Part shown: in pieces, positions 1-64,000 of the stretch
Layout of the letters: the number at the start of each line of letters is the position of its first letter
How positions within the stretch are numbered: the stretch's first letter is position 1
Source of the DNA: Bilabrum cf. latius
Lineage: Eukaryota
DNA: 64,000 bases
Assembly: GCA_965178125.1 (NCBI GenBank)
Contig: OZ237748.1
Coordinates: 1 to 64,000 of the forward strand
Direction of reading: 5' to 3'
Made by a program: the position numbers and the translations under genes
Notes under the pieces: generated by a model
The model's input: only the letters and a program-made list of their open reading frames with translations
Database searches by the model: none
What the model was told of the DNA's origin: nothing

Positions 1-515
1 CAACTCATATCTATGCAGAGCCAAATGTTACTAAGAGTGTCAGTGCCGGTAAAACCGACCTGACCGTTCGAGAGCGTTTTCACATTAGTACTATCGTAAC
101 CAAAGATGTTATAGACATAATTGTTGTTAAACATGTTTTGCCATGCGGAGGTGTCAGTGTAGCGAAACTCTATGATTCCGCCGTCAACGCTATCTTCAAA
201 ATCTAGACTTTGCACCCACTGCACAGCTAGAATCCCAAAAGGAAAGTCCATAGGTACCTTAAAATGCATACTGGCAGTTGTATTGCTAGGGTAGGAATTC
301 AACGTGTCGGTGATCAGGGCTTTAGGAAAGGTTGGAGCGAAGCTAAATCTTGTTTTAGAAGGTTGACCGATATGCCATATTCCCGTGCTATCCAGTTCGT
401 AGAAAACCGAATTGTAATAGGAAGTATCAGCGCCATCAAAGTACTGCGAATAGGATTGAGCCTCCAGGCCCAGGTTAATCAATAAAAAGGAAAAGGCTAG
501 GTATAATTGTTTCAT
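1..515 (-). CDS. Bacterial secreted protein, N-terminal part (3' end outside window); resembles Bacteroidota T9SS-sorted proteins
   Basis: Not in the ORF track because there is no stop in the window. ATG at 515 gives MKQLYLAFSFLLINLGLEAQSYSQYFDGADTS...WHIGQPSK...LITDTLNSYPSN...DGGIIEF, with a signal peptide ending in AQ as is typical of Bacteroidota. The T9SS assignment is from resemblance only. Confidence 0.65.
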   Translation of the reverse strand, partial: MKQLYLAFSFLLINLGLEAQSYSQYFDGADTSYYNSVFYELDSTGIWHIGQPSKTRFSFAPTFPKALITDTLNSYPSNTTASMHFKVPMDFPFGILAVQWVQSLDFEDSVDGGIIEFRYTDTSAWQNMFNNNYVYNIFGYDSTNVKTLSNGQVGFTGTDTLSNIWLCIDMS

Positions 516-566
516 AGTGCAGAATTTGCACTAAGATAGAGAAAGTTTATGGCTGCATTGAACTCT

Positions 567-1127
567 TCAATACATCTTATTCTTGCTACTTTGATTCGAT
601 TCAGCTTTTGCCTTTATTTCTGCCAACCAAATATCATGAAGCTTCTCAAGTTTATTCGGCTGAAAAGTCTTTTCAAAGAAGGTGAGCCAGCCGTATTGAC
701 TTTCGTCGGTGATTAACCTACAACCATTTTCGAGAGGGATGATGAGCCAGGCATGATAACCTTTAATACTGCTTTTTTCAGATTCCCAGCTTAATCGATA
801 TGGTGCATCAAACTCTTTGATGGTGGATCTGAAGTTTAAGCCCATAGTCTTCCAGGTGAAGATGCTGGTGTCTTGTAGAGCACCTGATGTTGAATTAAGG
901 ATTCTCACATTTTCCGCTCCTTCATACCAGTTTGGCCAGTCTTCAGCCTCTAATAGAATTTGCCATATTACTTCTGCAGGTGCCTCAATGAAGATTTCGT
1001 TGTGCACAAAGAATTTCCGTTGATCTTCTTGGTAGGGTGGGGGCCAATTAATTGAATAGTCTTGTTGAGCCCAGGACAGGTGACTCAGGAAGAGCAAGCC
1101 TAACATCATTGCATTTTTCATAATCAA
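567..1127 (-). CDS. SRPBCC/START-like (polyketide cyclase-like) family protein with signal peptide, bacterial
   Basis: HNEIFIEAPAEVIWQILLEAEDWPNW...FTWKTMG...LSWES...GYHAWLIIP is an SRPBCC pattern. Confidence 0.8.
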   Translation of the reverse strand: MIMKNAMMLGLLFLSHLSWAQQDYSINWPPPYQEDQRKFFVHNEIFIEAPAEVIWQILLEAEDWPNWYEGAENVRILNSTSGALQDTSIFTWKTMGLNFRSTIKEFDAPYRLSWESEKSSIKGYHAWLIIPLENGCRLITDESQYGWLTFFEKTFQPNKLEKLHDIWLAEIKAKAESNQSSKNKMY

Positions 1128-1190
1128 ATTTTACAGCAATGATAGACTTCAAGCTCAGCTTGAAACGATAACAAATGTTATCAAATAGGA

Positions 1191-1463
1191 CTATGCTTTG
1201 ATGAGATGCTTTTTAGAGAAATACGGATTTCCGTAAGTGTTGATTTCCTCTTCATTTAAGGTATGAATTCGGAATAGATGGCAAATCGGACAATAAGCGG
1301 CTAATGCTGTAAGCATTATTAGACCAGAGAAAATACTTACGGCCAAACCGGTTGGATCCAGAGAAGCCCCGTTAAAATACCAGAGTCCAATTACTAGCAA
1401 AAGGAAGGAAAACCAGAAACGAAGACGGCGATCGATACGCCCAATATTGCGGCTACTTTTCAT
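1191..1463 (-). CDS. DUF2892 / YgaP-like small membrane protein, bacterial
   Basis: NIGRIDRRLR, two TM helices, then YCPICHLFRIHT. Likely start is ATG at 1463. The gene ends in TAG. Confidence 0.8.
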   Translation of the reverse strand: MKSSRNIGRIDRRLRFWFSFLLLVIGLWYFNGASLDPTGLAVSIFSGLIMLTALAAYCPICHLFRIHTLNEEEINTYGNPYFSKKHLIKA

Positions 1464-1591
1464 AGTGGGATGATTTAGAGCCCCCTCCAAATCTTCAACT
1501 AAATTAATGTAGCAATGCGGAATTAAAAACCAATTCGAGGCTTTTGTTGGCGAATGAAGGATATCCGGTGACGAAAGAATTTCATCAACAA

Positions 1592-2839
1592 CTAATTGTT
1601 GATTTTCTGAAGCTTAGATTGGAGGAACTCGATTTCTAAGCTATTGGTGCATAGTTCTATAGCTCTTAATAGGCTTTCCTTTGCTTCTATAAATCTGTTT
1701 TGTTTCAGAAGTATTTCAGCTTTGGTTGCTTCGTATAAATAGCGGCGCCCTTCCAGCTTAGCAGGTCTAATAGTTCTTAGCTTTAATTCTGCTTCATTTA
1801 CTTGTTCCATCGCTAAATGAATATTTACCTGCGATAAAAGAATGGAGTCAGAAGCTTGAATTTTATACCAGTTGGAGTAGTGATCCATAATACGGTCCCA
1901 ATTGGTTTCTTTGAAGCTTTTAGCCAAGCAGTGTTCAAAGGCGATTAGCGCTTCAAAATGATAAGTTGAGCGATCCGGATAGTCTCCCAAAGCTCGGATA
2001 AGTGCATCCCTTCCTAAATCAATTAATGGTTTATACCATTTAGTTCGATCCTGATTTTTAAGATCAACGATTTCATTGTTGTTAACCTTGGTGTCGAGTC
2101 GAGCAGAATTGAAGCAAAGCAAGGCGAAGAGGGCATAGAGGCTTCCATCTCTTAGCGAGTTTTTACTCAGTAACAGTTTGCACAATCTAAGGGCTTCGCC
2201 ACAAAGGTCTTTGTTTATCAGTAGTTCCGGTTTATTGGAATGAAAACCTTCGTTGAAAATGAGATAGATGATTTGCATTACCCCCCTAAGACGAAAGTTA
2301 ATTTCGGAAGGATCAGGGTATTCTAACTTTAATTCTTCTTCCTTGATTTTCCTTCTTGCGCGGCTGAGGCGCTTTTTAACGGTTTCCTCTTTCTGAAGAA
2401 GCGCAGAAGCAATTTCCTTACCTGAAAACCCCGAAATCGATTTTAAGGCAAAGCAAATTTGTTCATCCCTCGAGAAGATAGGATTACAGGCCAGGAACAA
2501 CATCCGTAGTTGAGAGTCCTGAATTTCGTGCTCCAGGAAAATTTCCTCAACTTCTATAGCAACCGAGCCATGCAGAGAAGATATCTCTCTTTTTTCTCTG
2601 GCTTGGACCTGCCTGAAAATATCCAGGACTCTATTTTTTGCGGCTTGAGTTAGCCAGGCTTCTGGATTTTCCGGCTGTTGATTTCTCCACTGGAGAGATG
2701 CCTTCATAAAAGTATCCTGAATAGCATCCTCGATGGTTTCCAGATGGGCCGGACCAAAGACTTTTACCAAAATGGCGACCATCTTTCCGTAATGATGACG
2801 GAAAAGATGGTCTACCATTGGATTTGTTTTACTGGTCAA
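1592..2839 (-). CDS. ECF RNA polymerase sigma-70 factor with long C-terminal extension (YciI/DGPF-associated type)
   Basis: Sigma2 region (LFRHHYGKMVAIL...IEDAIQD...PEAWL..AKNRVLD), sigma4 region (GFSGKEIASALL...KRLSRAR) and an IYLIFNEG extension. It overlaps the upstream YciI gene and ends in TAG. Confidence 0.9.
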   Translation of the reverse strand: MTSKTNPMVDHLFRHHYGKMVAILVKVFGPAHLETIEDAIQDTFMKASLQWRNQQPENPEAWLTQAAKNRVLDIFRQVQAREKREISSLHGSVAIEVEEIFLEHEIQDSQLRMLFLACNPIFSRDEQICFALKSISGFSGKEIASALLQKEETVKKRLSRARRKIKEEELKLEYPDPSEINFRLRGVMQIIYLIFNEGFHSNKPELLINKDLCGEALRLCKLLLSKNSLRDGSLYALFALLCFNSARLDTKVNNNEIVDLKNQDRTKWYKPLIDLGRDALIRALGDYPDRSTYHFEALIAFEHCLAKSFKETNWDRIMDHYSNWYKIQASDSILLSQVNIHLAMEQVNEAELKLRTIRPAKLEGRRYLYEATKAEILLKQNRFIEAKESLLRAIELCTNSLEIEFLQSKLQKINN

Positions 2840-3176
2840 ACTTTACAACTTCTCGGATTTCGACAGATCCTCCAAGATCATAATCAGGATAGTCCTGAGA
2901 CACCACAATAGCGGCATCGTAATCGGCGACTTCTATAGTATAGTATCCACCGACCAGTTCTTTACTCTCCACGAATGGGCCATCAGTAACAATACGATCC
3001 GGACCAGATACTCTCTTTCCCCCTGCATGTAAGGCCTCTCCACCTCGAAGGATACCTTGCTGTTCCATTTTTTTACCCCAGCTGAACCATTGATTCATTC
3101 GACCTTGTAATTCTTCCGGTGAAAGTCCTAACTCTTCGTAGGTAGGGCCTAGAAATAATAACATGAATTCTTTCAT
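2829..3176 (-). CDS. YciI/DGPF-domain protein
   Basis: VTDGPFVESKELVGGYY...GGSVEIREV motif, in the usual operon arrangement with the sigma factor. Confidence 0.9.
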   Translation of the reverse strand: MKEFMLLFLGPTYEELGLSPEELQGRMNQWFSWGKKMEQQGILRGGEALHAGGKRVSGPDRIVTDGPFVESKELVGGYYTIEVADYDAAIVVSQDYPDYDLGGSVEIREVVKFDQ

Positions 3177-3229
3177 TTTCTTAAGGATTGATGATGGTTA
3201 AATTAATGAATTTGGATTGAGCCTAAGGC

Positions 3230-3442
3230 TTAATTAGGTGAATGAAGCCCTACTCGATTTCCTTCTGTATCTAAAAACATTGCGATGAATCCGCTCTCTC
3301 CAATTGAGGTTTTGGGAACCAAAATTTGACCTCCGGCATTTTCAACTCTTGCGAGACAAGGGGAGAGATCATTACCCGTATTAAGATATATGGTACTACC
3401 TTCTGCAGAAGGGGTAAAGCCTTCACCACTAGCGATAGATAC
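3230..3442 (-). CDS. VOC/glyoxalase-bleomycin resistance family protein, C-terminal 70 aa only (5' part replaced by telomere tract)
   Basis: Hand translation: VSIASGEGFTPSAEGSTIYLNTGNDLSPCLARVENAGGQILVPKTSIGESGFIAMFLDTEGNRVGLHSPN*. The AGG..PKT..G.IA.F.DTEGN.VGL pattern is a VOC C-terminal signature. Confidence 0.85.
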   Translation of the reverse strand, partial: VSIASGEGFTPSAEGSTIYLNTGNDLSPCLARVENAGGQILVPKTSIGESGFIAMFLDTEGNRVGLHSPN

Positions 3443-4403
3443 CCTAACCCTAACCCTAACCCTAACCCTAACCCTAACCTAACCCTAACCCTAACCCTAA
3501 CCCTAACCCTAACCCTAACCCTAACCCTAACCCTAACCCTAACCCTAACCCTAACCCTAACCCTAACCCTAACCCTAACCCTAACCCTAACCCTAACCCT
3601 AACCCTAACCCTAACCCTAACCCTAACCCTAACCCTAACCCTAACCCTAACCCTAACCCTAACCCTAACCCTAACCCTAACCCTAACCCTAACCCTAACC
3701 CTAACCCTAACCCTAACCCTAACCCTAACCCTAACCCTAACCCTAACCCTAACCCTAACCCTAACCCTAACCCTAACCCTAACCCTAACCCTAACCCTAA
3801 CCCTAACCCTAACCCTAACCCTAACCCTAACCCTAACCCTAACCCTAACCCTAACCCTAACCCTAACCCTAACCCTAACCCTAACCCTAACCCTAACCCT
3901 AACCCTAACCCTAACCCTAACCCTAACCCTAACCCTAACCCTAACCCTAACCCTAACCCTAACCCTAACCCTAACCCTAACCCTAACCCTAACCCTAACC
4001 CTAACCCTAACCCTAACCCTAACCCTAACCCTAACCCTAACCCTAACCCTAACCCTAACCCTAACCCTAACCCTAACCCTAACCCTAACCCTAACCCTAA
4101 CCCTAACCCTAACCCTAACCCTAACCCTAACCCTAACCCTAACCCTAACCCTAACCCTAACCCTAACCCTAACCCTAACCCTAACCCTAACCCTAACCCT
4201 AACCCTAACCCTAACCCTAACCCTAACCCTAACCCTAACCCTAACCCTAACCCTAACCCTAACCCTAACCCTAACCCTAACCCTAACCCTAACCCTAACC
4301 CTAACCCTAACCCTAACCCTAACCCTAACCCTAACCCTAACCCTAACCCTAACCCTAACCCTAACCCTAACCCTAACCCTAACCCTAACCCTAACCCTAA
4401 CCC
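3442..4403. repeat. Telomeric tract T1, (CCCTAA)n, about 160 units
   Basis: Near-perfect hexamer array with one CCTAA variant near 3477. It is TTAGGG on the - strand. Confidence 0.98.
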
Positions 4404-5186
4404 CGAAGATGCTTGAGCACATGGAGAGAGCAGAACACATCAAGTGTACCTGCAACTCCAAGCAAATGCAAAACAATCATGCAATTCGTGCAACAGGTGT
4501 GAACAGCCCGACCTAGAGTCGAGGTGATCAACCTCCTGCCGCGTGCCGCTTGAGACAGCCAAGAACAACAGTCCCGGCAGCGACTACAATAGCCGCACAG
4601 TCCACCAAGCAAACACTATCCAGCATGGAATTATTTATATCACGTCATGCAAATTGTGCATCAAGACAGCGAAGGCACCGCAGAGGTGGCAACGCCAGTC
4701 TTGGCTGGAAATCTCCCCAGCGCCACAAGCGAAGATGCTTGAGCACATGGAGAGAGCAGAACACATCAAGTGTACCTGCAACTCCAAGCAAATGCAAAAC
4801 AATCATGCAATTCGTGCAACAGGTGTGAACAGCCCGACCTAGAGTCGAGGTGAGCAACCTCCTGCCGCGTGCCGCTTGAGACAGCCAAGAACAACAGTCC
4901 CGGCAGCGACTACAACAGCCGCACAGTCCACCAAGCAAACACTATCCAGCATGGAATTGTTTATATCACGTCATGCAAATTGTGCATCAAGACAGCGAAG
5001 GCACCGCAGAGGTGGCAACGCCAGTCTTGGCTGGAAATCTCCCCAGCGCCACAAGCGAAGATGCTTGAGCACATGGAGAGAGCAGAACACATCAAGTGTA
5101 CCTGCAACTCCAAGCAAATGCAAAACAATCATGCAATCCGTGCAACAGGTGTGAACAGCCCGACCTAGAGTCGAGGTGATCATCCT
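4404..5186. repeat. 326-bp subtelomeric tandem repeat, about 2.4 copies
   Basis: CGAAGATGCTTGAG recurs at 4404, 4730 and 5056, and the copies are nearly identical. Confidence 0.95.
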
Positions 5187-5476
5187 CCCGCTGGACCAGT
5201 TCAAAACATCAAGCAGTGGGAATCACCTCCTATGGAGTTGCCCCTGCCTGTCTTCCCAGTGTGTATTGCCACATAATGACAATTATTACTGAGAATATCG
5301 GGGCACAGCTGTAGAACACAGGTGCCACCGAAATTCCGAACAAGTGAGAGCCTCACATCTGCGCTCGGACTTGCGACCAATACTACACAATCTCTCCGAT
5401 CTAAATCACTTCGTAACGTGCCTCCGTACCTACGGCACACAACTGACGGGCCCAGCGCCCACCTGCAGGAGGCTCG

Positions 5477-8400
5477 ATGCGACTAGCATGGTCGTCACAC
5501 ATTGATGGCGGTGATAGCGTCTTCAAGGATGAGCAGACTGCCATGCGATGGTCTTCGTTAGAGAAACACGGGGATACCTTGGAGGTTGCGAGCGTGGTGG
5601 CCAAGGTGCATGCTCTGCGCCAGCAAAGTCCGCACGGTATTGGTGGCACGAACATTCGGGTCCTGGCAGCTGGGGCTTAGGCAGACGTGTCTAGATATAG
5701 CAAACACATTGAGTAGCAGTGCAAACGTGAGTACCAGTGGACTCTCGACAAAGCTGACAGGGGAGGCTGGTCCTCAGTGCTCCCGCACGCTGGAACCTTG
5801 TGGAGTCGGGCCGTGCATCAAGCGTCATCGAGCGGCCAGAGCGATCAATAGGCTAATCTACCAAAGCTTCATGTCCTGAGCGGTCTTGCAACTGATATTC
5901 ACGTTCAGCTTTTCGACGTTGGTGCAGCTACAGTGTCTGTCATGGTGCCGGGTGGTTTGCTTGCCTTCTGTCGAGACCTGATCGACGCCTTTGAACCTCC
6001 TATTAGGTCACTGCAACACACGCTTGATTCTGAAGGGGTTGTGGAACTAGCAAACGACGAGGGATTCTGGACCCAAGGATCACACATCGATGTCATTCGG
6101 AGTTGTTTGCTGTACGTGTTTGGCTCGGGCCTACGAGCTGCTGCCAAGAAGCTCGATTGGTAGGGACCCGAGCTAGTGATTCGTGTATAGCGCGGAGGTG
6201 GGCAAACTGGTGGATTCAAGTCATCTCTCACGCATGTTGCCAGTGGGCGAGGCCCGTAGACAAGCAGATTCTGGCCCAGTTCTCACACTCGGGACCGTAG
6301 TCCATCACGATTTCTGTCAAGTGCATTTCATTGGGTGCGATGCTTGGGGTATCCTGCTGTTGGTCAGACTGATGTGTCTGACTCCGACTCCGAGTCTGAC
6401 TCCAGGTCTGACTCCGACTCTGGTGTGAGTGAGGCCACAGAAGCAAGGCAAGCAGAATCCGTTGCAGTGCTTGGCCGGGACAACTGGCTCTAGGATCAGG
6501 ACGGCTTGCTGCGGCGCATGGTGCACGTTTCTCACTACAACCGATTCCTCATGATATTGCTCATGAGGCAGGTGGCAAGATGCTCAGTGTTTTATGTATA
6601 GCGAGTCGGCTGCAAGGCTTGCAAGCCGATGTCTCTCTTGCTGCAGGCTGCACAGCAACAGATGCGCAGAGCAGAGGCAGACATTGCTGCTCAGCAGTCA
6701 GCACGGGAGCGCGCTCGACAAGCTGCGATGGATGAAAGCGATGAAGAGGACGCCAGAGGACGGAGAGGTGAGTGGTTTGGTCCGACAGGAGATCGCAGTG
6801 ACGGGACATCAAGGACTCCCACAGGTCCAAGCTCTACAACAGCTGCCAGCAGCAAGCCAAAGACGCGTGTTGCCAGTCGATAGATGCAGACTGGCGTGGC
6901 GCAGGCGCGTGCATGGAGTGGATCTTAGTAGCGTCGAGGTATGCGAGATCTTGCGGCCATCATTCATCCGCATGGTCTGCTGACTCCCCAGCAAGACGCA
7001 GACATGGCCACGTACTGCAGTTTTGGCGTTGGCTTTGAATTGTGTGGCCAGCCCTCGCACACAGTAGCAATTCCCAACCCAGCTATGATAAAGTTCATGC
7101 ACAGCAGTCGTGATGAGCTTTTGCAAGAGGTTGTGCATGGTACGCCGCTCGAACGGGCTCGGTACGCCGTGGTGCGAGAGGCTACTCGTCCCTACGGGGC
7201 ACTGGCGTCGGTTGGCGAGTACGCTGGGACATTGCAAGGGAAGCTGCCGTCTTCTATCTCTTGGGGTGACATCGCTGCAATACACCAGCGTGTACTTGCC
7301 AAGGATACCGCGCATGCAACCAGTGACGACGGGGGTATATCGTCCTTCCTGCCATTTGGCTGCCTGCTGTCGTCGTAGTTGCACGTGTATCAGCCCGGAG
7401 CGTTCCGATCCCAATAGCCAAGTCCAGGGACGCACGATTCCGCGCATGATCTATTTCGGCGGCGTGTTCTCTCCAGGCTGCGCCACTCTGCTGAGACAGA
7501 CGCACAAAGAGCAGTTGCACCCGTTGCGCGAGGTAGAGATGTCGCAGCTGCTAGTGGAGCACTCGAGACACTGCCAATTCGCAGGCATATACAGTGTGGG
7601 CTTCAAACAGCATACGAACAAAGCATGCAAAGGCTGTCGAAAGGCCTGAAAGGGTCAACGCGAGGCGAATTCGACGTGCCCGCATCAACCATGGCCTTGA
7701 TGCTGGGCTGCGTGATGCTACCAGCTGAAGCAATCTACTAGCAGCAGCGCCCTGAGCACCGCGCCTAGACTACTGAAGAGTATTCTGAAGCTCCTTTCGC
7801 ACGCCATTTCATAGAAGTCGTGCATGACGATGTCATGGAGGACTACATACAGTTGGTTTACACTACTTTCAATCGAGCCCTCCAAAGGATCCAGAGGTTG
7901 CTTGTGGCATCTGTCTGCGGTTCTGACAGGATTCCGACATTCCAACGTTCTGCAATGTGGGCGCTAGCGGCATCAATGTCCCGGTGTTGCTTAGAAGGAT
8001 GGGTGGCTTTACGAACGGATGCATGGTCGCAGGTTGTTGCAGAACAAACTGCTGTGACATGGCTACCTGCAACAAGGCCTGTCCTGCGCAACCTTGGACC
8101 TGCTACAATTGAGTGGCAGGTCGTCCGCGACTGTCTGCAGTCATCTGGGTGCATGCCAGAGCAATCTGCTGTTGTTGCAGTCGCAGCAGCAATCGTCGAT
8201 CAAGTTGCCAGTGCCGTGCATTCCGTTCGCGCTGGGGACGGCCACGGCTCGCGCCTGAACTCGTGGACGGTTTTAGCCGTATGTGAAATCATAGTTACGT
8301 CTTGGAGCCTTTGCGCCGTAGCAGAGTGCAACGGAATGACATGGCAAGTGGCCAGGAGGTCCACGCAATATGCCCTCTGTGGGCTTGTGTCGGCGCACGA

Positions 8401-10252
8401 TAGCGAGCAGTTTAGGATGGGGATTAGTGGTGTCAATAGCGGGGTCGCAGGATTTCGCGCAATGGTACGAGCTGACGTTGTGGCGGCCATTCTAGACAAA
8501 CTTCCTGTTCGGTGCTAGCTAGTCTATGACATGCGGGCGCTGACCGGTATCAACGTTGCTATCACGATTGAGATGGAGCTCAGGAAGCTGTATCTGGCAC
8601 AGTTGCATTTGCCAAAGCTCCACCTACGCAACGGCACACGGAAGGGAATGCTAGCAAGGGGTAGTCTGGCTGTAGCACTGTACGGGCAGCTTGTGTCTCG
8701 ATTGAAGTGCTCGAGGAGCTCGATCTTGGTGGGTCTGAGGTCGTGCATATCGAAGACAGCAGTCTGCCCGTACCCCACCGCGGCTGCCATGTGGCGCGGG
8801 TCGACGAATGCAGGCAATTTCAGGGCAGATTACGCTACCAAGTCCTCTGCTCGAGCGTCTGGCCTTCCTGTTGCCGTTCTGACGACAGAGTCCCCAACCA
8901 TGCAGCGCACGCTTCCTGCGGAATCCTCAGTAAAGACGTCGTATGTCGCGGCTCTGCTGCGAGCCGTTGTGAGCACCAGGCCGCAAGGACAGCCATCAGT
9001 AGCAGACGAGCAGTTCCGCAGCATGCTGTCCCAATGGCTGCTTCCAGCTTGCGTAATTGGATCTGCAACATTGCTACCAGACCGTATACAGCGAACTTAG
9101 CTGCCTGGAATCAAGCGACCGAGAGGTGATCAAGCACCAGACGCGGAGGATGGACCGACCGTGGTGGTTGGGCCACCTCCAGCATCCGCATAGCCTGCCG
9201 TCATTGTTGCCCAGCGCGTCGAAGAGTTCATGGTGGAGCATGGCAAGTGGCAGATTCCAAGGTTTGGTGACAAGCAGACGTTTCAGGGAACCTTGAACCG
9301 ACCAGATGGGTCTCTCAGGCGGGTGATCGATGTATGCTACCATGGCGCAGGCCTGTGCGTGGACCTGCAAGCAGCTCCATTCACCGTGCCTGCACTTTCG
9401 GATGCTCCGTACAACAAGTTGGCGGGCAAGGGAGACCTACGAATCTGCATGCAGGACGACTTAAAGATTGTGCATGCTGCTCGCACGGAAGTCGCTCGCA
9501 TCATTGGCGGTCAGGAACGTCTAAAGAGGATCCACAGATATAGGATATGGCAGGCAACCAGGGAAAGTTATCCCGCGCTGCCCAACGATACGCCCGATTT
9601 GTTCCGGCGTGCTTGCTCTGGTGAAGACATCGGGGCTACCAGCGCATCAACGCAGTAGCCTTCAGCATCATTGAGTCCTGTCATGGAGAACCATGCAAGC
9701 CAGCAATGGCCCTCCGAACACAGTGATGAAGAGCATGATGAAATGCCGCGTTCCAAGAAGCGCTTCCGGCGGCCAGACATCCCAATAGCTTCACTGACCG
9801 GAACGTCGGGAGCTGTCAGTGACGGTGGTTTCAAGCCTCCGGCAATTGGCAACTACCAGTCTGGGCGGCCAGCATCCAGTGGAGCTGGGAGTGGTGGTGA
9901 CGCGTTTACATTGCAGTCGTCACTAGGCATAGACGCAAGGAAACGTGCAGCATTGGCTGGTCTGGCACCGCCCTAGGGTTCCTCGAGCGGCACCGCAGCA
10001 GCACCCAGGGGGATCCAGCGGCTTGCAGCATCTAGCGAGGCAGAAGGAGCAGACGAGGAGGACGAGCAACGCTTGGCGATATCGCCCGTGTCAAGTTCGA
10101 GCCTACGTAGTCATGGCTCAGAAGCGTTGGAGCATGCCTACTCAGGTGCTCGTGGTGAAGTGGAGACGCTGGTTCCAGGCCATCCGCCGCAATGGATCTC
10201 CATTCCAGCCCTCGACGACGTATACTGGGACCATGACACGTATTGGGATTGA
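5477..10252 (+). CDS. 1591-aa orphan protein (TAG read as Gln), function unknown
   Basis: ORF-track pieces at 5477, 5933, 6629, 6941, 7820, 8531, 9230 and 9671 share one frame. Hand translation of the gaps found 20 TAG and no TAA/TGA until TGA at 10250-10252. Confidence 0.8.
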
Positions 10253-11594
10253 CAAATTGAACAAGAGTTTAGCTATGAGCAAGTACTATTCGACCTATGC
10301 TGAACAGTTTTCTAGAAATGGTCTGGAAACCAATATATGGGGCTGCCTCCAACACGTCGTCCTACATGTTGTACCAAGCCACATACTCCGTTCCGTAGAT
10401 TGGTTGTTGTACAAGTACTAAGACTTTATGTATCGAGTTGGGATGCGGTCCACAAAGCGTACTGATCCCAATCGTGCACGGACACATCCGGTGACCTGAC
10501 TTGCTGTGGTGACTGCCTGCCAGTGGGCTGATTCCGACGTCCGGGTTATCAATTCCGTCCTAGGATGCCGCCGAAATGTTTCATTGAAACCTACTTAGTA
10601 TCGTAGCCTGAGGTGCCGGTCAGTTGGTCAGCAAAGGAAGTCGCTTGTGCTGGCTGGCACTGAGGAGCAGTGGGGGCTTCAGCATGTCAACTGGAGGACA
10701 GCGATGCCTGCTGCGTAGCGTGTGGAATTAGACTAGATTGAATTGATGTATGAATATGATGCGCCAGCGTTATCAAATCGCGAAGCTGTGCACGGTTCTC
10801 GTATACTTCTGGCAGCTGGAGCACCTGCTAACGTGAGCAAATCTCAAATATTCCCCCAAGTAATGCATAAATCGAACTGATAGCTATGATCAAGTGCAAC
10901 GAAATAATAACTTGCTTGAAACAATGACGAGATTGACCGTATACACTGCTGAGTCTGGCTGCATCGTGAAGCTCAGACGCCGCGCCGCGGCATGCTGGTT
11001 CCGCTGTTCGCGACCGTTTGTGGATTCTGGCGCAACCACACCTCTCCGCGCCACAGACCGGCTCAACTGTCCTGGGGGCTGTTGGGATTCATGTTAATTA
11101 CCATTTACTGCCATACATCGTTGTGTGTTCAAGGTGGAATGCTGCTGTGGCTCTGCTTTGGTCTCGTCTCCTTGGGGCGCGCGATGGCGTTTGCAGACAG
11201 AACAGCTAGGTACCGCATAGCCCGAGTACAACAACCGCCAGGTATTTTGATTCTATTGTATTCATTCAGTTTGTTTGCTTTGTATTTGTGTTAGGTTCTG
11301 GCATCTGAATGGGAAGGTCGCTGGTCTGCTGACGTGCTTGTGCGTTGTCCAGTTTTCATGACAGCACTCAGGTATGCTGCCATGCATCGAGGGGCTATAA
11401 ATTTGTTTTCAATCGTTTCATTCTTTTCCTATGCATTGCAGGCAGCCTTTAGGACCCACCTGTGCTGATGAGACCCTCTCGCCGCTTCTGGCAAACATTG
11501 CATGGAACTGAGCAGATCCGTGCGGTGGGCGAGCAGAGAGTCAGACCGGCCAACCGTATAGGGATCCGTACGGATGGCGGTTGATTCTTTGGTC

Positions 11595-12346
11595 TCTTCA
11601 GGGCAGTCCCAATGATGCGTCCCGTCCCCAGCTCCTGGACTCGGCCTTCGGCGGCACGCCCGTCATCCTCTCACGCGGCTGCCCGCGCACCCTCCCAGCA
11701 CTTAGTCCTTGAGTCGGGCGGGAGCGCGGGTGCGTGCTTCGAGGCAGCGCGTGCCCCCGGGGCGAGAAGGAGCAGGCCAATGACGAGGAGCAGCATCCCG
11801 GGACAGGTGTCTCTGTAGATCCGATCGTCGAGTGTGGAGGTGTGTGTGGCAACACGATGAACCTGATGTCCCAGATCCGCAATGAGGTGGGGCAGGCAGT
11901 GCATGGGGAGCGCAAGCTCCTCGTGCACGCGCTTCATGCCGGCTCGCTGCCATCGGCCGCTGACTTGATCCCCGGGCTCGCGCACTTGTCGCGGCCCGTG
12001 CTGTCTCAGTCACGGACGGGCGAGCTGGATGGAGCACCTGCCCGACGGGGAGACAACCCCCTATTCTCGCGGGCGAAACACAGCAGGGCACACCTCCTTG
12101 GCAAACCCAATTTGCACGACGCGGTTTGGTCCAGACTCGCCGGGTGGGCGTCCATCCCGTGCAGCCCCCTGGGTGCTCGTCACCCACGGGCCGCACTGCC
12201 GAGGAGACCGCGGCCGAGATTCATTGCAAACCAAGCAGACACACATAATCATACACCAAATATGCATTGCCAATCACTTGCACCTCTTGCCGACTGCTTG
12301 CATCCTTGCAACTGGCCCAGATCCGCCTCAGTGCGATCTTGCGACC
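11595..12346. repeat. ~750-bp subtelomeric duplicated block, copy A (copy B at 22272-23029)
   Basis: Colinear and highly similar to 22272-23029. Both give the matching spurious or degenerate [18 protein letters not shown]...HCQSLA. Confidence 0.9.
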
Positions 12347-12446
12347 ACTTCGACACTGCGCGGCACCGCCGTCTTTGCGGAACATGTCAACTTCTGCGGA
12401 ACATGTCAACTTTCGCGGCGCCTTACCCTTCCCTGAGATGGTACTG

Positions 12447-13178
12447 TAACCCTAACCCTAACCCTAACCCTAACCCTAACCCTAACCCTAACCCTAACCC
12501 TAACCCTAACCCTAACCCTAACCCTAACCCTAACCCTAACCCTAACCCTAACCCTAACCCTAACCCTAACCCTAACCCTAACCCTAACCCTAACCCTAAC
12601 CCTAACCCTAACCCTAACCCTAACCCTAACCCTAACCCTAACCCTAACCCTAACCCTAACCCTAACCCTAACCCTAACCCTAACCCTAACCCTAACCCTA
12701 ACCCTAACCCTAACCCTAACCCTAACCCTAACCCTAACCCTAACCCTAACCCTAACCCTAACCCTAACCCTAACCCTAACCCTAACCCTAACCCTAACCC
12801 TAACCCTAACCCTAACCCTAACCCTAACCCTAACCCTAACCCTAACCCTAACCCTAACCCTAACCCTAACCCTAACCCTAACCCTAACCCTAACCCTAAC
12901 CCTAACCCTAACCCTAACCCTAACCCTAACCCTAACCCTAACCCTAACCCTAACCCTAACCCTAACCCTAACCCTAACCCTAACCCTAACCCTAACCCTA
13001 ACCCTAACCCTAACCCTAACCCTAACCCTAACCCTAACCCTAACCCTAACCCTAACCCTAACCCTAACCCTAACCCTAACCCTAACCCTAACCCTAACCC
13101 TAACCCTAACCCTAACCCTAACCCTAACCCTAACCCTAACCCTAACCCTAACCCTACCCTAACCCTAACCCTAACCCT
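12447..13178. repeat. Internal telomeric tract T2, (CCCTAA)n, about 120 units
   Basis: Hexamer array in the same orientation as T1. Confidence 0.98.
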
Positions 13179-13184
13179 TCAGGC

Positions 13185-14651
13185 GTGACGACGTCTCCAC
13201 CAAAGCAGGTCCTGCTGATTTCCCTCGTGGGCCTCCACCAAGACTGCGGGCTGCTCTGCGGGTCTTCGGAGCACTACAACGGGACCAAGAAGGCGGGCAT
13301 CACGGCCTGCGTGGATGCCATGCTGGCGATGGATGAGTCCAAGCTGCCGTCTGGGGTGCTCACGGCGCTGGACCGCCGCCTGTACCCGGCCGCATCAACC
13401 AGCTCCGGCTCGCCAGGCTTCCGCAAGATGAAGCAGCTGCTCATGGGCCTGCGCGACAGCGGCTACTCGGTGACCAAGCACCCCTGGTTTACGGCAGGCA
13501 TGGACAGCCTACGGAAGACCTACAAGGACACGGTCAAATTCATCTGCGACTATGGAGCTGGGACAGCTTCTGTGCGTGCTCGTGGCGGCATGGAGGCTGT
13601 GTTCCAAGTCGTGTTTGACGGGCCGGTCGTGGACTCTGCCGGAGCAGCAGCAGGAGATCGTGGCGGCACTTCACGTGCTGCTGTTCTCGCACCAAGTGGG
13701 CCATCCCGTGCTCGGAAGGGTAAGCGGGCTACTATGGACGACGACGATGACGACGAGGATGGCGCGGACTACAGTGCCTTCACGGCCCGCATGAAACAGG
13801 GACAGAAACAGGGACAGCATGATCCGGACGACTCAGAGTTCAGCGTGTCCAGCGACTCATAGACCGATCGGCTGAACAACGAGCTACTCGGCCCCAAGCG
13901 AGCGGCGGAGGCCGAGAGAAAGGCCAAGGCAAAGGCCAAGCTCAGGGCCAGGACCAAGGCCGCGGGCAAGTCGAAGGGCAAGTCGAAGGGCAAGTCGAAG
14001 GGCAAGGGTGCCCGATCGGCAGAGCCGAAGAGCAGGCATGCTGAAGCCGCGCCTCCGGCTAAGATGCAGCCCAAGCGATTGCCCGTCCTCCAGCCGGGCT
14101 ATGGCGGAGGAGCTCGCCGCGCCAATGACCAGGAGAAGAGGGGAGCAAGTGGCGCAAGGAGTGGAGCAGCAGCATCACTGCCTCGACAGGACTCTGAAGA
14201 AGATGAAGAGGAGATCGGTGGTCGGTACCACGCAGACGCAGCCAGAGAGCAGGACGAGGATGAAGCTCCGATAGGGCTCGTGCAGCAGGACGAGGAGGAT
14301 CAGGACGAGCTGGATGAGGAGGAAGAGAACGAGGCCCAGAACCAGCAAGACGACTCTGAGAACGACGGTGGAGTGGAGGACAACGGCTTCACCGACTAGC
14401 AGCGGCACCTGGTGGACCGCATCCTCGCTGCCTGCGATGACATCGCGCTGGGCGTCAGCCGGACTCTCGACGACATGGTCGAGGACGTGGAGGAAACAAT
14501 TCAAGAGAGGGACCACGGAATTGGCACGTTCGCTGACCTGATGACGGCCCTCGAGAAGACGGCGGAAGGAGATCTCAATGCGGAAGCCGTGGACGCTGTG
14601 GAGGCGCTCCTGGCAGCTGTCGGTGCGGAACCCTCCTCCGATGACGAGTGA
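13185..14651 (+). CDS. ~488-codon ORF with basic then acidic low-complexity segments; apparently 5'-truncated at telomere tract T2 (TAG read as Gln)
   Basis: Pieces 13185-13862, 14064-14399 and 14412-14651 share a frame, are joined by 2 TAG and end in TGA. GC3-rich codon usage begins immediately after the tract. Confidence 0.75.
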
Positions 14652-14891
14652 AAAGCAGCCAATCGGATGGCAATTGAGGTCAGTGGCAACTGGGCCAGCT
14701 TGTGAGAGGGGCTTGCCAAAGTTCCGGCCAGTGACCCGTTAGGACAGGCGGTAGGAGCCAGGAGGCATTCAATTTAGTCTTGACTATAAGCCAACAGCTA
14801 CCTGCTATCAATGCAATCAAACAACATAATTGTATCCATCACATCTACATTAAAAAATGCATATCATACAGACATGTCCCCAACACTTAAA

Positions 14892-17502
14892 CATATCGGC
14901 GCCGCGCGAGTAAAACGGAATCTGAGGTACAAATGGATCATGCTATGCCCCTGCCCCTTCCAAATGCAGTTTGAATCATCTTCATATCTGCCGTGGTTGC
15001 CGAGATCTCAATTCCGAATTTTGGCCTTTGAAAATCTTCAATTGACCATATCGGCGCCGCGCGAGTAAAACGGAATCTGAGGTACAAATGGATCATGCTA
15101 TGCCCCTGCCCCTTCCAAATGCAGTTTGAATCATCTTCATATCTGCCGTGGTTGCCGAGATCTCAATTCCGAATTTTGGCCTTTGAAAATCTTCAATTGA
15201 CCATATCGGCGCCGCGCGAGTAAAACGGAATCTGAGGTACAAATGGATCATGCTATGCCCCTGCCCCTTCCAAATGCAGTTTGAATCATCTTCATATCTG
15301 CCGTGGTTGCCGAGATCTCAATTCCGAATTTTGGCCTTTGAAAATCTTCAATTGACCATATCGGCGCCGCGCGAGTAAAACGGAATCTGAGGTACAAATG
15401 GATCATGCTATGCCCCTGCCCCTTCCAAATGCAGTTTGAATCATCTTCATATCTGCCGTGGTTGCCGAGATCTCAATTCCGAATTTTGGCCTTTGAAAAT
15501 CTTCAATTGACCATATCGGCGCCGCGCGAGTAAAACGGAATCTGAGGTACAAATGGATCATGCTATGCCCCTGCCCCTTCCAAATGCAGTTTGAATCATC
15601 TTCATATCTGCCGTGGTTGCCGAGATCTCAATTCCGAATTTTGGCCTTTGAAAATCTTCAATTGACCATATCGGCGCCGCGCGAGTAAAACGGAATCTGA
15701 GGTACAAATGGATCATGCTATGCCCCTGCCCCTTCCAAATGCAGTTTGAATCATCTTCATATCTGCCGTGGTTGCCGAGATCTCAATTCCGAATTTTGGC
15801 CTTTGAAAATCTTCAATTGACCATATCGGCGCCGCGCGAGTAAAACGGAATCTGAGGTACAAATGGATCATGCTATGCCCCTGCCCCTTCCAAATGCAGT
15901 TTGAATCATCTTCATATCTGCCGTGGTTGCCGAGATCTCAATTCCGAATTTTGGCCTTTGAAAATCTTCAATTGACCATATCGGCGCCGCGCGAGTAAAA
16001 CGGAATCTGAGGTACAAATGGATCATGCTATGCCCCTGCCCCTTCCAAATGCAGTTTGAATCATCTTCATATCTGCCGTGGTTGCCGAGATCTCAATTCC
16101 GAATTTTGGCCTTTGAAAATCTTCAATTGACCATATCGGCGCCGCGCGAGTAAAACGGAATCTGAGGTACAAATGGATCATGCTATGCCCCTGCCCCTTC
16201 CAAATGCAGTTTGAATCATCTTCATATCTGCCGTGGTTGCCGAGATCTCAATTCCGAATTTTGGCCTTTGAAAATCTTCAATTGACCATATCGGCGCCGC
16301 GCGAGTAAAACGGAATCTGAGGTACAAATGGATCATGCTATGCCCCTGCCCCTTCCAAATGCAGTTTGAATCATCTTCATATCTGCCGTGGTTGCCGAGA
16401 TCTCAATTCCGAATTTTGGCCTTTGAAAATCTTCAATTGACCATATCGGCGCCGCGCGAGTAAAACGGAATCTGAGGTACAAATGGATCATGCTATGCCC
16501 CTGCCCCTTCCAAATGCAGTTTGAATCATCTTCATATCTGCCGTGGTTGCCGAGATCTCAATTCCGAATTTTGGCCTTTGAAAATCTTCAATTGACCATA
16601 TCGGCGCCGCGCGAGTAAAACGGAATCTGAGGTACAAATGGATCATGCTATGCCCCTGCCCCTTCCAAATGCAGTTTGAATCATCTTCATATCTGCCGTG
16701 GTTGCCGAGATCTCAATTCCGAATTTTGGCCTTTGAAAATCTTCAATTGACCATATCGGCGCCGCGCGAGTAAAACGGAATCTGAGGTACAAATGGATCA
16801 TGCTATGCCCCTGCCCCTTCCAAATGCAGTTTGAATCATCTTCATATCTGCCGTGGTTGCCGAGATCTCAATTCCGAATTTTGGCCTTTGAAAATCTTCA
16901 ATTGACCATATCGGCGCCGCGCGAGTAAAACGGAATCTGAGGTACAAATGGATCATGCTATGCCCCTGCCCCTTCCAAATGCAGTTTGAATCATCTTCAT
17001 ATCTGCCGTGGTTGCCGAGATCTCAATTCCGAATTTTGGCCTTTGAAAATCTTCAATTGACCATATCGGCGCCGCGCGAGTAAAACGGAATCTGAGGTAC
17101 AAATGGATCATGCTATGCCCCTGCCCCTTCCAAATGCAGTTTGAATCATCTTCATATCTGCCGTGGTTGCCGAGATCTCAATTCCGAATTTTGGCCTTTG
17201 AAAATCTTCAATTGACCATATCGGCGCCGCGCGAGTAAAACGGAATCTGAGGTACAAATGGATCATGCTATGCCCCTGCCCCTTCCAAATGCAGTTTGAA
17301 TCATCTTCATATCTGCCGTGGTTGCCGAGATCTCAATTCCGAATTTTGGCCTTTGAAAATCTTCAATTGACCATATCGGCGCCGCGCGAGTAAAACGGAA
17401 TCTGAGGTACAAATGGATCATGCTATGCCCCTGCCCCTTCCAAATGCAGTTTGAATCATCTTCATATCTGCCGTGGTTGCCGAGATCTCAATTCCAAATT
17501 TT
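14892..17502. repeat. 155-bp satellite, family A, about 17 essentially identical copies
   Basis: CATATCGGCGCCGCGCGAG recurs every 155 bp from 14892 to 17372. Confidence 0.98.
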
Positions 17503-17565
17503 AATGCAAAAAATGAAGATGAAATTTTTTTTTCCCCGACCCTGTCCCTGACTTTAAATTAGATA

Positions 17566-17754
17566 CCCTAACCCTAACCCTAACCCTAACCCTAACCCTA
17601 ACCCTAACCCTAACCCTAACCCTAACCCTAACCCTAACCCTAACCCTAACCCTAACCCTAACCCTAACCCTAACCCTAACCCTAACCCTAACCCTAACCC
17701 TAACCCTAACCCTAACCCTAACCCTAACCCTAACCCTAACCCTAACCCTAACCC
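17566..17754. repeat. Internal telomeric tract T3, about 31 units
   Basis: (CCCTAA)n array. Confidence 0.98.
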
Positions 17755-18183
17755 CGCGCGACCAAAACGGAACCTGGGGAACATTTGCCCCATGTTGTGC
17801 CCCCAGGCCGTCCCAATGCCGTTTCAACGGTCTTCATATCTCCTGTGGTTGCCGAGATCCTATGTCGTATTTTTGCAGCATGTAAATCTTCATCGAGCCA
17901 TATCGGCGCCGCGCGACCAAAACGGAACCTGGGGAACATTTGCCCCATGTTCGGCCCCCAGGCCGTCCCAATGCCGTTTCAACGGTCTTCATATCTCCTG
18001 TGGTAGCCGAGATCCTATGTCGTATTTTTGCAGCATGTAAATCTTCATCGAGCCATATCGGCGCCGCGCGACCAAAACGGAACCTGGGGAACATTTGCCC
18101 CATGTTGTGCACCCAGGCCGACCCAATGCCGTTTCAACGGTCTTCATATCTCCTGTGGTTGCCGAGATCCTATGTCGTATTTT
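17755..18183. repeat. 155-bp satellite, family B (diverged relative of A), about 2.8 copies
   Basis: CGCGCGACCAAAACGGAACC occurs at 17755, 17910 and 18065. It shares CATATCGGCGCCGCGCGA, AAAACGGAA, TCTTCATATCT and GTGGTTGCCGAGATC with family A. Confidence 0.95.
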
Positions 18184-18247
18184 TTCGACAAATATTGAAG
18201 ATGAAAATATTTTTTCCCCGACCCTGTCCCTGACTTTATATTAGATA

Positions 18248-19253
18248 CCCTAACCCTAACCCTAACCCTAACCCTAACCCTAACCCTAACCCTAACCCTA
18301 ACCCTAACCCTAACCCTAACCCTAACCCTAACCCTAACCCTAACCCTAACCCTAACCCTAACCCTAACCCTAACCCTAACCCTAACCCTAACCCTAACCC
18401 TAACCCTAACCCTAACCCTAACCCTAACCCTAACCCTAACCCTAACCCTAACCCTAACCCTAACCCTAACCCTAACCCTAACCCTAACCCTAACCCTAAC
18501 CCTAACCCTAACCCTAACCCTAACCCTAACCCTAACCCTAACCCTAACCCTAACCCTAACCCTAACCCTAACCCTAACCCTAACCCTAACCCTAACCCTA
18601 ACCCTAACCCTAACCCTAACCCTAACCCTAACCCTAACCCTAACCCTAACCCTAACCCTAACCCTAACCCTAACCCTAACCCTAACCCTAACCCTAACCC
18701 TAACCCTAACCCTAACCCTAACCCTAACCCTAACCCTAACCCTAACCCTAACCCTAACCCTAACCCTAACCCTAACCCTAACCCTAACCCTAACCCTAAC
18801 CCTAACCCTAACCCTAACCCTAACCCTAACCCTAACCCTAACCCTAACCCTAACCCTAACCCTAACCCTAACCCTAACCCTAACCCTAACCCTAACCCTA
18901 ACCCTAACCCTAACCCTAACCCTAACCCTAACCCTAACCCTAACCCTAACCCTAACCCTAACCCTAACCCTAACCCTAACCCTAACCCTAACCCTAACCC
19001 TAACCCTAACCCTAACCCTAACCCTAACCCTAACCCTAACCCTAACCCTAACCCTAACCCTAACCCTAACCCTAACCCCTAACCCTAACCCTAACCCTAA
19101 CCCTAACCCTAACCCTAACCCTAACCCTAACCCTAACCCTAACCCTAACCCTAACCCTAACCCTAACCCTAACCCTAACCCTAACCCTAACCCTAACCCT
19201 AACCCTAACCCTAACCCTAACCCTAACCCTAACCCTAACCCTAACCCTAACCC
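18248..19253. repeat. Internal telomeric tract T4, about 168 units
   Basis: (CCCTAA)n array with a degenerate end, CCTTACCTAAAAAAACCCTAG. Confidence 0.98.
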
Positions 19254-19298
19254 TTACCTAAAAAAACCCTAGCACATGCTTTGAATGGCCAACTCTTT

Positions 19299-20805
19299 GC
19301 CGGAACACATGCAATCGCTGCGTTTCAAGTGTCTAATCGTATGTACACATCGCGGGGCACACAATGGTGTCTATACATATCGACTCCGGATCCACCCCAT
19401 GGCGGCACACGGCCCTGACGGATTTCACTGACCCTGCGGAACCGCGGCGCCGCGGTACCTGACACCACCTGATGTGTGTTCCCCGGGTGGCATGGACCCC
19501 GATACATCTGCTGCATCGAGAACCAAACATCAAACGCTCATCTGTAGACCTGGACACGCCCGAACGCATAGGTCGGATCTCCGACTGATTTTGGAGATCC
19601 GACCTGCGCAAAATGGTCGGATGTCCTCCATATCTCGGCCGGAACACCTGCAATCGCTGCGTTTCAAGTGTCTAATCGTATGTACACATCGCGGGGCACA
19701 CAATGGTGTCTATGCATATCGACTCCGGATCCACCCCATGGCGGCACACGGCCCTGACGGATTTCACTGACCCTGCGGAACCGCGGCGCCGCGGTACCTG
19801 ACACCACCTGATGTGTGTTCCCCGGGTGGCATGGACCCCGATACATCTGCTGCATCGAAAACCAAACATCAAACGCTCATCTGTAGACCTGGACACGCCC
19901 GAACGCATAGGTCGGATCTCCGACTGATTTTGGAGATCCGACCTGCGCAAAATGGTCGGATGTCCTCCATATCTCGGCCGGAACACATGCAATCGCTGCG
20001 TTTCAAGTGTCGAATCGTATGTACACATCGCGGGGCACACAATGGTGTCTATACATATCGACTCCGGATCCACCCCATGGCGGGACATGGCCCTGACGGA
20101 TTTCACTGACCCTGCGGAACCGCGGCGCCGCGGTACCTGACACCACCTGGTGTGTGTTCCCCGGGTGGCATGGACCCCGATACATCTGCTGCATCGAAAA
20201 CCAAACATCAAACGCTCATCTGTAGACCTGGACACGCCCGAACGCATAGGTCGGATCTCCGACTGATTTTGGAGATCCGACCTGCGCAAAATGGTCGGAT
20301 GTCCTCCATATCTCGGCCGGAACACCTGCAATCGCTGCGTTTCAAGTGTCTAATCGTATGTACACATCGCGGGGCACACAATGGTGTCTATACATATCGA
20401 CTCCGGATCCACCCCATGGCGGGACACGGCCCTGACGGATTTCACTGACCCTGCGGAACCGCGGCGCCGCGGTACCTGACACCACCTGGTGTGTGTTCCC
20501 CGGGTGGCATGGACCCCGATACATCTGCTGCATCGAAAACCAAACATCAAACGCTCATCTGTAGACCTGCCCGAACGCATAGGTCGGATCTCCGACTGAT
20601 TTTGGAGATCCGACCTGCGCAAAATGGTCGGATGTCCTCCATATCTCGGCCGGAACACATGCAATCGCTGCGTTTCAAGTGTCTAATCGTATGTACACAT
20701 CGCGGGGCACACAATGGTGTCTATACATATCGACTCCGGATCCACCCCATGGCGGCACACGGCCCTGACGGATTTCACTGACCCTGCGGAACCGCGGCGC
20801 CGCGG
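19299..20805. repeat. 339-bp tandem repeat, about 4.5 copies, each full unit with a 13-bp perfect hairpin
   Basis: CGGAACAC occurs at 19301, 19640, 19979, 20318 and 20651; the fourth unit has a 6-bp deletion. The hairpin is AGGTCGGATCTCC-N10-GGAGATCCGACCT. Confidence 0.95.
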
Positions 20806-20942
20806 AGAGTTATGACCCGATTCGGAGTTGTAACCTAGGTTTCAAAGCATGCCCAATCAGAATATATTGATCTTGTTCCCTGAGCCGCGCTTGCGTAAAA
20901 GCCGAAAATGGCCAACCCTAAGTATAAGTTGACCCCCTGATA

Positions 20943-21649
20943 CCCTAACCCTAACCCTAACCCTAACCCTAACCCTAACCCTAACCCTAACCCTAACCCT
21001 AACCCTAACCCTAACCCTAACCCTAACCCTAACCCTAACCCTAACCCTAACCCTAACCCTAACCCTAACCCTAACCCTAACCCTAACCCTAACCCTAACC
21101 CTAACCCTAACCCTAACCCTAACCCTAACCCTAACCCTAACCCTAACCCTAACCCTAACCCTAACCCTAACCCTAACCCTAACCCTAACCCTAACCCTAA
21201 CCCTAACCCTAACCCTAACCCTAACCCTAACCCTAACCCTAACCCTAACCCTAACCCTAACCCTAACCCTAACCCTAACCCTAACCCTAACCCTAACCCT
21301 AACCCTAACCCTAACCCTAACCCTAACCCTAACCCTAACCCTAACCCTAACCCTAACCCTAACCCTAACCCTAACCCTAACCCTAACCCTAACCCTAACC
21401 CTAACCCTAACCCTAACCCTAACCCTAACCCTAACCCTAACCCTAACCCTAACCCTAACCCTAACCCTAACCCTAACCCTAACCCTAACCCTAACCCTAA
21501 CCCTAACCCTAACCCTAACCCTAACCCTAACCCTAACCCTAACCCTAACCCTAACCCTAACCCTAACCCTAACCCTAACCCTAACCCTAACCCTAACCCT
21601 AACCCTAACCCTAACCCTAACCCTAACCCTAACCCTAACCCTAACCTAA
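20943..21649. repeat. Internal telomeric tract T5 (innermost), about 117 units
   Basis: (CCCTAA)n array ending CCTAAAAACC. Confidence 0.98.
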
Positions 21650-21653
21650 AAAC

Positions 21654-22241
21654 CAAGCAGGCGGAGTGTGCGGGCGATAGATCGGGCCATGGTGCCTGTG
21701 CTGGGGCAAGCAGGCTGGGTATGCGGGCGATGGATGGGGCCGTGGTGCCTGTGCTGGGGCAAGCAGGCTGAGTATGCGGGCGATAGATCGGGCCATGGTG
21801 CCTGTGCTGGGGCAAGCAGGCTGGGTATGCGGGCAATGGATGGGGCCATGGTGCCTGTGCTGGGGCAAGCAGGCTGGGTGTGCGGGCGATGGATGGGGCC
21901 ATGGTGCCTGTGCTTGGGCAAGCAGGCTGGGTATGCGGGCGATGGATGGGGCCATGGTGCCTGTGCTGGGGCAAGCAGGCTGAGTGTACGGGCGATGGAT
22001 GAGGCCATGGTGCCTGTGCTGGGGCAAGCAGGCTGAGTGTGCGGGCGATGGATGGGGCCATGGTGCCTGTGCTGGGGCAAGCAGGCTGAGTGTGCGGGCG
22101 ATGGATGGGGCCATGGTGCCTGTGCTGGGGCAAGCAGGCTGAGTGTGCGGGCGATGGATGGGGCCATGGTGCCTGTGCTGGGGCAAGCAGGCTGGGTATG
22201 CGGGCAATGGATGGGGCCATGGTGCCTGTGCTTGGGCAAGC
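21654..22241. repeat. 53-bp G-rich telomere-adjacent minisatellite, about 11 copies
   Basis: Unit GCAAGCAGGCTGGGTATGCGGGCGATGGATGGGGCCATGGTGCCTGTGCTGGG, with minor variants. Confidence 0.95.
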
Positions 22242-22271
22242 ACGTTGTGCAGTTTAGGATTTCCTGTGGTA

Positions 22272-23029
22272 TCTTCAGCGCAGTCCCAGCGATGAGTCCC
22301 GTCCCTTGCTCCTGGACCTGACCCCCGGCAGCAGGTCCGTCATCCTCTCACGCGGCTGCCCGCGCACCCTCCCAGCACTCAGTCCTTGAGTCGGGCGGGA
22401 GCGCGGGTGCGTGCTTCGAGGCAGCGCGTGCCCCCGAGGCGAGAAGGAGCAGGCCAATGACGAGGAGCAGCATCCCGGGACAGGTGTCTTTGCAGATCCG
22501 ATCGTCGAGTGTGGAGGTGTGTGTGTGTGTGGCAACACGATGAACCTGATGTCCCAGTTCCGCAATGAGGTGGGGCAGGTAGTGCATGGGGAGCGCAAGC
22601 TCCTCGTGCACGCGCTTCATGCCGGCTCGCTGCCATCGGCCGCTGACGTGATCCCCCGGCTCGCACACTTGCTGCGGCCGGTGCTGTCTCAGTCACGGAC
22701 GGGCGAGCTGGTTGGAGTACCTGCCCGAAGGCGAGACAACCCCCTATTCTCGCGGGCGAAATACAGCAGGACACACCTCCTTAGCAAACCCAATTTGCAC
22801 GACGCGATTTGGTCCAGACTCGCCGGGTTGGCGTCCATCCCGTGCAGCCCCCTGGGTGCTCGTCATCCACGGGCCGCACTGCCGAGGAGACCGAGGCCGA
22901 GATTCATTGCAAACCAAGCAGACACGCATAATCACACACCAAATATGCATTGCCAATCACTTGCACTTCTTGTCAACTGCTTGCACCGCTGCGAACGCGC
23001 CAGAGCTGCCTTTGTTCGATCTTGCGACC
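22272..23029. repeat. ~750-bp subtelomeric duplicated block, copy B
   Basis: Direct-orientation paralog of 11595-12346, with a longer (GT)n run near 22517. Confidence 0.9.
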
Positions 23030-24590
23030 GCTTCCTTGGACGGTGCGCAACTCCGCCATCTACGGAACACGCTTCTTTTGCGGTGCCTGGTCCTGGCCTG
23101 CGATCCCTAGATCTAGATCTTACCATAGCCCCCATGGACGATGTACAACGCTACAATTCCTCTTCCCGCCGTAGGACAAGGTGTTGCCGCGTTCTCCTTG
23201 CTAGCAGAGCCATCCTCACCACACCGATGCCTATCATCTCATTTGACATCAACATTTGTAGGGCGGGCTCAAATAGTTTGTGATTTAGCTCAAGGGTATG
23301 TGGGCCTCTTAGTCAGCAGGGTGCCACGCGATTTCCACCCACTCATCCATCCCCCCCCCCGTCCTTCCATCCGACCCCCCCCCACCACACTGCCCGTGGG
23401 GCCCCGGGGTCACATGGTGGTGAGCAGTGTCCTGACTCCTGAGCGCACGTGCCACTTATTAAATCCCCCTCAGGATTGGTCTGCAGCACAAGACTGAGTG
23501 TGTTTAAGCCTTTACATTTCAAATGGAGCACCATTCTGGTGTGCAATGCGTGCTGTTGATCCTGTTCGTATGCCACGTATCGTTGTCGATGGCACAGTGA
23601 GAAGACTCCTTGACTTTGCTTGTAACGCATTCTCTCTAGTATTGGTACCTGACACACGCACGCAAATATCCGTCTTTGACCCTATATTTTTATTTTTCAA
23701 CTTTCAATTCTTGGCAGGTGCGACTCTGGTGTGAGCCATCGAATCAGGGCTTCACAGAAGTTCACACCCACTGGCACTCAGGGCTGCCAGTTGCAGCGAG
23801 CGTGTCCACGACATCCCTACGACATCCCTATGCGACTTCAGTGCTCACTTTCAGTACACATGCTTCAAATTATTGCAGTGGTCGTATAGTACAACGTCAC
23901 CTCTGGGAAATTTCTGCTACTATCGTGAAGGCAGAAGGGGTTGTAAGTAGACTGCTGTTTTCTGAGTTGTCATTATGTTCCACCAGTTCATCCGCATCTC
24001 TGATAAAGGGCACCTAAATTCATCGTTTTGACTTTGCAGCTGTTGCCTCCTCAAGGTCCTGGTGTAACGTGAGCGATCTGGTCTATCTACTGCATGTTGT
24101 ATTTCTGGCGGGATTTGGACATAAGTCAGCCTGATAGGCTTACATATCACGATTCGTATGTATTAGTTTCGATCCAATTGGATCAAGTCGTCTCAATTGG
24201 ACTTTCGGCAGCTATATAGTATCATGTGTGTGCGTGCTGGCAGTGTATTTGCGCAGTCTCGGAGTTCAAAGCTGGCTTCAATTCACGGGAGTTCGGAGAA
24301 CAACGTAAGAATTAAAATCATGCGATTCGAATCAGCTTCTGACACGTATTTACTTTGAGCTGTTGGTGCCCCATACCGTAGTGGGAGACGTAAAGCCATG
24401 TTTCAGGATCCAAACTTCTAAGTTCCTTTCGGATCGCAGTTTGTTTCCAGATTGTGTCGAAGTGGCTGGTAAGTTTTTTCTTTGAAAACATGCGATATGT
24501 TTATGGTTCGACTGAGGTGTTTCGCCTTCAGCGGAACTGGCAGTCAAGATCTGAGCTAGCACCTCTACAGATCTAGCCCTTACTTTGCAG

Positions 24591-27500
24591 GTGCCATATC
24601 GGAAGGAGGAATAGTTTTACAACGTGGGAAGATGGAACCCGCGTTTCTTGGGAGAGCCCTCCTAGATTCTGGTTGCGAACGTGAGCTATGGGGTGCCATC
24701 AGCGGGCCAATCTTGGCAGCTGCAGCGGGCTCGTTACCTGCGTGACACCCTTACACTTTATCTATTTACAGCTTCCATACAAGAATTCAAGCGCAGAGAT
24801 TACTACGATACCGTGATTCGGGGTAGCTCTAGGAATGGAAACGGCGACTGGCACGGGATCTGGAACAGCTACTCGTCGCTCGGTATCTGCAAGAAATTGT
24901 TATCATGCCGCACCGGCACGTATCTACCCTCAACATCATCGTATTCTTGTAGCGACTGCCCCGCTGGAAGGTACCAGGACTCGCAAGGTTCAACCTCATG
25001 CAAGCTCTGCCCCGCCGGGCGCTACGGAAGCTCGACTCGCCGCACGTCTAGCAGCTGCAACGGCCCTGCCGATCGCGGGTACTACACGACAGCCGGGTCA
25101 AGGAGCCGAACACAGTTCTCCTGTCCCGCCGGGTACTACTCCCTGCGCTCGGGCGAGTCCCAGCCAACGTGCTCGGGCCAGTGTGCAGAGGGATGCTACT
25201 GCCCAGCTAATTCCGAGTCATCCTGTCCTCAGCAGTGCAGCGCCGGTCGGTTCGGTGGGCGTGGCTCCACAAACAGTAACTGCGATGCCGTGTGTCCCGC
25301 GGGCTACTACTGTCCCAAGGGAACAACATCTACCAGCGGATCACGCCCCCCTCGAGCATGCGGAAGCTCCGTGTACTACTGCCCGCAAGGATCAAGTGCT
25401 CGGAAGACCGTGTCATCGGGCCACTACACGGTTGGTGGATCTGGATCCACGACGCGGACGAGCCAGCTAAGGTGCGGCAAGGGGAGCTACTGCTCATCGG
25501 GCTTGCAGCGAGAGTGTCCTGCAGGCAGATTTGGCAGCGCGACCGGCATGACTTCCAGCAGCTGTTCCGGCCAGTGCGCGGCTGGATACTTCTGCCCCGA
25601 GGGCTCCACCAGCAGCCAAGCCAACAACTGCGGTGATGTGTCAAAGTACTGCTCTGCAGGCTCTGAGTCTCCTAGCAATGTCAGCCCTGGCCACTACACT
25701 ACTCCAGAGGACGCACCCGAGGAGCGACGCACCGGTCAGAGCGAGTGCCCGGATCGTGACACATGCACCGGTGGCAGGCGCAAGCCCAAGGTGCAGTGGC
25801 GCTCTGGCTGTACCACCTCTGATGTGACCAACACAGGCGTTGCCACGGTGGCGGAGGGCAAGGATGGCGGGGACATCGTGGGGACCATTGCGTTCGCCAC
25901 CAGCAACGTGGGAAACAATATCGAGCACTCGATCACGGCCCAGTCGGTGGTATCCTCAAGCGTCTCCTCGTGCACCGAGACAGCCCCCTTTGAGATCGAC
26001 AGCAGCACGGGCTCGGTGTCACTCAAGTCAAGCGCCAAGGCTCTGGACTTCGAGACGTGCGGGGGATACTCGGTGACTGTGCGAGCGAGAGACGACGTGG
26101 AGAATGTGGCGACCACGTGCGTGGTAGCGCTGACTGTCAGGGATGTGAACGATCCACCCACCATCGAGCAGAACCCGGTGCGGGTTGTGGAGGAGGACTC
26201 ACCCGTACAGACCTTGGTGGGTTCTCGCATTCTAGGATCTGATGCTGATGCCGGTCAAGAGCTGGAGTGGGAGATCACGAGCGGGAACTCGCAGGGCTTC
26301 TTCAAGATCTCGAGGTGCTCTGGGCAGGTCTCGGTGATCAAGGAGGGCCTGGATTTCGAGACCACCAGCTCGTACGTGCTCGGCATCAGAGTCACGGATG
26401 ATGGCATCAAGGCGGATGGTACTCCGGATCGCAAGTCTGCCACCACGAGCCTGACCATCAGGATCGTCAACCGGAACGAGCCTCCCAAGTGGGAGCGCAC
26501 CGACTACTCGTTCGAAGTGCCCGAGGCATGCACGGACGGGGCTGGCATGACCTCTGCGGACCGACGCGTGCGCGCTGTGGACGATGACGCCGGGCAGGAT
26601 GTCGAGTACAGTATCTCGAGGAACGACAGAGGCGCCTTTAGGATCGACGAGACCACTGGAGTGCTGACGGTGAAGGATTGCTCCCAGCTCGACTACGAGG
26701 TGGCGGGCGACAGGGAGTTCTCCATTGACCTGCGGGCCAGCGATGGCGAAGAGAACATCGATCTTACTGTAACCATCGATGTGCTAAATGCCAACGAGGC
26801 CCCGGTAGTTGACGAGTCCTCGCTGGCTGGTCGCACCGTGGCGGAGGGAGCAGCGGCCGGCACCTCGATCGGCACTCTCACCGCTTCCGACCCCGACACA
26901 CCAACCACCATCAAGTGGTATCTGCGCGGCAGCAATGCATACCTATTTGACATTGTCGAGTCCAGCGGGGCCGTGACTCTCTCCCAGCGCGGGCACGAGG
27001 ACATCGACTTCGAGCAGGCCGCCCAGGTGCAGGTGCAGGTGGAGGCCAGGGACTCTGGGCTGGACAACACCGGGGTGGACACCAAGTTTGGCACTGCCAC
27101 TCTTAATGTCTCTGTTACGAGCACCAACGAGCCGCCTGTCATGGCAGACGTGGGTGACATCCGCATCAAGGAGAACGCAACTACGGGCTCTCTCTTCGGG
27201 CCGGTGCTGACTTACAGCGACCCTGACAACGAGGGCCGATTCGCAACTGCGACCAACAAGCCGCAGTCTCACCTGATCACCGTGGACTCGATCTTTGAGG
27301 GTAACTTTATGCTCGCAGATGACCCTTTCTCCTTCGATATGGTCACGAGCAGGCTGAGGTTAGGCCGCGCGCTGGACTTCGAGGCGCAAGGGGGCACACG
27401 ATACAAGATTCGACTCAAGGTCACGGACTCGGAGGGCATGTCTGCATTCGCGAATGTGACAATCAACGTGGAAAATACCAATGAGAAACCAGAGGTTGAA

Positions 27501-30500
27501 CTTAACCAAATACGCCAGCTGGCCGAGAACTCGGGGCATTCCATCACTCTGGGAGGTGGTCTGAGGGCAACTGACCCAGACGGAGCTGCAGATCGCATTG
27601 AGTGGTTCATCGACGACTCGGTTGATGACACGTTGCCAAGCCACTTCTCGATCGGGCGAGCTGATGGCATCCTCAGCATCTGCAACCCCAGCCAGACCGG
27701 CTGCGACGCTCCAGCAGCGGGATACGATCACGAGGGCGATCTCAACGAGCTTAAGGTGGCGGTGCAGGCCAGGGATCAGGCAGGCATGAGGAGCGATCCA
27801 GTCACTGTCACCGTGCAGATCACCGATCTAAACGAGGATCCGTAGCTTGATGATGTCACTGTGTCACTGCCCGACTCATCTTTGGCTGGATACAGGCTGC
27901 AGCCCAGTCTAGCCGGCAAAGATCCTGACCAGCGGATACGTGCAAGTGATGGGTAGTACTTTGTGCACGCCGACTCTCTCAACTATACAATCGTAGCAGG
28001 CACAGGAGCACCAGCCTGGATTGAGCTGGACCGCAATGGCTCGCTTCACCTCGTGGCGGACGGGCCGACCTACACTCCCGGAGGCTCGAATTCGGTCTCG
28101 TTCGATGTCCAGGCCACTGACCCCGAGGATGCATCGGGCACGGGCCGGGTCACTATTGCGGTGGTGGACCGAAACTTCCCACCCGATGCCACCAGTCCCT
28201 CTGTCTCAGTCAGTGAGAGCCTCGAAGCAGGCCAGGTGGTGCTGGACGGTTCGACGGGCTCGTAGCAGCCCCTCGCCACCGACCAGGACACCGGTGACAC
28301 ATTGACATACGCGATCACCAGGATCGTGCCGGAGTCAGCGGCACTCCTGTTCTCCATGTCGCAGACAGGGGTGCTCACGCTGCTCCCACCAGGGCTGGAC
28401 TTTGAGGCTGAGCCTGCGTTCACAGTCGAGTACAACGTGCAAGACGATGGAAATGGTAGGCTGCAGACGGCTGGCTCCATTACCATCAACGTCTAGAACG
28501 AACTGGAGCCTCCCACCGTGATTGGCTTCGACATCAACCAGGACGAGAACCAGCCCCAGGGCGCGGTTATGGGCACTGTATCGGTATTTGACGAGGACGT
28601 GGGCACCAGCATCACCATCACCGTGCTGGAGGCAGACGGGGCCACTGTGAGCAGCTGCTTCTCCTCAACCGCGCCGCAGAGTGTGACATCGCAGGGGAAC
28701 GGGCCTGCCAGCCAGTTTGAGGCAGACGTGACTCTGGCAGATGCATCTTGTCTCAACTATGAGGAGGTCACAGACGGCCGCATCGAGCTGGTGATCGCAG
28801 TGGAGGATAACAACGGCTTGAAGACCAACTCCACCGCAACCATCCGGGTGAATGACGTGAACGAGATTCCTGCCACGCAAGATGGCTCTGCTGACATCAG
28901 CGAGGGCATCCAGCCGGGCACTGGCATTGCTTGGGTCCCTTGCAGCGACCCCGACACCGAGGACATTCTGGCATTTGCAATAACAGGCGGGGATCCTGAC
29001 GGGCACTTCGCTGTATCGGCCGACACTCGAGACATCAGTGGAGCACAGACGCAGGGCTTCGAGGTGGTTGTGGCCAAGCCACTCGACTACGAGTCGCAGG
29101 CTAGCTTCGACCTGGTGGTAGAGGTGTCGGACGGGCTGATGCAGGTGTAGTCCACTGTTGCTGTGACCATCCGGGACGCCAACGACATCATCATCACTTC
29201 GGTGGACTGGGCCCCCTTTCCAACGACAGGGGGAGCCAAGGTGCGCTTCCAAGGTGAGGGGATGGGCGCGGTTTGGAGGGGCGGGGCCAGCCCTAACGTC
29301 GCGTCTGCGTACTACGGCACTTCCTCAGCTGCTGGCGTGCGACCGTATCACGGTTACAACGTGTCGGAGAGCGAATGCACGATCCTGACAGCCCCTACCT
29401 TGCTTGAGTGCGAGGTGCAGCCGGGGTACGGCGAGGCGCTGGAGTGGACCATCACAGTGAACGGCTTCTCGCAGACTGCCAGCGGGATCTACACGAGGTA
29501 TCAGCGCCCCACGGTATCATCGCTAGCGCGAGCCTCTGACATGGACACCTTCGGCGGAAGCAACATCCAGCTAACTGGAACCAACTTTGGCCCCATCGGA
29601 ACCCCAGTGCGAGTCACGTACCAGCCTTCAGACCCGTTTGCAGGCTCCTCGGACCCTCAGGTGGCTCTGTCTATGGAGGCGGCAAGCTGCCTGGTGGGGC
29701 CCGCACACACTGGGATCGTTTGTCTGTCGGCTCCGGGTGTGGGATTCAACCTGGACTTCACTGTGTTTGTGGGTCGCATCTCAATGAACCAGCCATTCCG
29801 GTCGCAGCAGGACTCGGCCTCGCTCTCGTACGAGTACGAAGGACCGCAGGTGGAGCAGGTGGTGGTCCTGCCTGCCGTAGAGGTGCAGAGCGCCAGGAAG
29901 AACGCCACAGAGGCAGGCGAGAACCCGATGATGGCAGTGGAGCAGCTGGCGATGGACGCGGACACCTCAATAGCGAATACCTTCCTATCCACGCATGGGG
30001 GTGACATGGTTTACATCAAGGGGCGCTTCCTGGGACCAGGCCCACAGGCGCTGCCTGGGGCAGGTGTGCGTGCCTGCTATGGGCCTGATGGTGACAGCGA
30101 GCGCTACTGCACGCTGTGTGACAGCTTGCCATCTAATCCGCACAGGGGAGTGCTGTGCCAGGCGCAGCCAGGGGTGGGCAAGGATCACAAGTGGTCCGTC
30201 ATGGTGGGCGGGCAGGACTCGGGAGTGACCTCGGATGACACCACGTCATACCGCGCGCCAGAGGTGCGGGTGACCGTGGGCCAGGGAACGGCGGATGCCA
30301 AGACGGACGGCTGCGAGATCGTCATCCTGGAGGGAGACCAGTTCGGGCCGAGGACAGTGCTGCCGGAAGGCGTGCAGGAGGTGTGCGGGTCTGCACTGGC
30401 CGATGTGCCTCGCGTGCTGGCAGCGGACCAGCCCATGGGCTTCCTACCCATGCCCGTGCCCAAGGTGACCTACTGGTCTAAGTGGGCTGCAGAGGCTGAC

Positions 30501-33500
30501 CCGACAGGGTACACGATCTTTGAGGCAACTGACTGCTTCGTGTCCTCTGCCAGCACCAGGATCACATGCAGAACAGCGCCTGGCATCGGAGATGAGCTTG
30601 TGTGGAAGGTGGAGATCGACGGGCAAGCGAGCACAGTGCTCGAGGCAATGACCAACTACCACCCGCCGGTGATCACGAGCTATGCAGGACCAGGCTCATC
30701 GCTCGCACATACGGAGGGCGACTAGCTGGTCATCATCGAGGGCAGGCACTTCGGGCCCTTGGGATCTACTGTGGCGCAGGCAGTGTACACGAAACGCGAG
30801 GTGGACGAGGAGTACCTGCAGGAACTGGGCGTCTCTCGGAGGGCACTGCTGCTGGATGCCGCGCATAAGGCGAGGAAGGAGGGCCGCAGGCAGCTGAGCG
30901 AGGACGACCTGCCCCCTCTGTTCCACGCAGCGGACTGCGATGTGGTGCTGGCCCACAGGCGGGTGGAGTGCAAGACCGTGGAGGGTGCAGGGGCAGATCT
31001 GCGGTGGTACCTGCTGATCGGCAACCAGATCTCTGAGACCCCCAGCACTGACTACGCGCCCCCCAAGATTGTTGCGATCACCGGGTCGGGGGCTGTGGAT
31101 GCCTCTACGGAGGGTGGGGACCGCGTGCTGCTGCGGGGTACCAACTTTGGGCCCAAGACAGATTTGCTGGACTCCGTCACGTACGGAACCACTGGCTACG
31201 AGAGCGTGGCCACTGGTTGTGAGGTGCTCAACCACACTGCTATCGAGTGCAGGACCGAGCCGGGGGTCGGCCGCAGTCAGGTGTGGATTGTATCGGTAGA
31301 AGGCCAGTCTTCAAAGGTAGAAGACAGCCCGGTGACGTCGTACGCAGCTCCTGTTGTGACGGAAGTGGAGCTTCCGCCGCAGGGAGCCTCCACTGGAGGA
31401 GGGGGGAGCGTATCAGTGGCAGTTTCGAATCCTGGATTCGCTGCCCGCGCCAACGCAACGCTGTACGTGAATAACCGCGGATCTGCGGCCCCAGCCAGCA
31501 TTGACTAGAGCTGGCGAGACATGATGCGCGGGAGGGCACTGCCCCAGTCCGCCCAGGAGTGGCTCAGGCAGCTTGCCGAGGTGCCTGTCACCAACGGTGG
31601 GGGCGAGCTGCGCGGGGACGGAGTGACGGCTCTGTTCGAGTTCGACCTGCCTCCGGGGTATGGCGAGGACAGGGAGGTGATCGTGAGGCTGCAGTCCGCG
31701 GACGGCTCTGGAGTGCCGGTGTATTCCCCGCTACAGGGGTTGCTGACGTACGATCCGCCCGCCATCACCCGCACCTCACCCGACCGCAACTCCACGATGG
31801 GCAACGCGTGGCTCAGGGTGTTCGTGCAGGGGGTCAACTTCTGCGACGGACGCGAGGGATGCGGGCAGCTGCTGGTGGATGGACAGGCCGTGGGCTTCAG
31901 CGCAGACTTGGAGGCACAGGGGGACATGCTCGCCCCTAGGATCATGCGGTGGACGGACGAAGAGATCGAATTTGAGATCGTAGACCCTACTGGGGCAGCA
32001 GACGTGCAGGTGCAGGTGCGTGTGGACCACCGAGTCTCCAACACAGCTACGTTCAACCGGCCCGTGCCCTTCTTTGACGCCCTGCAGGGACAGCCCGACT
32101 GGCCCGCGCTGGACCCCGCTGGAGGAGAGGACTTCTACCTGGCCAAGGTGCAGGGGCTCGAGGGAACAAACCCAGACAGGGTGTCGCTGCTCATCGGTGG
32201 GCAGGAGTGTCTGGAGCTCGAGGTCATCACGCCTGACCCAGACAGCCCCGATGCATCGTGCTCAGTCAACTTCGCTGGGCCCTGTGAGAAGCGGCTCAAG
32301 TGCAAGACGCCCCCTGGAGTGGGCAGCCACAACGAGGTCATCATCAACGTGGGCAGCAATGGAGCCGTCGAGGCGGCCTCGCGGGGCAACTGGATGGTCC
32401 TGGCCTACCGTGCGCCGGTGATTGCTGCGGCCTACGCAGACTTGCCCCCTCTGGATGCTAGCCCCGAGGCCACCACCGACATGGCCTACTTCCCCGTGAA
32501 CATCGCTATGGATGGCGGAGCCGAGGCAATGGATTTGGAATCCGATCGTGCGGGCATCCCAACTACTGGAGGTGTGCTAGAGCTGCGTGGATCCGGGTTT
32601 GGCACCGCTCAGTATGGGCTCGTGCAGGCCTCGCTACCCGACCTAGGCATCGAGCTGCCGCCAGCGGGGCTACGACAGGCGGATGGCGTGCTAAGGCTGA
32701 CAATCCCAGCTGGCGTGGGGCTAGGGCACCGGGTGCAGGTCCAGGTGGGGTCCTCCTACACAGACATGCAACAGGCAAACGACATTGCAATCAGGTATGC
32801 TCGGCCTAGGATCAGGAGTGCTGCCCCGCAGCCAGTTGGGACCGCAGGCGGAGAGGTGCTTGTGCTGTCTGGGAGAGACTTTGGTTCGTCGGTTGACAGC
32901 AATAGTGTCACCAACGTGACAGTGGGCGATCGGCCATGCGAACTGCTGCCCGCAGATTAGTCTGCCACTGCTGCCGCCATCAGCCAGCAACTTCAGTGCG
33001 TCGCACCTGTGCACAGCGGAAGAGACCTACCAGTATTGGTCACTGTGGCGGGCCTGTCCAGTGATTCCAACGAGAGGGGCGTGGTGCCTGCGGGTGTTAC
33101 TGTGTCCTATCGACCCCCCGTGCTGTAGGCTGCTGGTCCGCTGAGCGGCCCCACCTCGGGCCGCACTCCGGATGGGGACCCGTACGTGATGACCCTACAC
33201 GGCGAGGATTTCGGAAATGGGGAGCAGGGTGCAGTGCTGCTGCGACCGGCGGAGCTGCGGGCTACGGCCGGCTCGCTGACACAGGATGAGATGGACTCGC
33301 TGCTGGCCCGGCAGGTGACCGTCTCTCACGACAGCCCCCTGGTGCAATCTTGGAACCACAGCACGATCGTGATTCACATGCCCGAAGGTGGGGGCAGGGA
33401 CCTTGATGTAGTAGTGGAAGTGTCGAGGCAGGAGAGCGCCATCGTGGACGGGCTCCAGTTTACGTTCGACCCACCGATCGTGTTTGGCTGGCGCAGGGCA

Positions 33501-36500
33501 GTGGACCGCAGCCCCGAGGAGTGCATGCCCAGAGAGAGGTGCAAGACATTCGAGGGACAGCAGTACTGCAGGACCATCGCGGCGGGATGCTATCCCACTG
33601 CCGGTGGCTTCTTCATCGAGATCGATGGGGAGTCCTTCGGGCGATCGGGTGCGGATGTGCAGCTGGGCCCATACCAGTGTGAGCCGGTGGATCCGTTCGT
33701 GGACCCATTGAATGCTCAATCGCACAACAGGATCGTGTGTGAGGTCCCTCAGGGCTTCGGTGACGATCTGCCGCTGGTGGTGACGGTCGATGGACGGCGC
33801 AGCGACGACACGGAGGCTGTGACCCTTGCAGTGACAAGGCTGGACGAGCTTGTCCGCGACAAGCTGGCCCGCATTGCTGCTGATGAAGCCGAGCGGGAGA
33901 GGCTATAGCAGGAGGCGAGGGATGCACTCGCAACCGGTGCTTCGAGGGGTCTGGCAGGGCTAGACTCTGTGGAAGACCTGTTCGCAATGGGCTAGGTAAA
34001 GCCCAGCGCGCAGCTTGCCCTGGCCCGCGGGCTGCAGGGGTCTGCCTCGCAGGCTCGTCGCTTGGAAGTTGCCGGCTTGCCGCTGACCGTGGAGGAGGCC
34101 TTCGAGGCGGCGTACACCTTCCAGTTCGACCCGCCGTTCGTGGATGCTATCGTGTCTAACACGCCAGATGCACGCGGGGAGGACCTGGCCATCCGAGGGC
34201 TCAATTTTGGCTGGGAGAACAACCCAGTGGAGGTGTTCATCGGAGGGCAGGAGTGCCTCGAGGCCCAGTGGCAGAACGATGGCCTCATTCGATGCACCAA
34301 GCAACAGGACATAGTGGGACCTAAGAACGTGAGCGTGCTGGCTGCCAACCGAACCGAGCCATTTGTGTTCGAGGCGTGGGAGGAGCTGCTGGTGAGCGAG
34401 TGCCAGAGGGGCGTGTACGAGGGCATCAGGGGGGAGCTGTGCCTCCACTGCGAGGACGAGCACCCGGGCGCCAACTGCACCAACTCGCACATCCAAACGC
34501 ATGATCCGATCACGTCTCTACCCGGCTGGTGGCGCTTCAACCGCAGCCTGGATGACGCCGAGTGCCATCCGTTGAGGGTTTCTCCTGTGCGTGCCATCAA
34601 CGCCACGCTGGAGACTGGTGGGTGCCCCGTCTACAAGCCATGTGAGCCTGTGGAGGCGTGCTTGGGCGAGAACCTGTGCGCCATCGGGTATGAAGGGCCC
34701 AGGTGCTCGCAGTGCCTCGAGGGCAAGTATCATAGGGTCAATGGCGAGTGCGTTAAGTGCCCAGACAGGCCATGGCTCCAGTACGTGCTCATTGGCGTGG
34801 GCGCCATGTTCGCGGCTGGGTTCGGGTACATGCTCCGTTCCAAGGGCATCATCGATGTTAGCATCCTGGCAATCGTGGGCATTGACTATCTGCAGGTTCT
34901 GGCCATCTTTGCCTCCACGAGGGTCGAGTGGCCCAGCCTGCTGGAGGATGTGCTGGCCATCATGTCTGCCTTTAACCTGAACATCAACGTGCTCTTCGTG
35001 CCCGAGTGCATCGCACCTGGTATCGGGTTCGAGATTAAGTTTCTGGCCACTCTGGCCATGCCAGTGCTCGTGAGTGTGGTGTTCCTGGCGGTGGTGCTGG
35101 TGCGATACATGTACAAGCTGGCGTGCACGAACTACAAGGCTAAGCCCAAGGGATACCTGTGCTCCGATGCCAACGCAACCATCAGCGCCTTCATCGTACT
35201 GGCGCGGTTCGCCTACCTCTTCGTGACCATGATGGCGCTCACACCGGCCGCCTGCCTGCAGACCACGCCCCCGGATGGCAGGACGTACATGGACGGCATG
35301 ACGGACTACCCCTGCTGGGAGGCTGGCAGTCTGCAGGTAAAGCTCTTCCCTGTCGGCCTCGTTGCTTTCGGTATCTTCAGCATCGGCCTGCCCGTGTGGT
35401 GCTTCCTCTTCCTGAGGAAAAACGCAGCCCAGGTGAAGCAGGACCAGATCCTGCGAGCTGCATGCATCGGGAACGACCCGCAGACCAACAACAACATCGG
35501 ATTCCGCGAGAGGTTCTACCAGCTGTACTTCATGATGAAGCCGGGCAAGATCACGTGGCAGCTGGTCATCACCGCCCGCAAGTTCTTCATCGCCTTTGTG
35601 TCGCTCGTGGTGCGCACTTCGCCCTCGTACTAGCTGGCCCTGGTGCTGCTCGTGCTCTTCGCGGCCTACGTGCTGCACCTCAACCACTAGCCCTACATGA
35701 CCAGGGCCAACAAGCCCGATATCGTCAAGGAGCACCTGGCCAAGGTGCGTGGCGGAGACAAGGCTCACGTGAGCATCCAGCGCGAGATCGACCTCATCAC
35801 AGAACGCAAGGAGAAGAACAAGGTCGGTAAGCGAACCTCGGGCACCGGGTACATGGTGGCCCGCGAGCAAGAGATGCGGGAGCGCTCAGCGAACGAGTTT
35901 ATCGCCAGCAACTAGATCCTGACCACCATCGTGGACTACAACACGGTGGAGGCGGTGCTGCTGGGGTGCGGCGTGCTCGTGTGCTTGAGCGGGCTCATCT
36001 TCGCCTCGGAGAGGTTCTCGTCCTCGCAGCTGAGGGAGGTGTATAGGGCCGAGTACGACTCTCTGGCCTATGCCGTGCTCCTGATCATCTTCCTGTCGCT
36101 GACCTACTTCATGACCTGCGTGGTACTGGACCTCATGATCTCGCTGGCTCCCGATGCCACCAGGCGGTGCCTGAGCGTTTGCATCTCGGACAAGAAGAAG
36201 GCCATCGCCACCGCTAAGGCGAGCAAGATCCGCGCAGGGGATGGATCAGACCCTGAGAGCGGATTGTCGGACGCCGACAAGCTGCTACAGGCCAACAGGA
36301 AAGCATCCGACCGCAAGAACACCGCCAACCCGTTGCTTGTGACGGGTGGTGTGGTAGAGGGCGAGAGCAAGGCGCAAGCAGCTGCCAGGGCCGCCCGCTC
36401 CCTTGGCCAGGGGGCCATCCAGGACCTGCTGCAGGCCGTGCAGCCCCCAAGCAAGGAGGGTTGGCCGGCTGTGCGCGCGTACATGCAGAGCCTGATCGTG

Positions 36501-36893
36501 GCCAACGAGGAGATGAACAAGGAGGCTGAGGAGCGCAACACGGCCATGGCTCGAGAGGCGGCCATGAGCATGGGCGCGGCTGGTTCCAGCATGGGCCAGT
36601 AGGAGGCCCTGGCGTCTTTGAGGAACTTCCGGTCTTCACGCAAAATGCCAGTGGGGTCTTCGGGCAAAGGACAAGGGGCGCAGCGCAAGACCTTTGGCGC
36701 CCTCAGGTCGTCGGGTCTGTCCGCCAGTGGCAGTGGGGGCTCTCGCCGCAAGTCTGTCGCCAAGCTGGCAGAAGTGAAGACCATGGGCAAGAGCGCCAGT
36801 CGAAACAAACTCAAGCTCGCCCCACTGAGCGCCAGTGCCGCTGCTCCTGTCCAAGCCCCGGTGGAGGACAACTCGGGTTCTGATAGCAACTGA
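24591..36893 (+). CDS. ~4100-aa cell-surface protein: Cys-rich (GCC2/GCC3, ephrin-receptor-like) repeats + cadherin repeats + IPT/TIG repeats + multi-pass TM region; N-terminal exon(s) upstream unresolved
   Basis: Twelve ORF-track pieces (24681 to 36618) share one frame, with 17 TAG from 24591 and a TGA end. Motifs: CPAGYYCP repeats; LDFE/LDYE, DxD and DxNExP cadherin motifs; GxNFG/PGVG IPT motifs; DYLQVL and several hydrophobic helices. A likely intron acceptor TTTGCAG ends at 24590. Confidence 0.9.
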
Positions 36894-37412
36894 ACCATCC
36901 GGGCTGTCGCGAGCGGGGAGTCAAGGGCATCGGTGGCAGGAAAACCACCATTTCTATATTTTCTTGATTCTGCTGGAGTGCGATATGCCACAGCAGACGC
37001 CCACTAGTCGGAACTTTGTCTGACCGGGGGTAATTGCACGAGCTGGCGCGGCTCAGTCGCAGGATGGAAGCACCAGTCTGGATTCGACGGTTCGAACCAA
37101 CTGCAGTGCACATCTCTGCACAACCTGCGCTGCTCGTGAGTGCTATGCTATGCTTAACTGCTGTCTAAATTCTTCCACCTCGAATCAATGCGGCCTGCGG
37201 GGCCTGCCCCGCGGACTCCAGTCAGAGAGAAGAAAGACGTCATTCTCAATCCGATAATCATCACATCCTTCGAGGTCTCGCACCAGACCCTCGTCGAACG
37301 CTTAAGCTCGGTGGCACTAACCTAGACTTCACTCTGGATGATCCAAAAGCACCTATGCTCCGAAGCACACCCACCCTGCGGTGCTCTCGATCCTCAACAC
37401 GATCAAGGAGGG

Positions 37413-37790
37413 CATGATCATGAAGGCTGTGGAGGCGGTCTTGGCGGCGGAAGAGGGCCGGAAGAGGGCCGCCAACGCCAGCGTCATGGCTGCTGCGAGG
37501 ACAGATCCAAGCGCCCCCTGTCATCCCCCGGCGCACCTGCCCCCAGGTTTGCTGCCAGCCCGGTGATGGCCACGAGCAGGATGGACGCCGCTACTCCAGC
37601 CTGCAGCAGATCAAGCCGGAACCTCGTCCACTGGTCATCCAGCACCTTGAGCAGCAGGTCCAAGCAAGCCCACCGCCGAAGATCAGCCACTGCCCTGTCC
37701 ACGTCAGCGTTGTCCTGTCTTGAATTGGCCCCGTGAGATGGGGAGAGGCATCCGATGAGGACGATGAAACAGAGGAGGAGGAGTTAAGGA
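37413..37790 (-). pseudogene. Rearranged duplicate of two non-adjacent pieces of the ABCG gene
   Basis: 37413-37456 matches ~42149-42192 (TGATCATGAAGGCTGTGGAGGCGGTCTTGGCGGCGGAAGAGGG). ~37500-37790 matches ~43545-43830 (VADLRRWACLDLLLKVLDDQW). Confidence 0.8.
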
Positions 37791-37804
37791 GGCCGAAGCT
37801 GCAC

Positions 37805-40393
37805 TCACTGCACCAGGGCTGCACGAAGCATGGTGCCTCCAAGCGGTAGAGCTCCAATGTCAATCTTGACGTTGAAGGATCCGTCTCCTAGCCAAGTTAT
37901 GCACGATGGGTCCACTGGAACCCAGCTTGCATCGCGTCTTGCATGCGTTGCAACTGGGTTAGGAGTCCATTGCTCCACCTTTACACCAACGGTGTGACTG
38001 GCACCGAGCACCCGACCCGCACCATGGACTTCGACCAGGACGGTTCGACCATTCCGTTGCACGCTTGCGCCGCTCGAGCCGTAAGTTAGGATTGGCACGA
38101 CCAAGTTTCGCTCCGCACTGCCGCTTCTGCCAGCTGAGGGCACCGTAAAGCAGTTTCCAAGCACCTGCCCCGTGGCCACACGGGGGCTTTCCCCTGAGGC
38201 AACTACGGCCTCGGAGTCAATAAATGAGCAGATGCTATGCGCAGTCGCAAGCTCTCTGCCTTTCATGGCGTCAAATCCAGGTGTCCACGGCGCGTACTGC
38301 TGCTGGTCATGCACAGAGAAATCAATTGCATGGTCATTATCGGGATACGGCGCCATGGGCCACACGCCCATGTATAGGTGTCGGTGGAAGAACTGTAGCG
38401 TTTCAGTAGCATTACCGCAGCACCCAGAGGACCCGCCAGAATAAACCCACAGGATGGCCGGGGATGCTGCTCCCAGCAGTCCCACCGCGTTGATCGCGTG
38501 AAACTCGCTGAAGGTTCCATCGAATGGCTTCATGAGGTCCAGGCGAGACACGCCTGTGTTCAGCAGCATCAGTCGCGGGCCTGCAGGCAGAGACCCCCCA
38601 CTGCATTGTGGGTCGTCGATTGCAGCTCTGATCCGGTCAGCAGTGTGCTGGAAAGAGACCCGCAAGGAGCGCACTGCCCGCCCCTGCACGGTGGACACGC
38701 CGTCGTCGGCATCTAGGTTATACTGATTAGTATGATCGCTACGGTCCACCACGATTCCATTGAAAGGCAGAGTGGAGGCCATGCCACCACCTGAATCAGG
38801 CACAGACAGGTTGCACGCATGCCGCAGCAGCTGGTCCTCGAGGAAATCCTCGTACACAGGCACAGCGGAGTCCAGCACGATCCCACCCTACCAGGTGCCC
38901 TGCAGTTCGCCAATGTGCAGCTTACCATCCCCAGATGCCCAGTTCCAGAGGGGGCCCCCCTGCAGCGAGGTCTCCAGGAAGCGGGATGCATTGCGCCAGT
39001 CGTCCGGGGCGGGCTTAGGGGGATTGGGCGAGGGCGAATACTTCACGTTGAGGCCGAACTCATTGAAGTTGAAATAGGACAGTTGCGTGATAGGCCCACC
39101 CTTTGAGTTGTCGCCCATGGCAGCATAGTACTCTGCGATTTGCCGCCTGCTGACGTTGGCAGGTGCTTGCGTCCCCTCAGGGTCGTTGTACCACTGCTCC
39201 TCGTCTCTCTCTACGGGGGGTAGAAACATGCCCATGTACGGGAAGAACCTCCCGCCAAGGTCCCACCCGACCCTGACCCCCTGATCCTAACCCACGGTGG
39301 CATTCGGCACCGCAAAGTAAGACGAGTACGTCCCCAGCCCGGACGCTCGCTGTGCCGCCTCTTGGCCACCGTGGGGCCTCCAGTATGCAGCATTCGAGGA
39401 ACCTGGTGATACTTCCCAACGAAGAGCGTCCCGTGGATCTGACCTGTGCGGGACGATGTCCCAAGAGAACGAGTAGCTTGCAGCTGGCGCTGAAGAGGAG
39501 CCAACCGGCGGGCATGACAGGCGAGCGGTGCGCTGCCTCAGCACGAATGAGGACGGGGCTAAGCCGGGCGGCGAATCGTCCTGTGGTTCGCGTCCTGGCG
39601 TTGCGCTGGTCAAGAAGTACACATCAAGCGGCTCGTTCGTCGGGTCCAAGTGAATTCCGAGGGCTGCATCGGTCGGGCCTGCCGACGAAGGAGGCAGGGA
39701 TAGCACAGCAATCGGGGCGACTATTCTGTCATGGATGCCATCTTCTGGGACCTCTACACCTAATCGATATTTGTCTGTCCACCAGCCGTCGTGTCCATCC
39801 GACGGGAGCAGCGGGTCTACGTAGAAGCTGCCCTTCGCTCCGTTGGATTCCCTATCCCACGGAGCCCACAGTCTCGGCATGCTTGCATAGTCGTTAGCTA
39901 ATACTGATAGTCCAACATCAATTGGTACGGTAAAGTATGCGCTGCCAGTCTCTGGAGAGCACTCCACAGCAGACACCTCCGATATGACTGTAAATGATTG
40001 GCGGGTGGCGTTCCACTCAATGATATCTTCGACACTAATGCGAGCAGACCCATAACTGAAAGATACATTGAATTCCTTCTGGACCTTGATAGACTTTGAC
40101 CTCGGAGATGCCACGCAAGAAACCGGGTGGACGTCTGAAGCGTTGTCACCGAGCCCGAGCGAGGCACCAAGCCCAAACGACTAGCTGCCGGGATAATCAA
40201 ATGGCTGTCCAATCGTAAAGTTTGCAACTCCAGGTCTGTCCGTCGAAAACTCTGGCGCAAGTACAACTGCTGCGGCAGTAGCTCCACAGTCTGAGGAGCC
40301 GGAGAGCTACAGGCTTCCGTCGGGACTGGACAGCTCCCAAGCAACAACCGACTCTATTAATAATGCCATCGGTAAGGTTGCCAAGCCAAGCAT
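37805..40393 (-). CDS. 862-aa secreted protein, uncharacterised; possibly carbohydrate-active (TAG read as Gln)
   Basis: Pieces 37805, 38888 and 39287 share a frame. The frame extends to ATG 40393 (MLGLATLPMALLIESVVA-WELSSPDGSL*LSG), with 4 TAG and a TGA end. It contains FFPYMGMFLPP, LSYFNFNEFG, GIVVDRSDH and PMAPYPDNDHAI. Confidence 0.8.
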
Positions 40394-40688
40394 TGCACGT
40401 GCCCGCTGTTTATGTGCAGTGGTAAACCGAACCGCAGATCTATTTGAAAGTACACGTTACTAAGTAGTACTACCCTTTCTCGCAGCGGGCGCCGGAGGGA
40501 ACGTGAACGCTGACGCTCCCCAGGGGGAAATGGGTCCCCAGGGTGGAGCTTAGGTGGTTTAGGCCATTGCAGCTGAAGCGTGAAGTCTGGTAGGTCCCGG
40601 GCCCTCGTTCCAGATGTTTCTTCGTGATAGCGTGCGTTTTTGAGTTGAGTCCACAAAATATCAGATCCCCCTTTCTCGCCCTCTTGAG

Positions 40689-41438
40689 TTAGGGGCTACT
40701 AGTACCCAAGATGTGCTGAAGTACAGCCACCCGGACCGATGCCAATTTATTTGCTTCAACTCCTAGCCCGCAGACCATGGAGCGCGAGGGCCTGACGTGC
40801 CGTTTTGAGGCACCATGCCGCTGGTCGGGATAGCTGAGTCCGCTGAATATGCCGGATCTCTGCTGGTCCCTTGCTGCACTCTACGAACGATTCCTTCCAC
40901 TCTGAGCGGACTGGCACACGCGGCACCCCCCCCAATGTTCAGATGGACGCGCCGCTGTCCTCCTGCCTACAGTTGTGACGCCTGTGCCCACGCGAGTCGG
41001 TAGAGCGGACGAACTCCTTCCTCCTCTTGCAGGAGTGGCCCTGCGCTGTACAGCGCGCCTGGCATCTGGCGGCAGTGGAGGAGCCACCTGCTGCTTCAAG
41101 ATGCGGTGCAGCGTCTGTGTGGACTCGCGCTCTTGGACTTTCTCTCGCGGCTTTGGCTGGGTCTGACCCGCTGGAGCAGAGGCTTGTTTATAGCTGCTGT
41201 TCTATGCCTGAGACTTGCCGACGTCGGACTCGTCGGCGAACCGGAGACTCCTCTTCGGGGACGTGCTCGAGGACACTGTCGCGGTCACCTCGGCTTGCTT
41301 TCTGGCTTGCACCTGCGTGGGGCTGGCCGCGACTCGCTGCCTGCTGGCCCCTGCTGCGGCAAGGATGCCCCTGAGCCGGCGAGGCCGATGGTTCTCTGCC
41401 CAATCCACATGGTAGAACGCAATGAAGGCACTCGAGGC
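40689..41438 (-). CDS. Possible ~250-codon basic low-complexity exon or ORF (TAG read as Gln)
   Basis: Pieces 41202-41408 and 40881-41099 share a frame, are linked through TAG and end in TAA at 40689. There is no clear start codon, so upstream exons would be needed. Confidence 0.4.
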
Positions 41439-41842
41439 TCAAGGGGCTTGGGAGGGTGGCATCCGGAATCCGGATGAGAGGATTCAGCTAGAACCGTACA
41501 GATGTGATGGATCAGATGTCAGCTCCAAACTCAACTTTCGTTGTACGCCTCCTGCACTCAGTGTATGTTACGTTGTGCTGCAGGCGTCTCTTTTTCTGCG
41601 CTGGTTGGTGCGCGTGCTCCCAACAAGGTGCCACGATTCCAGCGCCACATCTCCACGGTCCGATCAAGCCGGAACTCTCCGCGCGCTCCGTTTGAAACAG
41701 GCTCAGTCCTCGACTCGGAAGGATACTCTAAATCGTACAGGTTAAAAGTTTGTTATGAGCTCAGCACTTTGTATTTGTCAGTCTTTCCAAACATTAGAAT
41801 CTCAACGGGGGATCCCTGTCGAGATTATTCCAGAAATATACC

Positions 41843-44800
41843 TCATACCTATGCCTCCGCAGTGCTTACCGCCATCAGCAGAGCCACGCCCCGCACCACG
41901 ACGATGTGCAAGAGCAGCATCCCAGTCGCAAACCCCTCGCTCCCCGCCTCGAAGCCCATCTGCCTCTCTGCCGCCGTGGCCTGGAAATCGAGCGCCGTAG
42001 TGTGCAGCCGCCTGAAGTGGTGCAGCTGCAGCAGCTCGTTGGCCCACCGGCTGGCGCTCAGCACCCCCACGAGAGGGTCCGCCAAGCCTTCCCCAAACAG
42101 CTCTCGCTGCCCACGGAGCGTGGGAAAGAAACCCGCCAGTGCCAGTGTCATGATCATGAAGGCTGTGGAGGCGGTCTTGGCGGCGGAAGAGGGACGAAAG
42201 GTCCACCAGAGCGCCTGTCCCAGCCCGTCCATGTGCAGCAGCAGCAACAACCATACCGTAAAGGTCTCCTGGTACTCGTTCAGCTGACGCTCCTGCATCG
42301 TCACGAACGGGATAGTCGTGGCGACGGCCAGGAGCAGCACCCGCAGGAGCCCGAGAGCCGATTTAGAGCAGTAGTAAGCAGCTGCTGCTCTCTGCCTAGC
42401 AGCTCCCAGCGACCTCATCTCTCTTTGGAACCACCCCAGCTCGCCCTCAAACAGCGCCAACCCGCTGCCCAGCCCCTGGAACTGCACCACCACGAACGCG
42501 AGCAGGATCAAGAATGTCCTCGGCTCTCCCAAGAACTGGTCTGCCCCCGCTGCCACAAAGAGAGCCGTCAGCAGGATTACAGAGGCCATCATGACACCTG
42601 CGGGTACCAGCAGATCCGCCGCGATGTGCCTGGAAGCCTGCATCACTGCCCTCGACATCATGGCTCGGCACAGCGTGCAAGAGTGAACGGGCCTCCTGCG
42701 GGGCAGGTCCCGTAGGTAGGCTGCCTGGGACGGTGTGACGAGCGCGAGGGCTGCAGCGGTACTTGCATCTTGCTCGGCGTGATACTTCTTTGGGTGTGAG
42801 GCCGAATGCGGTGGGAGCCAGGCGACTGGGCCCATGGCGCGGCCGAATGCCGCCACTGCGGCTGCCCTTGGCAGCAGGGGCAGCATGGATGCACGTGAAG
42901 CGTCTGCCACGTTCTTTTGTTTTCTCGCCCTTGCTCTCAACTGCTCCCGATGACCCCCCGCTCTACCACCACTCGTGCTGGCGCCGTCACTGGCCTCATC
43001 ATCGATCAGCTCCTCCTCCTCGTACTCGTCCTCGCACACAGCCCGCAGGCAGCAGCTGCACGCCACCACTGCACACGCCGCCAGGTCAGCCAGCCCCATC
43101 CTCTGCATGAAGGACCGCATGCAGGACCCCGGGCGCGCCAGCTCGATGGGAGAGTAAGGCATGAGCATGACCCACGCCGGTCTGAGCCCTTTGAGCAGCA
43201 GCAGAGACAGGGGCAGGAGAGCGGCAGGCAGCGTGGTGCGCGACTCCTTGTTGAAGTATGTGAAGTCCTGGTTCAAGTCGCGGGTGCCCATGCCAGCCAC
43301 GGTGCCCACTAGAAGCAGCCCCAACAGCTAGACGGCGGTCAGGAGCACGTCCCATTGCCAGGGCAGCCAGGAAGGTGCCAGCAGCAGTACCCTGAAGACA
43401 TCAAGGATGGCAATGAAGACAAAGAGAGGCGTCGACAGATTGCAGTAGAAGACGAGTTGCGTCTGGCTGGGGCAGCAATCAGGGGGTGCCATGGGCTCGG
43501 GCTCGAAGGGTCCTTGCGGTGCCCGTGTCACGTTGGGATACAGAGTCAGATCTAGGCTGCCCCTGTCCTCCCCCGGTGCACCTGCCCCCAGGTTTGCCGC
43601 CAGTCCAATGATGGCCACTAGCAGGATGGACGCCGCTACGCCTGCCTGCAGCAGGTCAAGTCGGAACCTCATCCACTGGTCATCCAGCACCTTGAGCAGC
43701 AGGTCCAAGCAAGCCCACCGCCGAAGATCAGCCACTGCCCTGTCCACGTCAGCGCTGTCCTGTCTTGAAGTGGCCCCGTGATGGGAAGATGCATTCGATG
43801 AGGACGGTGTGACAGAGGAGGAGGAGGAGGCAGACATGCCGCTCATGGTGCGGCCTGGCGTCGTGGCTGGGGCTCCTGCGAAGGTGACCGACCGGCCGCC
43901 TCTGTCCTCAGATGCAGCGTGCTCTACACTCGGCAAGTTAACTGCAGTAGATGTGCCACCGTCATGTGGTTGGCCTTCGCGTCTTGTAGACTTGATGGAC
44001 AGGCCACCGGTGTCCTGCGCATGCATCTGCCCGTTCTTCCGTTCTGCAGATTCTAAATCCATGACCATCGATGCCGCACGGGAGGGCACCCCAGAGGTGC
44101 TAGCTGCCTGCCTTCTCTCCAACGTACGTCGCCTTCTCGCCCCCCGCCTCTTCCGGATGGCAGGTATGCCCAGGCCACTGGCCCAGGGCAGGTTCAGGTT
44201 CGTCCTCCTGCCCATGCCAGCGCTCATTAGGTGAGCGTGCAGCATGCGGCCAGTGGCGCTGGATCGACGAGATGATGAAGAACCAGGAGATACGGATCCA
44301 CTCGTCACACTGCCGCCAGGGCCACGATGGTCTCCAGCGCCTTTAGTGCCCCTCCGCACGGGATGCTCCTGGCCCCCGCCACTGTGCAAAAGCGAAGACG
44401 TTCTGGGCTCCACGGGGGAAGTCACTGCCCGACTCAGCCGCTCCATGTGACCCACTGGCACACCAGCCGTCTCGTCGCCGCCTAGACTACTAGCTGGCAC
44501 CTCTGCAGCGGCGTGTGGTAATGCGAGCGACTGCTGCGCCGATCCAGCACCCTCGCCACTTCCTTCTCGCGAGTGTCGCTGCTCGACACGTGCACTGAGC
44601 ACCTCGAGGGCAGCCAGCAGTCCGAAAGGCCCCTGCACCCCGCGCTGCACCCTCCGGAGGCTGCACCTGCGCTCCTTCGCCACTGCCTGCAGCCCGCGCA
44701 TCATGCGGCGGGATGTGCTGCTCGCGTCATCTGAGCCCTCCGCCAACTTCTGGGCTGCGGTCGACCGCTGCCTGCCTTCTTTTCGCATGTCTTGAGACAG

Positions 44801-47800
44801 CACCCCCCTGCCTCCCCTCCCCCCACTCTAAACCCCGCTCTGCTTCTGCTCCTGCCCCCCCTCATCCTCTTCCTCACCTACCCCCTCCCCATCCAGCATC
44901 GCCCACTCCATCAGCGACTGACCAACACCGTGCATGCTCTGGTGCACCCCTACCCCCGACTCACTGCCCCCCCTGCTGCTCATGTCCTCCGCGCCTGGAC
45001 CGTCCAACGATGGGAACGTAGACCCGGCACCGGCAGCCTGCGCCTGCGCGTTCCATCCGTGCATCTGACCTGCTCTGCCAGTTTGACCACCCTCAGATTC
45101 TCCGCTCCCAGCGGCCCCGATCGAGCCATCTCCCCGATGCACCACCTTGGGCGAAGTGATAGCATCCACCGCCGCGGCCGCTTTAGCCATGGCCACGGTG
45201 TCCAAACACGCCTGCATGTGCCTCAGCCCAAGGTGGCGCTGCAGTCGACTGCACCCGTCGGTCAGCAGGAGCACATAGGCTAGAGACCTGGTGCGCCGTG
45301 GCCCCAGTGCCCTTGAGACGACCTCCGCCAGCTCCCACTCGAGAGCTGCCCTCGATGGATCTCTCCTACTCGCGCGGTCCAGCCGTCTCCTGACTCTCTC
45401 TACCTCCTGGCTGGCCTCCAGGGCGCGGGCCAGCACCTCGGCCCTGACCTGCACCCTTTGCCACGTGTCCGCCCACTCGGCCCCCGTGCGGTGGGGGAAC
45501 AAGCTGCTCGTCGCAGTCCCCGTGGACACGTCCATGTACACGTCCACCCTGCTGCTGCCCTCGGGGAAATCGAAGCCCAAGTTGCTCAGAAAACGCTTCG
45601 TGTCGCTGAACGGGCCGTCGTATACCACCCGGCCCCCGCGTACCAGCAGCACCAGGTGGTCGCACACGTCTGCTATCTCCACCCTGGGCTGGTGCAGCAC
45701 CGCACACACGGTCAGGCCCTCCTTCCTGGCTAGCTTGGCCAGGTACCGCATGACCTGCAGCGACGTGGACGCATCCAGTCCGCTCGTGATCTCGTCGCAG
45801 AAGAGCACCCTGGGTCTGGCCACCAGCTCCACGCCGATGGAGACACGCTTACGCTCGCCGCCGCTGAGCCTCTGCCCCGCGGTGTCTTCCGCACCCACCA
45901 GCGACTCTGCTCTCTGCAGCACCTGCATCCTAAGCAGCGTCGTGTACCCGTGCTTGAGCACGCCTCTGACCCTCTCCTCCTCCATGTGGGCCCCCTGCCT
46001 GAGGCTGGGCCAGCAGGGGCAGCAGCACCAGAGGCAGGACTCCCAGGCGGTACGATCGTCTTGCTCGTTCCCCCCTACTGCCCCGCTGAGGGCAATTGAG
46101 CTGGGCGTGGCCGAGGAAGCCCGGCCCTTGCTCCTCTGGCTCTGCCTCGCCCCTGCTGCTCCTGTATCGAGGTGCTGGGAGGAGGGTCGGTGCAGGGGGG
46201 CAGCGGGTGCTGTGGCTGCCCTTCGCTCAATTGGCTCCGGAGCGGGCCTGCTTGGTGACTGCGGGTCTTGCTCAATAGAGCGGCGGTTCGCACCTTTGGA
46301 GTCATTTTGTGCACTGCTGCCATCGCCGGCGGGGTCTTGCCCTGCATCGCTCGATCCTTTCCTATCTGCGTCATCGGTGTCATCGAGTCCCACCCTCAGG
46401 CCCTGCCCTGCATCGCTCGATCCTTTCCTATCTGCGTCATCAGGGTCATCGAGTCCCACCCTCAGGATACCTGACGTGGCAAGCGCCTCCGCAGGTGTGA
46501 CGTCACTTAGTAGCACGTCGCTTTGAGGCACGAACGCTGACTAGTCCCGGAATGTGGCAGAGTCGCAGTCCTCCCGACCTGCTTTGCCAAGAGCCATGGA
46601 AGCGTCCATCCACCGCCCGTGCACACCCACCACGCCCTCGATGTCCGCGTAGGCCGCGGCACGGCCTGCGAGTGCATTCAGCAGCGTGGTTTTACCCGCT
46701 CCGGACTCTCCCAGGATCAGGGTCACCTTGCCTGCTGGCACCGTGCAGCTCACGTCGCTCAGTATGCGGGCGTTCTTGTTCCCCTTGGCGCTCACAGTGG
46801 CGCCCCTCAGCACGAACCCGATCCCGTCAGGGGCACCCGATGGACCCCTGCCGTGGCGATGGTACCTGCCGGGCTTTCTACTGTGTGTGGAGGGCCTCTT
46901 TCCTGTCCCACTGATCCTGCGGGGTGTTTGCGCAGCAGCAGCACCGGGAGACCCCTGGCCTGCATGTCTCAATATGCCTCTGGATGTGTCCTGCATCTCC
47001 CCTCGATTCTGAGATGCCTGCCTGCTCGGGTCCCCTTGTTGCTACTGGCTCTATCCCTGGCCGTCCGTCTGATCAGTGCCATCGATCTCACCAGCACCTT
47101 TGCTATCGTTCGCGCAATCTGCCGCAAGTGCGCTGGCGCTCGTGCTTGTGCTTGCAGATTTGCCGCCAGCGGAACCATCGCTACTGCTGCTGATGCTACT
47201 TTTACTACGCTCGGAGCCGTTACTATTCTCGTCCGTATAGTCTTCCATCGCCCCGTGCAGCCGCGCGCTGGCTCTTGCTCCTCCTGACGACTTGCCGTCG
47301 CTCCCGTCCACCTCCCCGGCCCTTGCCGCAGCTTCGAGGATTGCATCGTCTTTGTCTTCGTCATCGCGATCGACTTGCTCCTGCTCCCGACCTTCATCCT
47401 GGCCCTGGTCCTGCTCCTGATCGAAACCGTTGGGTGCGTCTCCACGCGCTCTTCTCCCCTGCAGATAGCTCCCACCGCCGCCCGTAGCACTCGTCACACC
47501 GCCTCCTACACGCACCCTCACCGAGTCATACCCAGCGATAGATCCTTGCCCAGAGCCAGTGTCTGCATCGCCGCCCTGACTATCCGCGTCATTCCCACTG
47601 GACCCACCCATTCCGATCGAGCCGGAGCCGGAGGCATCCTCCAATCTTGCACCGGCCCCGGAGCGATCACCTGCAGCCCCGGACTGCCCATCATCATCCT
47701 CGTCCTCCTCCTCCTCTTCACTTCCATCATCTTTTTCACAACCCCCTCGCTCGTCATCTGCTCCCTGCCTCTCCGTCTCCCTCTCCGTCTCCGTCTCCAA

Positions 47801-48598
47801 GCCGGGTCCCTGTCCCATGCCACCAGCGGCTCCCATCCCACTGGGCTGCACCCCCCCATCCAACACTCTCCCTACCCCCGGGTCATCTCCCCCCACGTCA
47901 TATCTGCCAGTCGACACCTCCGTCTCTGTCCACTCCGAGGATGCCTTGGACCTCGCTGCCTCGCTCTCGCTCTCGGCCTATTCTCGCAGCCTCTTCAGGC
48001 GGATCCTCGCTATCTTAGGGAGATAGATGGGACGCAGCCGCCGCACGACTACCGCGACTGCCTACGAGACACGAAGGTGCCTCTCATCCCGACAGCCGGC
48101 GAAGCCTGCCACTCCCGCCACCATGACGCCCAGGAATGCGACCACTGCCAGAGCCGTCGCTTCGCTTCTGGGCACGGAGCTGCCCTCGGGGCAAAGCGCG
48201 TAGGGTTCGCATGCGAGGGGCTCGGAGCTTCCAAACGGGCAAAAATACCCACCAGGACACCTAAAAATGTCCGTGGAGGTCGGGCAGAACGCTCCGGGGG
48301 GACAGACGACGTCGTCCACTGGTGGAATCTCGAGCGTGTCCGTTCCTGGGCAGTACAACCCCTTGCTCCAGCATGGCATGCAGTCAATTGCAAATGGTAG
48401 AATCGGTAGGCCGGCTAGTGACCGATTAGGATTGATCAGCGGGTCAAACTCGTACCCCACCCCCCCAAAGACAACTCGTCGCGGCGTGGACCCAGGTTCG
48501 CATGCCGCTTGGCTCCGTGCGATTCCAGGCAGCAGAACTACAACCGAGCCAAAAACCAATATCCAGGCGGCTCTGCTTTCGGCAAAGTGCATACGCAC
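41843..48598 (-). CDS. ~2250-aa ABCG/White-type half transporter with signal peptide, Cys-rich ectodomain and long low-complexity insertions (TAG read as Gln)
   Basis: Six pieces share one frame, with 8 TAG. Motifs: Walker A GESGAGKTT, Q-loop FVPQSD, signature LSGGERKR, Walker B VLFCDE, H-loop VLHQPR, then a C-terminal TMD. The exact 3' end is uncertain because GTATGAG after the last TAG could be a splice donor. Confidence 0.88.
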
Positions 48599-48728
48599 GA
48601 GGTGTTTGACTTATTTCTATCCAGTCGACGTCGACCTGCAACTCCGAATCTTTTGAGCAGATCCTAAATCCATCTGCTTGTCAGTCATCTCTCTTGAATG
48701 CGGAAGTGGAGCCTTGGTACTACAAAGT

Positions 48729-50837
48729 ATGGCTCGAGCTCGCCACTATGGTCTGGGGGAGATTTCTGAGGAGTTTGCAAGCAAGGGGTGTATTCTCAGT
48801 GTTCCTGTTGTGCCAAGAGACGACGCTGCACGTCTTCTGTAGGCGGCCCATGTAGGAGGGGCCGGTAGCTTGCCCAGTGGAAATGACCGTTTCAAGCAGC
48901 ACCTCGTGGTTCCATGCTTTGCGCGCTCGGTGCGAGCTCTTGCGCTGATACAAGCTACCCGAGCCTGCGTTGCGCCCAGCGGCGAGCCGCTGCTAGCTTG
49001 GAGCTCAGATTTTAACATTAAGCAACCGAAATCCGGTGGGTTTTACAGCTTGCACTAGGACGGGAAGTACGCAGGCCTGCATCCGGCTGAGCAGGTGCTC
49101 ACGGCGTGGCTCGCTCTCTCTGACGTGTCCAGACAGGAGGCCGGCCCGCTCGTGTATTGCCCCGGGTCTCACAAGCTGGGCATGCTGGAGCACGAGGAGA
49201 CAATCGATACCAAGCGCAAGCTCGGGTACAGCGAGACTCCAGTCCCGGCGGAATCTGCAGCCGGGCCGACAAGTGGCGCGTCCGCTCCGGCCCCATCAGA
49301 CCGAGCGGCTGGCACATCAGCCAACCTGAACCTGCTGAGCAAAGGACAGACCATCGTGCCAAGAACGGAGGAGGAAGCAGCCGCCCTCGCGTCCAATGAT
49401 GTGCATTGCACGCTGGCACCGGGGGAGGCCTGCCTGCACTCGTTTCTGCTCGCCCACAGGAGCGGGCCCAACCTGCTGGACTATCCCAGGGTGGGGCTGG
49501 CGGTGAGGTATATGGGCGGGGGCGTGATGCGGCACACGGGGGGCACTTGCAAGAAGAGGTACATGGGCGGGGGCGTGATGCGGCACACGGGGGGCACTTG
49601 CAAGAAGAGGTACATGGGCGGGGGCGTGATGCGGCACACGGGGGGCACTTGCAAGAAGAGGTACATGGGCGGGGGCGTGATGCGGCACACGGGGGGCCCT
49701 TGCAAGAAGACAGCAGAGGCAAGTAAAGAATACCCAGAGGAGCATAGCGAGGGTGAGGGTGAGGGTGATGGTCACGTTGCCAGTACATGCCCAGAAGCAG
49801 CCACTCTAGTGTGGGACAGCGGGAGGGTGGTGGGCGATCCCATCTTGCATGCGCTGGCAGTAGCAGCTGGGAGCATACCCACAGGTGGCAGCGGTGCCTT
49901 GGGTGGGGCTGCTTGCGATAGCGATGGAAGTCGAGGCGCAGCAGCAGCAGGAGCAGGGAGCTTAAGTTGTGGTGGGGCTGACTCATCCTGTGAGGACACT
50001 GCCGGCTTTGCCTCGGCCTTGGCATCTTACAGTGCATTGCACCCTAGGCAGAGGGAGGCCAGGCAGCTCGCGGTGCTGGGGAGGAGGATACTGAGGGCTG
50101 TCCGTGATGGCGGTGTCACGAGTGATGGAGATGATGCGATGAGTGAGACTGATGCAGAAGCCGGTGTGGATTTAGATGAAGGCAGGATGCACCCAGCGGA
50201 TGAGGCCAGGGTGCTGGGCGCTTTGTAGGCCCTGCAGTCTCGCCTGCACTTTTTGTTGGAGCCCTGTCCGTGGGAGGTATCAGGGGAGGTGGATCGTGAC
50301 ATCATCTTCATCGCGGGGGATGCTGGCGCGGGTGAGTCTAGCAAGCGAGATGAAACTACGTCTGAAGTGGCGGAGGCAGGTGGAGATGGACGAGATGATG
50401 GGCAAGGGGGCACAGAGGCGGAGGCAGGTGGAGATGGACGAGATGATGGGCAAGGGGGCACAGAGGCGGAGGCAGGTGGAGATGGACGAGATGATGGGCA
50501 AGGGGGCACAGAGGCGGAGGCAGGTGGAGATGGACGAGATGATGGGCAAGGGGGCACAGAGGCGGAGGCAGGTGGAGATGGACGAGATGATGGGCAAGGG
50601 GGCACAGAGGCGGAGGCAGGTGGAGATGGACGAGATGATGGGCAAGGGGGCACAGAGGCGGAGGCAGGTGGAGATGGACGAGATGATGGGCAAGGGGGCA
50701 CAGAGGCGGAGACATAGGCGAAAGTAGAGGCGGGCAGTCGTGTGCGGGCTGACCTAGAGCAGGCGAGGACCCGTGTGAGAGAGGCAACGCTACGGCTAGA
50801 GAACATGAATTACTTCCGGTTTGAGGGCGGTCGATGA
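48729..50837 (+). CDS. PhyH-family (phytanoyl-CoA dioxygenase-like) Fe(II)/2-oxoglutarate dioxygenase, 702 aa with repetitive C-terminal part (TAG read as Gln)
   Basis: ATG at 48729. Motifs: FNIKQPK..YSLH*DG (HQD), LTAWLALSD, GPLVYCPGSH, LAPGEACLH...HRSGPN...R. There are 4 TAG and a TGA at 50835. Confidence 0.88.
49506..49709. repeat. In-frame 51-bp coding tandem repeat x4 (RYMGGGVMRHTGGTCKK)
   Basis: Visible in both the DNA and the ORF track. Confidence 0.95.
50370..50711. repeat. In-frame 48-bp coding tandem repeat x7 (AEAGGDGRDDGQGGTE)
   Basis: Identical units start at 50370, 50418 and so on. Confidence 0.95.
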
Positions 50838-51002
50838 ATCCACCGGGATGGTGACGCACCGCCGGTGGCTCCGATCGAAACCGGAACCACCGTCAGGACC
50901 AGTAGATCCTTACCGCGCGACCTCAATCTCAGAGACCTTGCTATCCCCACCAACATCGCACGCCACTTGTAGTTTCACGACCGCCGAACAAAAGCACCCC
51001 CC

Positions 51003-52643
51003 TCACTCGTCCTGGGACTCGTGTATATAAGTGAGCGCCTTCTCCAAGCTGGGCAACGGGTGTCCCTCAGGGGGGGCGTCAGAAGACGTCCACCATAGGC
51101 CATGGAATGTAGCCTGCTGCCTCAGGGATACGCCTTGTTCTACCTGCAACACCCTCGCCGTGGGCCACAGGTAGGACGTGTCGATGCTCCACAGGTACGC
51201 CCCGCTGTCCATGTCTACGAGAGCAAGATCTCCCGTGCGGTCGCACTCCTCCCCCGTGATGACGAGTGCGCACTTCTGGGCCTTGCCCCCGGTTTCCGAC
51301 TTCCAGTCTCCGCGATATCCCGACGCCACTAGGTTGCAGTCGTCCTGTAGAGTCAGACGGGTCGAGAAGGCGCCCTAGCGTTTCCCGACCGACTGCCCCA
51401 TGGGCAGCATCTGATCGTCCCACAGTGTGTACCACACGCGGGTAGATCGCTTAGCAAGCGCCTTGGGATCGCAGCGACGTGGAGCCATCCCTTCGATGGC
51501 CGCCTGCATCGCCGCCGTCTTGCGACCATTGCCGAAGGTCGTGTCGTCGTCAGGACTATCCAGGTCCGCAGACCCTGCAGACCACACGATGCCACCTCCC
51601 TTCTGGGACAGGACGGCGTCCCCGTCCCCCTGCAGACGAAGGGTGTCTGCACCCGGGTCCATCAGCGATGCAGGCACCCGCCAGATGTACTGCCCGGAGG
51701 CGCTGTCCACGATGGCCAGGTCGCCCTTGGTGTCGCACCCGTCCCCTGTGATGACGAGTGCGCACTTCCCCTCGGTACCCTTTCCCTTCGTGTTGGTCGC
51801 AAACCGCGCCTTGCCCCCTCGGTACACCATCAGGTTGCAGTCTCCCTGCATGCGCAGCTCGACCCCCTCCCCCTCGCCCGCCCTCAAGGCGGCCCCGGCT
51901 TGCAGCACCTGCCCCGGAGACAGCACATCGCCGTCGGTCACTTGGTGGTATGACGATTGCAAGGCCCCTGCATCGCACTGCAGGTTGTGCACATCCTCCC
52001 GCACTTGCTGATCAAAGTGGAACTTACCGATCCCCTGTGCGTGGCCCCCGGTCTCGGTGCTCCACAGCAGGTGCCCCCCTTCCTGAAGGAGAGCGGCATC
52101 GCCGTCCCTCTGGACCAAAAATGTGTCCACTTCTGGTGTGAAGATAGAGGATTGCACCCGCCAGATGTACCTGCCCGTGTCCGTGTCGATGATGGTCAGG
52201 TCTCCCTGGGTGCTGCACGATGCATCCGTCAAGACCAGCGCGCAATTGGCCTGCTTCTAGTCTCTACCAAAGCCGAAAATTTCCGACTTGTCCTTGCCAG
52301 AGATTACCAACTTGCAGTTATCCTGCACATACACCTTCGTCGAATTCTTGGACAAGGCGTTAACCAGCGGAGCCTTGGCGGAGTGTAGAATCTCGCCTTT
52401 CCGGAGCCTGTCGCCCTCTGCCGGCTTCCTCGCTGCCAAGGCGCTGACATCGCAGGAGTATGTGTAAACGTTGTCATAGTTGGGGTGGAGCGCATTGCTA
52501 TGGTGCGTGCTGCTGGCGCTGCCCGAGGCCGACGACATAGAGCCAGTGCTGCGAAGGTGCTGCTGGCCTGTTGCTCGTCGCCCGTGCACAGTGACCACCG
52601 AACAGGCGGCTAAAGCCAGCAAAATGGAAACGATGGATTGCAT
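51003..52643 (-). CDS. 546-aa secreted protein with about 3 bulb-type (GNA-like) lectin domains (TAG read as Gln)
   Basis: Signal peptide, then QxDxNxVxY-like motifs VQDNCKLVI, MQGDCNLMVY, LQDDCNLVA and LQGDGDAVL. Three pieces share a frame, are joined by 2 TAG and end in TGA. Confidence 0.82.
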
Positions 52644-52828
52644 CTCTACAAATGTCAGGTTGATGAGCCAGTTGGATCCCTTCGCACTGATGTAGAAGGC
52701 CCCAGGGAAGTGGGGGTGCCAGCGAAGACTCCGATGTCACACGGTGCCACAGACCCCCGCGAGGGGGGTGTACGGCCCCTGGCAGTGGCGCCGCAGCGGA
52801 ACTTTGGGCTGTGGCGGAGAGCGCCCCC

Positions 52829-53037
52829 GCCCGAGCCAAACTTTCGGCTCGGGCAAAAGGCAGCTTTGCCCAAGCTGAATAATTTTATATTTAAACTGGA
52901 TTTGCGGCGATTTCAGCGACCGCGCCCGAGCGGAATGTTAGGCTCGGGCGCCGAGCACCTGCGCCCGAGCCGGCCGATGGGCTCGGGCAGGGGCGGCCTC
53001 CGCCGGAGCCTAGGGTTTTCTTTTTTTCGGCTCGGGC
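52829..53037. other. Cluster of three hairpins sharing the stem GCCCGAGC/GCTCGGGC, plus a lone half-site
   Basis: Hairpins at 52829-52854, 52923-52950 and 52963-52988; half-site at 53029-53037. Confidence 0.7.
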
Positions 53038-53894
53038 ACGGGTATTTTGCTATTTTTGTTCCTGTTTGCTTGGTAGATGGGGCTGGCATCGCCGCAGGTG
53101 TGCAGTTCGACCGCCCGAGCATCGGTTGGGGGCTTCCCAGCATGATGATCCTGCTGCCAGGACAATGTACAGGGGTGCGACTCCTCTTCGTCGGGCGCGG
53201 AAGCCGTGCTCTGTCCGTCGGCCTTGGCCTCGCGACTGCGCTTGCTGCCGATCCTGAGCTGGGCAGCCCCACCTTGGCCGTGCCGCGGCTTCCGCACTAG
53301 CCCATCACCACCAGGGCCAACTTTATCCGCTACGACATCGCCGCTCGAAGGAGACACAACCTGGCCGACGCCGGGCGAGTGTATATCCTTTCTGTCCACC
53401 ATCCCGCTGCCCCCCAACTCCCCCGGCGGCCAGCCCAGGGAGGCCCTTCAGATCACCATCCAGGACCAGGCCATCCCGCCTGCCACCACGATGCTGCCCC
53501 ACTGCTGCTGATGGGGCTGGTGCTGCCTTCACCCTTGCCCAGCGGTTGCCCAAAGAGGTCTGCTTCTTCCTAGTCGAACAGACCCACGGCTACCTGGCTC
53601 CCATGCCTGCTTGTGGCAGCCGTTCCTGCCTCTGCTTGCCGCCATCGATTCGCGCCGTGCCGCCCCCGCCCCCTCCTCGTCCTCGTCCATGCCACCCTCG
53701 CCCTCAACGGCCGGCCCAAGCAGATCTTCGATATCACCGGTGTCAGCACAATGCCAGGCACCTGCAAGCGTGGGCGGGGCACGGGGGCTGCCTCGGAGCA
53801 GGCGTGGTGGATGGCGGGTGGGCGTACTGCAGCCGCCCACGCAGATGCTCAGTAAGTCACTGTCCGCCACGGCTCCCAACTCCACGTCATGCAG

Positions 53895-54368
53895 GCGAGT
53901 GAGACTGATGCAGAAGCCGGTATGGATTAAGACGAAGGCAGGATGCACCCAGCGGACGAGGGCAGGGTGCTGGGCGCTTTGTAGGCCCTGTAGTCTCGCC
54001 TGCACTTTTTGTTAGAGCCCTGCCCGTGGGAGGTATCAGCGGAGGTGGATCGTGACATCATCTTCATCGCGGGGGTTGCTGGACTGGGTGAGTCTAGCAA
54101 GCGGGATGAAACTACGGCTGAAGCAGCGGAGGCAGGTGGAGATGGACGAGATGATCGGCAAGGGGGCACAGAGGCGGAGGCAGAGGCGAAGGTAGAGGCG
54201 GGCAGTCGTGTGCAGGCTGGCCTAGAGCAGGCGAGGACCCGTGTGAGAGGGGCAACGATGTAGCTAGAGAACATGAATTACTTCGGGTTTGAGGACGGTC
54301 GGTGAATCCACCGGGATGATGACGCACCGCCGGTGGCTCCGATCGATACCGGAACCCCGCCAGGACCA
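53895..54368 (+). pseudogene. Duplicate of the 3' end of the PhyH gene (~50140-50900) carrying only one 48-bp unit
   Basis: Colinear similarity (GAGTGAGACTGATGCAGAAGCCGGT...LEPCPWEVS.EVDRDIIFIAG...ENMNYF). It has small indels and no PhyH catalytic part. Confidence 0.8.
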
Positions 54369-54452
54369 GAAGTGTAGTAGATCATTTCTTTTCGGCTGCA
54401 CAACTCTGAGCAAGTTTGCACTTCAATTTACAATAGTACATTTCTCGCAAGC

Positions 54453-55518
54453 AGTAAGCGCCTACTATAGCAGCATTTGGCAACGACATGATGCCGCCGA
54501 TCCTCACCTTCCTTACCCGACAACGCCCGGCATCGCTTCGCAGTGGCAAGTGCAGGGGGCGAATCAATTCAATTGTTGAAGACGATAGTACTAGGGGATC
54601 TAGCATCCGGCAAGTCGTGCTTTTTCCAGAGAGTGCTGGTGAGGTTACACACCAATGCGTCCAGGCCGCTCTTTGCACTGCAAACTAGCACTGCTGGCAG
54701 TCTAGATCTACCGGGATTGCTGCTCAGCGACAAATTCATTGCTCGCCTGCTCGATTTAAGTTGCAGGGGTGCGATTTTCCGAAGCAGAGTCCACCGACGA
54801 TAGGGATAGACTGCGGCCGCGGGACTGTCCAAGTCGACGGTCAAGCTCTCAATGTGGCCTTGTGGGATACAAATGGTAAGATTTAAGAAGAGCTTCCGTG
54901 CATGCGGGCAATCAAAGCCGCATGGTATCTGTGGAGCTTCGCATAGCTCCTACATGTCTCAAAGATGCGGACGAGTAGATCTACTGGGCCTTCAAGAAGC
55001 TTACGCAGGCCTGGAGGGATCATCGAGGATTCGCAAGGCGTGAGAGACTCAGCAGTATTTGCACGCCGTATTGTATGATCTGCGTATGTTCCGATTAGTA
55101 TGCATCAGGTTGTAATGCTTTGTTTTGAGCCAGCAGACACATGCGCGGCTCCCGCTGCGTCTTCATTGTCTTCGACCTGGCCTCGAGAGATTCATTCAGG
55201 ACGGTCCGATACTTCGTTGAAGAAGCCAGGGAGACTCTGGGAGACACCATCCCGATCGCCATGATTGGTACCAAGTCGGACCTCGTGGATAGGCGGGAGG
55301 TGCCAAGGGAAGAAGCCGAACGGAAAGCCAAAGAGCTCGGGGTTCTATACTACGAGGTGAGCTCGAAGACGGGGGAGGGGGTTGATGAGGCGGTGGAGGG
55401 GCTGCTTGAAGAGGCGCTGACAGACGAGGAGCGGGCAAAGGAGCGTCATTCCACAGAGACATCGCCGGACCTAGGAGACTAGGACAAGGCGCCATCATCG
55501 GGGTGCATCACAAGCTGA
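54453..55518 (+). CDS. Divergent Rab-like small GTPase, copy 1 (intron-containing)
   Basis: Exons encode KTIVLGDLASGKS (G1), PTIGID...LWDTN (G2/G3), IGTKSDL (G4) and EVSSKTG (G5). Reading through TAG 55480 gives a C-terminal CITS followed by TGA. The middle exon boundaries are not fully resolved. Confidence 0.8.
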
Positions 55519-56035
55519 TGGGTGGATTCGGGGGAGCAGCATTGCATCTACCATGCCATGTGAACATCAGGTGAAACAAAATAGCCAGATGTACTTCACT
55601 CTGTCAAGCAGGCAGCAAGGGCCACACGGGCGGCGAGGTGATGATCAATTGAACCAGAGGGCACATAAGATCGACAGTGCCCGAGCTGCAGACCTGGACG
55701 GCAGCAGCTATGCCGATTGGGTGGCATGTAGTGAGTGGGAAGGAGGGCATTCATTGCCTGAGAATTGGCCCCGGGGCTCAGACAAAACCGGAACTGCCAG
55801 CCATACGTTCGGCACTCAGGGGAATGCCCCTGAATGTAAGCTAGTTTTGCACTTCGAGATGGCGAGAACTTTTAAGTGAAACAGTAGTCATTTATTTGAG
55901 TAGATACCTTGATCATACCATGCGTCCTGTCGAAAAGTATCAGGAAAGTGAGCTTCAGCCTGGAAAGTCTTCAGCCAGACTAGCAAATTTCCATGAGAAT
56001 GCAGTTTTCTAGCACTCAATGAATCTGTTCCGCAG

Positions 56036-57495
56036 TGGTATGCATGCGAAAATGCAGGAAACATTGCTCGATTAAAGCAATGATGATGGGCAGTGATTCA
56101 TGCGGGCTCACGAGCTTCAGAAACAGAGTAGTTGTGAGACGCAGACCATATGCCGCGTTCGAGCAGGTACTGTACGGGTACGACATCAAGGTAGTGATTT
56201 TAATCTGCCGGTTATTTCAATATGCAGCGGACTCGATCTCCGACGGACACATCGTCCACCGTTGGAGTAGATTTCGAGCTTGCAGACACCTGTATACATG
56301 GTCAAAGAGTGGAATTGCAGCTCTGGGACACCAACACATAGAGTGAGCCGCGAATACGCAGTGATACCGCAACGATAAATGACGGCGACTGTCTGCTGAC
56401 AAGAGCACATAACGACAGCGTATCATGGCCCGCTTATTAATTTTCGCAGCCAGGTACAGGAGTATTTGTCGTTGGTGAGTACCCGAAGTGATTGTCAGAT
56501 CATTGAATTGGGCCCATAATGGTTGGTGAGGCCAGCAAGGTCTCTGAGATTGAGGTCACTCGGTGGGCGCAGGACCCGCTCGAGGAGCAGGCTCAGATGC
56601 GACGGAGCGATGCGGAGGAGTGCGAGAGAGAGAGAGAGAGAGAGAGAGGGCTGCATCTAGGGGGGGGAGGGTAGAGCAAAGGGAGGGGGGGACGACGGTT
56701 CACCGGAACGGGGGAGGAAATGGTGGAGGAAAAGATGATCGGTGGGGTCATTGGGTTGATGAGGCGGATAGGAAGGGGGAGGCACAGGCCGGGCAGGTGT
56801 GGGTTGGGCATGTGTGACGAGTGACTCGGATCAGGGGGATCGGATCACCGACCACATGCGGATGTGGAAGTTGAGAGGTCACAATTAGACTCGAGCGGCA
56901 ATCAAGCCGCGTGCTATTCGGGCGCTGAGGGGCAGCGTTCGCCAGTTTTCTTTTTTGGTAACTTTGAGGATGGGCTCTCGGAGGAAACCAACTGCAAAAT
57001 GTCAATTGAATTTGTAAATGCTTGGATTATGCCGTTCGCAGGCATTTACGGGGCTCCCGCTGCGTATTTATTTTGTTCAGTCTGACCGATAGTAGGTCCT
57101 TCAAAGAAGTGGACTCTCTCGTTGCGGATGCCAGGGAGGCGTTGGGAGGCACTATCCCAATCGCCATGATTTGTACCAAAGATGACCTGGTCGACGCTCG
57201 GCAGGTGTCACAGGAAGACGCCGAGCGGAAAGCTGAGGAGCTGGGCGTGCCATACTACGAGGTTAGCTCTAAAACTGGGAAGGGCGTTGATGAGGCGGTG
57301 CAAGGGCTGGTGCATGCTGCGCTGACAGACACGGAGCGGGCTAAGGAGCAGCGGGAGCTAGAGCGGGAGCGGGAGCGTGTTCTGGCCATGGCAAAAGGGC
57401 GGGAATGGGCCAAGGGGCAAGCAAAGGGGCAGCCAGGGCGATCTGCAGGAAGAGGTGAAAGCACAGGAACCACGTCTTGGAGCACAGTGAGTTGA
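56036..57495 (+). CDS. Divergent Rab-like small GTPase, copy 2 (degenerate P-loop, no C-terminal Cys)
   Basis: Exons encode IKAMMMGSDSCGLTS, STVGVDF...LQLWDTNT*, then HLRGSRCVFILF...CTKDDL...EVSSKTG, ending WSTVS-TGA. Confidence 0.72.
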
Positions 57496-57980
57496 GTAGT
57501 GGCATACATAGATCTGCTGACTGTGCACGCATTGATGGGTAATCGAACCAGGCTACCCATCAATCGTGCACATTGGTTCCGTCCGGAGCATCGCTCCACC
57601 GCGACGAATAGGCCTCCATCAGTCGGGGTGGGCTGCAGGCAACAAAAAGGTAGTTGCGTCAAGTAGATCCGGTCCATCATGTATCTTCTCAACGATCCTT
57701 TTGAATACTGATCCTTTTTTTGGATGTCATCCTTCCCGGGATTCTTCGTAAGCCGGAACCCTTTTCATCACGGTGGGCCCGTAGGTGGCGGAGGTCTTTA
57801 TCACATTTTCATAGCCTGCGAAAAACTACGCTGATATACATTGACGTAGTGATATGTGCTAGGCAACGAAACCTCAGGAGAGTGAGAACTAGCAAGTCCA
57901 GACAAGTCTAGCAAATTGGGCAACAGTTCTTGCCTGTATACACCCGCCACACTTTGATCTATCAAATCGCTACCCCGCAG

Positions 57981-58945
57981 TGGCAACTATGGAACAAGAA
58001 CTCACAACGCCGCCACAAATAATCAAAGCGGTAGTGCTTGGTAGCTATGTGTGTGGCAACACGTGCTTCTGTCGAACTGCATGTGTTAGTTGCTAACCCC
58101 AGGCTGCACCACAGTCCCTGCTCCACATGCGCTACACTTATCTCCAGTTGCCTATTTTGGCTTCATACGTCGAATCATCCCAGGGAAAGCCGTTTCATCG
58201 TGATACCAGTCCGACAATAGGAGCCTTTGAAGAGGTAGTTGACATTCGCGTGGGTGGTCAAACCGTTGATTTACGGCTATTCGACATATCAACCCATCGT
58301 GAGCTCGAAGCTATTGCTACAAAAATTAAATCAAAGTTCTTCGATTTGGGCCTTTGGCCGCGAACATACGCCACTTTGCTGAACGAATTAAATCCTTGCA
58401 GTGAGATACGAGAGTATTCGCGCCTTGTGAGGAAATGATTTGCAACAGATGCACTAATTTTATTTCAATTTATTGGTAATTGTGTATTCTCATATTCTTG
58501 CATCATCAGTTCCGTTCCAAATTGCAAAGCGCTGCGTCACGCCCGCTGCGTGTTCGCTATGTTCAGTCTCATTGATATGACGACATTCGAACTGGTGGAT
58601 GTACATATCGGCGATGCCAGGGAGACTCTGGGAGACACCATCCCGATCGCCATACTCGGGACCAAAGCCGACCTGATGGACGAGAGAGAGGTGACACGGG
58701 AAGAAGCCGAACGGAAAGCCAAAGAGCTCGGAGTTCTATACTACGAGGTGGGCTCGAAGACGGGGGAGGGGGTTGATGAGGCGGTGGAGGGGCTGCTTGA
58801 AGAGGCGCTGACTGACGAGGAGCGGACTAAGGAGCAGCGAGACCTAGAACGATACGAAGACGACGCACATGGTAGGGAGAAGGAGGCGGGCAGCAAGGTG
58901 CCACCTGGCGGAGTGGGATCTTCATCATGGTGCGTCGTGAGCTAA
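57981..58945 (+). CDS. Divergent Rab-like small GTPase, copy 3 (degenerate G1/G3)
   Basis: Exons encode IIKAVVLGSYVCGNT, PTIGAF...LRLFDIS, then LGTKADL...EVGSKTG, ending in the CaaX-like CVVS followed by TAA. Confidence 0.75.
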
Positions 58946-59039
58946 GGGGCCCGAACCGTCTTCTTGGCGCTCACACTAGTCTAGGCACACATACCCATTT
59001 ACATTCGATTTTATTACAAAACTGCGGATACTTATCTAT

Positions 59040-62000
59040 TTACAAGCCCCCCATGACCTCTGTCGCCCCGCTTGCATCCAGAGCCGCCTGCAGCTCACGG
59101 GCCAATTCCTCCAGCAGCACTGTCCTGGTGAGCAGCCTGGACTAGCGCTGGAGCCAGACCGGCATGTCGGCCTTGCCCCTGTACACAGGGATATGGGCCG
59201 TGCTGCCAGTCTGTAATTCTACCCTTTGGTCCTGTAGCACCCACAAGGCAGGCCCATCCTGCGACGATTCGGGAGCGTTGATCTAGGACCGCTGGCACCG
59301 CAGCGCCCCCTGCACCTGTGCCTCTGCATCTGCTGCCGATGGCACCTATATCTCACCACGATTCCTCACACCCCCTTCGTCCTGGCTTTCTCCACCTGTC
59401 GATCCTGTCTCCACCAGCGCGCCAATCTGCCCCGCACTGGCCCCCACCGCAGGGTACTCACTTCCGATGGCCTCCATGGTTGGCAGAGAGAGACCTAGCC
59501 GCTGCCTAGCCTTTAGCAGCGCTACCAGCAGGGCGCGACACAACCCACCATCCTCTCCATCACTCGTCACACTTGAAGTTCCACGCCGTGTAGCCCCTGG
59601 ATCGTCACCCCACAGCAGTGCCTTCAGCAATCGCGCCCCTTCCCCCCGTTTAGCCAACACCTCCACCAATCCATCAACCAATCCATCCTCGCCACCCTTC
59701 GCCTCCACCTCAGTGCCTGCCTCCATTCCCGCCCCTGCCTCCATCTCTGCTGCTCGAGACGCCACCCGCCTCACCAGCGCCCCCGCCACTCCCGCGGTCC
59801 AAATGAGCACCGGCAGGCTCCCCTGGTCCAAGGCACCCTGCAGCACTGCCTCCAGCGCCCGCTGCAGCCTGAGCAAAAGGGCAGTCGGCCGCACCTGCAG
59901 GTAGATACTATGATCCAAGGAGTCGCCCTTGGCCTTGCCGCTGCCATCGCCGAGGCTCCCACTTCTCATCACCTGCACAGCGTACGAGGGCAGCAGCGCC
60001 ACCTGCTTGGATGCCTCCTGCAGGGATGCGATCGCGCCCTGGAGGTGTGACGAGTGAGCACGATCACCACTGGGGCTCTCATCTTCGCCATCGTTCCCCT
60101 CCACGGGTGCATCACCCTGCAGCGCGGACAGCGGCAGCATGGCCCGGCCCCTGGGCACGGCGATCCAACCGGCATGCAGCCCGCCTGCATCACCATCACC
60201 ATCACCATCACCCTCGTCCTCGTCCTACCCCACTTTGCCAGCGGCACTCTCTTCTTTCCCATCAGCTGCACCGCCACCTCCTCGCACCGCCTTCGCCTCG
60301 AACAGCTGAGCGTCCACCACCGTATCCCCGGACTGCAGCCAGGCCCGGATCAGGTGCAGGGCGCACACAGCCGCTGTCCCCGCCTTTGCACCCGCCCTGC
60401 CCTCCCCCACACCCGCACCACCCAGTGCAGGCGCACCCCCCACACCCCCAACACCTTCGAGCACCCCGATGGCTAGATCGAGCGGTCCTCCTGTGGCCGC
60501 CAGACCTAGCACGCCCAGCCGACGGATGGCAACAGCTCCTTGCAGCTGGGCCCCTGCCCCTGCTCCCGCCCCGCTGGCAGTGCACAGCGGCACTGGGCGC
60601 GCCCGCACTACCCCACCAGGCCCCACCTCCATCGTCATCGCCATCTCATCCCCGTCCCCGGACCCACTCGTCACACTGCCAATACCCGCTGCCCCGCACG
60701 CCGCCTCCATGAGCTCGAGCTGAGCATGCACCCACACGCAGGCAGACGCGGCGGCGGCTTCCCCCCTCTTTCCCACAGAGGCCCAGTGACCCCAGCATGA
60801 CCCGCGCCCTGATGGCCTATCACCCCCTGCACCAATCCCTGCCCCTGACCTCTCCCCACCCCCCAGCCAGCAGCTCCTCATCAGCCGCATCAGGTCCCAC
60901 GCAGCCGCACCCGCGCCCAGTGCACCACCCCCACGCCGAGCAGCCCCGTGCGGCTGCCCAATGGCCCGCCCCCATCCCTCCGGCCACTGCACCGCGCCCC
61001 CAAGCGACACATCCAGCCCCTTTCCCTCTCCCCCTGCATCCGCTCCTGCCCCCCCGCCCGCCCTCGAGGCCCCACCGGAGCCGACTGCAGCGTCGCCCCC
61101 GGATGCCCGACCAAGCAGCGCGCCCAGCACCTGCACCTGCACCCGCATCGCGAAGCTGGCCCTAGCCCATGCCCCTGCCCCCTCCTACCACTCCCTCAGT
61201 CGCCGCATGAATCGAACAGGAGGAAGCAACCCCCCCTCAGGTGACGGCACCCCGAGGGGGAGGGACGCAAAGGCGCCCGCCGCCCCCACCGCCACCAGCC
61301 AGGCAAGGGGCGGCTGCTGGCCCACCTTGATCCCACTCGTCACACCTTCTGACGCGAGCGGTCTCCCTCTGCCGTTGTCCCCCATGACCCCATCGCCCCC
61401 AGGGGTCGAACCCGCCCCCACGGTGGGGTCACGTTTCTCCAGGCCGAACGCGTCCCCCCACAGCAGACGAGCTACCACCACCCTGCCGCCCCCATGCAGC
61501 AGGGCACGCATCGCACGCACGCACACGGCACCCACGCCCGCGTCCAGCCCCAGCGCACTCTCGAGCCCGTCCTGCGCCAGTGCCCCCACCGGCACCGCCC
61601 TCTCTCTCTGCGCCTGCATGCCCCCTGCCCCCTGCCCACCCGATCCATGCATCCCCTCCTCGTCCTCGTCCTCGTCCTCGCCATCAGACCCCCCCGCCCC
61701 TACACCCCCCTCACCCGTGCCGTAGCCACCCCCCCCTATCTCCCCCTCCCAATCCTCTCTCACCTCGTCCGTGCCAGTCCACAGCAGCCTGCCCAGCAGA
61801 TCCACGGCGGAGAAATCGCTGAACGTGCCCTGGTCGGCCTTCACCAGCCTCGTCTGGAGCAGCGCCCGCACTGCCTGTGCCCCGCCGCTTTCAACCCCAC
61901 CCGACACACCCGACGCACTCGCTCTCCCGCTCTCACTCTCGCTTCCAAGGCACGCCAGCTCCCAAAACTCGCCCAGGGTCCGCGCAGTTGCCGCCGCTGA

Positions 62001-63683
62001 CCCCGCCATCAGCATAGCCAAGGCCTCCCTCCGCAGTGCATTCGGGAGGTAGCCTGGGTCATCCCACACCGGCTTGAATTCGTCCTCCTACCCAGCTGCA
62101 TTTGGGCCCATGCCACTTCCACCTCCAACACCAACGCCGTCCTCTTCTTCTTCTTCTTCTTCCTCTTCCTGCTTCGCCCCGATGAAGGACAGCAGGGAGT
62201 CCACCACGCCACCTCCTATCTCTTTGCTGGAACTAGAGTCACCTCCCGACTCATCGGCGGCGGCACCGGCACTGGCACTGCTCGTGCGATGCCCGTCCAG
62301 AGCGCCCGCAGCGACCTGCAAAGGGGCGCTCAATCCACCGGTGGACTCCCCCGCCCCTTTGGCCACGTCCTCCGCCGTCATACCCTCGGGCAGGCAGCCC
62401 ATCGCCGCAACCGCAGCCCCCTGGCCCCCGTGCCGCAGCTCGTCACGCAGGAACGGCCCGCTGCCCAGCGTGCCAGGGAGACTGGCCGAAGAGCTCGATG
62501 TCAGCGATGCTGATGCTAATGCTAATGATGGCAACGCACCCGCAGATCCACGGTCACCTTTGGTCGATCGTGTCTCGCCAGCTGGCTCCTCCCCTTCCCT
62601 CTCCTCTTCCACCTCCTCATGCTGCCAGTCGCTGGCCAATCTGGCCCTCCCCTGCCCCTTGGCGTCCAGAAACCTCCTCCGCAGCACGCCAAGCATCTGC
62701 ACCGGTGCCCTGACCGCATCGGGATGTGCCAGCATGTGAGCCAGGGGTGGCAAAGGAGTGTCCGCCCCTGCTCCCATCACCATCCCTGTCCCTTCCCCTT
62801 CCCCTGCCCCCGCCTCCTCCCCAAGGAGAGCCTCCAAACTCACGCCCTCCCCAAGCTGGCATAGCCCAGCATCCGCCGCGGCCCGCTCCGCCGCCAGCTG
62901 CAGTGCCATGGCCACAGTCCCACACCGTGCCATGCCCGCGGGAGAATCCGCCTGGCATGCCATACCCACTCCAATGGACCATTCAGGCGATCGACTGGCC
63001 GCCCATGCGCCCCGCCACGGGCCTAGATCCACTGGGATATCCAAGGATGCGGACGAGGACGAGGACGAGGACGAGGATGGGGCGCCTGCAGCACCACCAG
63101 CACTTGGGGCCCCCCGAGCTATCACATCTCCTGGATCGGTGTGACGAGCAATATCTTGGACCCCGGCGGCTGCATCGATCGCTCGCGAGTCCTGCTCTTC
63201 TCGCATGGCCCGCACATCGACAGGCACCCCCAGCCACATGCGACCGGCCCGAGGCCCATGCGAGCGCAGCCAGATGCCCGCCGCGGCTTCCTCGGCGAGA
63301 GGGGCTGCGGCCTAGGCCCACAGCCGCAGCAAGCCCGATGAAGCGGCTGAATTTACGGACTTGTGACCGGCCTTGCGGCTGCCTGCTATTCCAATTTGGA
63401 CCTGCTTGCTCATGGCTGTCTGCAGCTTCGCGAGACCTCTAGCGAAACGTCGCTCTCGCTCCTTTCGTCGAGATGGGCTCCAGAACTCGACCGGCCTCCG
63501 TGGAATGGTGTAGGTTACAGAAATAGGAATCATTGGTAGCTTATGGTCAGTCTTGTCGTGCTACACGTCTCCGACTGGATTCGGCTCGCTGCATTCCGCT
63601 TGGCTGCCGTCCTCTGTTCGTAACGCGTCCAAGTCCAGCGAGTTGATGGCGAACTACATCCATGAAGAAACAGTGGACGACAT
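59040..63683 (-). CDS. 1547-aa Gly/Ala-rich protein of unknown function (TAG read as Gln)
   Basis: Pieces 63312, 62088, 61185, 60225 and 59346 share a frame. The frame is open from ATG 63683 to TAA at 59040-59042, with 9 TAG and no internal TAA/TGA. Confidence 0.8.
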
Positions 63684-64000
63684 GTCAATAGATGTATCCC
63701 TATGTTTTTACTGTACGACCTTGTTTCAGTTTGTGTGACATATACCAGACTTCTAAAAATGTGCACCGTACCCCTGTTTGAAAGAGCGAGAACTGCAACT
63801 CAGGTCAATACGCTAGGATGCCAACGCTTCGGGAGGAAACCATTAAAGAATTTGGAGACGATGCTACGAAAGACCTGTTCGGTCTGCTCGGATGCACTGC
63901 CAAGAGCTCGCCAGCCGAACTACGACGCGGTTATCTGCGCTGCTCGCTGCGATACCATCCCGACAAGGGCGGAGATCCAAACAAATTTCGGGTAGTCAGC

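Follow-up and report, generated by a model that had tools for sequence, protein, structure and literature searches.

Joint reassignment of UAA and UAG to glutamine (the UAR code of NCBI table 6) occurs in many ciliates, hexamitin diplomonads, some ulvophytes, oxymonads, and an aphelid. The two codons nearly always change meaning together, and few nuclear lineages are described as separating them (PMC11687900, PMC5304391). UAG alone encodes glutamine in the fornicate Iotanema spirale (PMC5304391) and, as described in PMC11687900, in Protocruzia tuzeti, Hartmannula sinica, and Trochilia petrani; these last three have to be added to the known cases listed in an earlier, sequence-only reading of the DNA analyzed here, whose list was incomplete.

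Our data indicate a code of this kind, used by an uncultured, GC-rich eukaryote, in the window, by which we mean the whole stretch of 64,000 nucleotides that was analyzed. UAG appears to have changed from a stop into a glutamine codon, with termination left to UGA (mainly) and UAA. Such an assignment is the code of NCBI table 15, and we put the probability of this reading at about 0.9. The window is chimeric, with bases 1-3440 of bacterial origin, and GC content is 52-70% over 6-64 kb. Four of its five (CCCTAA)n arrays interrupt the span 5477-63683, which is possibly not a single contiguous part of a chromosome; of the pieces that the arrays delimit, three contain TAG-bearing genes. The features discussed below are collected in the table.

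Features of the window, and the syntenic gene on metagenome contig L002, with in-frame TAG counts and terminators
Feature	Coordinates	Strand	Family evidence or gene model	In-frame TAG	End
1591-aa ORF	5477..10252	+	no Pfam family	20	TGA
488-aa acidic low-complexity ORF	13185..14651	+	no Pfam family	2	TGA
4102-aa membrane protein	24585..36893	+	Pfam	17	TGA
862-aa secreted-looking protein	37805..40393	-		4	TGA
2251-aa ABC transporter	41843..48598	-	Pfam	8	TGA
719-aa PhyH-family dioxygenase, repeat-rich tail	48678..50837	+	Pfam PhyH E = 3.4e-17	4	TGA
546-aa protein, three lectin-like repeats	51003..52643	-		2	TGA
Three tandem small-GTPase (Ras/Rab-like) paralogues	54540..58945	+	split over reading frames; partial gene models		
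1547-aa Gly/Ala-rich ORF	59040..63683	-	no Pfam family	9	TAA
Syntenic ABC orthologue	L002:144-5096	-		22	TGA

With TAG read through in the definition of ORFs and terminators included in codon totals, the eight long ORFs comprise 12,114 codons and contain 66 in-frame TAG, but neither an internal TAA nor an internal TGA. In-frame TAG reaches a density of 5.4 per 1000 codons, is present at least twice in every one of the eight, and accounts for 66 of their 556 Gln codons (11.9%). By comparison, 165 TAG, 77 TAA, and 491 TGA occur among the 24,228 codon positions of the remaining two frames on these strands, so about 38 TAA and 245 TGA would be expected in non-coding sequence of equal length; the absence of internal TAA and TGA is far beyond chance. 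The TAGs are distributed over the full length of the genes, in several even within the last 5%. The sequence-only reading had counted them by hand in the eight genes (20, 2, 17, 4, 8, 4, 2, and 9), numbers that our recount matched exactly, and its statement that more than 12,000 codons lack internal TAA and TGA holds. The two further TAGs it had assigned to Rab genes were also located, in partial gene models: one in the last exon of small-GTPase copy 1, in the tail, at position 55480, and one at about 56.3 kb in copy 2, adjoining a WDTN motif, in what we take to be the place of the catalytic Gln of the DxxGQ motif of Ras-family proteins. The split of these paralogues over reading frames points to introns, and exons 1 and 2 of copy 1 are separated by a GTGAG donor and a CAG acceptor.

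At two conserved motifs, alignment with homologues favors glutamine. The 862-aa protein belongs to a widespread eukaryotic family that lacks a Pfam model (399 homologues), and its TAG at codon 502 lies in a TWQxG motif, where Q occupies 13 of the 14 closest homologue rows and is the commonest residue among all covering rows (35/127). In the PhyH-family dioxygenase, TAG 127 stands at the Q of a conserved HQD motif, which is Q in 11 of 12 homologues and is encoded by CAA on L002. Other columns of these two proteins are more varied: in the 862-aa protein, TAG 29 faces Q in its single covering row, TAG 369 faces E in a 91% identical relative and K or R in distant homologues (71 rows out of 114, with Q in 4), and TAG 71 faces F in one poorly aligned row; in the dioxygenase, TAG 55, in a poorly aligned N-terminal stretch, is matched by W, Y, V, L, or I in all 11 homologues and by A in L002. 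At 40309, a contig variant (A>G, + strand) converts codon 29 of the 862-aa gene from TAG to CAG; it is the sole form in run X6 and a minority form in run X1.

Across the close relatives (71-94% identical), Q occurs at four of the six TAG sites that have a residue, the others being M and E, and the seventh site is a gap adjoining a Q. In P0016, a 71% identical relative of the 1591-aa ORF, TAG codon 1239 is matched by Q and codon 1394 by the one-residue gap. Relatives of the 4102-aa protein, whose Pfam architecture combines Ephrin_rec_like Cys-rich repeats, cadherin repeats, IPT/TIG repeats, and a C-terminal membrane region, have Q at TAGs 2047 and 2308 (P0017, 94% identical) and Q at TAG 3683 with M at TAG 3702 (P0018, 83% identical). 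Two fragments related to the 1591-aa ORF (P0014 and P0015, 84-86% identical, from one contig) stop a single residue short of TAG codons 1014 and 1208; most likely, therefore, this relative has standard-code stops at these two positions. Distant cadherin/TIG-repeat matches to the 4102-aa protein (24-29% identical, with repeats that are not orthologous) had Q in 0 of 36 residue pairs at TAG columns, and no relative emerged when metagenomes were scanned with a segment of the gene that lacks TAG. The internal repeats of the window's proteins (cadherin, TIG, lectin) are uninformative about TAG columns; those of the 546-aa protein give a weak B_lectin match under the Pfam cut-off.

A more distant comparison comes from metagenome contig L002 (about 52% GC), which carries the same divergent ABC/PhyH gene pair at about 46-48% protein identity. 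Its ABC and PhyH genes contain 22 and 2 in-frame TAG, respectively, with no in-frame TAA and no internal TGA, and this set of 24 is mostly different from the window's. One TAG pairs with a TAG, and a further 26 pair with a residue: Q in 11, E in 4, A in 3, G and R in 2 each, and V, D, L, and K in 1 each. Fifteen of these 26 partners are not Q. In the same alignments, Q is the partner of 39% of standard Gln codons, of 42% of TAGs, and of at most 6% for every other amino acid. Restricting the comparison to sites with at least 15 matches among the 20 flanking residues leaves four Q and one E, and the log-likelihood for the meaning of TAG ranks Q first, followed by E at -11.5 units and the rest at -22 or lower. 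In relatives, TAG is kept or exchanged with CAG or CAA. Since the code is common to at least two well-separated species, it is a property of a lineage and not of one strain. The ABC transporter itself consists of a Cys-rich N-terminus, an ABC_tran domain, and an ABC-2 membrane domain (Pfam); a protein atlas search with a standard-code piece of the gene gave generic ABC-2 membrane (ABC2_membrane) clusters of mixed taxa and no taxonomic lead.

TAA has not been reassigned alongside TAG. Given the CAG:CAA ratio, the probability of finding no TAA among the 66 TAR codons of the window is 7e-8, and for the 22 TAR codons of the L002 ABC gene, which likewise include no TAA, it is 2e-6; both L002 genes together have no TAA among 24 internal TAR codons. 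Seven of the eight long ORFs end in TGA and only the 1547-aa ORF in TAA, and the last exons of the small-GTPase copies end, in order, in TGA, TGA, and TAA. All 12 ORF ends examined are TGA (10) or TAA (2), two ORFs being the support for TAA as a terminator. No ORF requires TAG as its end, under an ORF definition that would read through any terminal TAG.

Other meanings of TAG have to be weighed against this assignment. TAG could specify Gln at some places in an mRNA and termination at others, as happens in Condylostoma or karyorelict ciliates, and two observations would suit such a code: the ABC ORF has one TAG two codons upstream of its TGA, and its counterpart on L002 finishes no more than one residue away from this near-terminal TAG. 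We nevertheless consider it unlikely, because TGA or TAA stands at every end examined, because TAGs run along whole genes and into the last 5% of several, and because the 81 candidate terminal UAGs of Iotanema were, according to PMC5304391, all judged to be sense codons. Alternatively, TAG may encode another amino acid, glutamate being the next best after Gln. Among the residues that TAG pairs with in L002, E ranks second (4/26); it also occupies codon 369 in the 91% relative of the 862-aa protein and replaces TAG (TAG>GAG) in a partial paralogue at 53897-54367. This paralogue gives a mixed picture, as it further shows one CAG>TAG change together with CGG>TAG. Given the log-likelihood deficit of 11.5 units for E, the 11/12 and 13/14 rows with Q at the motif sites, and the frequency with which Q and E substitute for each other, we regard glutamate as very improbable.

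An explanation in which the TAGs are not translated as such, through assembly or sequencing error, C>T damage of CAG, or RNA edited back to CAG, is no more credible than glutamate. TAG is one transition away from CAG, and the stretch occurs in no run recorded as RNA; yet contigs of three studies are identical letter for letter across kilobases containing TAGs. Of the 25 TAGs in 33000-52999, 15 lie on difference-free contigs listed for runs X5 and X6, from two other studies, including, in X5, both of those in the 546-aa gene (the four runs compared are represented by contigs, whose depths were not used and which have no bearing on expression). An RNA origin of runs X6-X8 is conjectural, X6 being probably DNA. 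Damage of this type would also convert CAA to TAA and CGA to TGA, neither of which occurs internally in the 12,114 codons, the distant relative L002 has its own, mostly different TAGs, and to our knowledge nuclear U>C editing is not known on such a scale. Least probable of all are decaying pseudogenes, or TAGs inside very short in-frame introns, for which nothing speaks beyond the presence of standard-code stop codons. Pseudogene decay, which the sequence-only reading had also argued against, is contradicted by the lack of TAA, TGA, and frameshifts and by proteins conserved both in the 71-94% relatives and in the syntenic orthologue, while relatives' proteins mostly continue with a residue at the TAG, a single-residue gap occurring at one of seven close-relative sites. 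Two alternatives that reading had raised, tiny in-frame introns and sequencing error, are contradicted, the former at the TAG sites that relatives cover and the latter by agreeing contigs from independent studies. It is also scarcely credible that the stretch has a viral source with code 15, either a large DNA virus or an endogenous element, and does not belong to a cellular nuclear genome. Small GTPases do occur in giant viruses. For some metagenome bins of giant viruses, gene calling reportedly improves under alternative codes (PMC13524828), but Pfam scans of the eight ORFs found no viral hallmark family, the window contains CCCTAA telomere arrays, its small-GTPase genes are split with a GTGAG donor and a CAG acceptor, and its named homologues come from choanoflagellates and diplonemids. 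What PMC13524828 and the Carbon-A preprint say of 'TAG to glutamine' has no bearing on the code of the window. UAG as a sense codon, most likely for Gln, was the central claim of the sequence-only reading, and homologue columns, close relatives, a syntenic TAG-using relative, and independent assemblies all support it.

Glutamine at UAG would be explained if a tRNA-Gln carrying the anticodon CUA, which differs from tRNA-Gln(CUG) at a single base and would pair with UAG and not with UAA, acted alongside an eRF1 that had lost recognition of UAG. By analogy with Iotanema, for which this mechanism was proposed (PMC5304391), we infer tRNA-Gln(CUA) and an altered eRF1 as the probable basis of the code. 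There are no tRNA genes in the window or in contigs L001-L003, no Rfam matches in the window, and eRF1 is not among the window's genes.

The earlier suggestion that the organism is not a ciliate receives indirect support from the CCCTAA arrays, the GC content of 52-70%, and the mostly TGA terminators; the phyllopharyngean carriers are described in PMC11687900 as having CCCCAAA repeats, GC of at most 54%, and UAA-dominated ends, a combination that the window does not show. The stramenopile-like affinity proposed in the same reading is conjectural. Of 30 homologues looked up, five carried organism names, all of them 37-43% identical: Didymoeca and Stephanoeca (choanoflagellates), Sulcionema and Flectonema (diplonemids), and one generic JGI name. 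These are too distant and patchy to place the lineage. The literature searched, which took in few subscription journals and no supplements, held no report of UAG encoding glutamine in a GC-rich eukaryote outside the ciliates and fornicates, and the window represents a known code in a probably new lineage. On balance, we lean towards an independent and undescribed origin of UAG-only reassignment to Gln, in a lineage outside ciliates and metamonads that is free-living, aerobic, and GC-rich, has TTAGGG-type telomeres, and includes at least two deeply diverged species that recur in environmental data of several studies.

A further and probably independent case would be a new data point on how the coupling of UAG and UAA is broken. 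Its genome is GC-rich and mostly UGA-terminating, the opposite of AT-rich, UAA-terminating ciliates, and the case would be a test of whether low GC or codon rarity is needed for reassignment. If the origin is indeed independent, this would be the first such clade with chromosome-scale DNA, and its tRNA and eRF1 genes would be recoverable from existing assemblies. Furthermore, standard gene callers split the genes of this organism wherever a TAG occurs, which database entries P0001, P0014, and P0015 illustrate, so its proteins are fragmented in public catalogues, and its contigs can be binned with bacteria.

Among described systems, table 6 codes share with the window the reassignment of a stop to Gln, presumably via mutated tRNA-Gln anticodons, but they reassign TAA too, whereas TAA is absent from the 66 internal TAR codons of the window and the 22 of the L002 ABC gene. 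Like the window, H. sinica, T. petrani, and P. tuzeti use UAG for Gln, and in phyllopharyngeans TAG is also a minority Gln codon, at 18.5-31.8% as opposed to 11.9%; phyllopharyngeans differ in their CCCCAAA telomeres, in a GC content of 27.4-53.6%, and in UAA as the main stop (91.9% in H. sinica), according to PMC11687900, where the window has CCCTAA arrays, 52-70% GC, and mainly TGA. Code 15 of crAss-like and Lak phages matches the window in having TAG as Gln and TAA and TGA as stops (PMC9523058), but these are phages of gut bacteria, whereas the TAG-using DNA of the window is chromosomal and eukaryotic and carries introns, telomere repeats, and proteins of eukaryotic type. The window also resembles I. 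spirale, in which UAG encodes Gln, UAA and UGA remain stops, the code was inferred from in-frame UAG at conserved Gln positions, and the proposed tRNA-Gln(CUA) is the one put forward here; the primary terminator there is UAA (PMC5304391), in contrast to the TGA found at 10 of 12 ORF ends in our analysis. The way of life also appears to differ: Iotanema is an anaerobic flagellate, whereas the organism of the window encodes a PhyH-family dioxygenase that, judging from its family, probably requires oxygen.

Under the standard code, the DNA from 5.4 kb to the window end is a patchwork of 250-1050 aa ORFs; when TAG is read through, these pieces fuse into eight long ORFs spread over the two strands, five of them with recognisable content. 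The in-frame TAGs number 20, 2, 17, 4, 8, 4, 2 and 9, exactly as counted by hand in an earlier sequence-only reading, and the 12,114 codons contain neither TAA nor TGA internally. Because the two other frames of the same strands (24,228 positions) are full of such triplets (77 TAA and 491 TGA), the open frames are no by-product of base composition.

Main features of the window, with coordinates, strand and basis of annotation
Feature	Coordinates	Strand	Basis
Bacterial genes: YCII protein, ECF sigma factor with DUF6596, SRPBCC/polyketide-cyclase-like protein	1-3440		
(CCCTAA)n arrays: five, 32-168 units, single orientation	3441-4403, 12447-13178, 17565-17754, 18247-19258, 20942-21646		
ORF, 1591 aa	5477-10252	+	
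770-bp segment, two copies, 92% identity	11587-12351, 22264-23034		
ORF, 488 aa	13185-14651	+	
155-bp repeat, x16.8	14892-17502		
4102-aa protein (giant gene): Ephrin_rec_like, cadherin and IPT/TIG repeats	24585-36893	+	Pfam
862-aa protein, 399 homologues	37805-40393	-	1.84-billion-protein library
ABC transporter	41843-48598	-	Pfam
PhyH-family dioxygenase	48678-50837	+	Pfam
B_lectin repeat protein, weak match	51003-52643	-	Pfam
Partial copy of PhyH 3' end (corresponds to 50141-50900; open 53931-54302)	53897-54367		
Three tandem small-GTPase paralogues	54540-58945		
ORF, 1547 aa	59040-63683	-	

Homologue columns and close relatives point to Gln as the meaning of TAG. TAGs were replaced by X in the homologue and relative searches with the PhyH, 1591-aa and giant-gene proteins, and these hits are therefore not biased to Q. 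Codon 127 of the PhyH gene, central in the H-x-D metal motif, is Q in 11 of the 12 homologues covering the site and T in the other. In the 862-aa protein, codon 502 falls within a TWQxG motif, where Q is commonest among 127 residues (Q 35, G 33, E 20) and fills 13 of the 14 rows of highest similarity. Among close database relatives, Q stands opposite giant-gene TAG codons 2047 and 2308 (P0017, 94% identical) and 3683 (P0018, 83%, which has M opposite TAG 3702), and opposite TAG 1239 of the 1591-aa ORF (P0016, 71%, in which codon 1394 falls in a one-residue gap adjoining Q); a 91% relative of the 862-aa protein (P0024) has E opposite TAG codon 369. At codon 29 of the 862-aa gene, one contig variant (40309 A>G, + strand) converts TAG to CAG. 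Furthermore, P0014 and P0015, fragments from a single contig of an 85% relative, end one residue ahead of TAG 1014 and TAG 1208 of the 1591-aa ORF, which would be the output expected of a standard-code gene caller if that relative has TAG at both sites.

A second species uses the same code. With P0002 as query (a PhyH relative, 50% identity to the window protein), a scan of metagenome contigs recovered L002, a 6.8-kb contig of ~52% GC that shares the divergently arranged ABC/PhyH pair with the window. Its ABC transporter orthologue (1650 aa) has 22 in-frame TAGs, no TAA, no internal TGA and a TGA terminator, and its PhyH orthologue, truncated by the contig end, has two TAGs. In pairwise alignments with the window, the 26 residues paired with TAG were Q 11, E 4, A 3, G 2, R 2 and V, D, L and K once each (Q 4 and E 1 where at least 15 of 20 flanking residues match), with TAG opposite TAG in one further place. 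Calibrated on these same alignments, TAG aligns to Q at a rate (42%) like that of standard Gln codons (39%), against at most 6% for any other amino acid; likelihoods from the observed substitution table rank Gln first, with Glu 11.5 units lower and every other residue at least 22 lower. The sequence-only proposal that TAG is most likely Gln thus draws support from motif columns, close relatives, L002 pairs and likelihood ranking, which together show that TAG encodes Gln. The ABC transporters of the window and L002 (144-5096) also share an unusual build: a signal or membrane start, then a Cys-rich ectodomain (CPxGxFCP), one membrane helix, an extended low-complexity linker, ABC_tran and an ABC-2 membrane domain.

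Some TAG sites do not match Q. PhyH codon 55, in a badly aligned N-terminal stretch, is W, Y, V, L or I in homologues (Q 0/11) and A in L002; in the 862-aa protein, codon 369 is K or R in 71 of 114 distant homologues (Q in 4), and codon 71 meets F in one row, adjoining an insertion. Q commonly exchanges with E, K and R. Distant cadherin/TIG repeat proteins, compared as non-orthologous repeats at 24-29% identity, gave Q in 0 of 36 pairs. The partial PhyH copy, 93% identical, differs by CAG>TAG, TAG>GAG and CGG>TAG. In the alignments these are variable positions, and none indicates one different residue. Three TAGs lie in the copy, which closes with TGA.

TGA and TAA are kept as stops. From the CAG:CAA ratio, ~19 of the 66 internal TAR codons in the window and ~10 of the 22 in the L002 ABC gene should be TAA if it, too, were read as Gln; none is in either set (P = 7e-8 and P = 2e-6), which, with the absence of internal TGA, bears out the earlier claim that TAG alone is reassigned. 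The eight long ORFs end in TGA (seven) or TAA (one), and the last exons of the small-GTPase genes in TGA, TGA and TAA; with the partial PhyH copy, TGA closes 10 of 12 ends and TAA two. Following an argument in passages of PMC5304391, a tRNA-Gln(CUA), one anticodon change from tRNA-Gln(CUG), would decode UAG and leave UAA unread because of a C:A mismatch, and eRF1 would have lost or weakened its recognition of UAG.

C>T changes from random error or damage should produce TAA and TGA as well as TAG, and neither is present. Over 33000-52999, contigs from four public runs, each of a different study, were compared with the window: among the contigs listed, difference-free ones cover 13 of the 25 TAGs in X1 (possibly the source sample), and 11 and 9 in X5 and X6 (other studies), or 15 for the latter two jointly. 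Contig joints, among the 15 listed of 28, skip 75 bases at the shortest and otherwise at least 133. Pseudogene decay is contradicted, since TGA and frameshifts would build up and 71-94% identity in relatives would be unexpected. Editing of UAG back to CAG is a remote formal possibility, because no public run on record as RNA contains the stretch. In-frame TAG use is a real feature of this DNA.

Window 1-3440 is identical (3440/3440) to a Croceimicrobium sp. MAG chromosome (L004). Since L004 runs on past the point where the window turns into CCCTAA repeats, the record is, by this match, chimeric at 3440/3441. Four more arrays, oriented alike, put 4.4-21.6 kb under the same doubt: the arrays may be several mis-joined chromosome ends or, alternatively, real interstitial ones. 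Four of the five arrays are followed by tandem repeats (326 bp x2.4, 155 bp x2.8, 339 bp x4.5 and 53 bp x11, one each); after the array at 12447 come the 488-aa ORF and, beyond it, the 155-bp x16.8 repeat. One 770-bp copy lies directly upstream of one array, the other directly downstream of another. The TAG signal is present on either side of the CCCTAA joins, and independent contigs confirm this signal for 33-53 kb.

The small-GTPase genes are distributed across several frames; a GTGAG donor and a CAG acceptor are present, and the C-termini are CAAX-like (CITS, STVS, CVVS). After WDTNG, copy 1 reads K, I and TAA at a GTAAG, probably a splice donor; in copy 3 the P-loop is degenerate (GSYVCGNT) and H takes the place of the catalytic Gln. 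The lectin-like gene has many near-identical contigs (21 at position 51216 in X1) and a summed depth 10-100x that of its neighbours in three runs, suggesting a multi-copy family. The 862-aa family is without a Pfam model; 60 homologues reach E<=1e-30, TWQxG is conserved, and named members come from acanthoecid choanoflagellates and diplonemids. Public gene calls P0001, P0014 and P0015, from this organism and its relatives, are fragments starting or stopping at TAG codons; proteins of this lineage are systematically truncated in public catalogues.

The code itself is already known (NCBI table 15): passages of PMC11687900 list UAG = Gln in Iotanema, Protocruzia tuzeti, Hartmannula sinica and Trochilia petrani, and the abstract of PMC9523058 describes it in some phages. 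The possible novelty lies in the carrier, a GC-rich eukaryote that terminates mainly at TGA, has TTAGGG-type telomeres and comprises at least two divergent species with this code in common; a full-text literature search of incomplete coverage returned no report of such a carrier. The 64-kb window holds no phylogenetic marker genes, and named homologues of one window protein are from choanoflagellates and diplonemids (37-43% identity). GC is 52-70% from 6 kb onward, and genes are tightly spaced, one ORF running 12.3 kb without interruption. The Phyllopharyngea carriers, as described in sections of PMC11687900, have CCCCAAA telomeres, GC of 27.4-53.6% and UAA-dominated termination, whereas the window has CCCTAA arrays, generally higher GC and mostly TGA; Iotanema spirale, an anaerobe, has UAA as its main stop according to portions of PMC5304391, again unlike the window organism. 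Because these indirect features are unlike those of the published ciliate carriers and Iotanema, we judge a new carrier lineage of the code the likelier case.

Follow-up and report, generated by a model that had tools for sequence, protein, structure and literature searches.

UAG as a probable glutamine codon in the nuclear genome of Bilabrum cf. latius, examined from an in-frame TAG at the H-Q-D motif of a PhyH-family gene

The nuclear genome of Bilabrum cf. latius very probably reads UAG as glutamine and terminates translation with UAA and UGA (we place the probability of this code at roughly 0.94), and UGA is, on the gene ends compared below, its main stop codon. A code with UAG as Gln and with UAA and UGA as stops is the table-15 form. 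The assembly comprises 48.6 Mb in 111 contigs and contains TTAGGG-type arrays, and the window (that is, the whole stretch of 64,000 nucleotides analysed here) is the start of one of these contigs, C14. A gene in the window that encodes a PhyH-family Fe(II)/2-oxoglutarate dioxygenase has an in-frame TAG in the middle of its H-Q-D motif (Table 1); judged from its sequence, the gene is intact and this TAG supplies the Gln of the motif.

Table 1. Features of the window, with positions counted from its first letter.
Feature	Position	Strand	Observations
1601-codon frame, 20 TAG, no Pfam match, TGA end	5447..10252	+	
4112-codon frame, cadherin and TIG domains, hydrophobic C-terminal region, 17 TAG, no internal TAA/TGA, TGA end	24555..36893	+	
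883-codon frame, 4 TAG, no Pfam match, TGA end	37805..40456	-	
2255-codon ABC transporter frame, 8 TAG, TGA end; last TAG two codons before the stop	41843..48610	-	
PhyH-family Fe(II)/2-oxoglutarate dioxygenase gene, apparently intronless, TGA stop	48729..50837	+	Pfam PF05721, fold model
H109-Q110-D111 motif	49053..49061	+	columns invariant (51-row alignment); aligns to HQD of ThoJ and EvdO2
TAG codon read as Gln, middle residue of H-Q-D	49056..49058	+	Q in 80/81 homologues; identical in three runs
Distal His243 (HRSGPN)	49455..49457	+	invariant (51-row alignment)
577-codon frame, 2 TAG, weak B_lectin match below cut-off, TGA end	51003..52736	-	
Last exon of Rab-like GTPase; TAG 11 codons before C-terminal CITS and TGA	55129..55518	+	
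1555-codon frame, 9 TAG, no Pfam match, TAA end	59040..63707	-	

Positions 49050-49064 read TTGCACTAGGACGGG, that is, L-H-TAG-D-G, with the TAG at 49056-49058. From the first ATG (48729, the inferred start codon) to the TGA at 50835-50837, the gene has no in-frame TAA or TGA and has TAG at 48840, 49056, 50226 and 50715. With X placed at every TAG, the protein matches the Pfam PhyH model PF05721 with an E value of 5e-16 and 60 bits (cut-off 22). His109 and Asp111, which we take to be the first two iron ligands, and His243, presumably the third, do not vary across an alignment of 51 rows, 50 of which were chosen from 81 homologues. In an alignment of all 81 homologues returned, the column of the TAG is Gln in 80, and its His and Asp neighbours are likewise conserved in 80; the 81st homologue is a fragment that ends short of the motif. 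The proposal of the first-pass annotation that this TAG occupies the Gln of H-Q-D is thus borne out, as close homologues carry Gln and no other residue and the genome-wide dynein and Ras tests described below agree, and the downstream motifs that it had described as intact (TAWLALSD, PGSH and HRSGPN) are all present in the read-through frame. Its statement that HxD is mostly HQD in PhyH proteins holds by homologue count for this subfamily and is to be confined to it: among relatives in the PDB, ThoJ and EvdO2 have HQD, but SnoK has HDD, so that the middle residue of H-x-D is no required ligand. The site had also been called the best single one for identifying the amino acid and its column is indeed that strongly Gln, yet a lone site can mislead, given that the domain has another TAG (48840), whose column is Glu in 68 of the 81 homologues; a single site is therefore insufficient to fix the amino acid.

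When residues 1-268 are modelled with Gln in place of the TAG of the motif, the predicted fold has a mean pLDDT of 84.9 and matches Fe/2OG dioxygenases, with ThoJ first (E 4e-15) and proline hydroxylase H11 also among them. The H-x-D...H motif and the fold are thus common to this gene and to known PF05721 members (ThoJ 6zyk/6zyl, EvdO2 and proline hydroxylase H11), from which it differs by a long, low-complexity tail with in-frame tandem repeats of 51 bp and 48 bp. Homologues of the domain share at most about 36% identity over most of its length, except for a near-identical fragment and one hit that is 50% identical. Every homologue that bears an organism name comes from a bacterium, and the 50%-identical sequence is far closer than these; the gene has a bacterial-looking origin, and its transfer into this lineage is possible.

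If the code were standard, the PhyH gene would be a nonsense pseudogene, or else its TAG would have to come from a mis-assembly or be the acceptor site of an intron, which we regard as extremely improbable. The sequence CTAG/G does match the acceptor consensus, one candidate for a frame-keeping donor lies at 48930, and the tail of the gene is laden with repeats. However, an intron from 48930 would remove the invariant Lys98 and His109, and any intron with its acceptor at the AG of 49056 would take the His ligand away; the gene is collinear with its closest distinct homologue (P0008) 5' of the TAG, and in three public runs, which come from two studies, contigs (X1, 48723-49487; X2, 49038-49290; X3, 46412-49500) cross the codon without a joint, a gap or a differing letter. 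This disposes of the concern, raised by the first-pass annotation, that exon structure might remove it. One of the two studies is possibly the source of the assembly itself, X1 and X2 are RNA by guess only, and coverage gaps were left out as evidence. The standard code would also break the eRF1 gene and many dynein, Rab and proteasome genes, nearly always at TAG.

The remainder of the window points in the same direction as the PhyH gene. Its long frames (4112, 2255, 1601 and 1555 codons) open when TAG is read through, and reading through TAA opens none; the cadherin/TIG and ABC-transporter frames have domains on both sides of their TAGs, and the TAG of the Rab-like exon sits before CITS, so that termination there would cost the prenylation signal. 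Statistics on ORFs and their ends come from one region of contig C14. A 240-kb part of this contig contains 7 ORFs of 1000 codons or more when the standard code is applied; the figure rises to 26 if TAG is taken as sense, stays at 7 for TAA and is 23 for TGA, and the longest ORF reaches 4112 codons with TAG as sense versus 1961 with TGA as sense. The same region has forty ORFs of at least 500 codons, which, as the scan requires, all close with TGA or TAA (33 and 7, respectively), and TAG accounts for 10.1% of their Gln-type codons. The coding score is positive past TAG (0.147, n = 42) and negative past TAA or TGA (-0.163, n = 13). As 37 of these 40 ORFs contain TAG, annotation under the standard code would truncate most long genes.

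Several other features of the window were noted. The cadherin and IPT/TIG protein at 24555-36893 is a giant one encoded in more than 4100 codons with no intron; the 5' end of its gene probably lies in upstream exons. Three tandem Rab-like paralogues occupy 55129-58945, two with CAAX-like ends (CITS and CVVS) and the middle one ending in WSTVS without a cysteine. For 38283-40403, X1 and X2 contain a second version of the 883-codon gene, about 5% diverged and at higher depth, which is either a paralogue or a version from another strain. Between 3441 and 22242, tandem repeats of 326, 155, 339 and 53 bases are interleaved with five internal (CCCTAA)n arrays, and two similar frames lie at 11713 and 22390; this region is either a subtelomere with interstitial telomere repeats or a mis-assembly. 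Positions 95-3440 (3346 bases) are 100% identical to Croceimicrobium (Bacteroidota; locus L294), and the identity stops exactly where the telomere-type repeat begins (3441), which is probably a chimeric join in the assembly; genes there (an ECF sigma factor and others) use TAG as a true stop, and the host code is therefore not applicable to them.

To assign the amino acid across many sites, 38 stretches of 19 dynein heavy-chain genes (91,036 codons, 403 of them TAG) were mapped by BLASTP on 149 homologues, a set that leaves out one 99%-identical row, and the mapping recovered the standard meaning for all 61 sense codons. At columns conserved to at least 70%, TAG fell on Gln in 19 of 26 cases (Glu 5, Val 1, Tyr 1), beside 253 of 307 for CAG and 26 of 32 for CAA as controls; at columns conserved to at least 90%, it fell on Gln in 11 of 12 (Val 1). 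The log-likelihood summed over 225 dynein TAG columns is +133 for Gln, -94 for Glu and -123 for Lys. TAG use climbs as GC3 drops (Spearman -0.81 across the 38 stretches, two per gene). In the scenario that we propose, TAG would have spread to become a third, minor codon for Gln, now at about 10% of Gln codons, mainly where codon bias is weak. At the switch-II Gln of Ras-family proteins, which we take to be catalytic, the codon is CAG in 9, TAG in 8 and CAA in 4 of the 21 loci (out of 30) in which the site was found. In L113, a metagenome locus whose eRF1 gene shows 92% protein and 82% nucleotide identity, one codon that is CAG here is TAG, a swap that makes the code probably common to a small clade. 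Separately, the database entries P0007, P0482 and P0483 of this lineage begin after a TAG.

These counts bear on whether UAG is mostly Gln but ambiguous, being at times Glu or Tyr through loose charging or a stop near some gene ends, which we consider distinctly unlikely. Glu is more frequent at TAG columns than at CAG columns (5 Glu to 19 Gln versus 11 to 253; Fisher P = 0.006), but CAA, the other rare Gln codon, does not differ significantly from TAG in this respect (2 to 26; P = 0.23), and the Glu excess may reflect a relaxation of constraint at sites that use rare codons. Among the 26 dynein columns, just one has Tyr as its conserved residue, and the eight GTPases with TAG at the catalytic Gln also speak for a single meaning. 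With regard to gene ends, the last 10 codons of the 40 ORFs contain 4 TAG in 400 codons, versus about 1.7 expected (P of about 0.1, calculated by hand), and no depletion of TAG just before stops was found in these ORFs of C14; given this slight excess, UAG might still occasionally terminate.

Gene ends that can be anchored by conserved C-termini place termination at UGA and UAA. Of 30 Ras-family loci, 20 end in a cysteine prenylation motif, with TGA as the next codon in 16 and TAA in 4, and 12 true C-termini of dynein (of 13 examined; the end at L099 was dropped) are followed by TGA in 9 cases and TAA in 3. TAG is consequently found at 0 of 32 anchored C-termini, versus 25 for TGA and 7 for TAA, which, within the limits of a small sample, counts against both a residual stop function and an otherwise ambiguous UAG. 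Inside genes the pattern is reversed: 28 dynein Pfam matches contain 20 TAG, no TAA and no TGA, TAG is the only internal stop codon in proteasome Pfam matches, and 65 Ras Pfam matches contain three stops other than TAG (not each inspected). A context-dependent code in which one codon is both stop and sense (as in Condylostoma or Blastocrithidia) was rejected on the absence of TAG from the 32 anchored ends and of depletion near stops, and a TGA-sense reading on its shorter longest ORF and the absence of TGA inside dynein Pfam matches. Reading through TAA adds no long ORFs, and TAA stands at anchored gene ends; readings with TAA, or with TAA and TAG, as sense were likewise set aside.

The last of these corresponds to NCBI table 6, in which UAA and UAG both encode Gln and TAA would be just rare in a GC-rich genome. 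Table 6 is described as the commonest variant code in eukaryotes in the relevant part of PMC11687900, and our tRNA inventory is partial (63 of 780 candidates scored); nevertheless, TAA stands at the exact conserved ends of the eRF1 gene, 3 dynein genes and 4 prenylated GTPases, none of the dynein matches contains it, no long ORF is gained by its read-through, and no tRNA-UUA occurs among 14 anticodon-loop pattern matches, so that we give this code next to no credence. Editing of UAG to CAG in the mRNA (U to C) under a standard code would produce the same Gln pattern in a genomic comparison, and no run is recorded as RNA, by which it might be directly excluded. We still rate it as very improbable, in view of the dedicated tRNA-CUA gene, the absence of TAG from every anchored gene end and the X1 and X2 contigs (again RNA by guess), which are unchanged across the codon. 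Reassignment of UAG alone thus remains the preferred reading.

Such a reassignment would be served by a nuclear tRNA with the anticodon CUA, found by both Rfam and ARAGORN at G000:C23:907607-907679 with 69.8 bits (the Rfam search scored 63 of 780 candidates and returned 48 matches). The candidate folds into a cloverleaf (z -2.7), is followed 3' by a run of T and has Rab and proteasome genes at most 20 kb away. It is single-copy in that a DNA search matched only itself, which fits an ambiguous UAG somewhat better than a robust one. The 14 matches of the anticodon-loop pattern (blind to intron-bearing tRNAs) consist of this tRNA, two mitochondrial tRNAs and 11 sequences not recognised as tRNAs by ARAGORN; a wider pattern search gave 47 matches versus 16 in a control, with no further CUA or UUA tRNA among them, and a stricter one found tRNA-Gln(UUG) only. 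A CUA anticodon reads UAG and not UAA, according to the relevant passages of PMC5304391 and PMC11687900. In the mechanism that we propose, the cytosolic GlnRS would load the tRNA with Gln, and C34 would let this tRNA decode UAG but not UAA. The Glx-tRNA synthetase anticodon-binding domain occurs in two genes, and L292 is read as GlnRS from its own sequence alone. ARAGORN labels CUA tRNAs as pyrrolysine tRNAs by default; the many genes with TAG at ordinary Gln positions speak against a pyrrolysine system.

Over 73 positions, tRNA-CUA is identical to tRNA-Tyr at 50, to Gln(UUG) at 48, and to Gln(CUG) and Glu(CUC) at 44 each, in a comparison set without Leu, His and most Ser tRNAs. Its acceptor pairs are as in tRNA-Tyr at 6 of 7 (none of the 20 other tRNA types in the comparison exceeds 3), its D arm is nearest to Glu or Gln, its T arm is nearest to Ser(GCU), and it shares G73 with Gln(UUG). 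On account of the acceptor match, we tentatively suggest that it arose from tRNA-Tyr through a one-base anticodon change, or from recombination of Tyr with Gln or Glu, followed by an identity switch to Gln via the discriminator base and the second base pair; we hold this origin to be rather doubtful, as another parent is possible given the composition of the set. The eukaryotic Tyr determinants are C1:G72, U35 and A73 in the part of PMC9976931 relied on here, and tRNA-CUA has the first two of these, a point in favour of occasional Tyr at UAG, but it has G73 in place of the A73 that TyrRS needs (PMC9976931), and this base may keep TyrRS off the tRNA. Should a Tyr-derived tRNA-CUA be confirmed, it would represent a natural tRNA identity switch behind a nuclear code change in a stramenopile; one would then expect small amounts of Tyr or Glu at UAG positions, and relatives with tRNAs of intermediate type.

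The eRF1 gene (L032) has four exons with GT-AG introns, two in-frame TAGs and a TAA end. In a comparison with 95 full-length homologues, for which a gap-free offset served to infer the human numbering, one of the TAGs falls on a column that is Gln in 89 of 94 and the other on a column that is Leu in 89 of 95 and Gln in 6. The protein retains G31-T32-S33, E55, NIKS, S70, Y125, C127 and F131; as T32, E55, S70 and Y125 are kept, the known switches do not explain a loss of UAG recognition. Its substitutions include A27T, G29A, N30D, I35V, S60V, E107Q, F117P and K130H, each present in only 0-2 homologues, together with L69Q (in 6) and N129S (in 4). L69 and N129 have been tied to the reading of a third-position G, and N30A alone was without effect in yeast, in the portion of PMC4381064 concerned; L69Q and N129S were nonetheless dropped as diagnostic, because both also occur in sister sequences, which may well have the standard code. 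Changes near GTS, TASNIKS and YxCxxxF may blunt the recognition of UAG by eRF1, which in our proposed mechanism would thereby have been lost or weakened; alternatively, it is possible that tRNA-CUA merely outcompetes eRF1. Within metagenome eRF1 loci, 77 of 80 have no stop inside the match; two with in-frame TAG (L169 and L173) also have in-frame TAA and are ciliate-like, and were set aside.

The best eRF1 match with an organism name is Cafeteria roenbergensis (69%), and in a maximum-likelihood tree of this one gene (47 rows) the protein and a close relative join a clade with Cafeteria (support 99/89). The sister group in this tree consists of P0091, P0093, P0094 and P0095, one of which is labelled Symbiodinium sp. 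KB8 yet groups with Cafeteria, and three inspected members have both L69Q and N129S. In a Cox1 search, the sole match with an organism name among the 120 listed is an oomycete (78%). The mitochondrion has TGA as Trp with a tRNA-UCA, and TGA is also Trp in the mitochondria of Cafeteria and Cafileria (PMC6972860 and PMC6723347, in the passages on the mitochondrial code). From the eRF1 match and tree and from this mitochondrial code and tRNA, the organism, a single-celled marine flagellate, is likely a bicosoecid stramenopile, a placement that depends on one gene tree. Its mitochondrial contig (G000:C111, L050-L053; 38.4 kb) has 10 tRNA genes by ARAGORN, which suggests heavy import of tRNAs, and TAA ends all 22 of its plus-strand ORFs of at least 150 codons. 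There are two 18S rRNA types that are 77-83% alike, one of 1700 bases in tandem on a large contig (G000:C12, array L056) and one of 1802 bases on an 18-kb contig (G000:C95, L055 and L110-L111); the latter is probably from another eukaryote in the sample.

For bicosoecids and other stramenopiles, a full-text literature search that included few subscription papers and no supplements found no nuclear stop reassignment, and the assembly metadata might already record the code. The available parts of the Cafeteria genome paper note a non-standard code for the mitochondrion only, and those of PMC11412368, PMC10120064 and bioRxiv 10.64898/2026.08.26.747235 contain nothing on a variant code in stramenopiles. 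If our reading is true, it represents an independent origin of UAG-only reassignment, in stramenopiles. In addition, a long-contig genome with a candidate tRNA-CUA, a full eRF1 gene and a GlnRS-like gene is absent from the UAG = Gln cases as described in the papers cited below, and the presence of all three in one genome makes both the presumed UAG blindness of eRF1 and the presumed charging of tRNA-CUA by GlnRS directly testable.

The code itself is already of a known kind, and it is the lineage, the candidate tRNA and the UGA-dominant stops that look new. UAA and UAG are nearly always reassigned together, and the few uncoupled nuclear codes listed in the relevant part of PMC11687900 belong to ciliates, one fornicate, one rhizarian and one green alga; the retention of UAA as a stop is what makes the present code unusual, a point that the first-pass annotation does not make at this site. 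Among organisms with UAR as Gln (NCBI table 6: ciliates, hexamitins, ulvophytes, Streblomastix and Amoeboaphelidium; PMC11687900, as far as it treats them), UAG is Gln as here, whereas UAA is Gln there and a stop here. In the rhizarian exLh and three TARA phyllopharyngean MAGs (Leu) and in Scotinosphaera (Ser), UAG is uncoupled from UAA as here but encodes another amino acid, and the tRNA-CUA of two of the Leu MAGs clearly came from tRNA-Leu, whereas the one found here is without a clear parent among the tRNAs compared (PMC11687900 and PMC5304391, in the parts on these lineages). UAG = Gln with UAA as a stop is known from Iotanema spirale, Hartmannula sinica, Trochilia petrani and Protocruzia tuzeti (PMC11687900, same part). 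In the sections of PMC5304391 and PMC9161772 on I. spirale, its nuclear genes have UAG as Gln and UAA and UGA as stops, as here; it is, however, a fornicate represented by a transcriptome only, with a tRNA-CUA predicted and not found, in contrast to the genomic tRNA-CUA of the present organism, its eRF1 has T32G where T32 is intact here, and its dominant stop is UAA instead of UGA. The three ciliates share the code and widespread in-frame UAG, with TAG as a minor Gln codon, yet UAG makes up 18.5-31.8% of the Gln codons in UAG = Gln ciliates versus about 10% here, and a suppressor tRNA is given as undetected in H. sinica and T. petrani, for which we have a candidate (PMC11687900, in its passages on these species). 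Finally, UAA accounts for 86.9-98.3% of gene ends in five recoded phyllopharyngean genomes (PMC11687900, as far as the portion cited goes) and for only 7 of the 32 anchored ends here, and the UGA-dominant stops of this GC-rich genome thus break the phyllopharyngean pattern of UAA dominance.

What the first reader, a model, noticed from the sequence alone, without database searches (positions are those of the whole stretch)
55480..59042. TAA and TGA remain stops, so UAG is uncoupled from UAA
Rab copy 3 ends CVVS-TAA, where the prenylation motif has to be C-terminal. The convergent 1547-aa gene also ends in TAA. Rab copy 1 gains its CITS-TGA prenylation motif only if TAG 55480 is read through. 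Most known reassignments change UAA and UAG together. Uncoupling implies an eRF1 that recognises UAA and UGA but not UAG, plus a CUA-anticodon tRNA (inference). Only two well-supported TAA ends lie in this window.
Basis: partly seen in the sequence, partly recalled or inferred. Interest (0 to 1): 0.85.

Follow-up and report, generated by a model that had tools for sequence, protein, structure and literature searches.

The report
UAG-means-glutamine code, UAA/UGA still stops
This stretch of a GC-rich protist genome reads the stop codon TAG as glutamine while still ending its genes at TGA and, less often, TAA, a rare but already described kind of genetic code.

Summary
TAG 55480 lies 11 codons upstream of a CITS-TGA end in Rab-like copy 1. 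Copy 3 ends CVVS-TAA at the homologous position. The convergent 1547-codon gene ends in TAA.

The reading holds within the window. Seven long ORFs (11,610 codons) carry 64 in-frame TAG, 0 TAA and 0 TGA. The other five frames carry 22-48 TAA and 74-254 TGA each. About 18 TAA would be expected if TAA were glutamine like TAG.

TAG aligns with glutamine at two strongly conserved sites: 10 of 10 homologues and 129 of 147 aligned stretches. It also swaps with CAG/CAA in orthologues on two metagenome contigs, which carry in-frame TAG too. A spliced RNA contig keeps TAG 55480 unchanged.

Ten modelled gene ends are 8 TGA and 2 TAA.

This is the UAG=Gln, UAA/UGA=stop code that NCBI table 15 gives. It has been reported for Iotanema, Protocruzia and some phyllopharyngean ciliates, so it is a new member of a known kind at most.

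The organism is unidentified; the best named homologues are from Cafeteria.

A tRNA(CUA), the eRF1 and genome-wide stop use could not be tested, because no genome is held.

The parts
54453..55518 (+). Rab-like gene copy 1, 205 codons. Exons: 54453 | 54544-54637 | 54766-54874 | 55008-55039 | 55137-55518. The start codon is split A|TG by the first intron. The gene ends CITS-TGA.
   Evidence: All four GT..AG joints are seen in contigs of X5 and X7 (the first also in X6) and are absent from DNA run X2. The spliced frame is open. Pfam Ras E 1e-20.
55480..55482 (+). In-frame TAG of copy 1, 11 codons upstream of the TGA stop. It must be translated for the CITS end to be made.
   Evidence: The spliced X5 contig covers 55225-55947 with 0 differing letters.
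55516..55518 (+). TGA stop of copy 1, directly after Cys-Ile-Thr-Ser.
56044..57495 (+). Rab-like copy 2, 227 codons. Exons: 56044-56133 | 56228-56342 | 56450-56474 | 57042-57495. It ends STVS-TGA, with the cysteine lost.
   Evidence: Joints 56133/56228 and 56342/56450 are seen in X5, X6 and X7. The last intron is inferred. The model's frame is open. Pfam Ras E 4e-17.
56339..56341 (+). In-frame TAG of copy 2 (WDTNT-x). It sits where Ras-family GTPases carry the switch II glutamine of DTAGQ; that motif is recalled, not taken from a call.
57989..58945 (+). Rab-like copy 3, 223 codons. Exons: 57989-58084 | 58184-58298 | 58402-58426 | 58510-58945. It has no TAG and ends CVVS-TAA.
   Evidence: The model is built by paralogy with copies 1 and 2. 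All introns are GT..AG and the frame is open. Pfam Ras E 6e-15. No joint for this copy was among those listed.
58943..58945 (+). TAA stop of copy 3, aligned with the TGA of copy 1.
58094..58096 (+). TAA inside the inferred 99-base first intron of copy 3 (58085-58183). It would be in frame if that intron were kept.
   Evidence: The intron position matches the RNA-supported introns of copies 1 and 2.
59040..63707 (-). Convergent ORF of 1555 codons (1547 from the first ATG at 63683-63681). It has 9 in-frame TAG and ends in TAA (59042-59040). No known domain.
   Evidence: Contigs of X5, X6 and X7 lie on it. No homologue of its last 250 residues was found.
24555..36893 (+). Single exon of 4112 codons. 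By reading of the translation it holds cadherin-like and IPT-like repeats and a multi-pass membrane end; no domain search was run on it. It has 17 in-frame TAG, 0 TAA, 0 TGA, and ends in TGA. The TAG at 35631 falls in a column that is Gln in 129 of 147 aligned stretches.
41843..48610 (-). ABC transporter gene of 2255 codons with 8 in-frame TAG, ending in TGA. One TAG lies two codons before the stop (41851-41849).
48729..50837 (+). PhyH-family dioxygenase gene with 4 in-frame TAG, ending in TGA. The TAG at 49056 sits in the iron-binding H-x-D motif, where homologues have H-Q-D.
5447..10252 (+). ORF of 1601 codons with 20 in-frame TAG, ending in TGA. No known domain. It lies between telomere-repeat arrays.
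37805..40456 (-). ORF of 883 codons with 4 in-frame TAG, ending in TGA. No known domain.
51003..52736 (-). Lectin-like gene of 577 codons with 2 in-frame TAG, ending in TGA.
   Evidence: The B_lectin match is below Pfam's cut-off.

Best explanation
The eukaryotic part of the window comes from an organism whose nuclear genes are read with UAG as glutamine, UGA as the main stop and UAA as a minor stop. This is what NCBI table 15 gives.

Shown here:
- TAG is frequent inside long, conserved, transcribed reading frames.
- TAG stands where relatives have glutamine.
- TAA and TGA never occur in frame and lie at the ends of all ten modelled genes.

Inferred from established knowledge (the argument of Panek et al. 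2017):
- UAG is decoded by a tRNA-Gln with anticodon CUA, which cannot pair with UAA.
- The release factor eRF1 has lost its grip on UAG while keeping UAA and UGA.
For: 1. ORF structure. The longest ORF is 1059 codons by the standard code and 4112 with TAG read. Reading TAA or TGA instead gives no gain.

2. Codon counts. In 7 ORFs (11,610 codons) there are 64 in-frame TAG, 0 TAA and 0 TGA. The other five frames hold 22-48 TAA, 74-254 TGA and 67-99 TAG. CAA/CAG is 103/365 = 0.28, so about 18 TAA would be expected if TAA were a glutamine codon like TAG.

3. TGA as the only stop. P0001, P0003, PhyH and the lectin gene contain no TAA between their bounding TGAs. In the other genes TAA appears only upstream of the start methionine or as the terminal codon.

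4. TAG reads as glutamine.
- The PhyH H-x-D site is Q in 10 of 10 homologues that cover it and in 3 of the 4 PDB alignments shown.
- The P0001 site at 35631 is Q in 129 of 147 aligned stretches from the 150 best proteins.
- Summed log-odds over 6 TAG columns give Q +10.5 bits; the next best is R at -5.5.
- Of the 20 alignment columns that hold a TAG in the window gene or in its orthologues on contigs L001 and L002, 6 have CAG or CAA in another sequence, and one has TAG in two sequences.

5. RNA. Contigs of runs X5, X6 and X7 carry GT..AG joints that DNA run X2 lacks. A spliced X5 contig covers TAG 55480 with no differing letter.

6. Gene ends. Copy 1 (CITS-TGA) and copy 3 (CVVS-TAA) align codon for codon. 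The ten modelled gene ends are 8 TGA and 2 TAA.

7. Relatives. L001 and L002 also carry in-frame TAG: 11 in 1499 codons, 2 in 621, and 1 in a 562-codon IBR/RING gene. All three ORFs end in TGA.
Against: - TAA as a terminator rests on two genes. One of them, the 1547-codon gene, has no homologue to fix its C-terminus. The other, copy 3, has a degenerate P-loop, none of its introns was among the joints listed, and it lies in a stretch of low contig depth.
- Copy 3's model needs a 99-base intron, inferred by paralogy only, that contains an otherwise in-frame TAA at 58094.
- The ABC transporter has a TAG two codons before its TGA. That TAG could be the real stop if TAG were ambiguous.
- The tool labels X5 'RNA? 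(probably DNA)', and X6 and X7 as RNA only by guess.
- No tRNA gene, no eRF1 and no genome-wide sample could be examined.
- The ORFs were picked as TAA/TGA-free stretches. The zero counts are therefore independent only to the extent shown.
Confidence: 0.85

Rival explanations
1. The usual coupled code (UAA and UAG both glutamine, UGA the only stop), with TAA simply rare because the genome is GC-rich.
For: TAA is rare in every frame of these GC-rich genes (22-48 per 11,610 codons). Antisense frames run for more than 3000 codons without a TAA. TGA ends 8 of the 10 modelled genes.
Against: There are 0 in-frame TAA where about 18 are expected from TAG x CAA/CAG and where the other frames hold 22-48. 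Copy 3's TAA sits exactly where copy 1 has TGA, right after a CAAX-type box. Reading TAA through lengthens the 1547-codon gene by only 22 codons, and no other gene is lengthened beyond its start methionine.
Confidence: 0.04
2. An ambiguous, position-dependent code in which TAG is glutamine inside genes but can also end translation near the 3' end, as described for UAR in Condylostoma and Blastocrithidia.
For: The ABC transporter has TAG-GTA-TGA at its end, so TAG could be its true stop. Terminal TAG cannot be recognised in a 64-kb window when TAG is read through by construction.
Against: Copy 1's TAG lies 11 codons upstream of its stop. It is followed by frame-preserving homology to copy 3 and by the CAAX-type box. 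By my arithmetic, the in-frame rate of 0.55% predicts about 1.65 TAG within the last 30 codons of 10 genes; 2 are seen, so there is no depletion near the ends. All ten modelled genes reach a TGA or TAA without a long tail.
Confidence: 0.09
3. There is no code change. The TAGs are pseudogene lesions, assembly errors, sites edited in the RNA, or leaky read-through under a standard code.
For: The window is partly chimeric: bacterial DNA at 1-3200 and stacked telomere arrays. Copies 2 and 3 have degenerate GTPase motifs.
Against: There are 64 TAG but no TAA or TGA in 11,610 codons. TAG sits at conserved glutamine columns. The same holds in two independent metagenome contigs. Contigs of X5 cover TAG 55480, 48840 and 49056 with no differing letter, and DNA run X2 agrees.
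Confidence: 0.02

Closest known systems
UAG=Gln with UAA/UGA as stops: Iotanema spirale (Fornicata), Panek et al. 2017, PMC5304391. The same code is reported for Protocruzia tuzeti and two phyllopharyngean ciliate lineages (PMC11687900, Discussion). It is what NCBI table 15 gives; its name 'Blepharisma nuclear code' is recalled.
   Same: UAG is read as glutamine, while UAA stays a stop together with UGA. The inferred mechanism is also the same: a tRNA-Gln(CUA) plus an eRF1 that no longer binds UAG (PMC5304391, section 9).
   Different: In Iotanema UAA is the primary stop (abstract). Here TGA ends 8 of 10 genes and TAA 2, as expected for a genome of about 58% GC. The organism is neither shown to be a ciliate nor a fornicate; the best named homologues of one of its proteins are from the stramenopile Cafeteria (42% identity). 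Here there is genomic DNA with introns, whereas Iotanema rested on transcriptome data.
Other UAG-only reassignments: rhizarian exLh (UAG=Leu; PMC5304391), Scotinosphaera (UAG=Ser) and some phyllopharyngeans (UAG=Leu), as listed in the Discussion of PMC11687900.
   Same: UAG is uncoupled from UAA, and UAA is kept as a stop.
   Different: The amino acid differs. Here glutamine scores +10.5 bits, leucine -8.8, and serine is not among the six best.
Coupled UAR=Gln codes: hexamitin diplomonads, ulvophycean green algae, oxymonads, many ciliates, and Amoeboaphelidium protococcarum as cited in PMC5304391, PMC11687900 and PMC6299283.
   Same: TAG is read as glutamine, and TGA is a stop.
   Different: In those codes TAA is glutamine too. 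Here there is no in-frame TAA in 11,610 codons, and TAA ends two genes.
Prenylated Ras-superfamily GTPases with a C-terminal CAAX box (general knowledge, recalled).
   Same: Copies 1 and 3 have Cys at the fourth position from the end (CITS, CVVS). Their last exons match Pfam Ras and the best solved relatives are Rabs.
   Different: Most Rabs end in CC or CXC rather than CAAX (recalled). Copy 2 has lost the cysteine. Copies 2 and 3 lack the P-loop lysine. None of the three keeps DTAGQ as such. Prenylation itself is not shown.

Membership tests
UAG=Gln, UAA/UGA=stop nuclear code (NCBI table 15 type) | UAG occurs in frame inside conserved protein-coding genes. | tested here: met
   64 in-frame TAG in 7 ORFs. 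The longest ORF grows from 1059 to 4112 codons. TAG lies inside the PhyH and ABC domains.
UAG=Gln, UAA/UGA=stop nuclear code (NCBI table 15 type) | UAG positions correspond to glutamine in homologues. | tested here: met
   Q in 10 of 10 homologues and in 129 of 147 aligned stretches. Q scores +10.5 bits against -5.5 for the next residue. TAG swaps with CAG/CAA in 6 orthologue columns. Four of the six scored columns are variable and carry little weight.
UAG=Gln, UAA/UGA=stop nuclear code (NCBI table 15 type) | UAA is not used as a sense codon. | tested here: met
   0 in-frame TAA in 11,610 codons, against about 18 expected and 22-48 in the other frames. Genes are not lengthened when TAA is read through. 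This holds for the window only.
UAG=Gln, UAA/UGA=stop nuclear code (NCBI table 15 type) | UAA terminates genes at homology-supported C-termini. | tested here: inconclusive
   Two TAA ends. Copy 3's is supported by alignment with copy 1's CAAX-TGA end. The 1547-codon gene has no homologue. The sample is too small for a rule.
UAG=Gln, UAA/UGA=stop nuclear code (NCBI table 15 type) | UGA is a stop and not a sense codon. | tested here: met
   0 in-frame TGA against 74-254 in the other frames. 8 of the 10 modelled genes end in TGA, as do 3 of 3 ORFs on L001/L002.
UAG=Gln, UAA/UGA=stop nuclear code (NCBI table 15 type) | A tRNA-Gln with anticodon CUA is present, and no tRNA has anticodon UUA. | not testable with these tools
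   ARAGORN found 0 tRNA genes in the window and 0 in L001/L002. Rfam found no match. No genome is held.
UAG=Gln, UAA/UGA=stop nuclear code (NCBI table 15 type) | The N-terminal domain of eRF1 is altered at the stop-codon-reading motifs. | not testable with these tools
   eRF1 is not in the window, and no genome is held.
Ambiguous, position-dependent stop/sense codes (Condylostoma or Blastocrithidia type) | The same codon also ends genes, and it is depleted just upstream of true stops. | tested here: inconclusive
   2 TAG lie within the last 30 codons of 10 genes, against about 1.65 expected, so there is no depletion. One of them is 2 codons before a TGA and could itself be a stop.
Ras-superfamily small GTPase with a CAAX prenylation box | Ras-family domain. 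| tested here: met
   PF00071 matches with E 1e-20, 4e-17 and 6e-15 for the three last exons. The best PDB matches are Rab2A and Rab6A.
Ras-superfamily small GTPase with a CAAX prenylation box | Intact G1 motif GxxxxGK[ST] and the switch II DxxGQ glutamine (motifs recalled). | tested here: not met
   Copy 1 has GDLASGKS but WDTNGL. Copy 2 has GSDSCGLT and WDTNT-TAG. Copy 3 has GSYVCGNT and FDISTH. Only copy 1 keeps G1. Only copy 2 would keep the glutamine, and only if TAG is Gln.
Ras-superfamily small GTPase with a CAAX prenylation box | Cys at the fourth position from the C-terminus. | tested here: met
   Copy 1 ends CITS and copy 3 ends CVVS. Copy 2 ends STVS, with the cysteine lost. Prenylation itself was not tested.

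The most novel reading that the evidence does not exclude
The window organism and the organisms behind metagenome contigs L001 and L002 form a clade of non-ciliate, non-fornicate protists, possibly heterotrophic stramenopiles near the bicosoecids. In this reading the clade acquired the UAG=Gln-only code independently, and the case is not yet in print. Because genomic DNA exists for it, it would allow the predicted tRNA-Gln(CUA) and the eRF1 change to be read directly. That could not be done for Iotanema or the rhizarian exLh in 2017.
Probability: 0.3. Interest if true: 0.6.

Novelty: new member of a known kind. Interest (0 to 1): 0.4.

Why it matters
Cases in which UAG and UAA have parted ways are few, and they are the natural experiments for how eRF1 tells the two codons apart. 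A further lineage with genomic DNA, introns and RNA data would add an independent replicate. It would also let the tRNA(CUA) gene, the glutaminyl-tRNA synthetase and eRF1 be read directly.

There is a practical side too. Gene callers using the standard code cut this organism's proteins at every TAG. Public gene calls P0004 and P0145 stop exactly at TAG positions. Any annotation of this genome and of its metagenomic relatives therefore needs table 15.

Tried and rejected
- Whole genome: none is held.
- tRNA and Rfam scans of the window, and a tRNA scan of L001/L002, found nothing.
- Sequencing runs: no listed holder is on record as RNA. X5, X6 and X7 are RNA by guess, and I treat them as RNA-derived only because they carry GT..AG joints that X2 lacks.
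- No contig listed reaches the TAA of the 1547-codon gene; the nearest stops at 59058. No joint for copy 3 was among those listed, and 5 joints and 2825 pieces were not shown.
- Homologues of the last 250 residues of the 1547-codon gene: none among proteins of 137-438 residues.
- The ABC-domain search gave only generic ABC hits and no help with the lineage.
That step was dropped.
- Pfam found nothing for P0003, the 1547-codon ORF, the 883-codon ORF or the ORF at 52614-53855.
- Literature: six searches found no paper describing a nuclear UAG=Gln code in a stramenopile or bicosoecid. Since the organism is unidentified, this does not show that the case is unpublished. Karpov et al. 2013 on Amoeboaphelidium was not available, and the papers that cite it give UAR=Gln. 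Supplements were not seen.
- My first, 18-base intron for copy 3 was rejected as too short. The model with a 99-base intron at the paralogous position replaced it.
Full report
**What is in the window**

The window is eukaryotic nuclear DNA of about 58% GC with GT..AG introns. The exception is its first 3.2 kb, which carries bacterial-type genes. No whole genome is held, so everything below rests on the 64 kb, on two related metagenome contigs and on public protein and run collections.

**The observation**

- TAG at 55480.
- TGA at 55516, directly after Cys-Ile-Thr-Ser.
- TAA at 58943, directly after Cys-Val-Val-Ser.
- TAA (minus strand, 59042-59040) at the end of an ORF of 1555 codons, 1547 from the first ATG.

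The three tandem genes belong to the Ras family. Their last exons match PF00071 with E 1e-20, 4e-17 and 6e-15, and the nearest solved structures are Rab2A and Rab6A.

Contigs of runs X5, X6 and X7 carry GT..AG joints that DNA run X2 lacks. These give the intron-exon structure of copy 1 and the first two introns of copy 2. With them, and by paralogy for copy 3, all three genes give open frames of 205, 227 and 223 codons.

In the DNA alignment of the last exons, copy 1's TGC ATC ACA AGC TGA lies opposite copy 3's TGC GTC GTG AGC TAA. The only gap between TAG 55480 and that end is 18 bases long, so the frame is kept. The TGA of copy 1 and the TAA of copy 3 are therefore homologous stops behind a homologous CAAX-type box, and the box of copy 1 can be made only if TAG 55480 is translated. 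A spliced, hence RNA-derived, X5 contig covers 55225-55947 without a single differing letter, so the TAG is not edited away.

**TAG is a sense codon throughout**

- By the standard code the longest ORF is 1059 codons. With TAG read through it is 4112, followed by 2255, 1601 and 1555. Reading TAA or TGA through leaves the maximum at 1059.
- The long ORFs include an ABC transporter and a PhyH-family dioxygenase, and a giant membrane protein with 17 in-frame TAG.
- Public gene calls made with the standard code break exactly at these codons. P0004 ends just before a TAG of the PhyH gene. P0145, from a relative, ends just before the TAG at 35631.

**TAG means glutamine**

- The TAG at 49056 sits in the H-x-D motif of the dioxygenase. 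All 10 homologues that cover the column have Q, as do 3 of the 4 PDB alignments shown; the fourth has D.
- The TAG at 35631 falls in a column that is Q in 129 of 147 aligned stretches from the 150 best of 2794 hits. The rest are L 12, M 4, K 1 and I 1.
- Four further TAG columns are variable. Summed over all six, glutamine scores +10.5 bits and the next residue, arginine, -5.5.
- Two JGI metagenome contigs, L001 and L002, carry orthologues of the giant gene at 57% and 68% amino-acid identity, with their own in-frame TAGs. Of the 20 alignment columns that hold a TAG in any of the three sequences, 6 have CAG or CAA in another, and one has TAG in two sequences. The remaining columns are scattered over many residues in variable stretches.
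- In copy 2, a TAG stands where Ras-family proteins have the switch II glutamine. The motif itself is recalled.

**TAA and TGA are not sense codons**

- In the seven long ORFs (11,610 codons) there are 64 in-frame TAG, 0 TAA and 0 TGA. Each of the other five frames holds 22-48 TAA, 74-254 TGA and 67-99 TAG.
- CAA/CAG is 0.28, so a TAA read like TAG should have appeared about 18 times.
- These ORFs were found as TAA/TGA-free stretches, so I repeated the scan with TGA as the only stop. Four genes (7016 codons, 43 TAG) run from TGA to TGA without any TAA. In the others TAA lies only upstream of the start methionine or is the terminal codon, with at most 22 further codons before a TGA.
- The ten modelled gene ends are 8 TGA and 2 TAA. 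Three more ORFs on L001 and L002 end in TGA.

**What speaks against, or stays open**

  - The 1547-codon gene has no known domain, and no homologue of its last 250 residues was found.
  - Copy 3 has a degenerate P-loop, and none of its introns was among the joints listed.
  - Its first intron (58085-58183, 99 bases) is inferred from the paralogues and holds a TAA that would be in frame if the intron were kept.
- The ABC transporter ends TAG-GTA-TGA, so an ambiguous code in which TAG sometimes terminates cannot be excluded. Against that reading, TAG is not depleted near gene ends: 2 are seen within 30 codons of 10 stops, against about 1.65 expected from the in-frame rate. Copy 1's TAG is also followed by conserved coding sequence.
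- The tool marks X5 as 'RNA? (probably DNA)'. I rely only on its spliced contigs.
- No tRNA gene was found in the window or in the two contigs, and eRF1 is not here. The mechanism, a tRNA-Gln(CUA) plus an eRF1 blind to UAG, therefore remains the textbook inference spelled out by Panek et al. (PMC5304391, section 9).

**Comparison with what is known**

- Uncoupling of UAG from UAA was first described in 2017 for a rhizarian (UAG=Leu) and for Iotanema spirale (UAG=Gln, with UAA the primary stop). I read the abstract, section 9 and passages of PMC5304391.
- The Discussion of PMC11687900 (passages) adds Scotinosphaera (Ser), Protocruzia tuzeti and phyllopharyngean ciliates (Gln, Leu).
- NCBI table 15 gives exactly this reading; the tools translated TAG as Q under it.
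- The present case differs in having TGA as its main stop and in its source. The best named homologues of the giant protein's membrane end are cadherin-domain proteins of the bicosoecid Cafeteria, at 42% identity, and the telomere-type repeat is CCCTAA/TTAGGG. This is a hint, not a placement.
- Six literature searches found no stramenopile with this code.

**Verdict**

The code is UAG=Gln with UGA and UAA as stops. It is a known kind of code, in what may be a new lineage that includes at least two metagenomic relatives. Interest is moderate.

Noticed in passing
window 1-3200: A stretch of 42% GC with closely packed minus-strand ORFs of bacterial type: an ECF sigma-70 factor with DUF6596, a YCII protein and an SRPBCC/polyketide-cyclase protein. 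The sigma-factor gene ends in TAG by the standard code. The stretch abuts a telomere-repeat array at 3441, so it looks like a chimeric join in the assembly rather than part of the eukaryote.
   Followed up: partly
window 3441-4403, 12447-13178, 17565-17754, 18247-19258, 20942-21646: Five arrays of (CCCTAA)n, all in the same orientation. They are interleaved with tandem repeats of 326, 155, 339 and 53 bases and with a duplicated segment (the ORF beginning at 11713 reappears at 22390). This may be stacked chromosome ends or interstitial telomere arrays. These arrays explain the strong strand asymmetry of TAA and TAG counts over the whole window.
   Followed up: partly
window 5447-10252 (+): An ORF of 1601 codons between telomere arrays. 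It has the highest TAG density in the window (20 TAG), a lower GC3 (0.55) and no Pfam match. It may be a subtelomeric or mobile-element gene.
   Followed up: no
window 55225-56549: One spliced X5 contig runs from the last exon and 3' region of Rab-like copy 1, across an 88-base GT..AG intron (55948-56035), into the exons of copy 2. Either the tandem genes are co-transcribed or their untranslated regions overlap.
   Followed up: no
window 53931-54305 versus 50200-50837: A partial duplicate of the 3' end of the PhyH gene lies just upstream of Rab-like copy 1. One CAG of the parent copy is a TAG in the duplicate (ALQSRL versus AL-TAG-SRL). Copy 1's start codon is split A|TG by its first intron.
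   Followed up: partly
window 57341-58674: Contig depth over most of Rab-like copy 3 is about 5-7 in DNA run X2, against 40-800 in the flanks, and it is low in X5-X7 too. Copy 3 may be missing or divergent in part of the sequenced material. The tool warns that contig depth is a poor measure.
   Followed up: no
window 49505-49710 and 50369-50711: In-frame tandem repeats of 51 bases (4 copies) and 48 bases (7 copies) lie inside the PhyH-family gene. An X5 contig skips 288 bases of the second array, which is most likely a copy-number variant and not an intron.
   Followed up: no
L001 1-9433 and L002 1-4942: Two JGI metagenome contigs come from related organisms (57-68% identity in the orthologous giant gene). 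They also carry in-frame TAG, including 1 in an IBR/RING E3-ligase gene on L001 (5322-7007, minus strand). All three ORFs end in TGA, so the code is shared by a group of organisms.
   Followed up: partly
window 54453-58945: The three Rab-like paralogues have unusual nucleotide-binding motifs. Only copy 1 keeps the P-loop lysine. None has DTAGQ as such, and copy 2 encodes the switch II glutamine position with TAG. The central part of the last exon is nearly identical between copies 1 and 3, which suggests gene conversion.
   Followed up: partly
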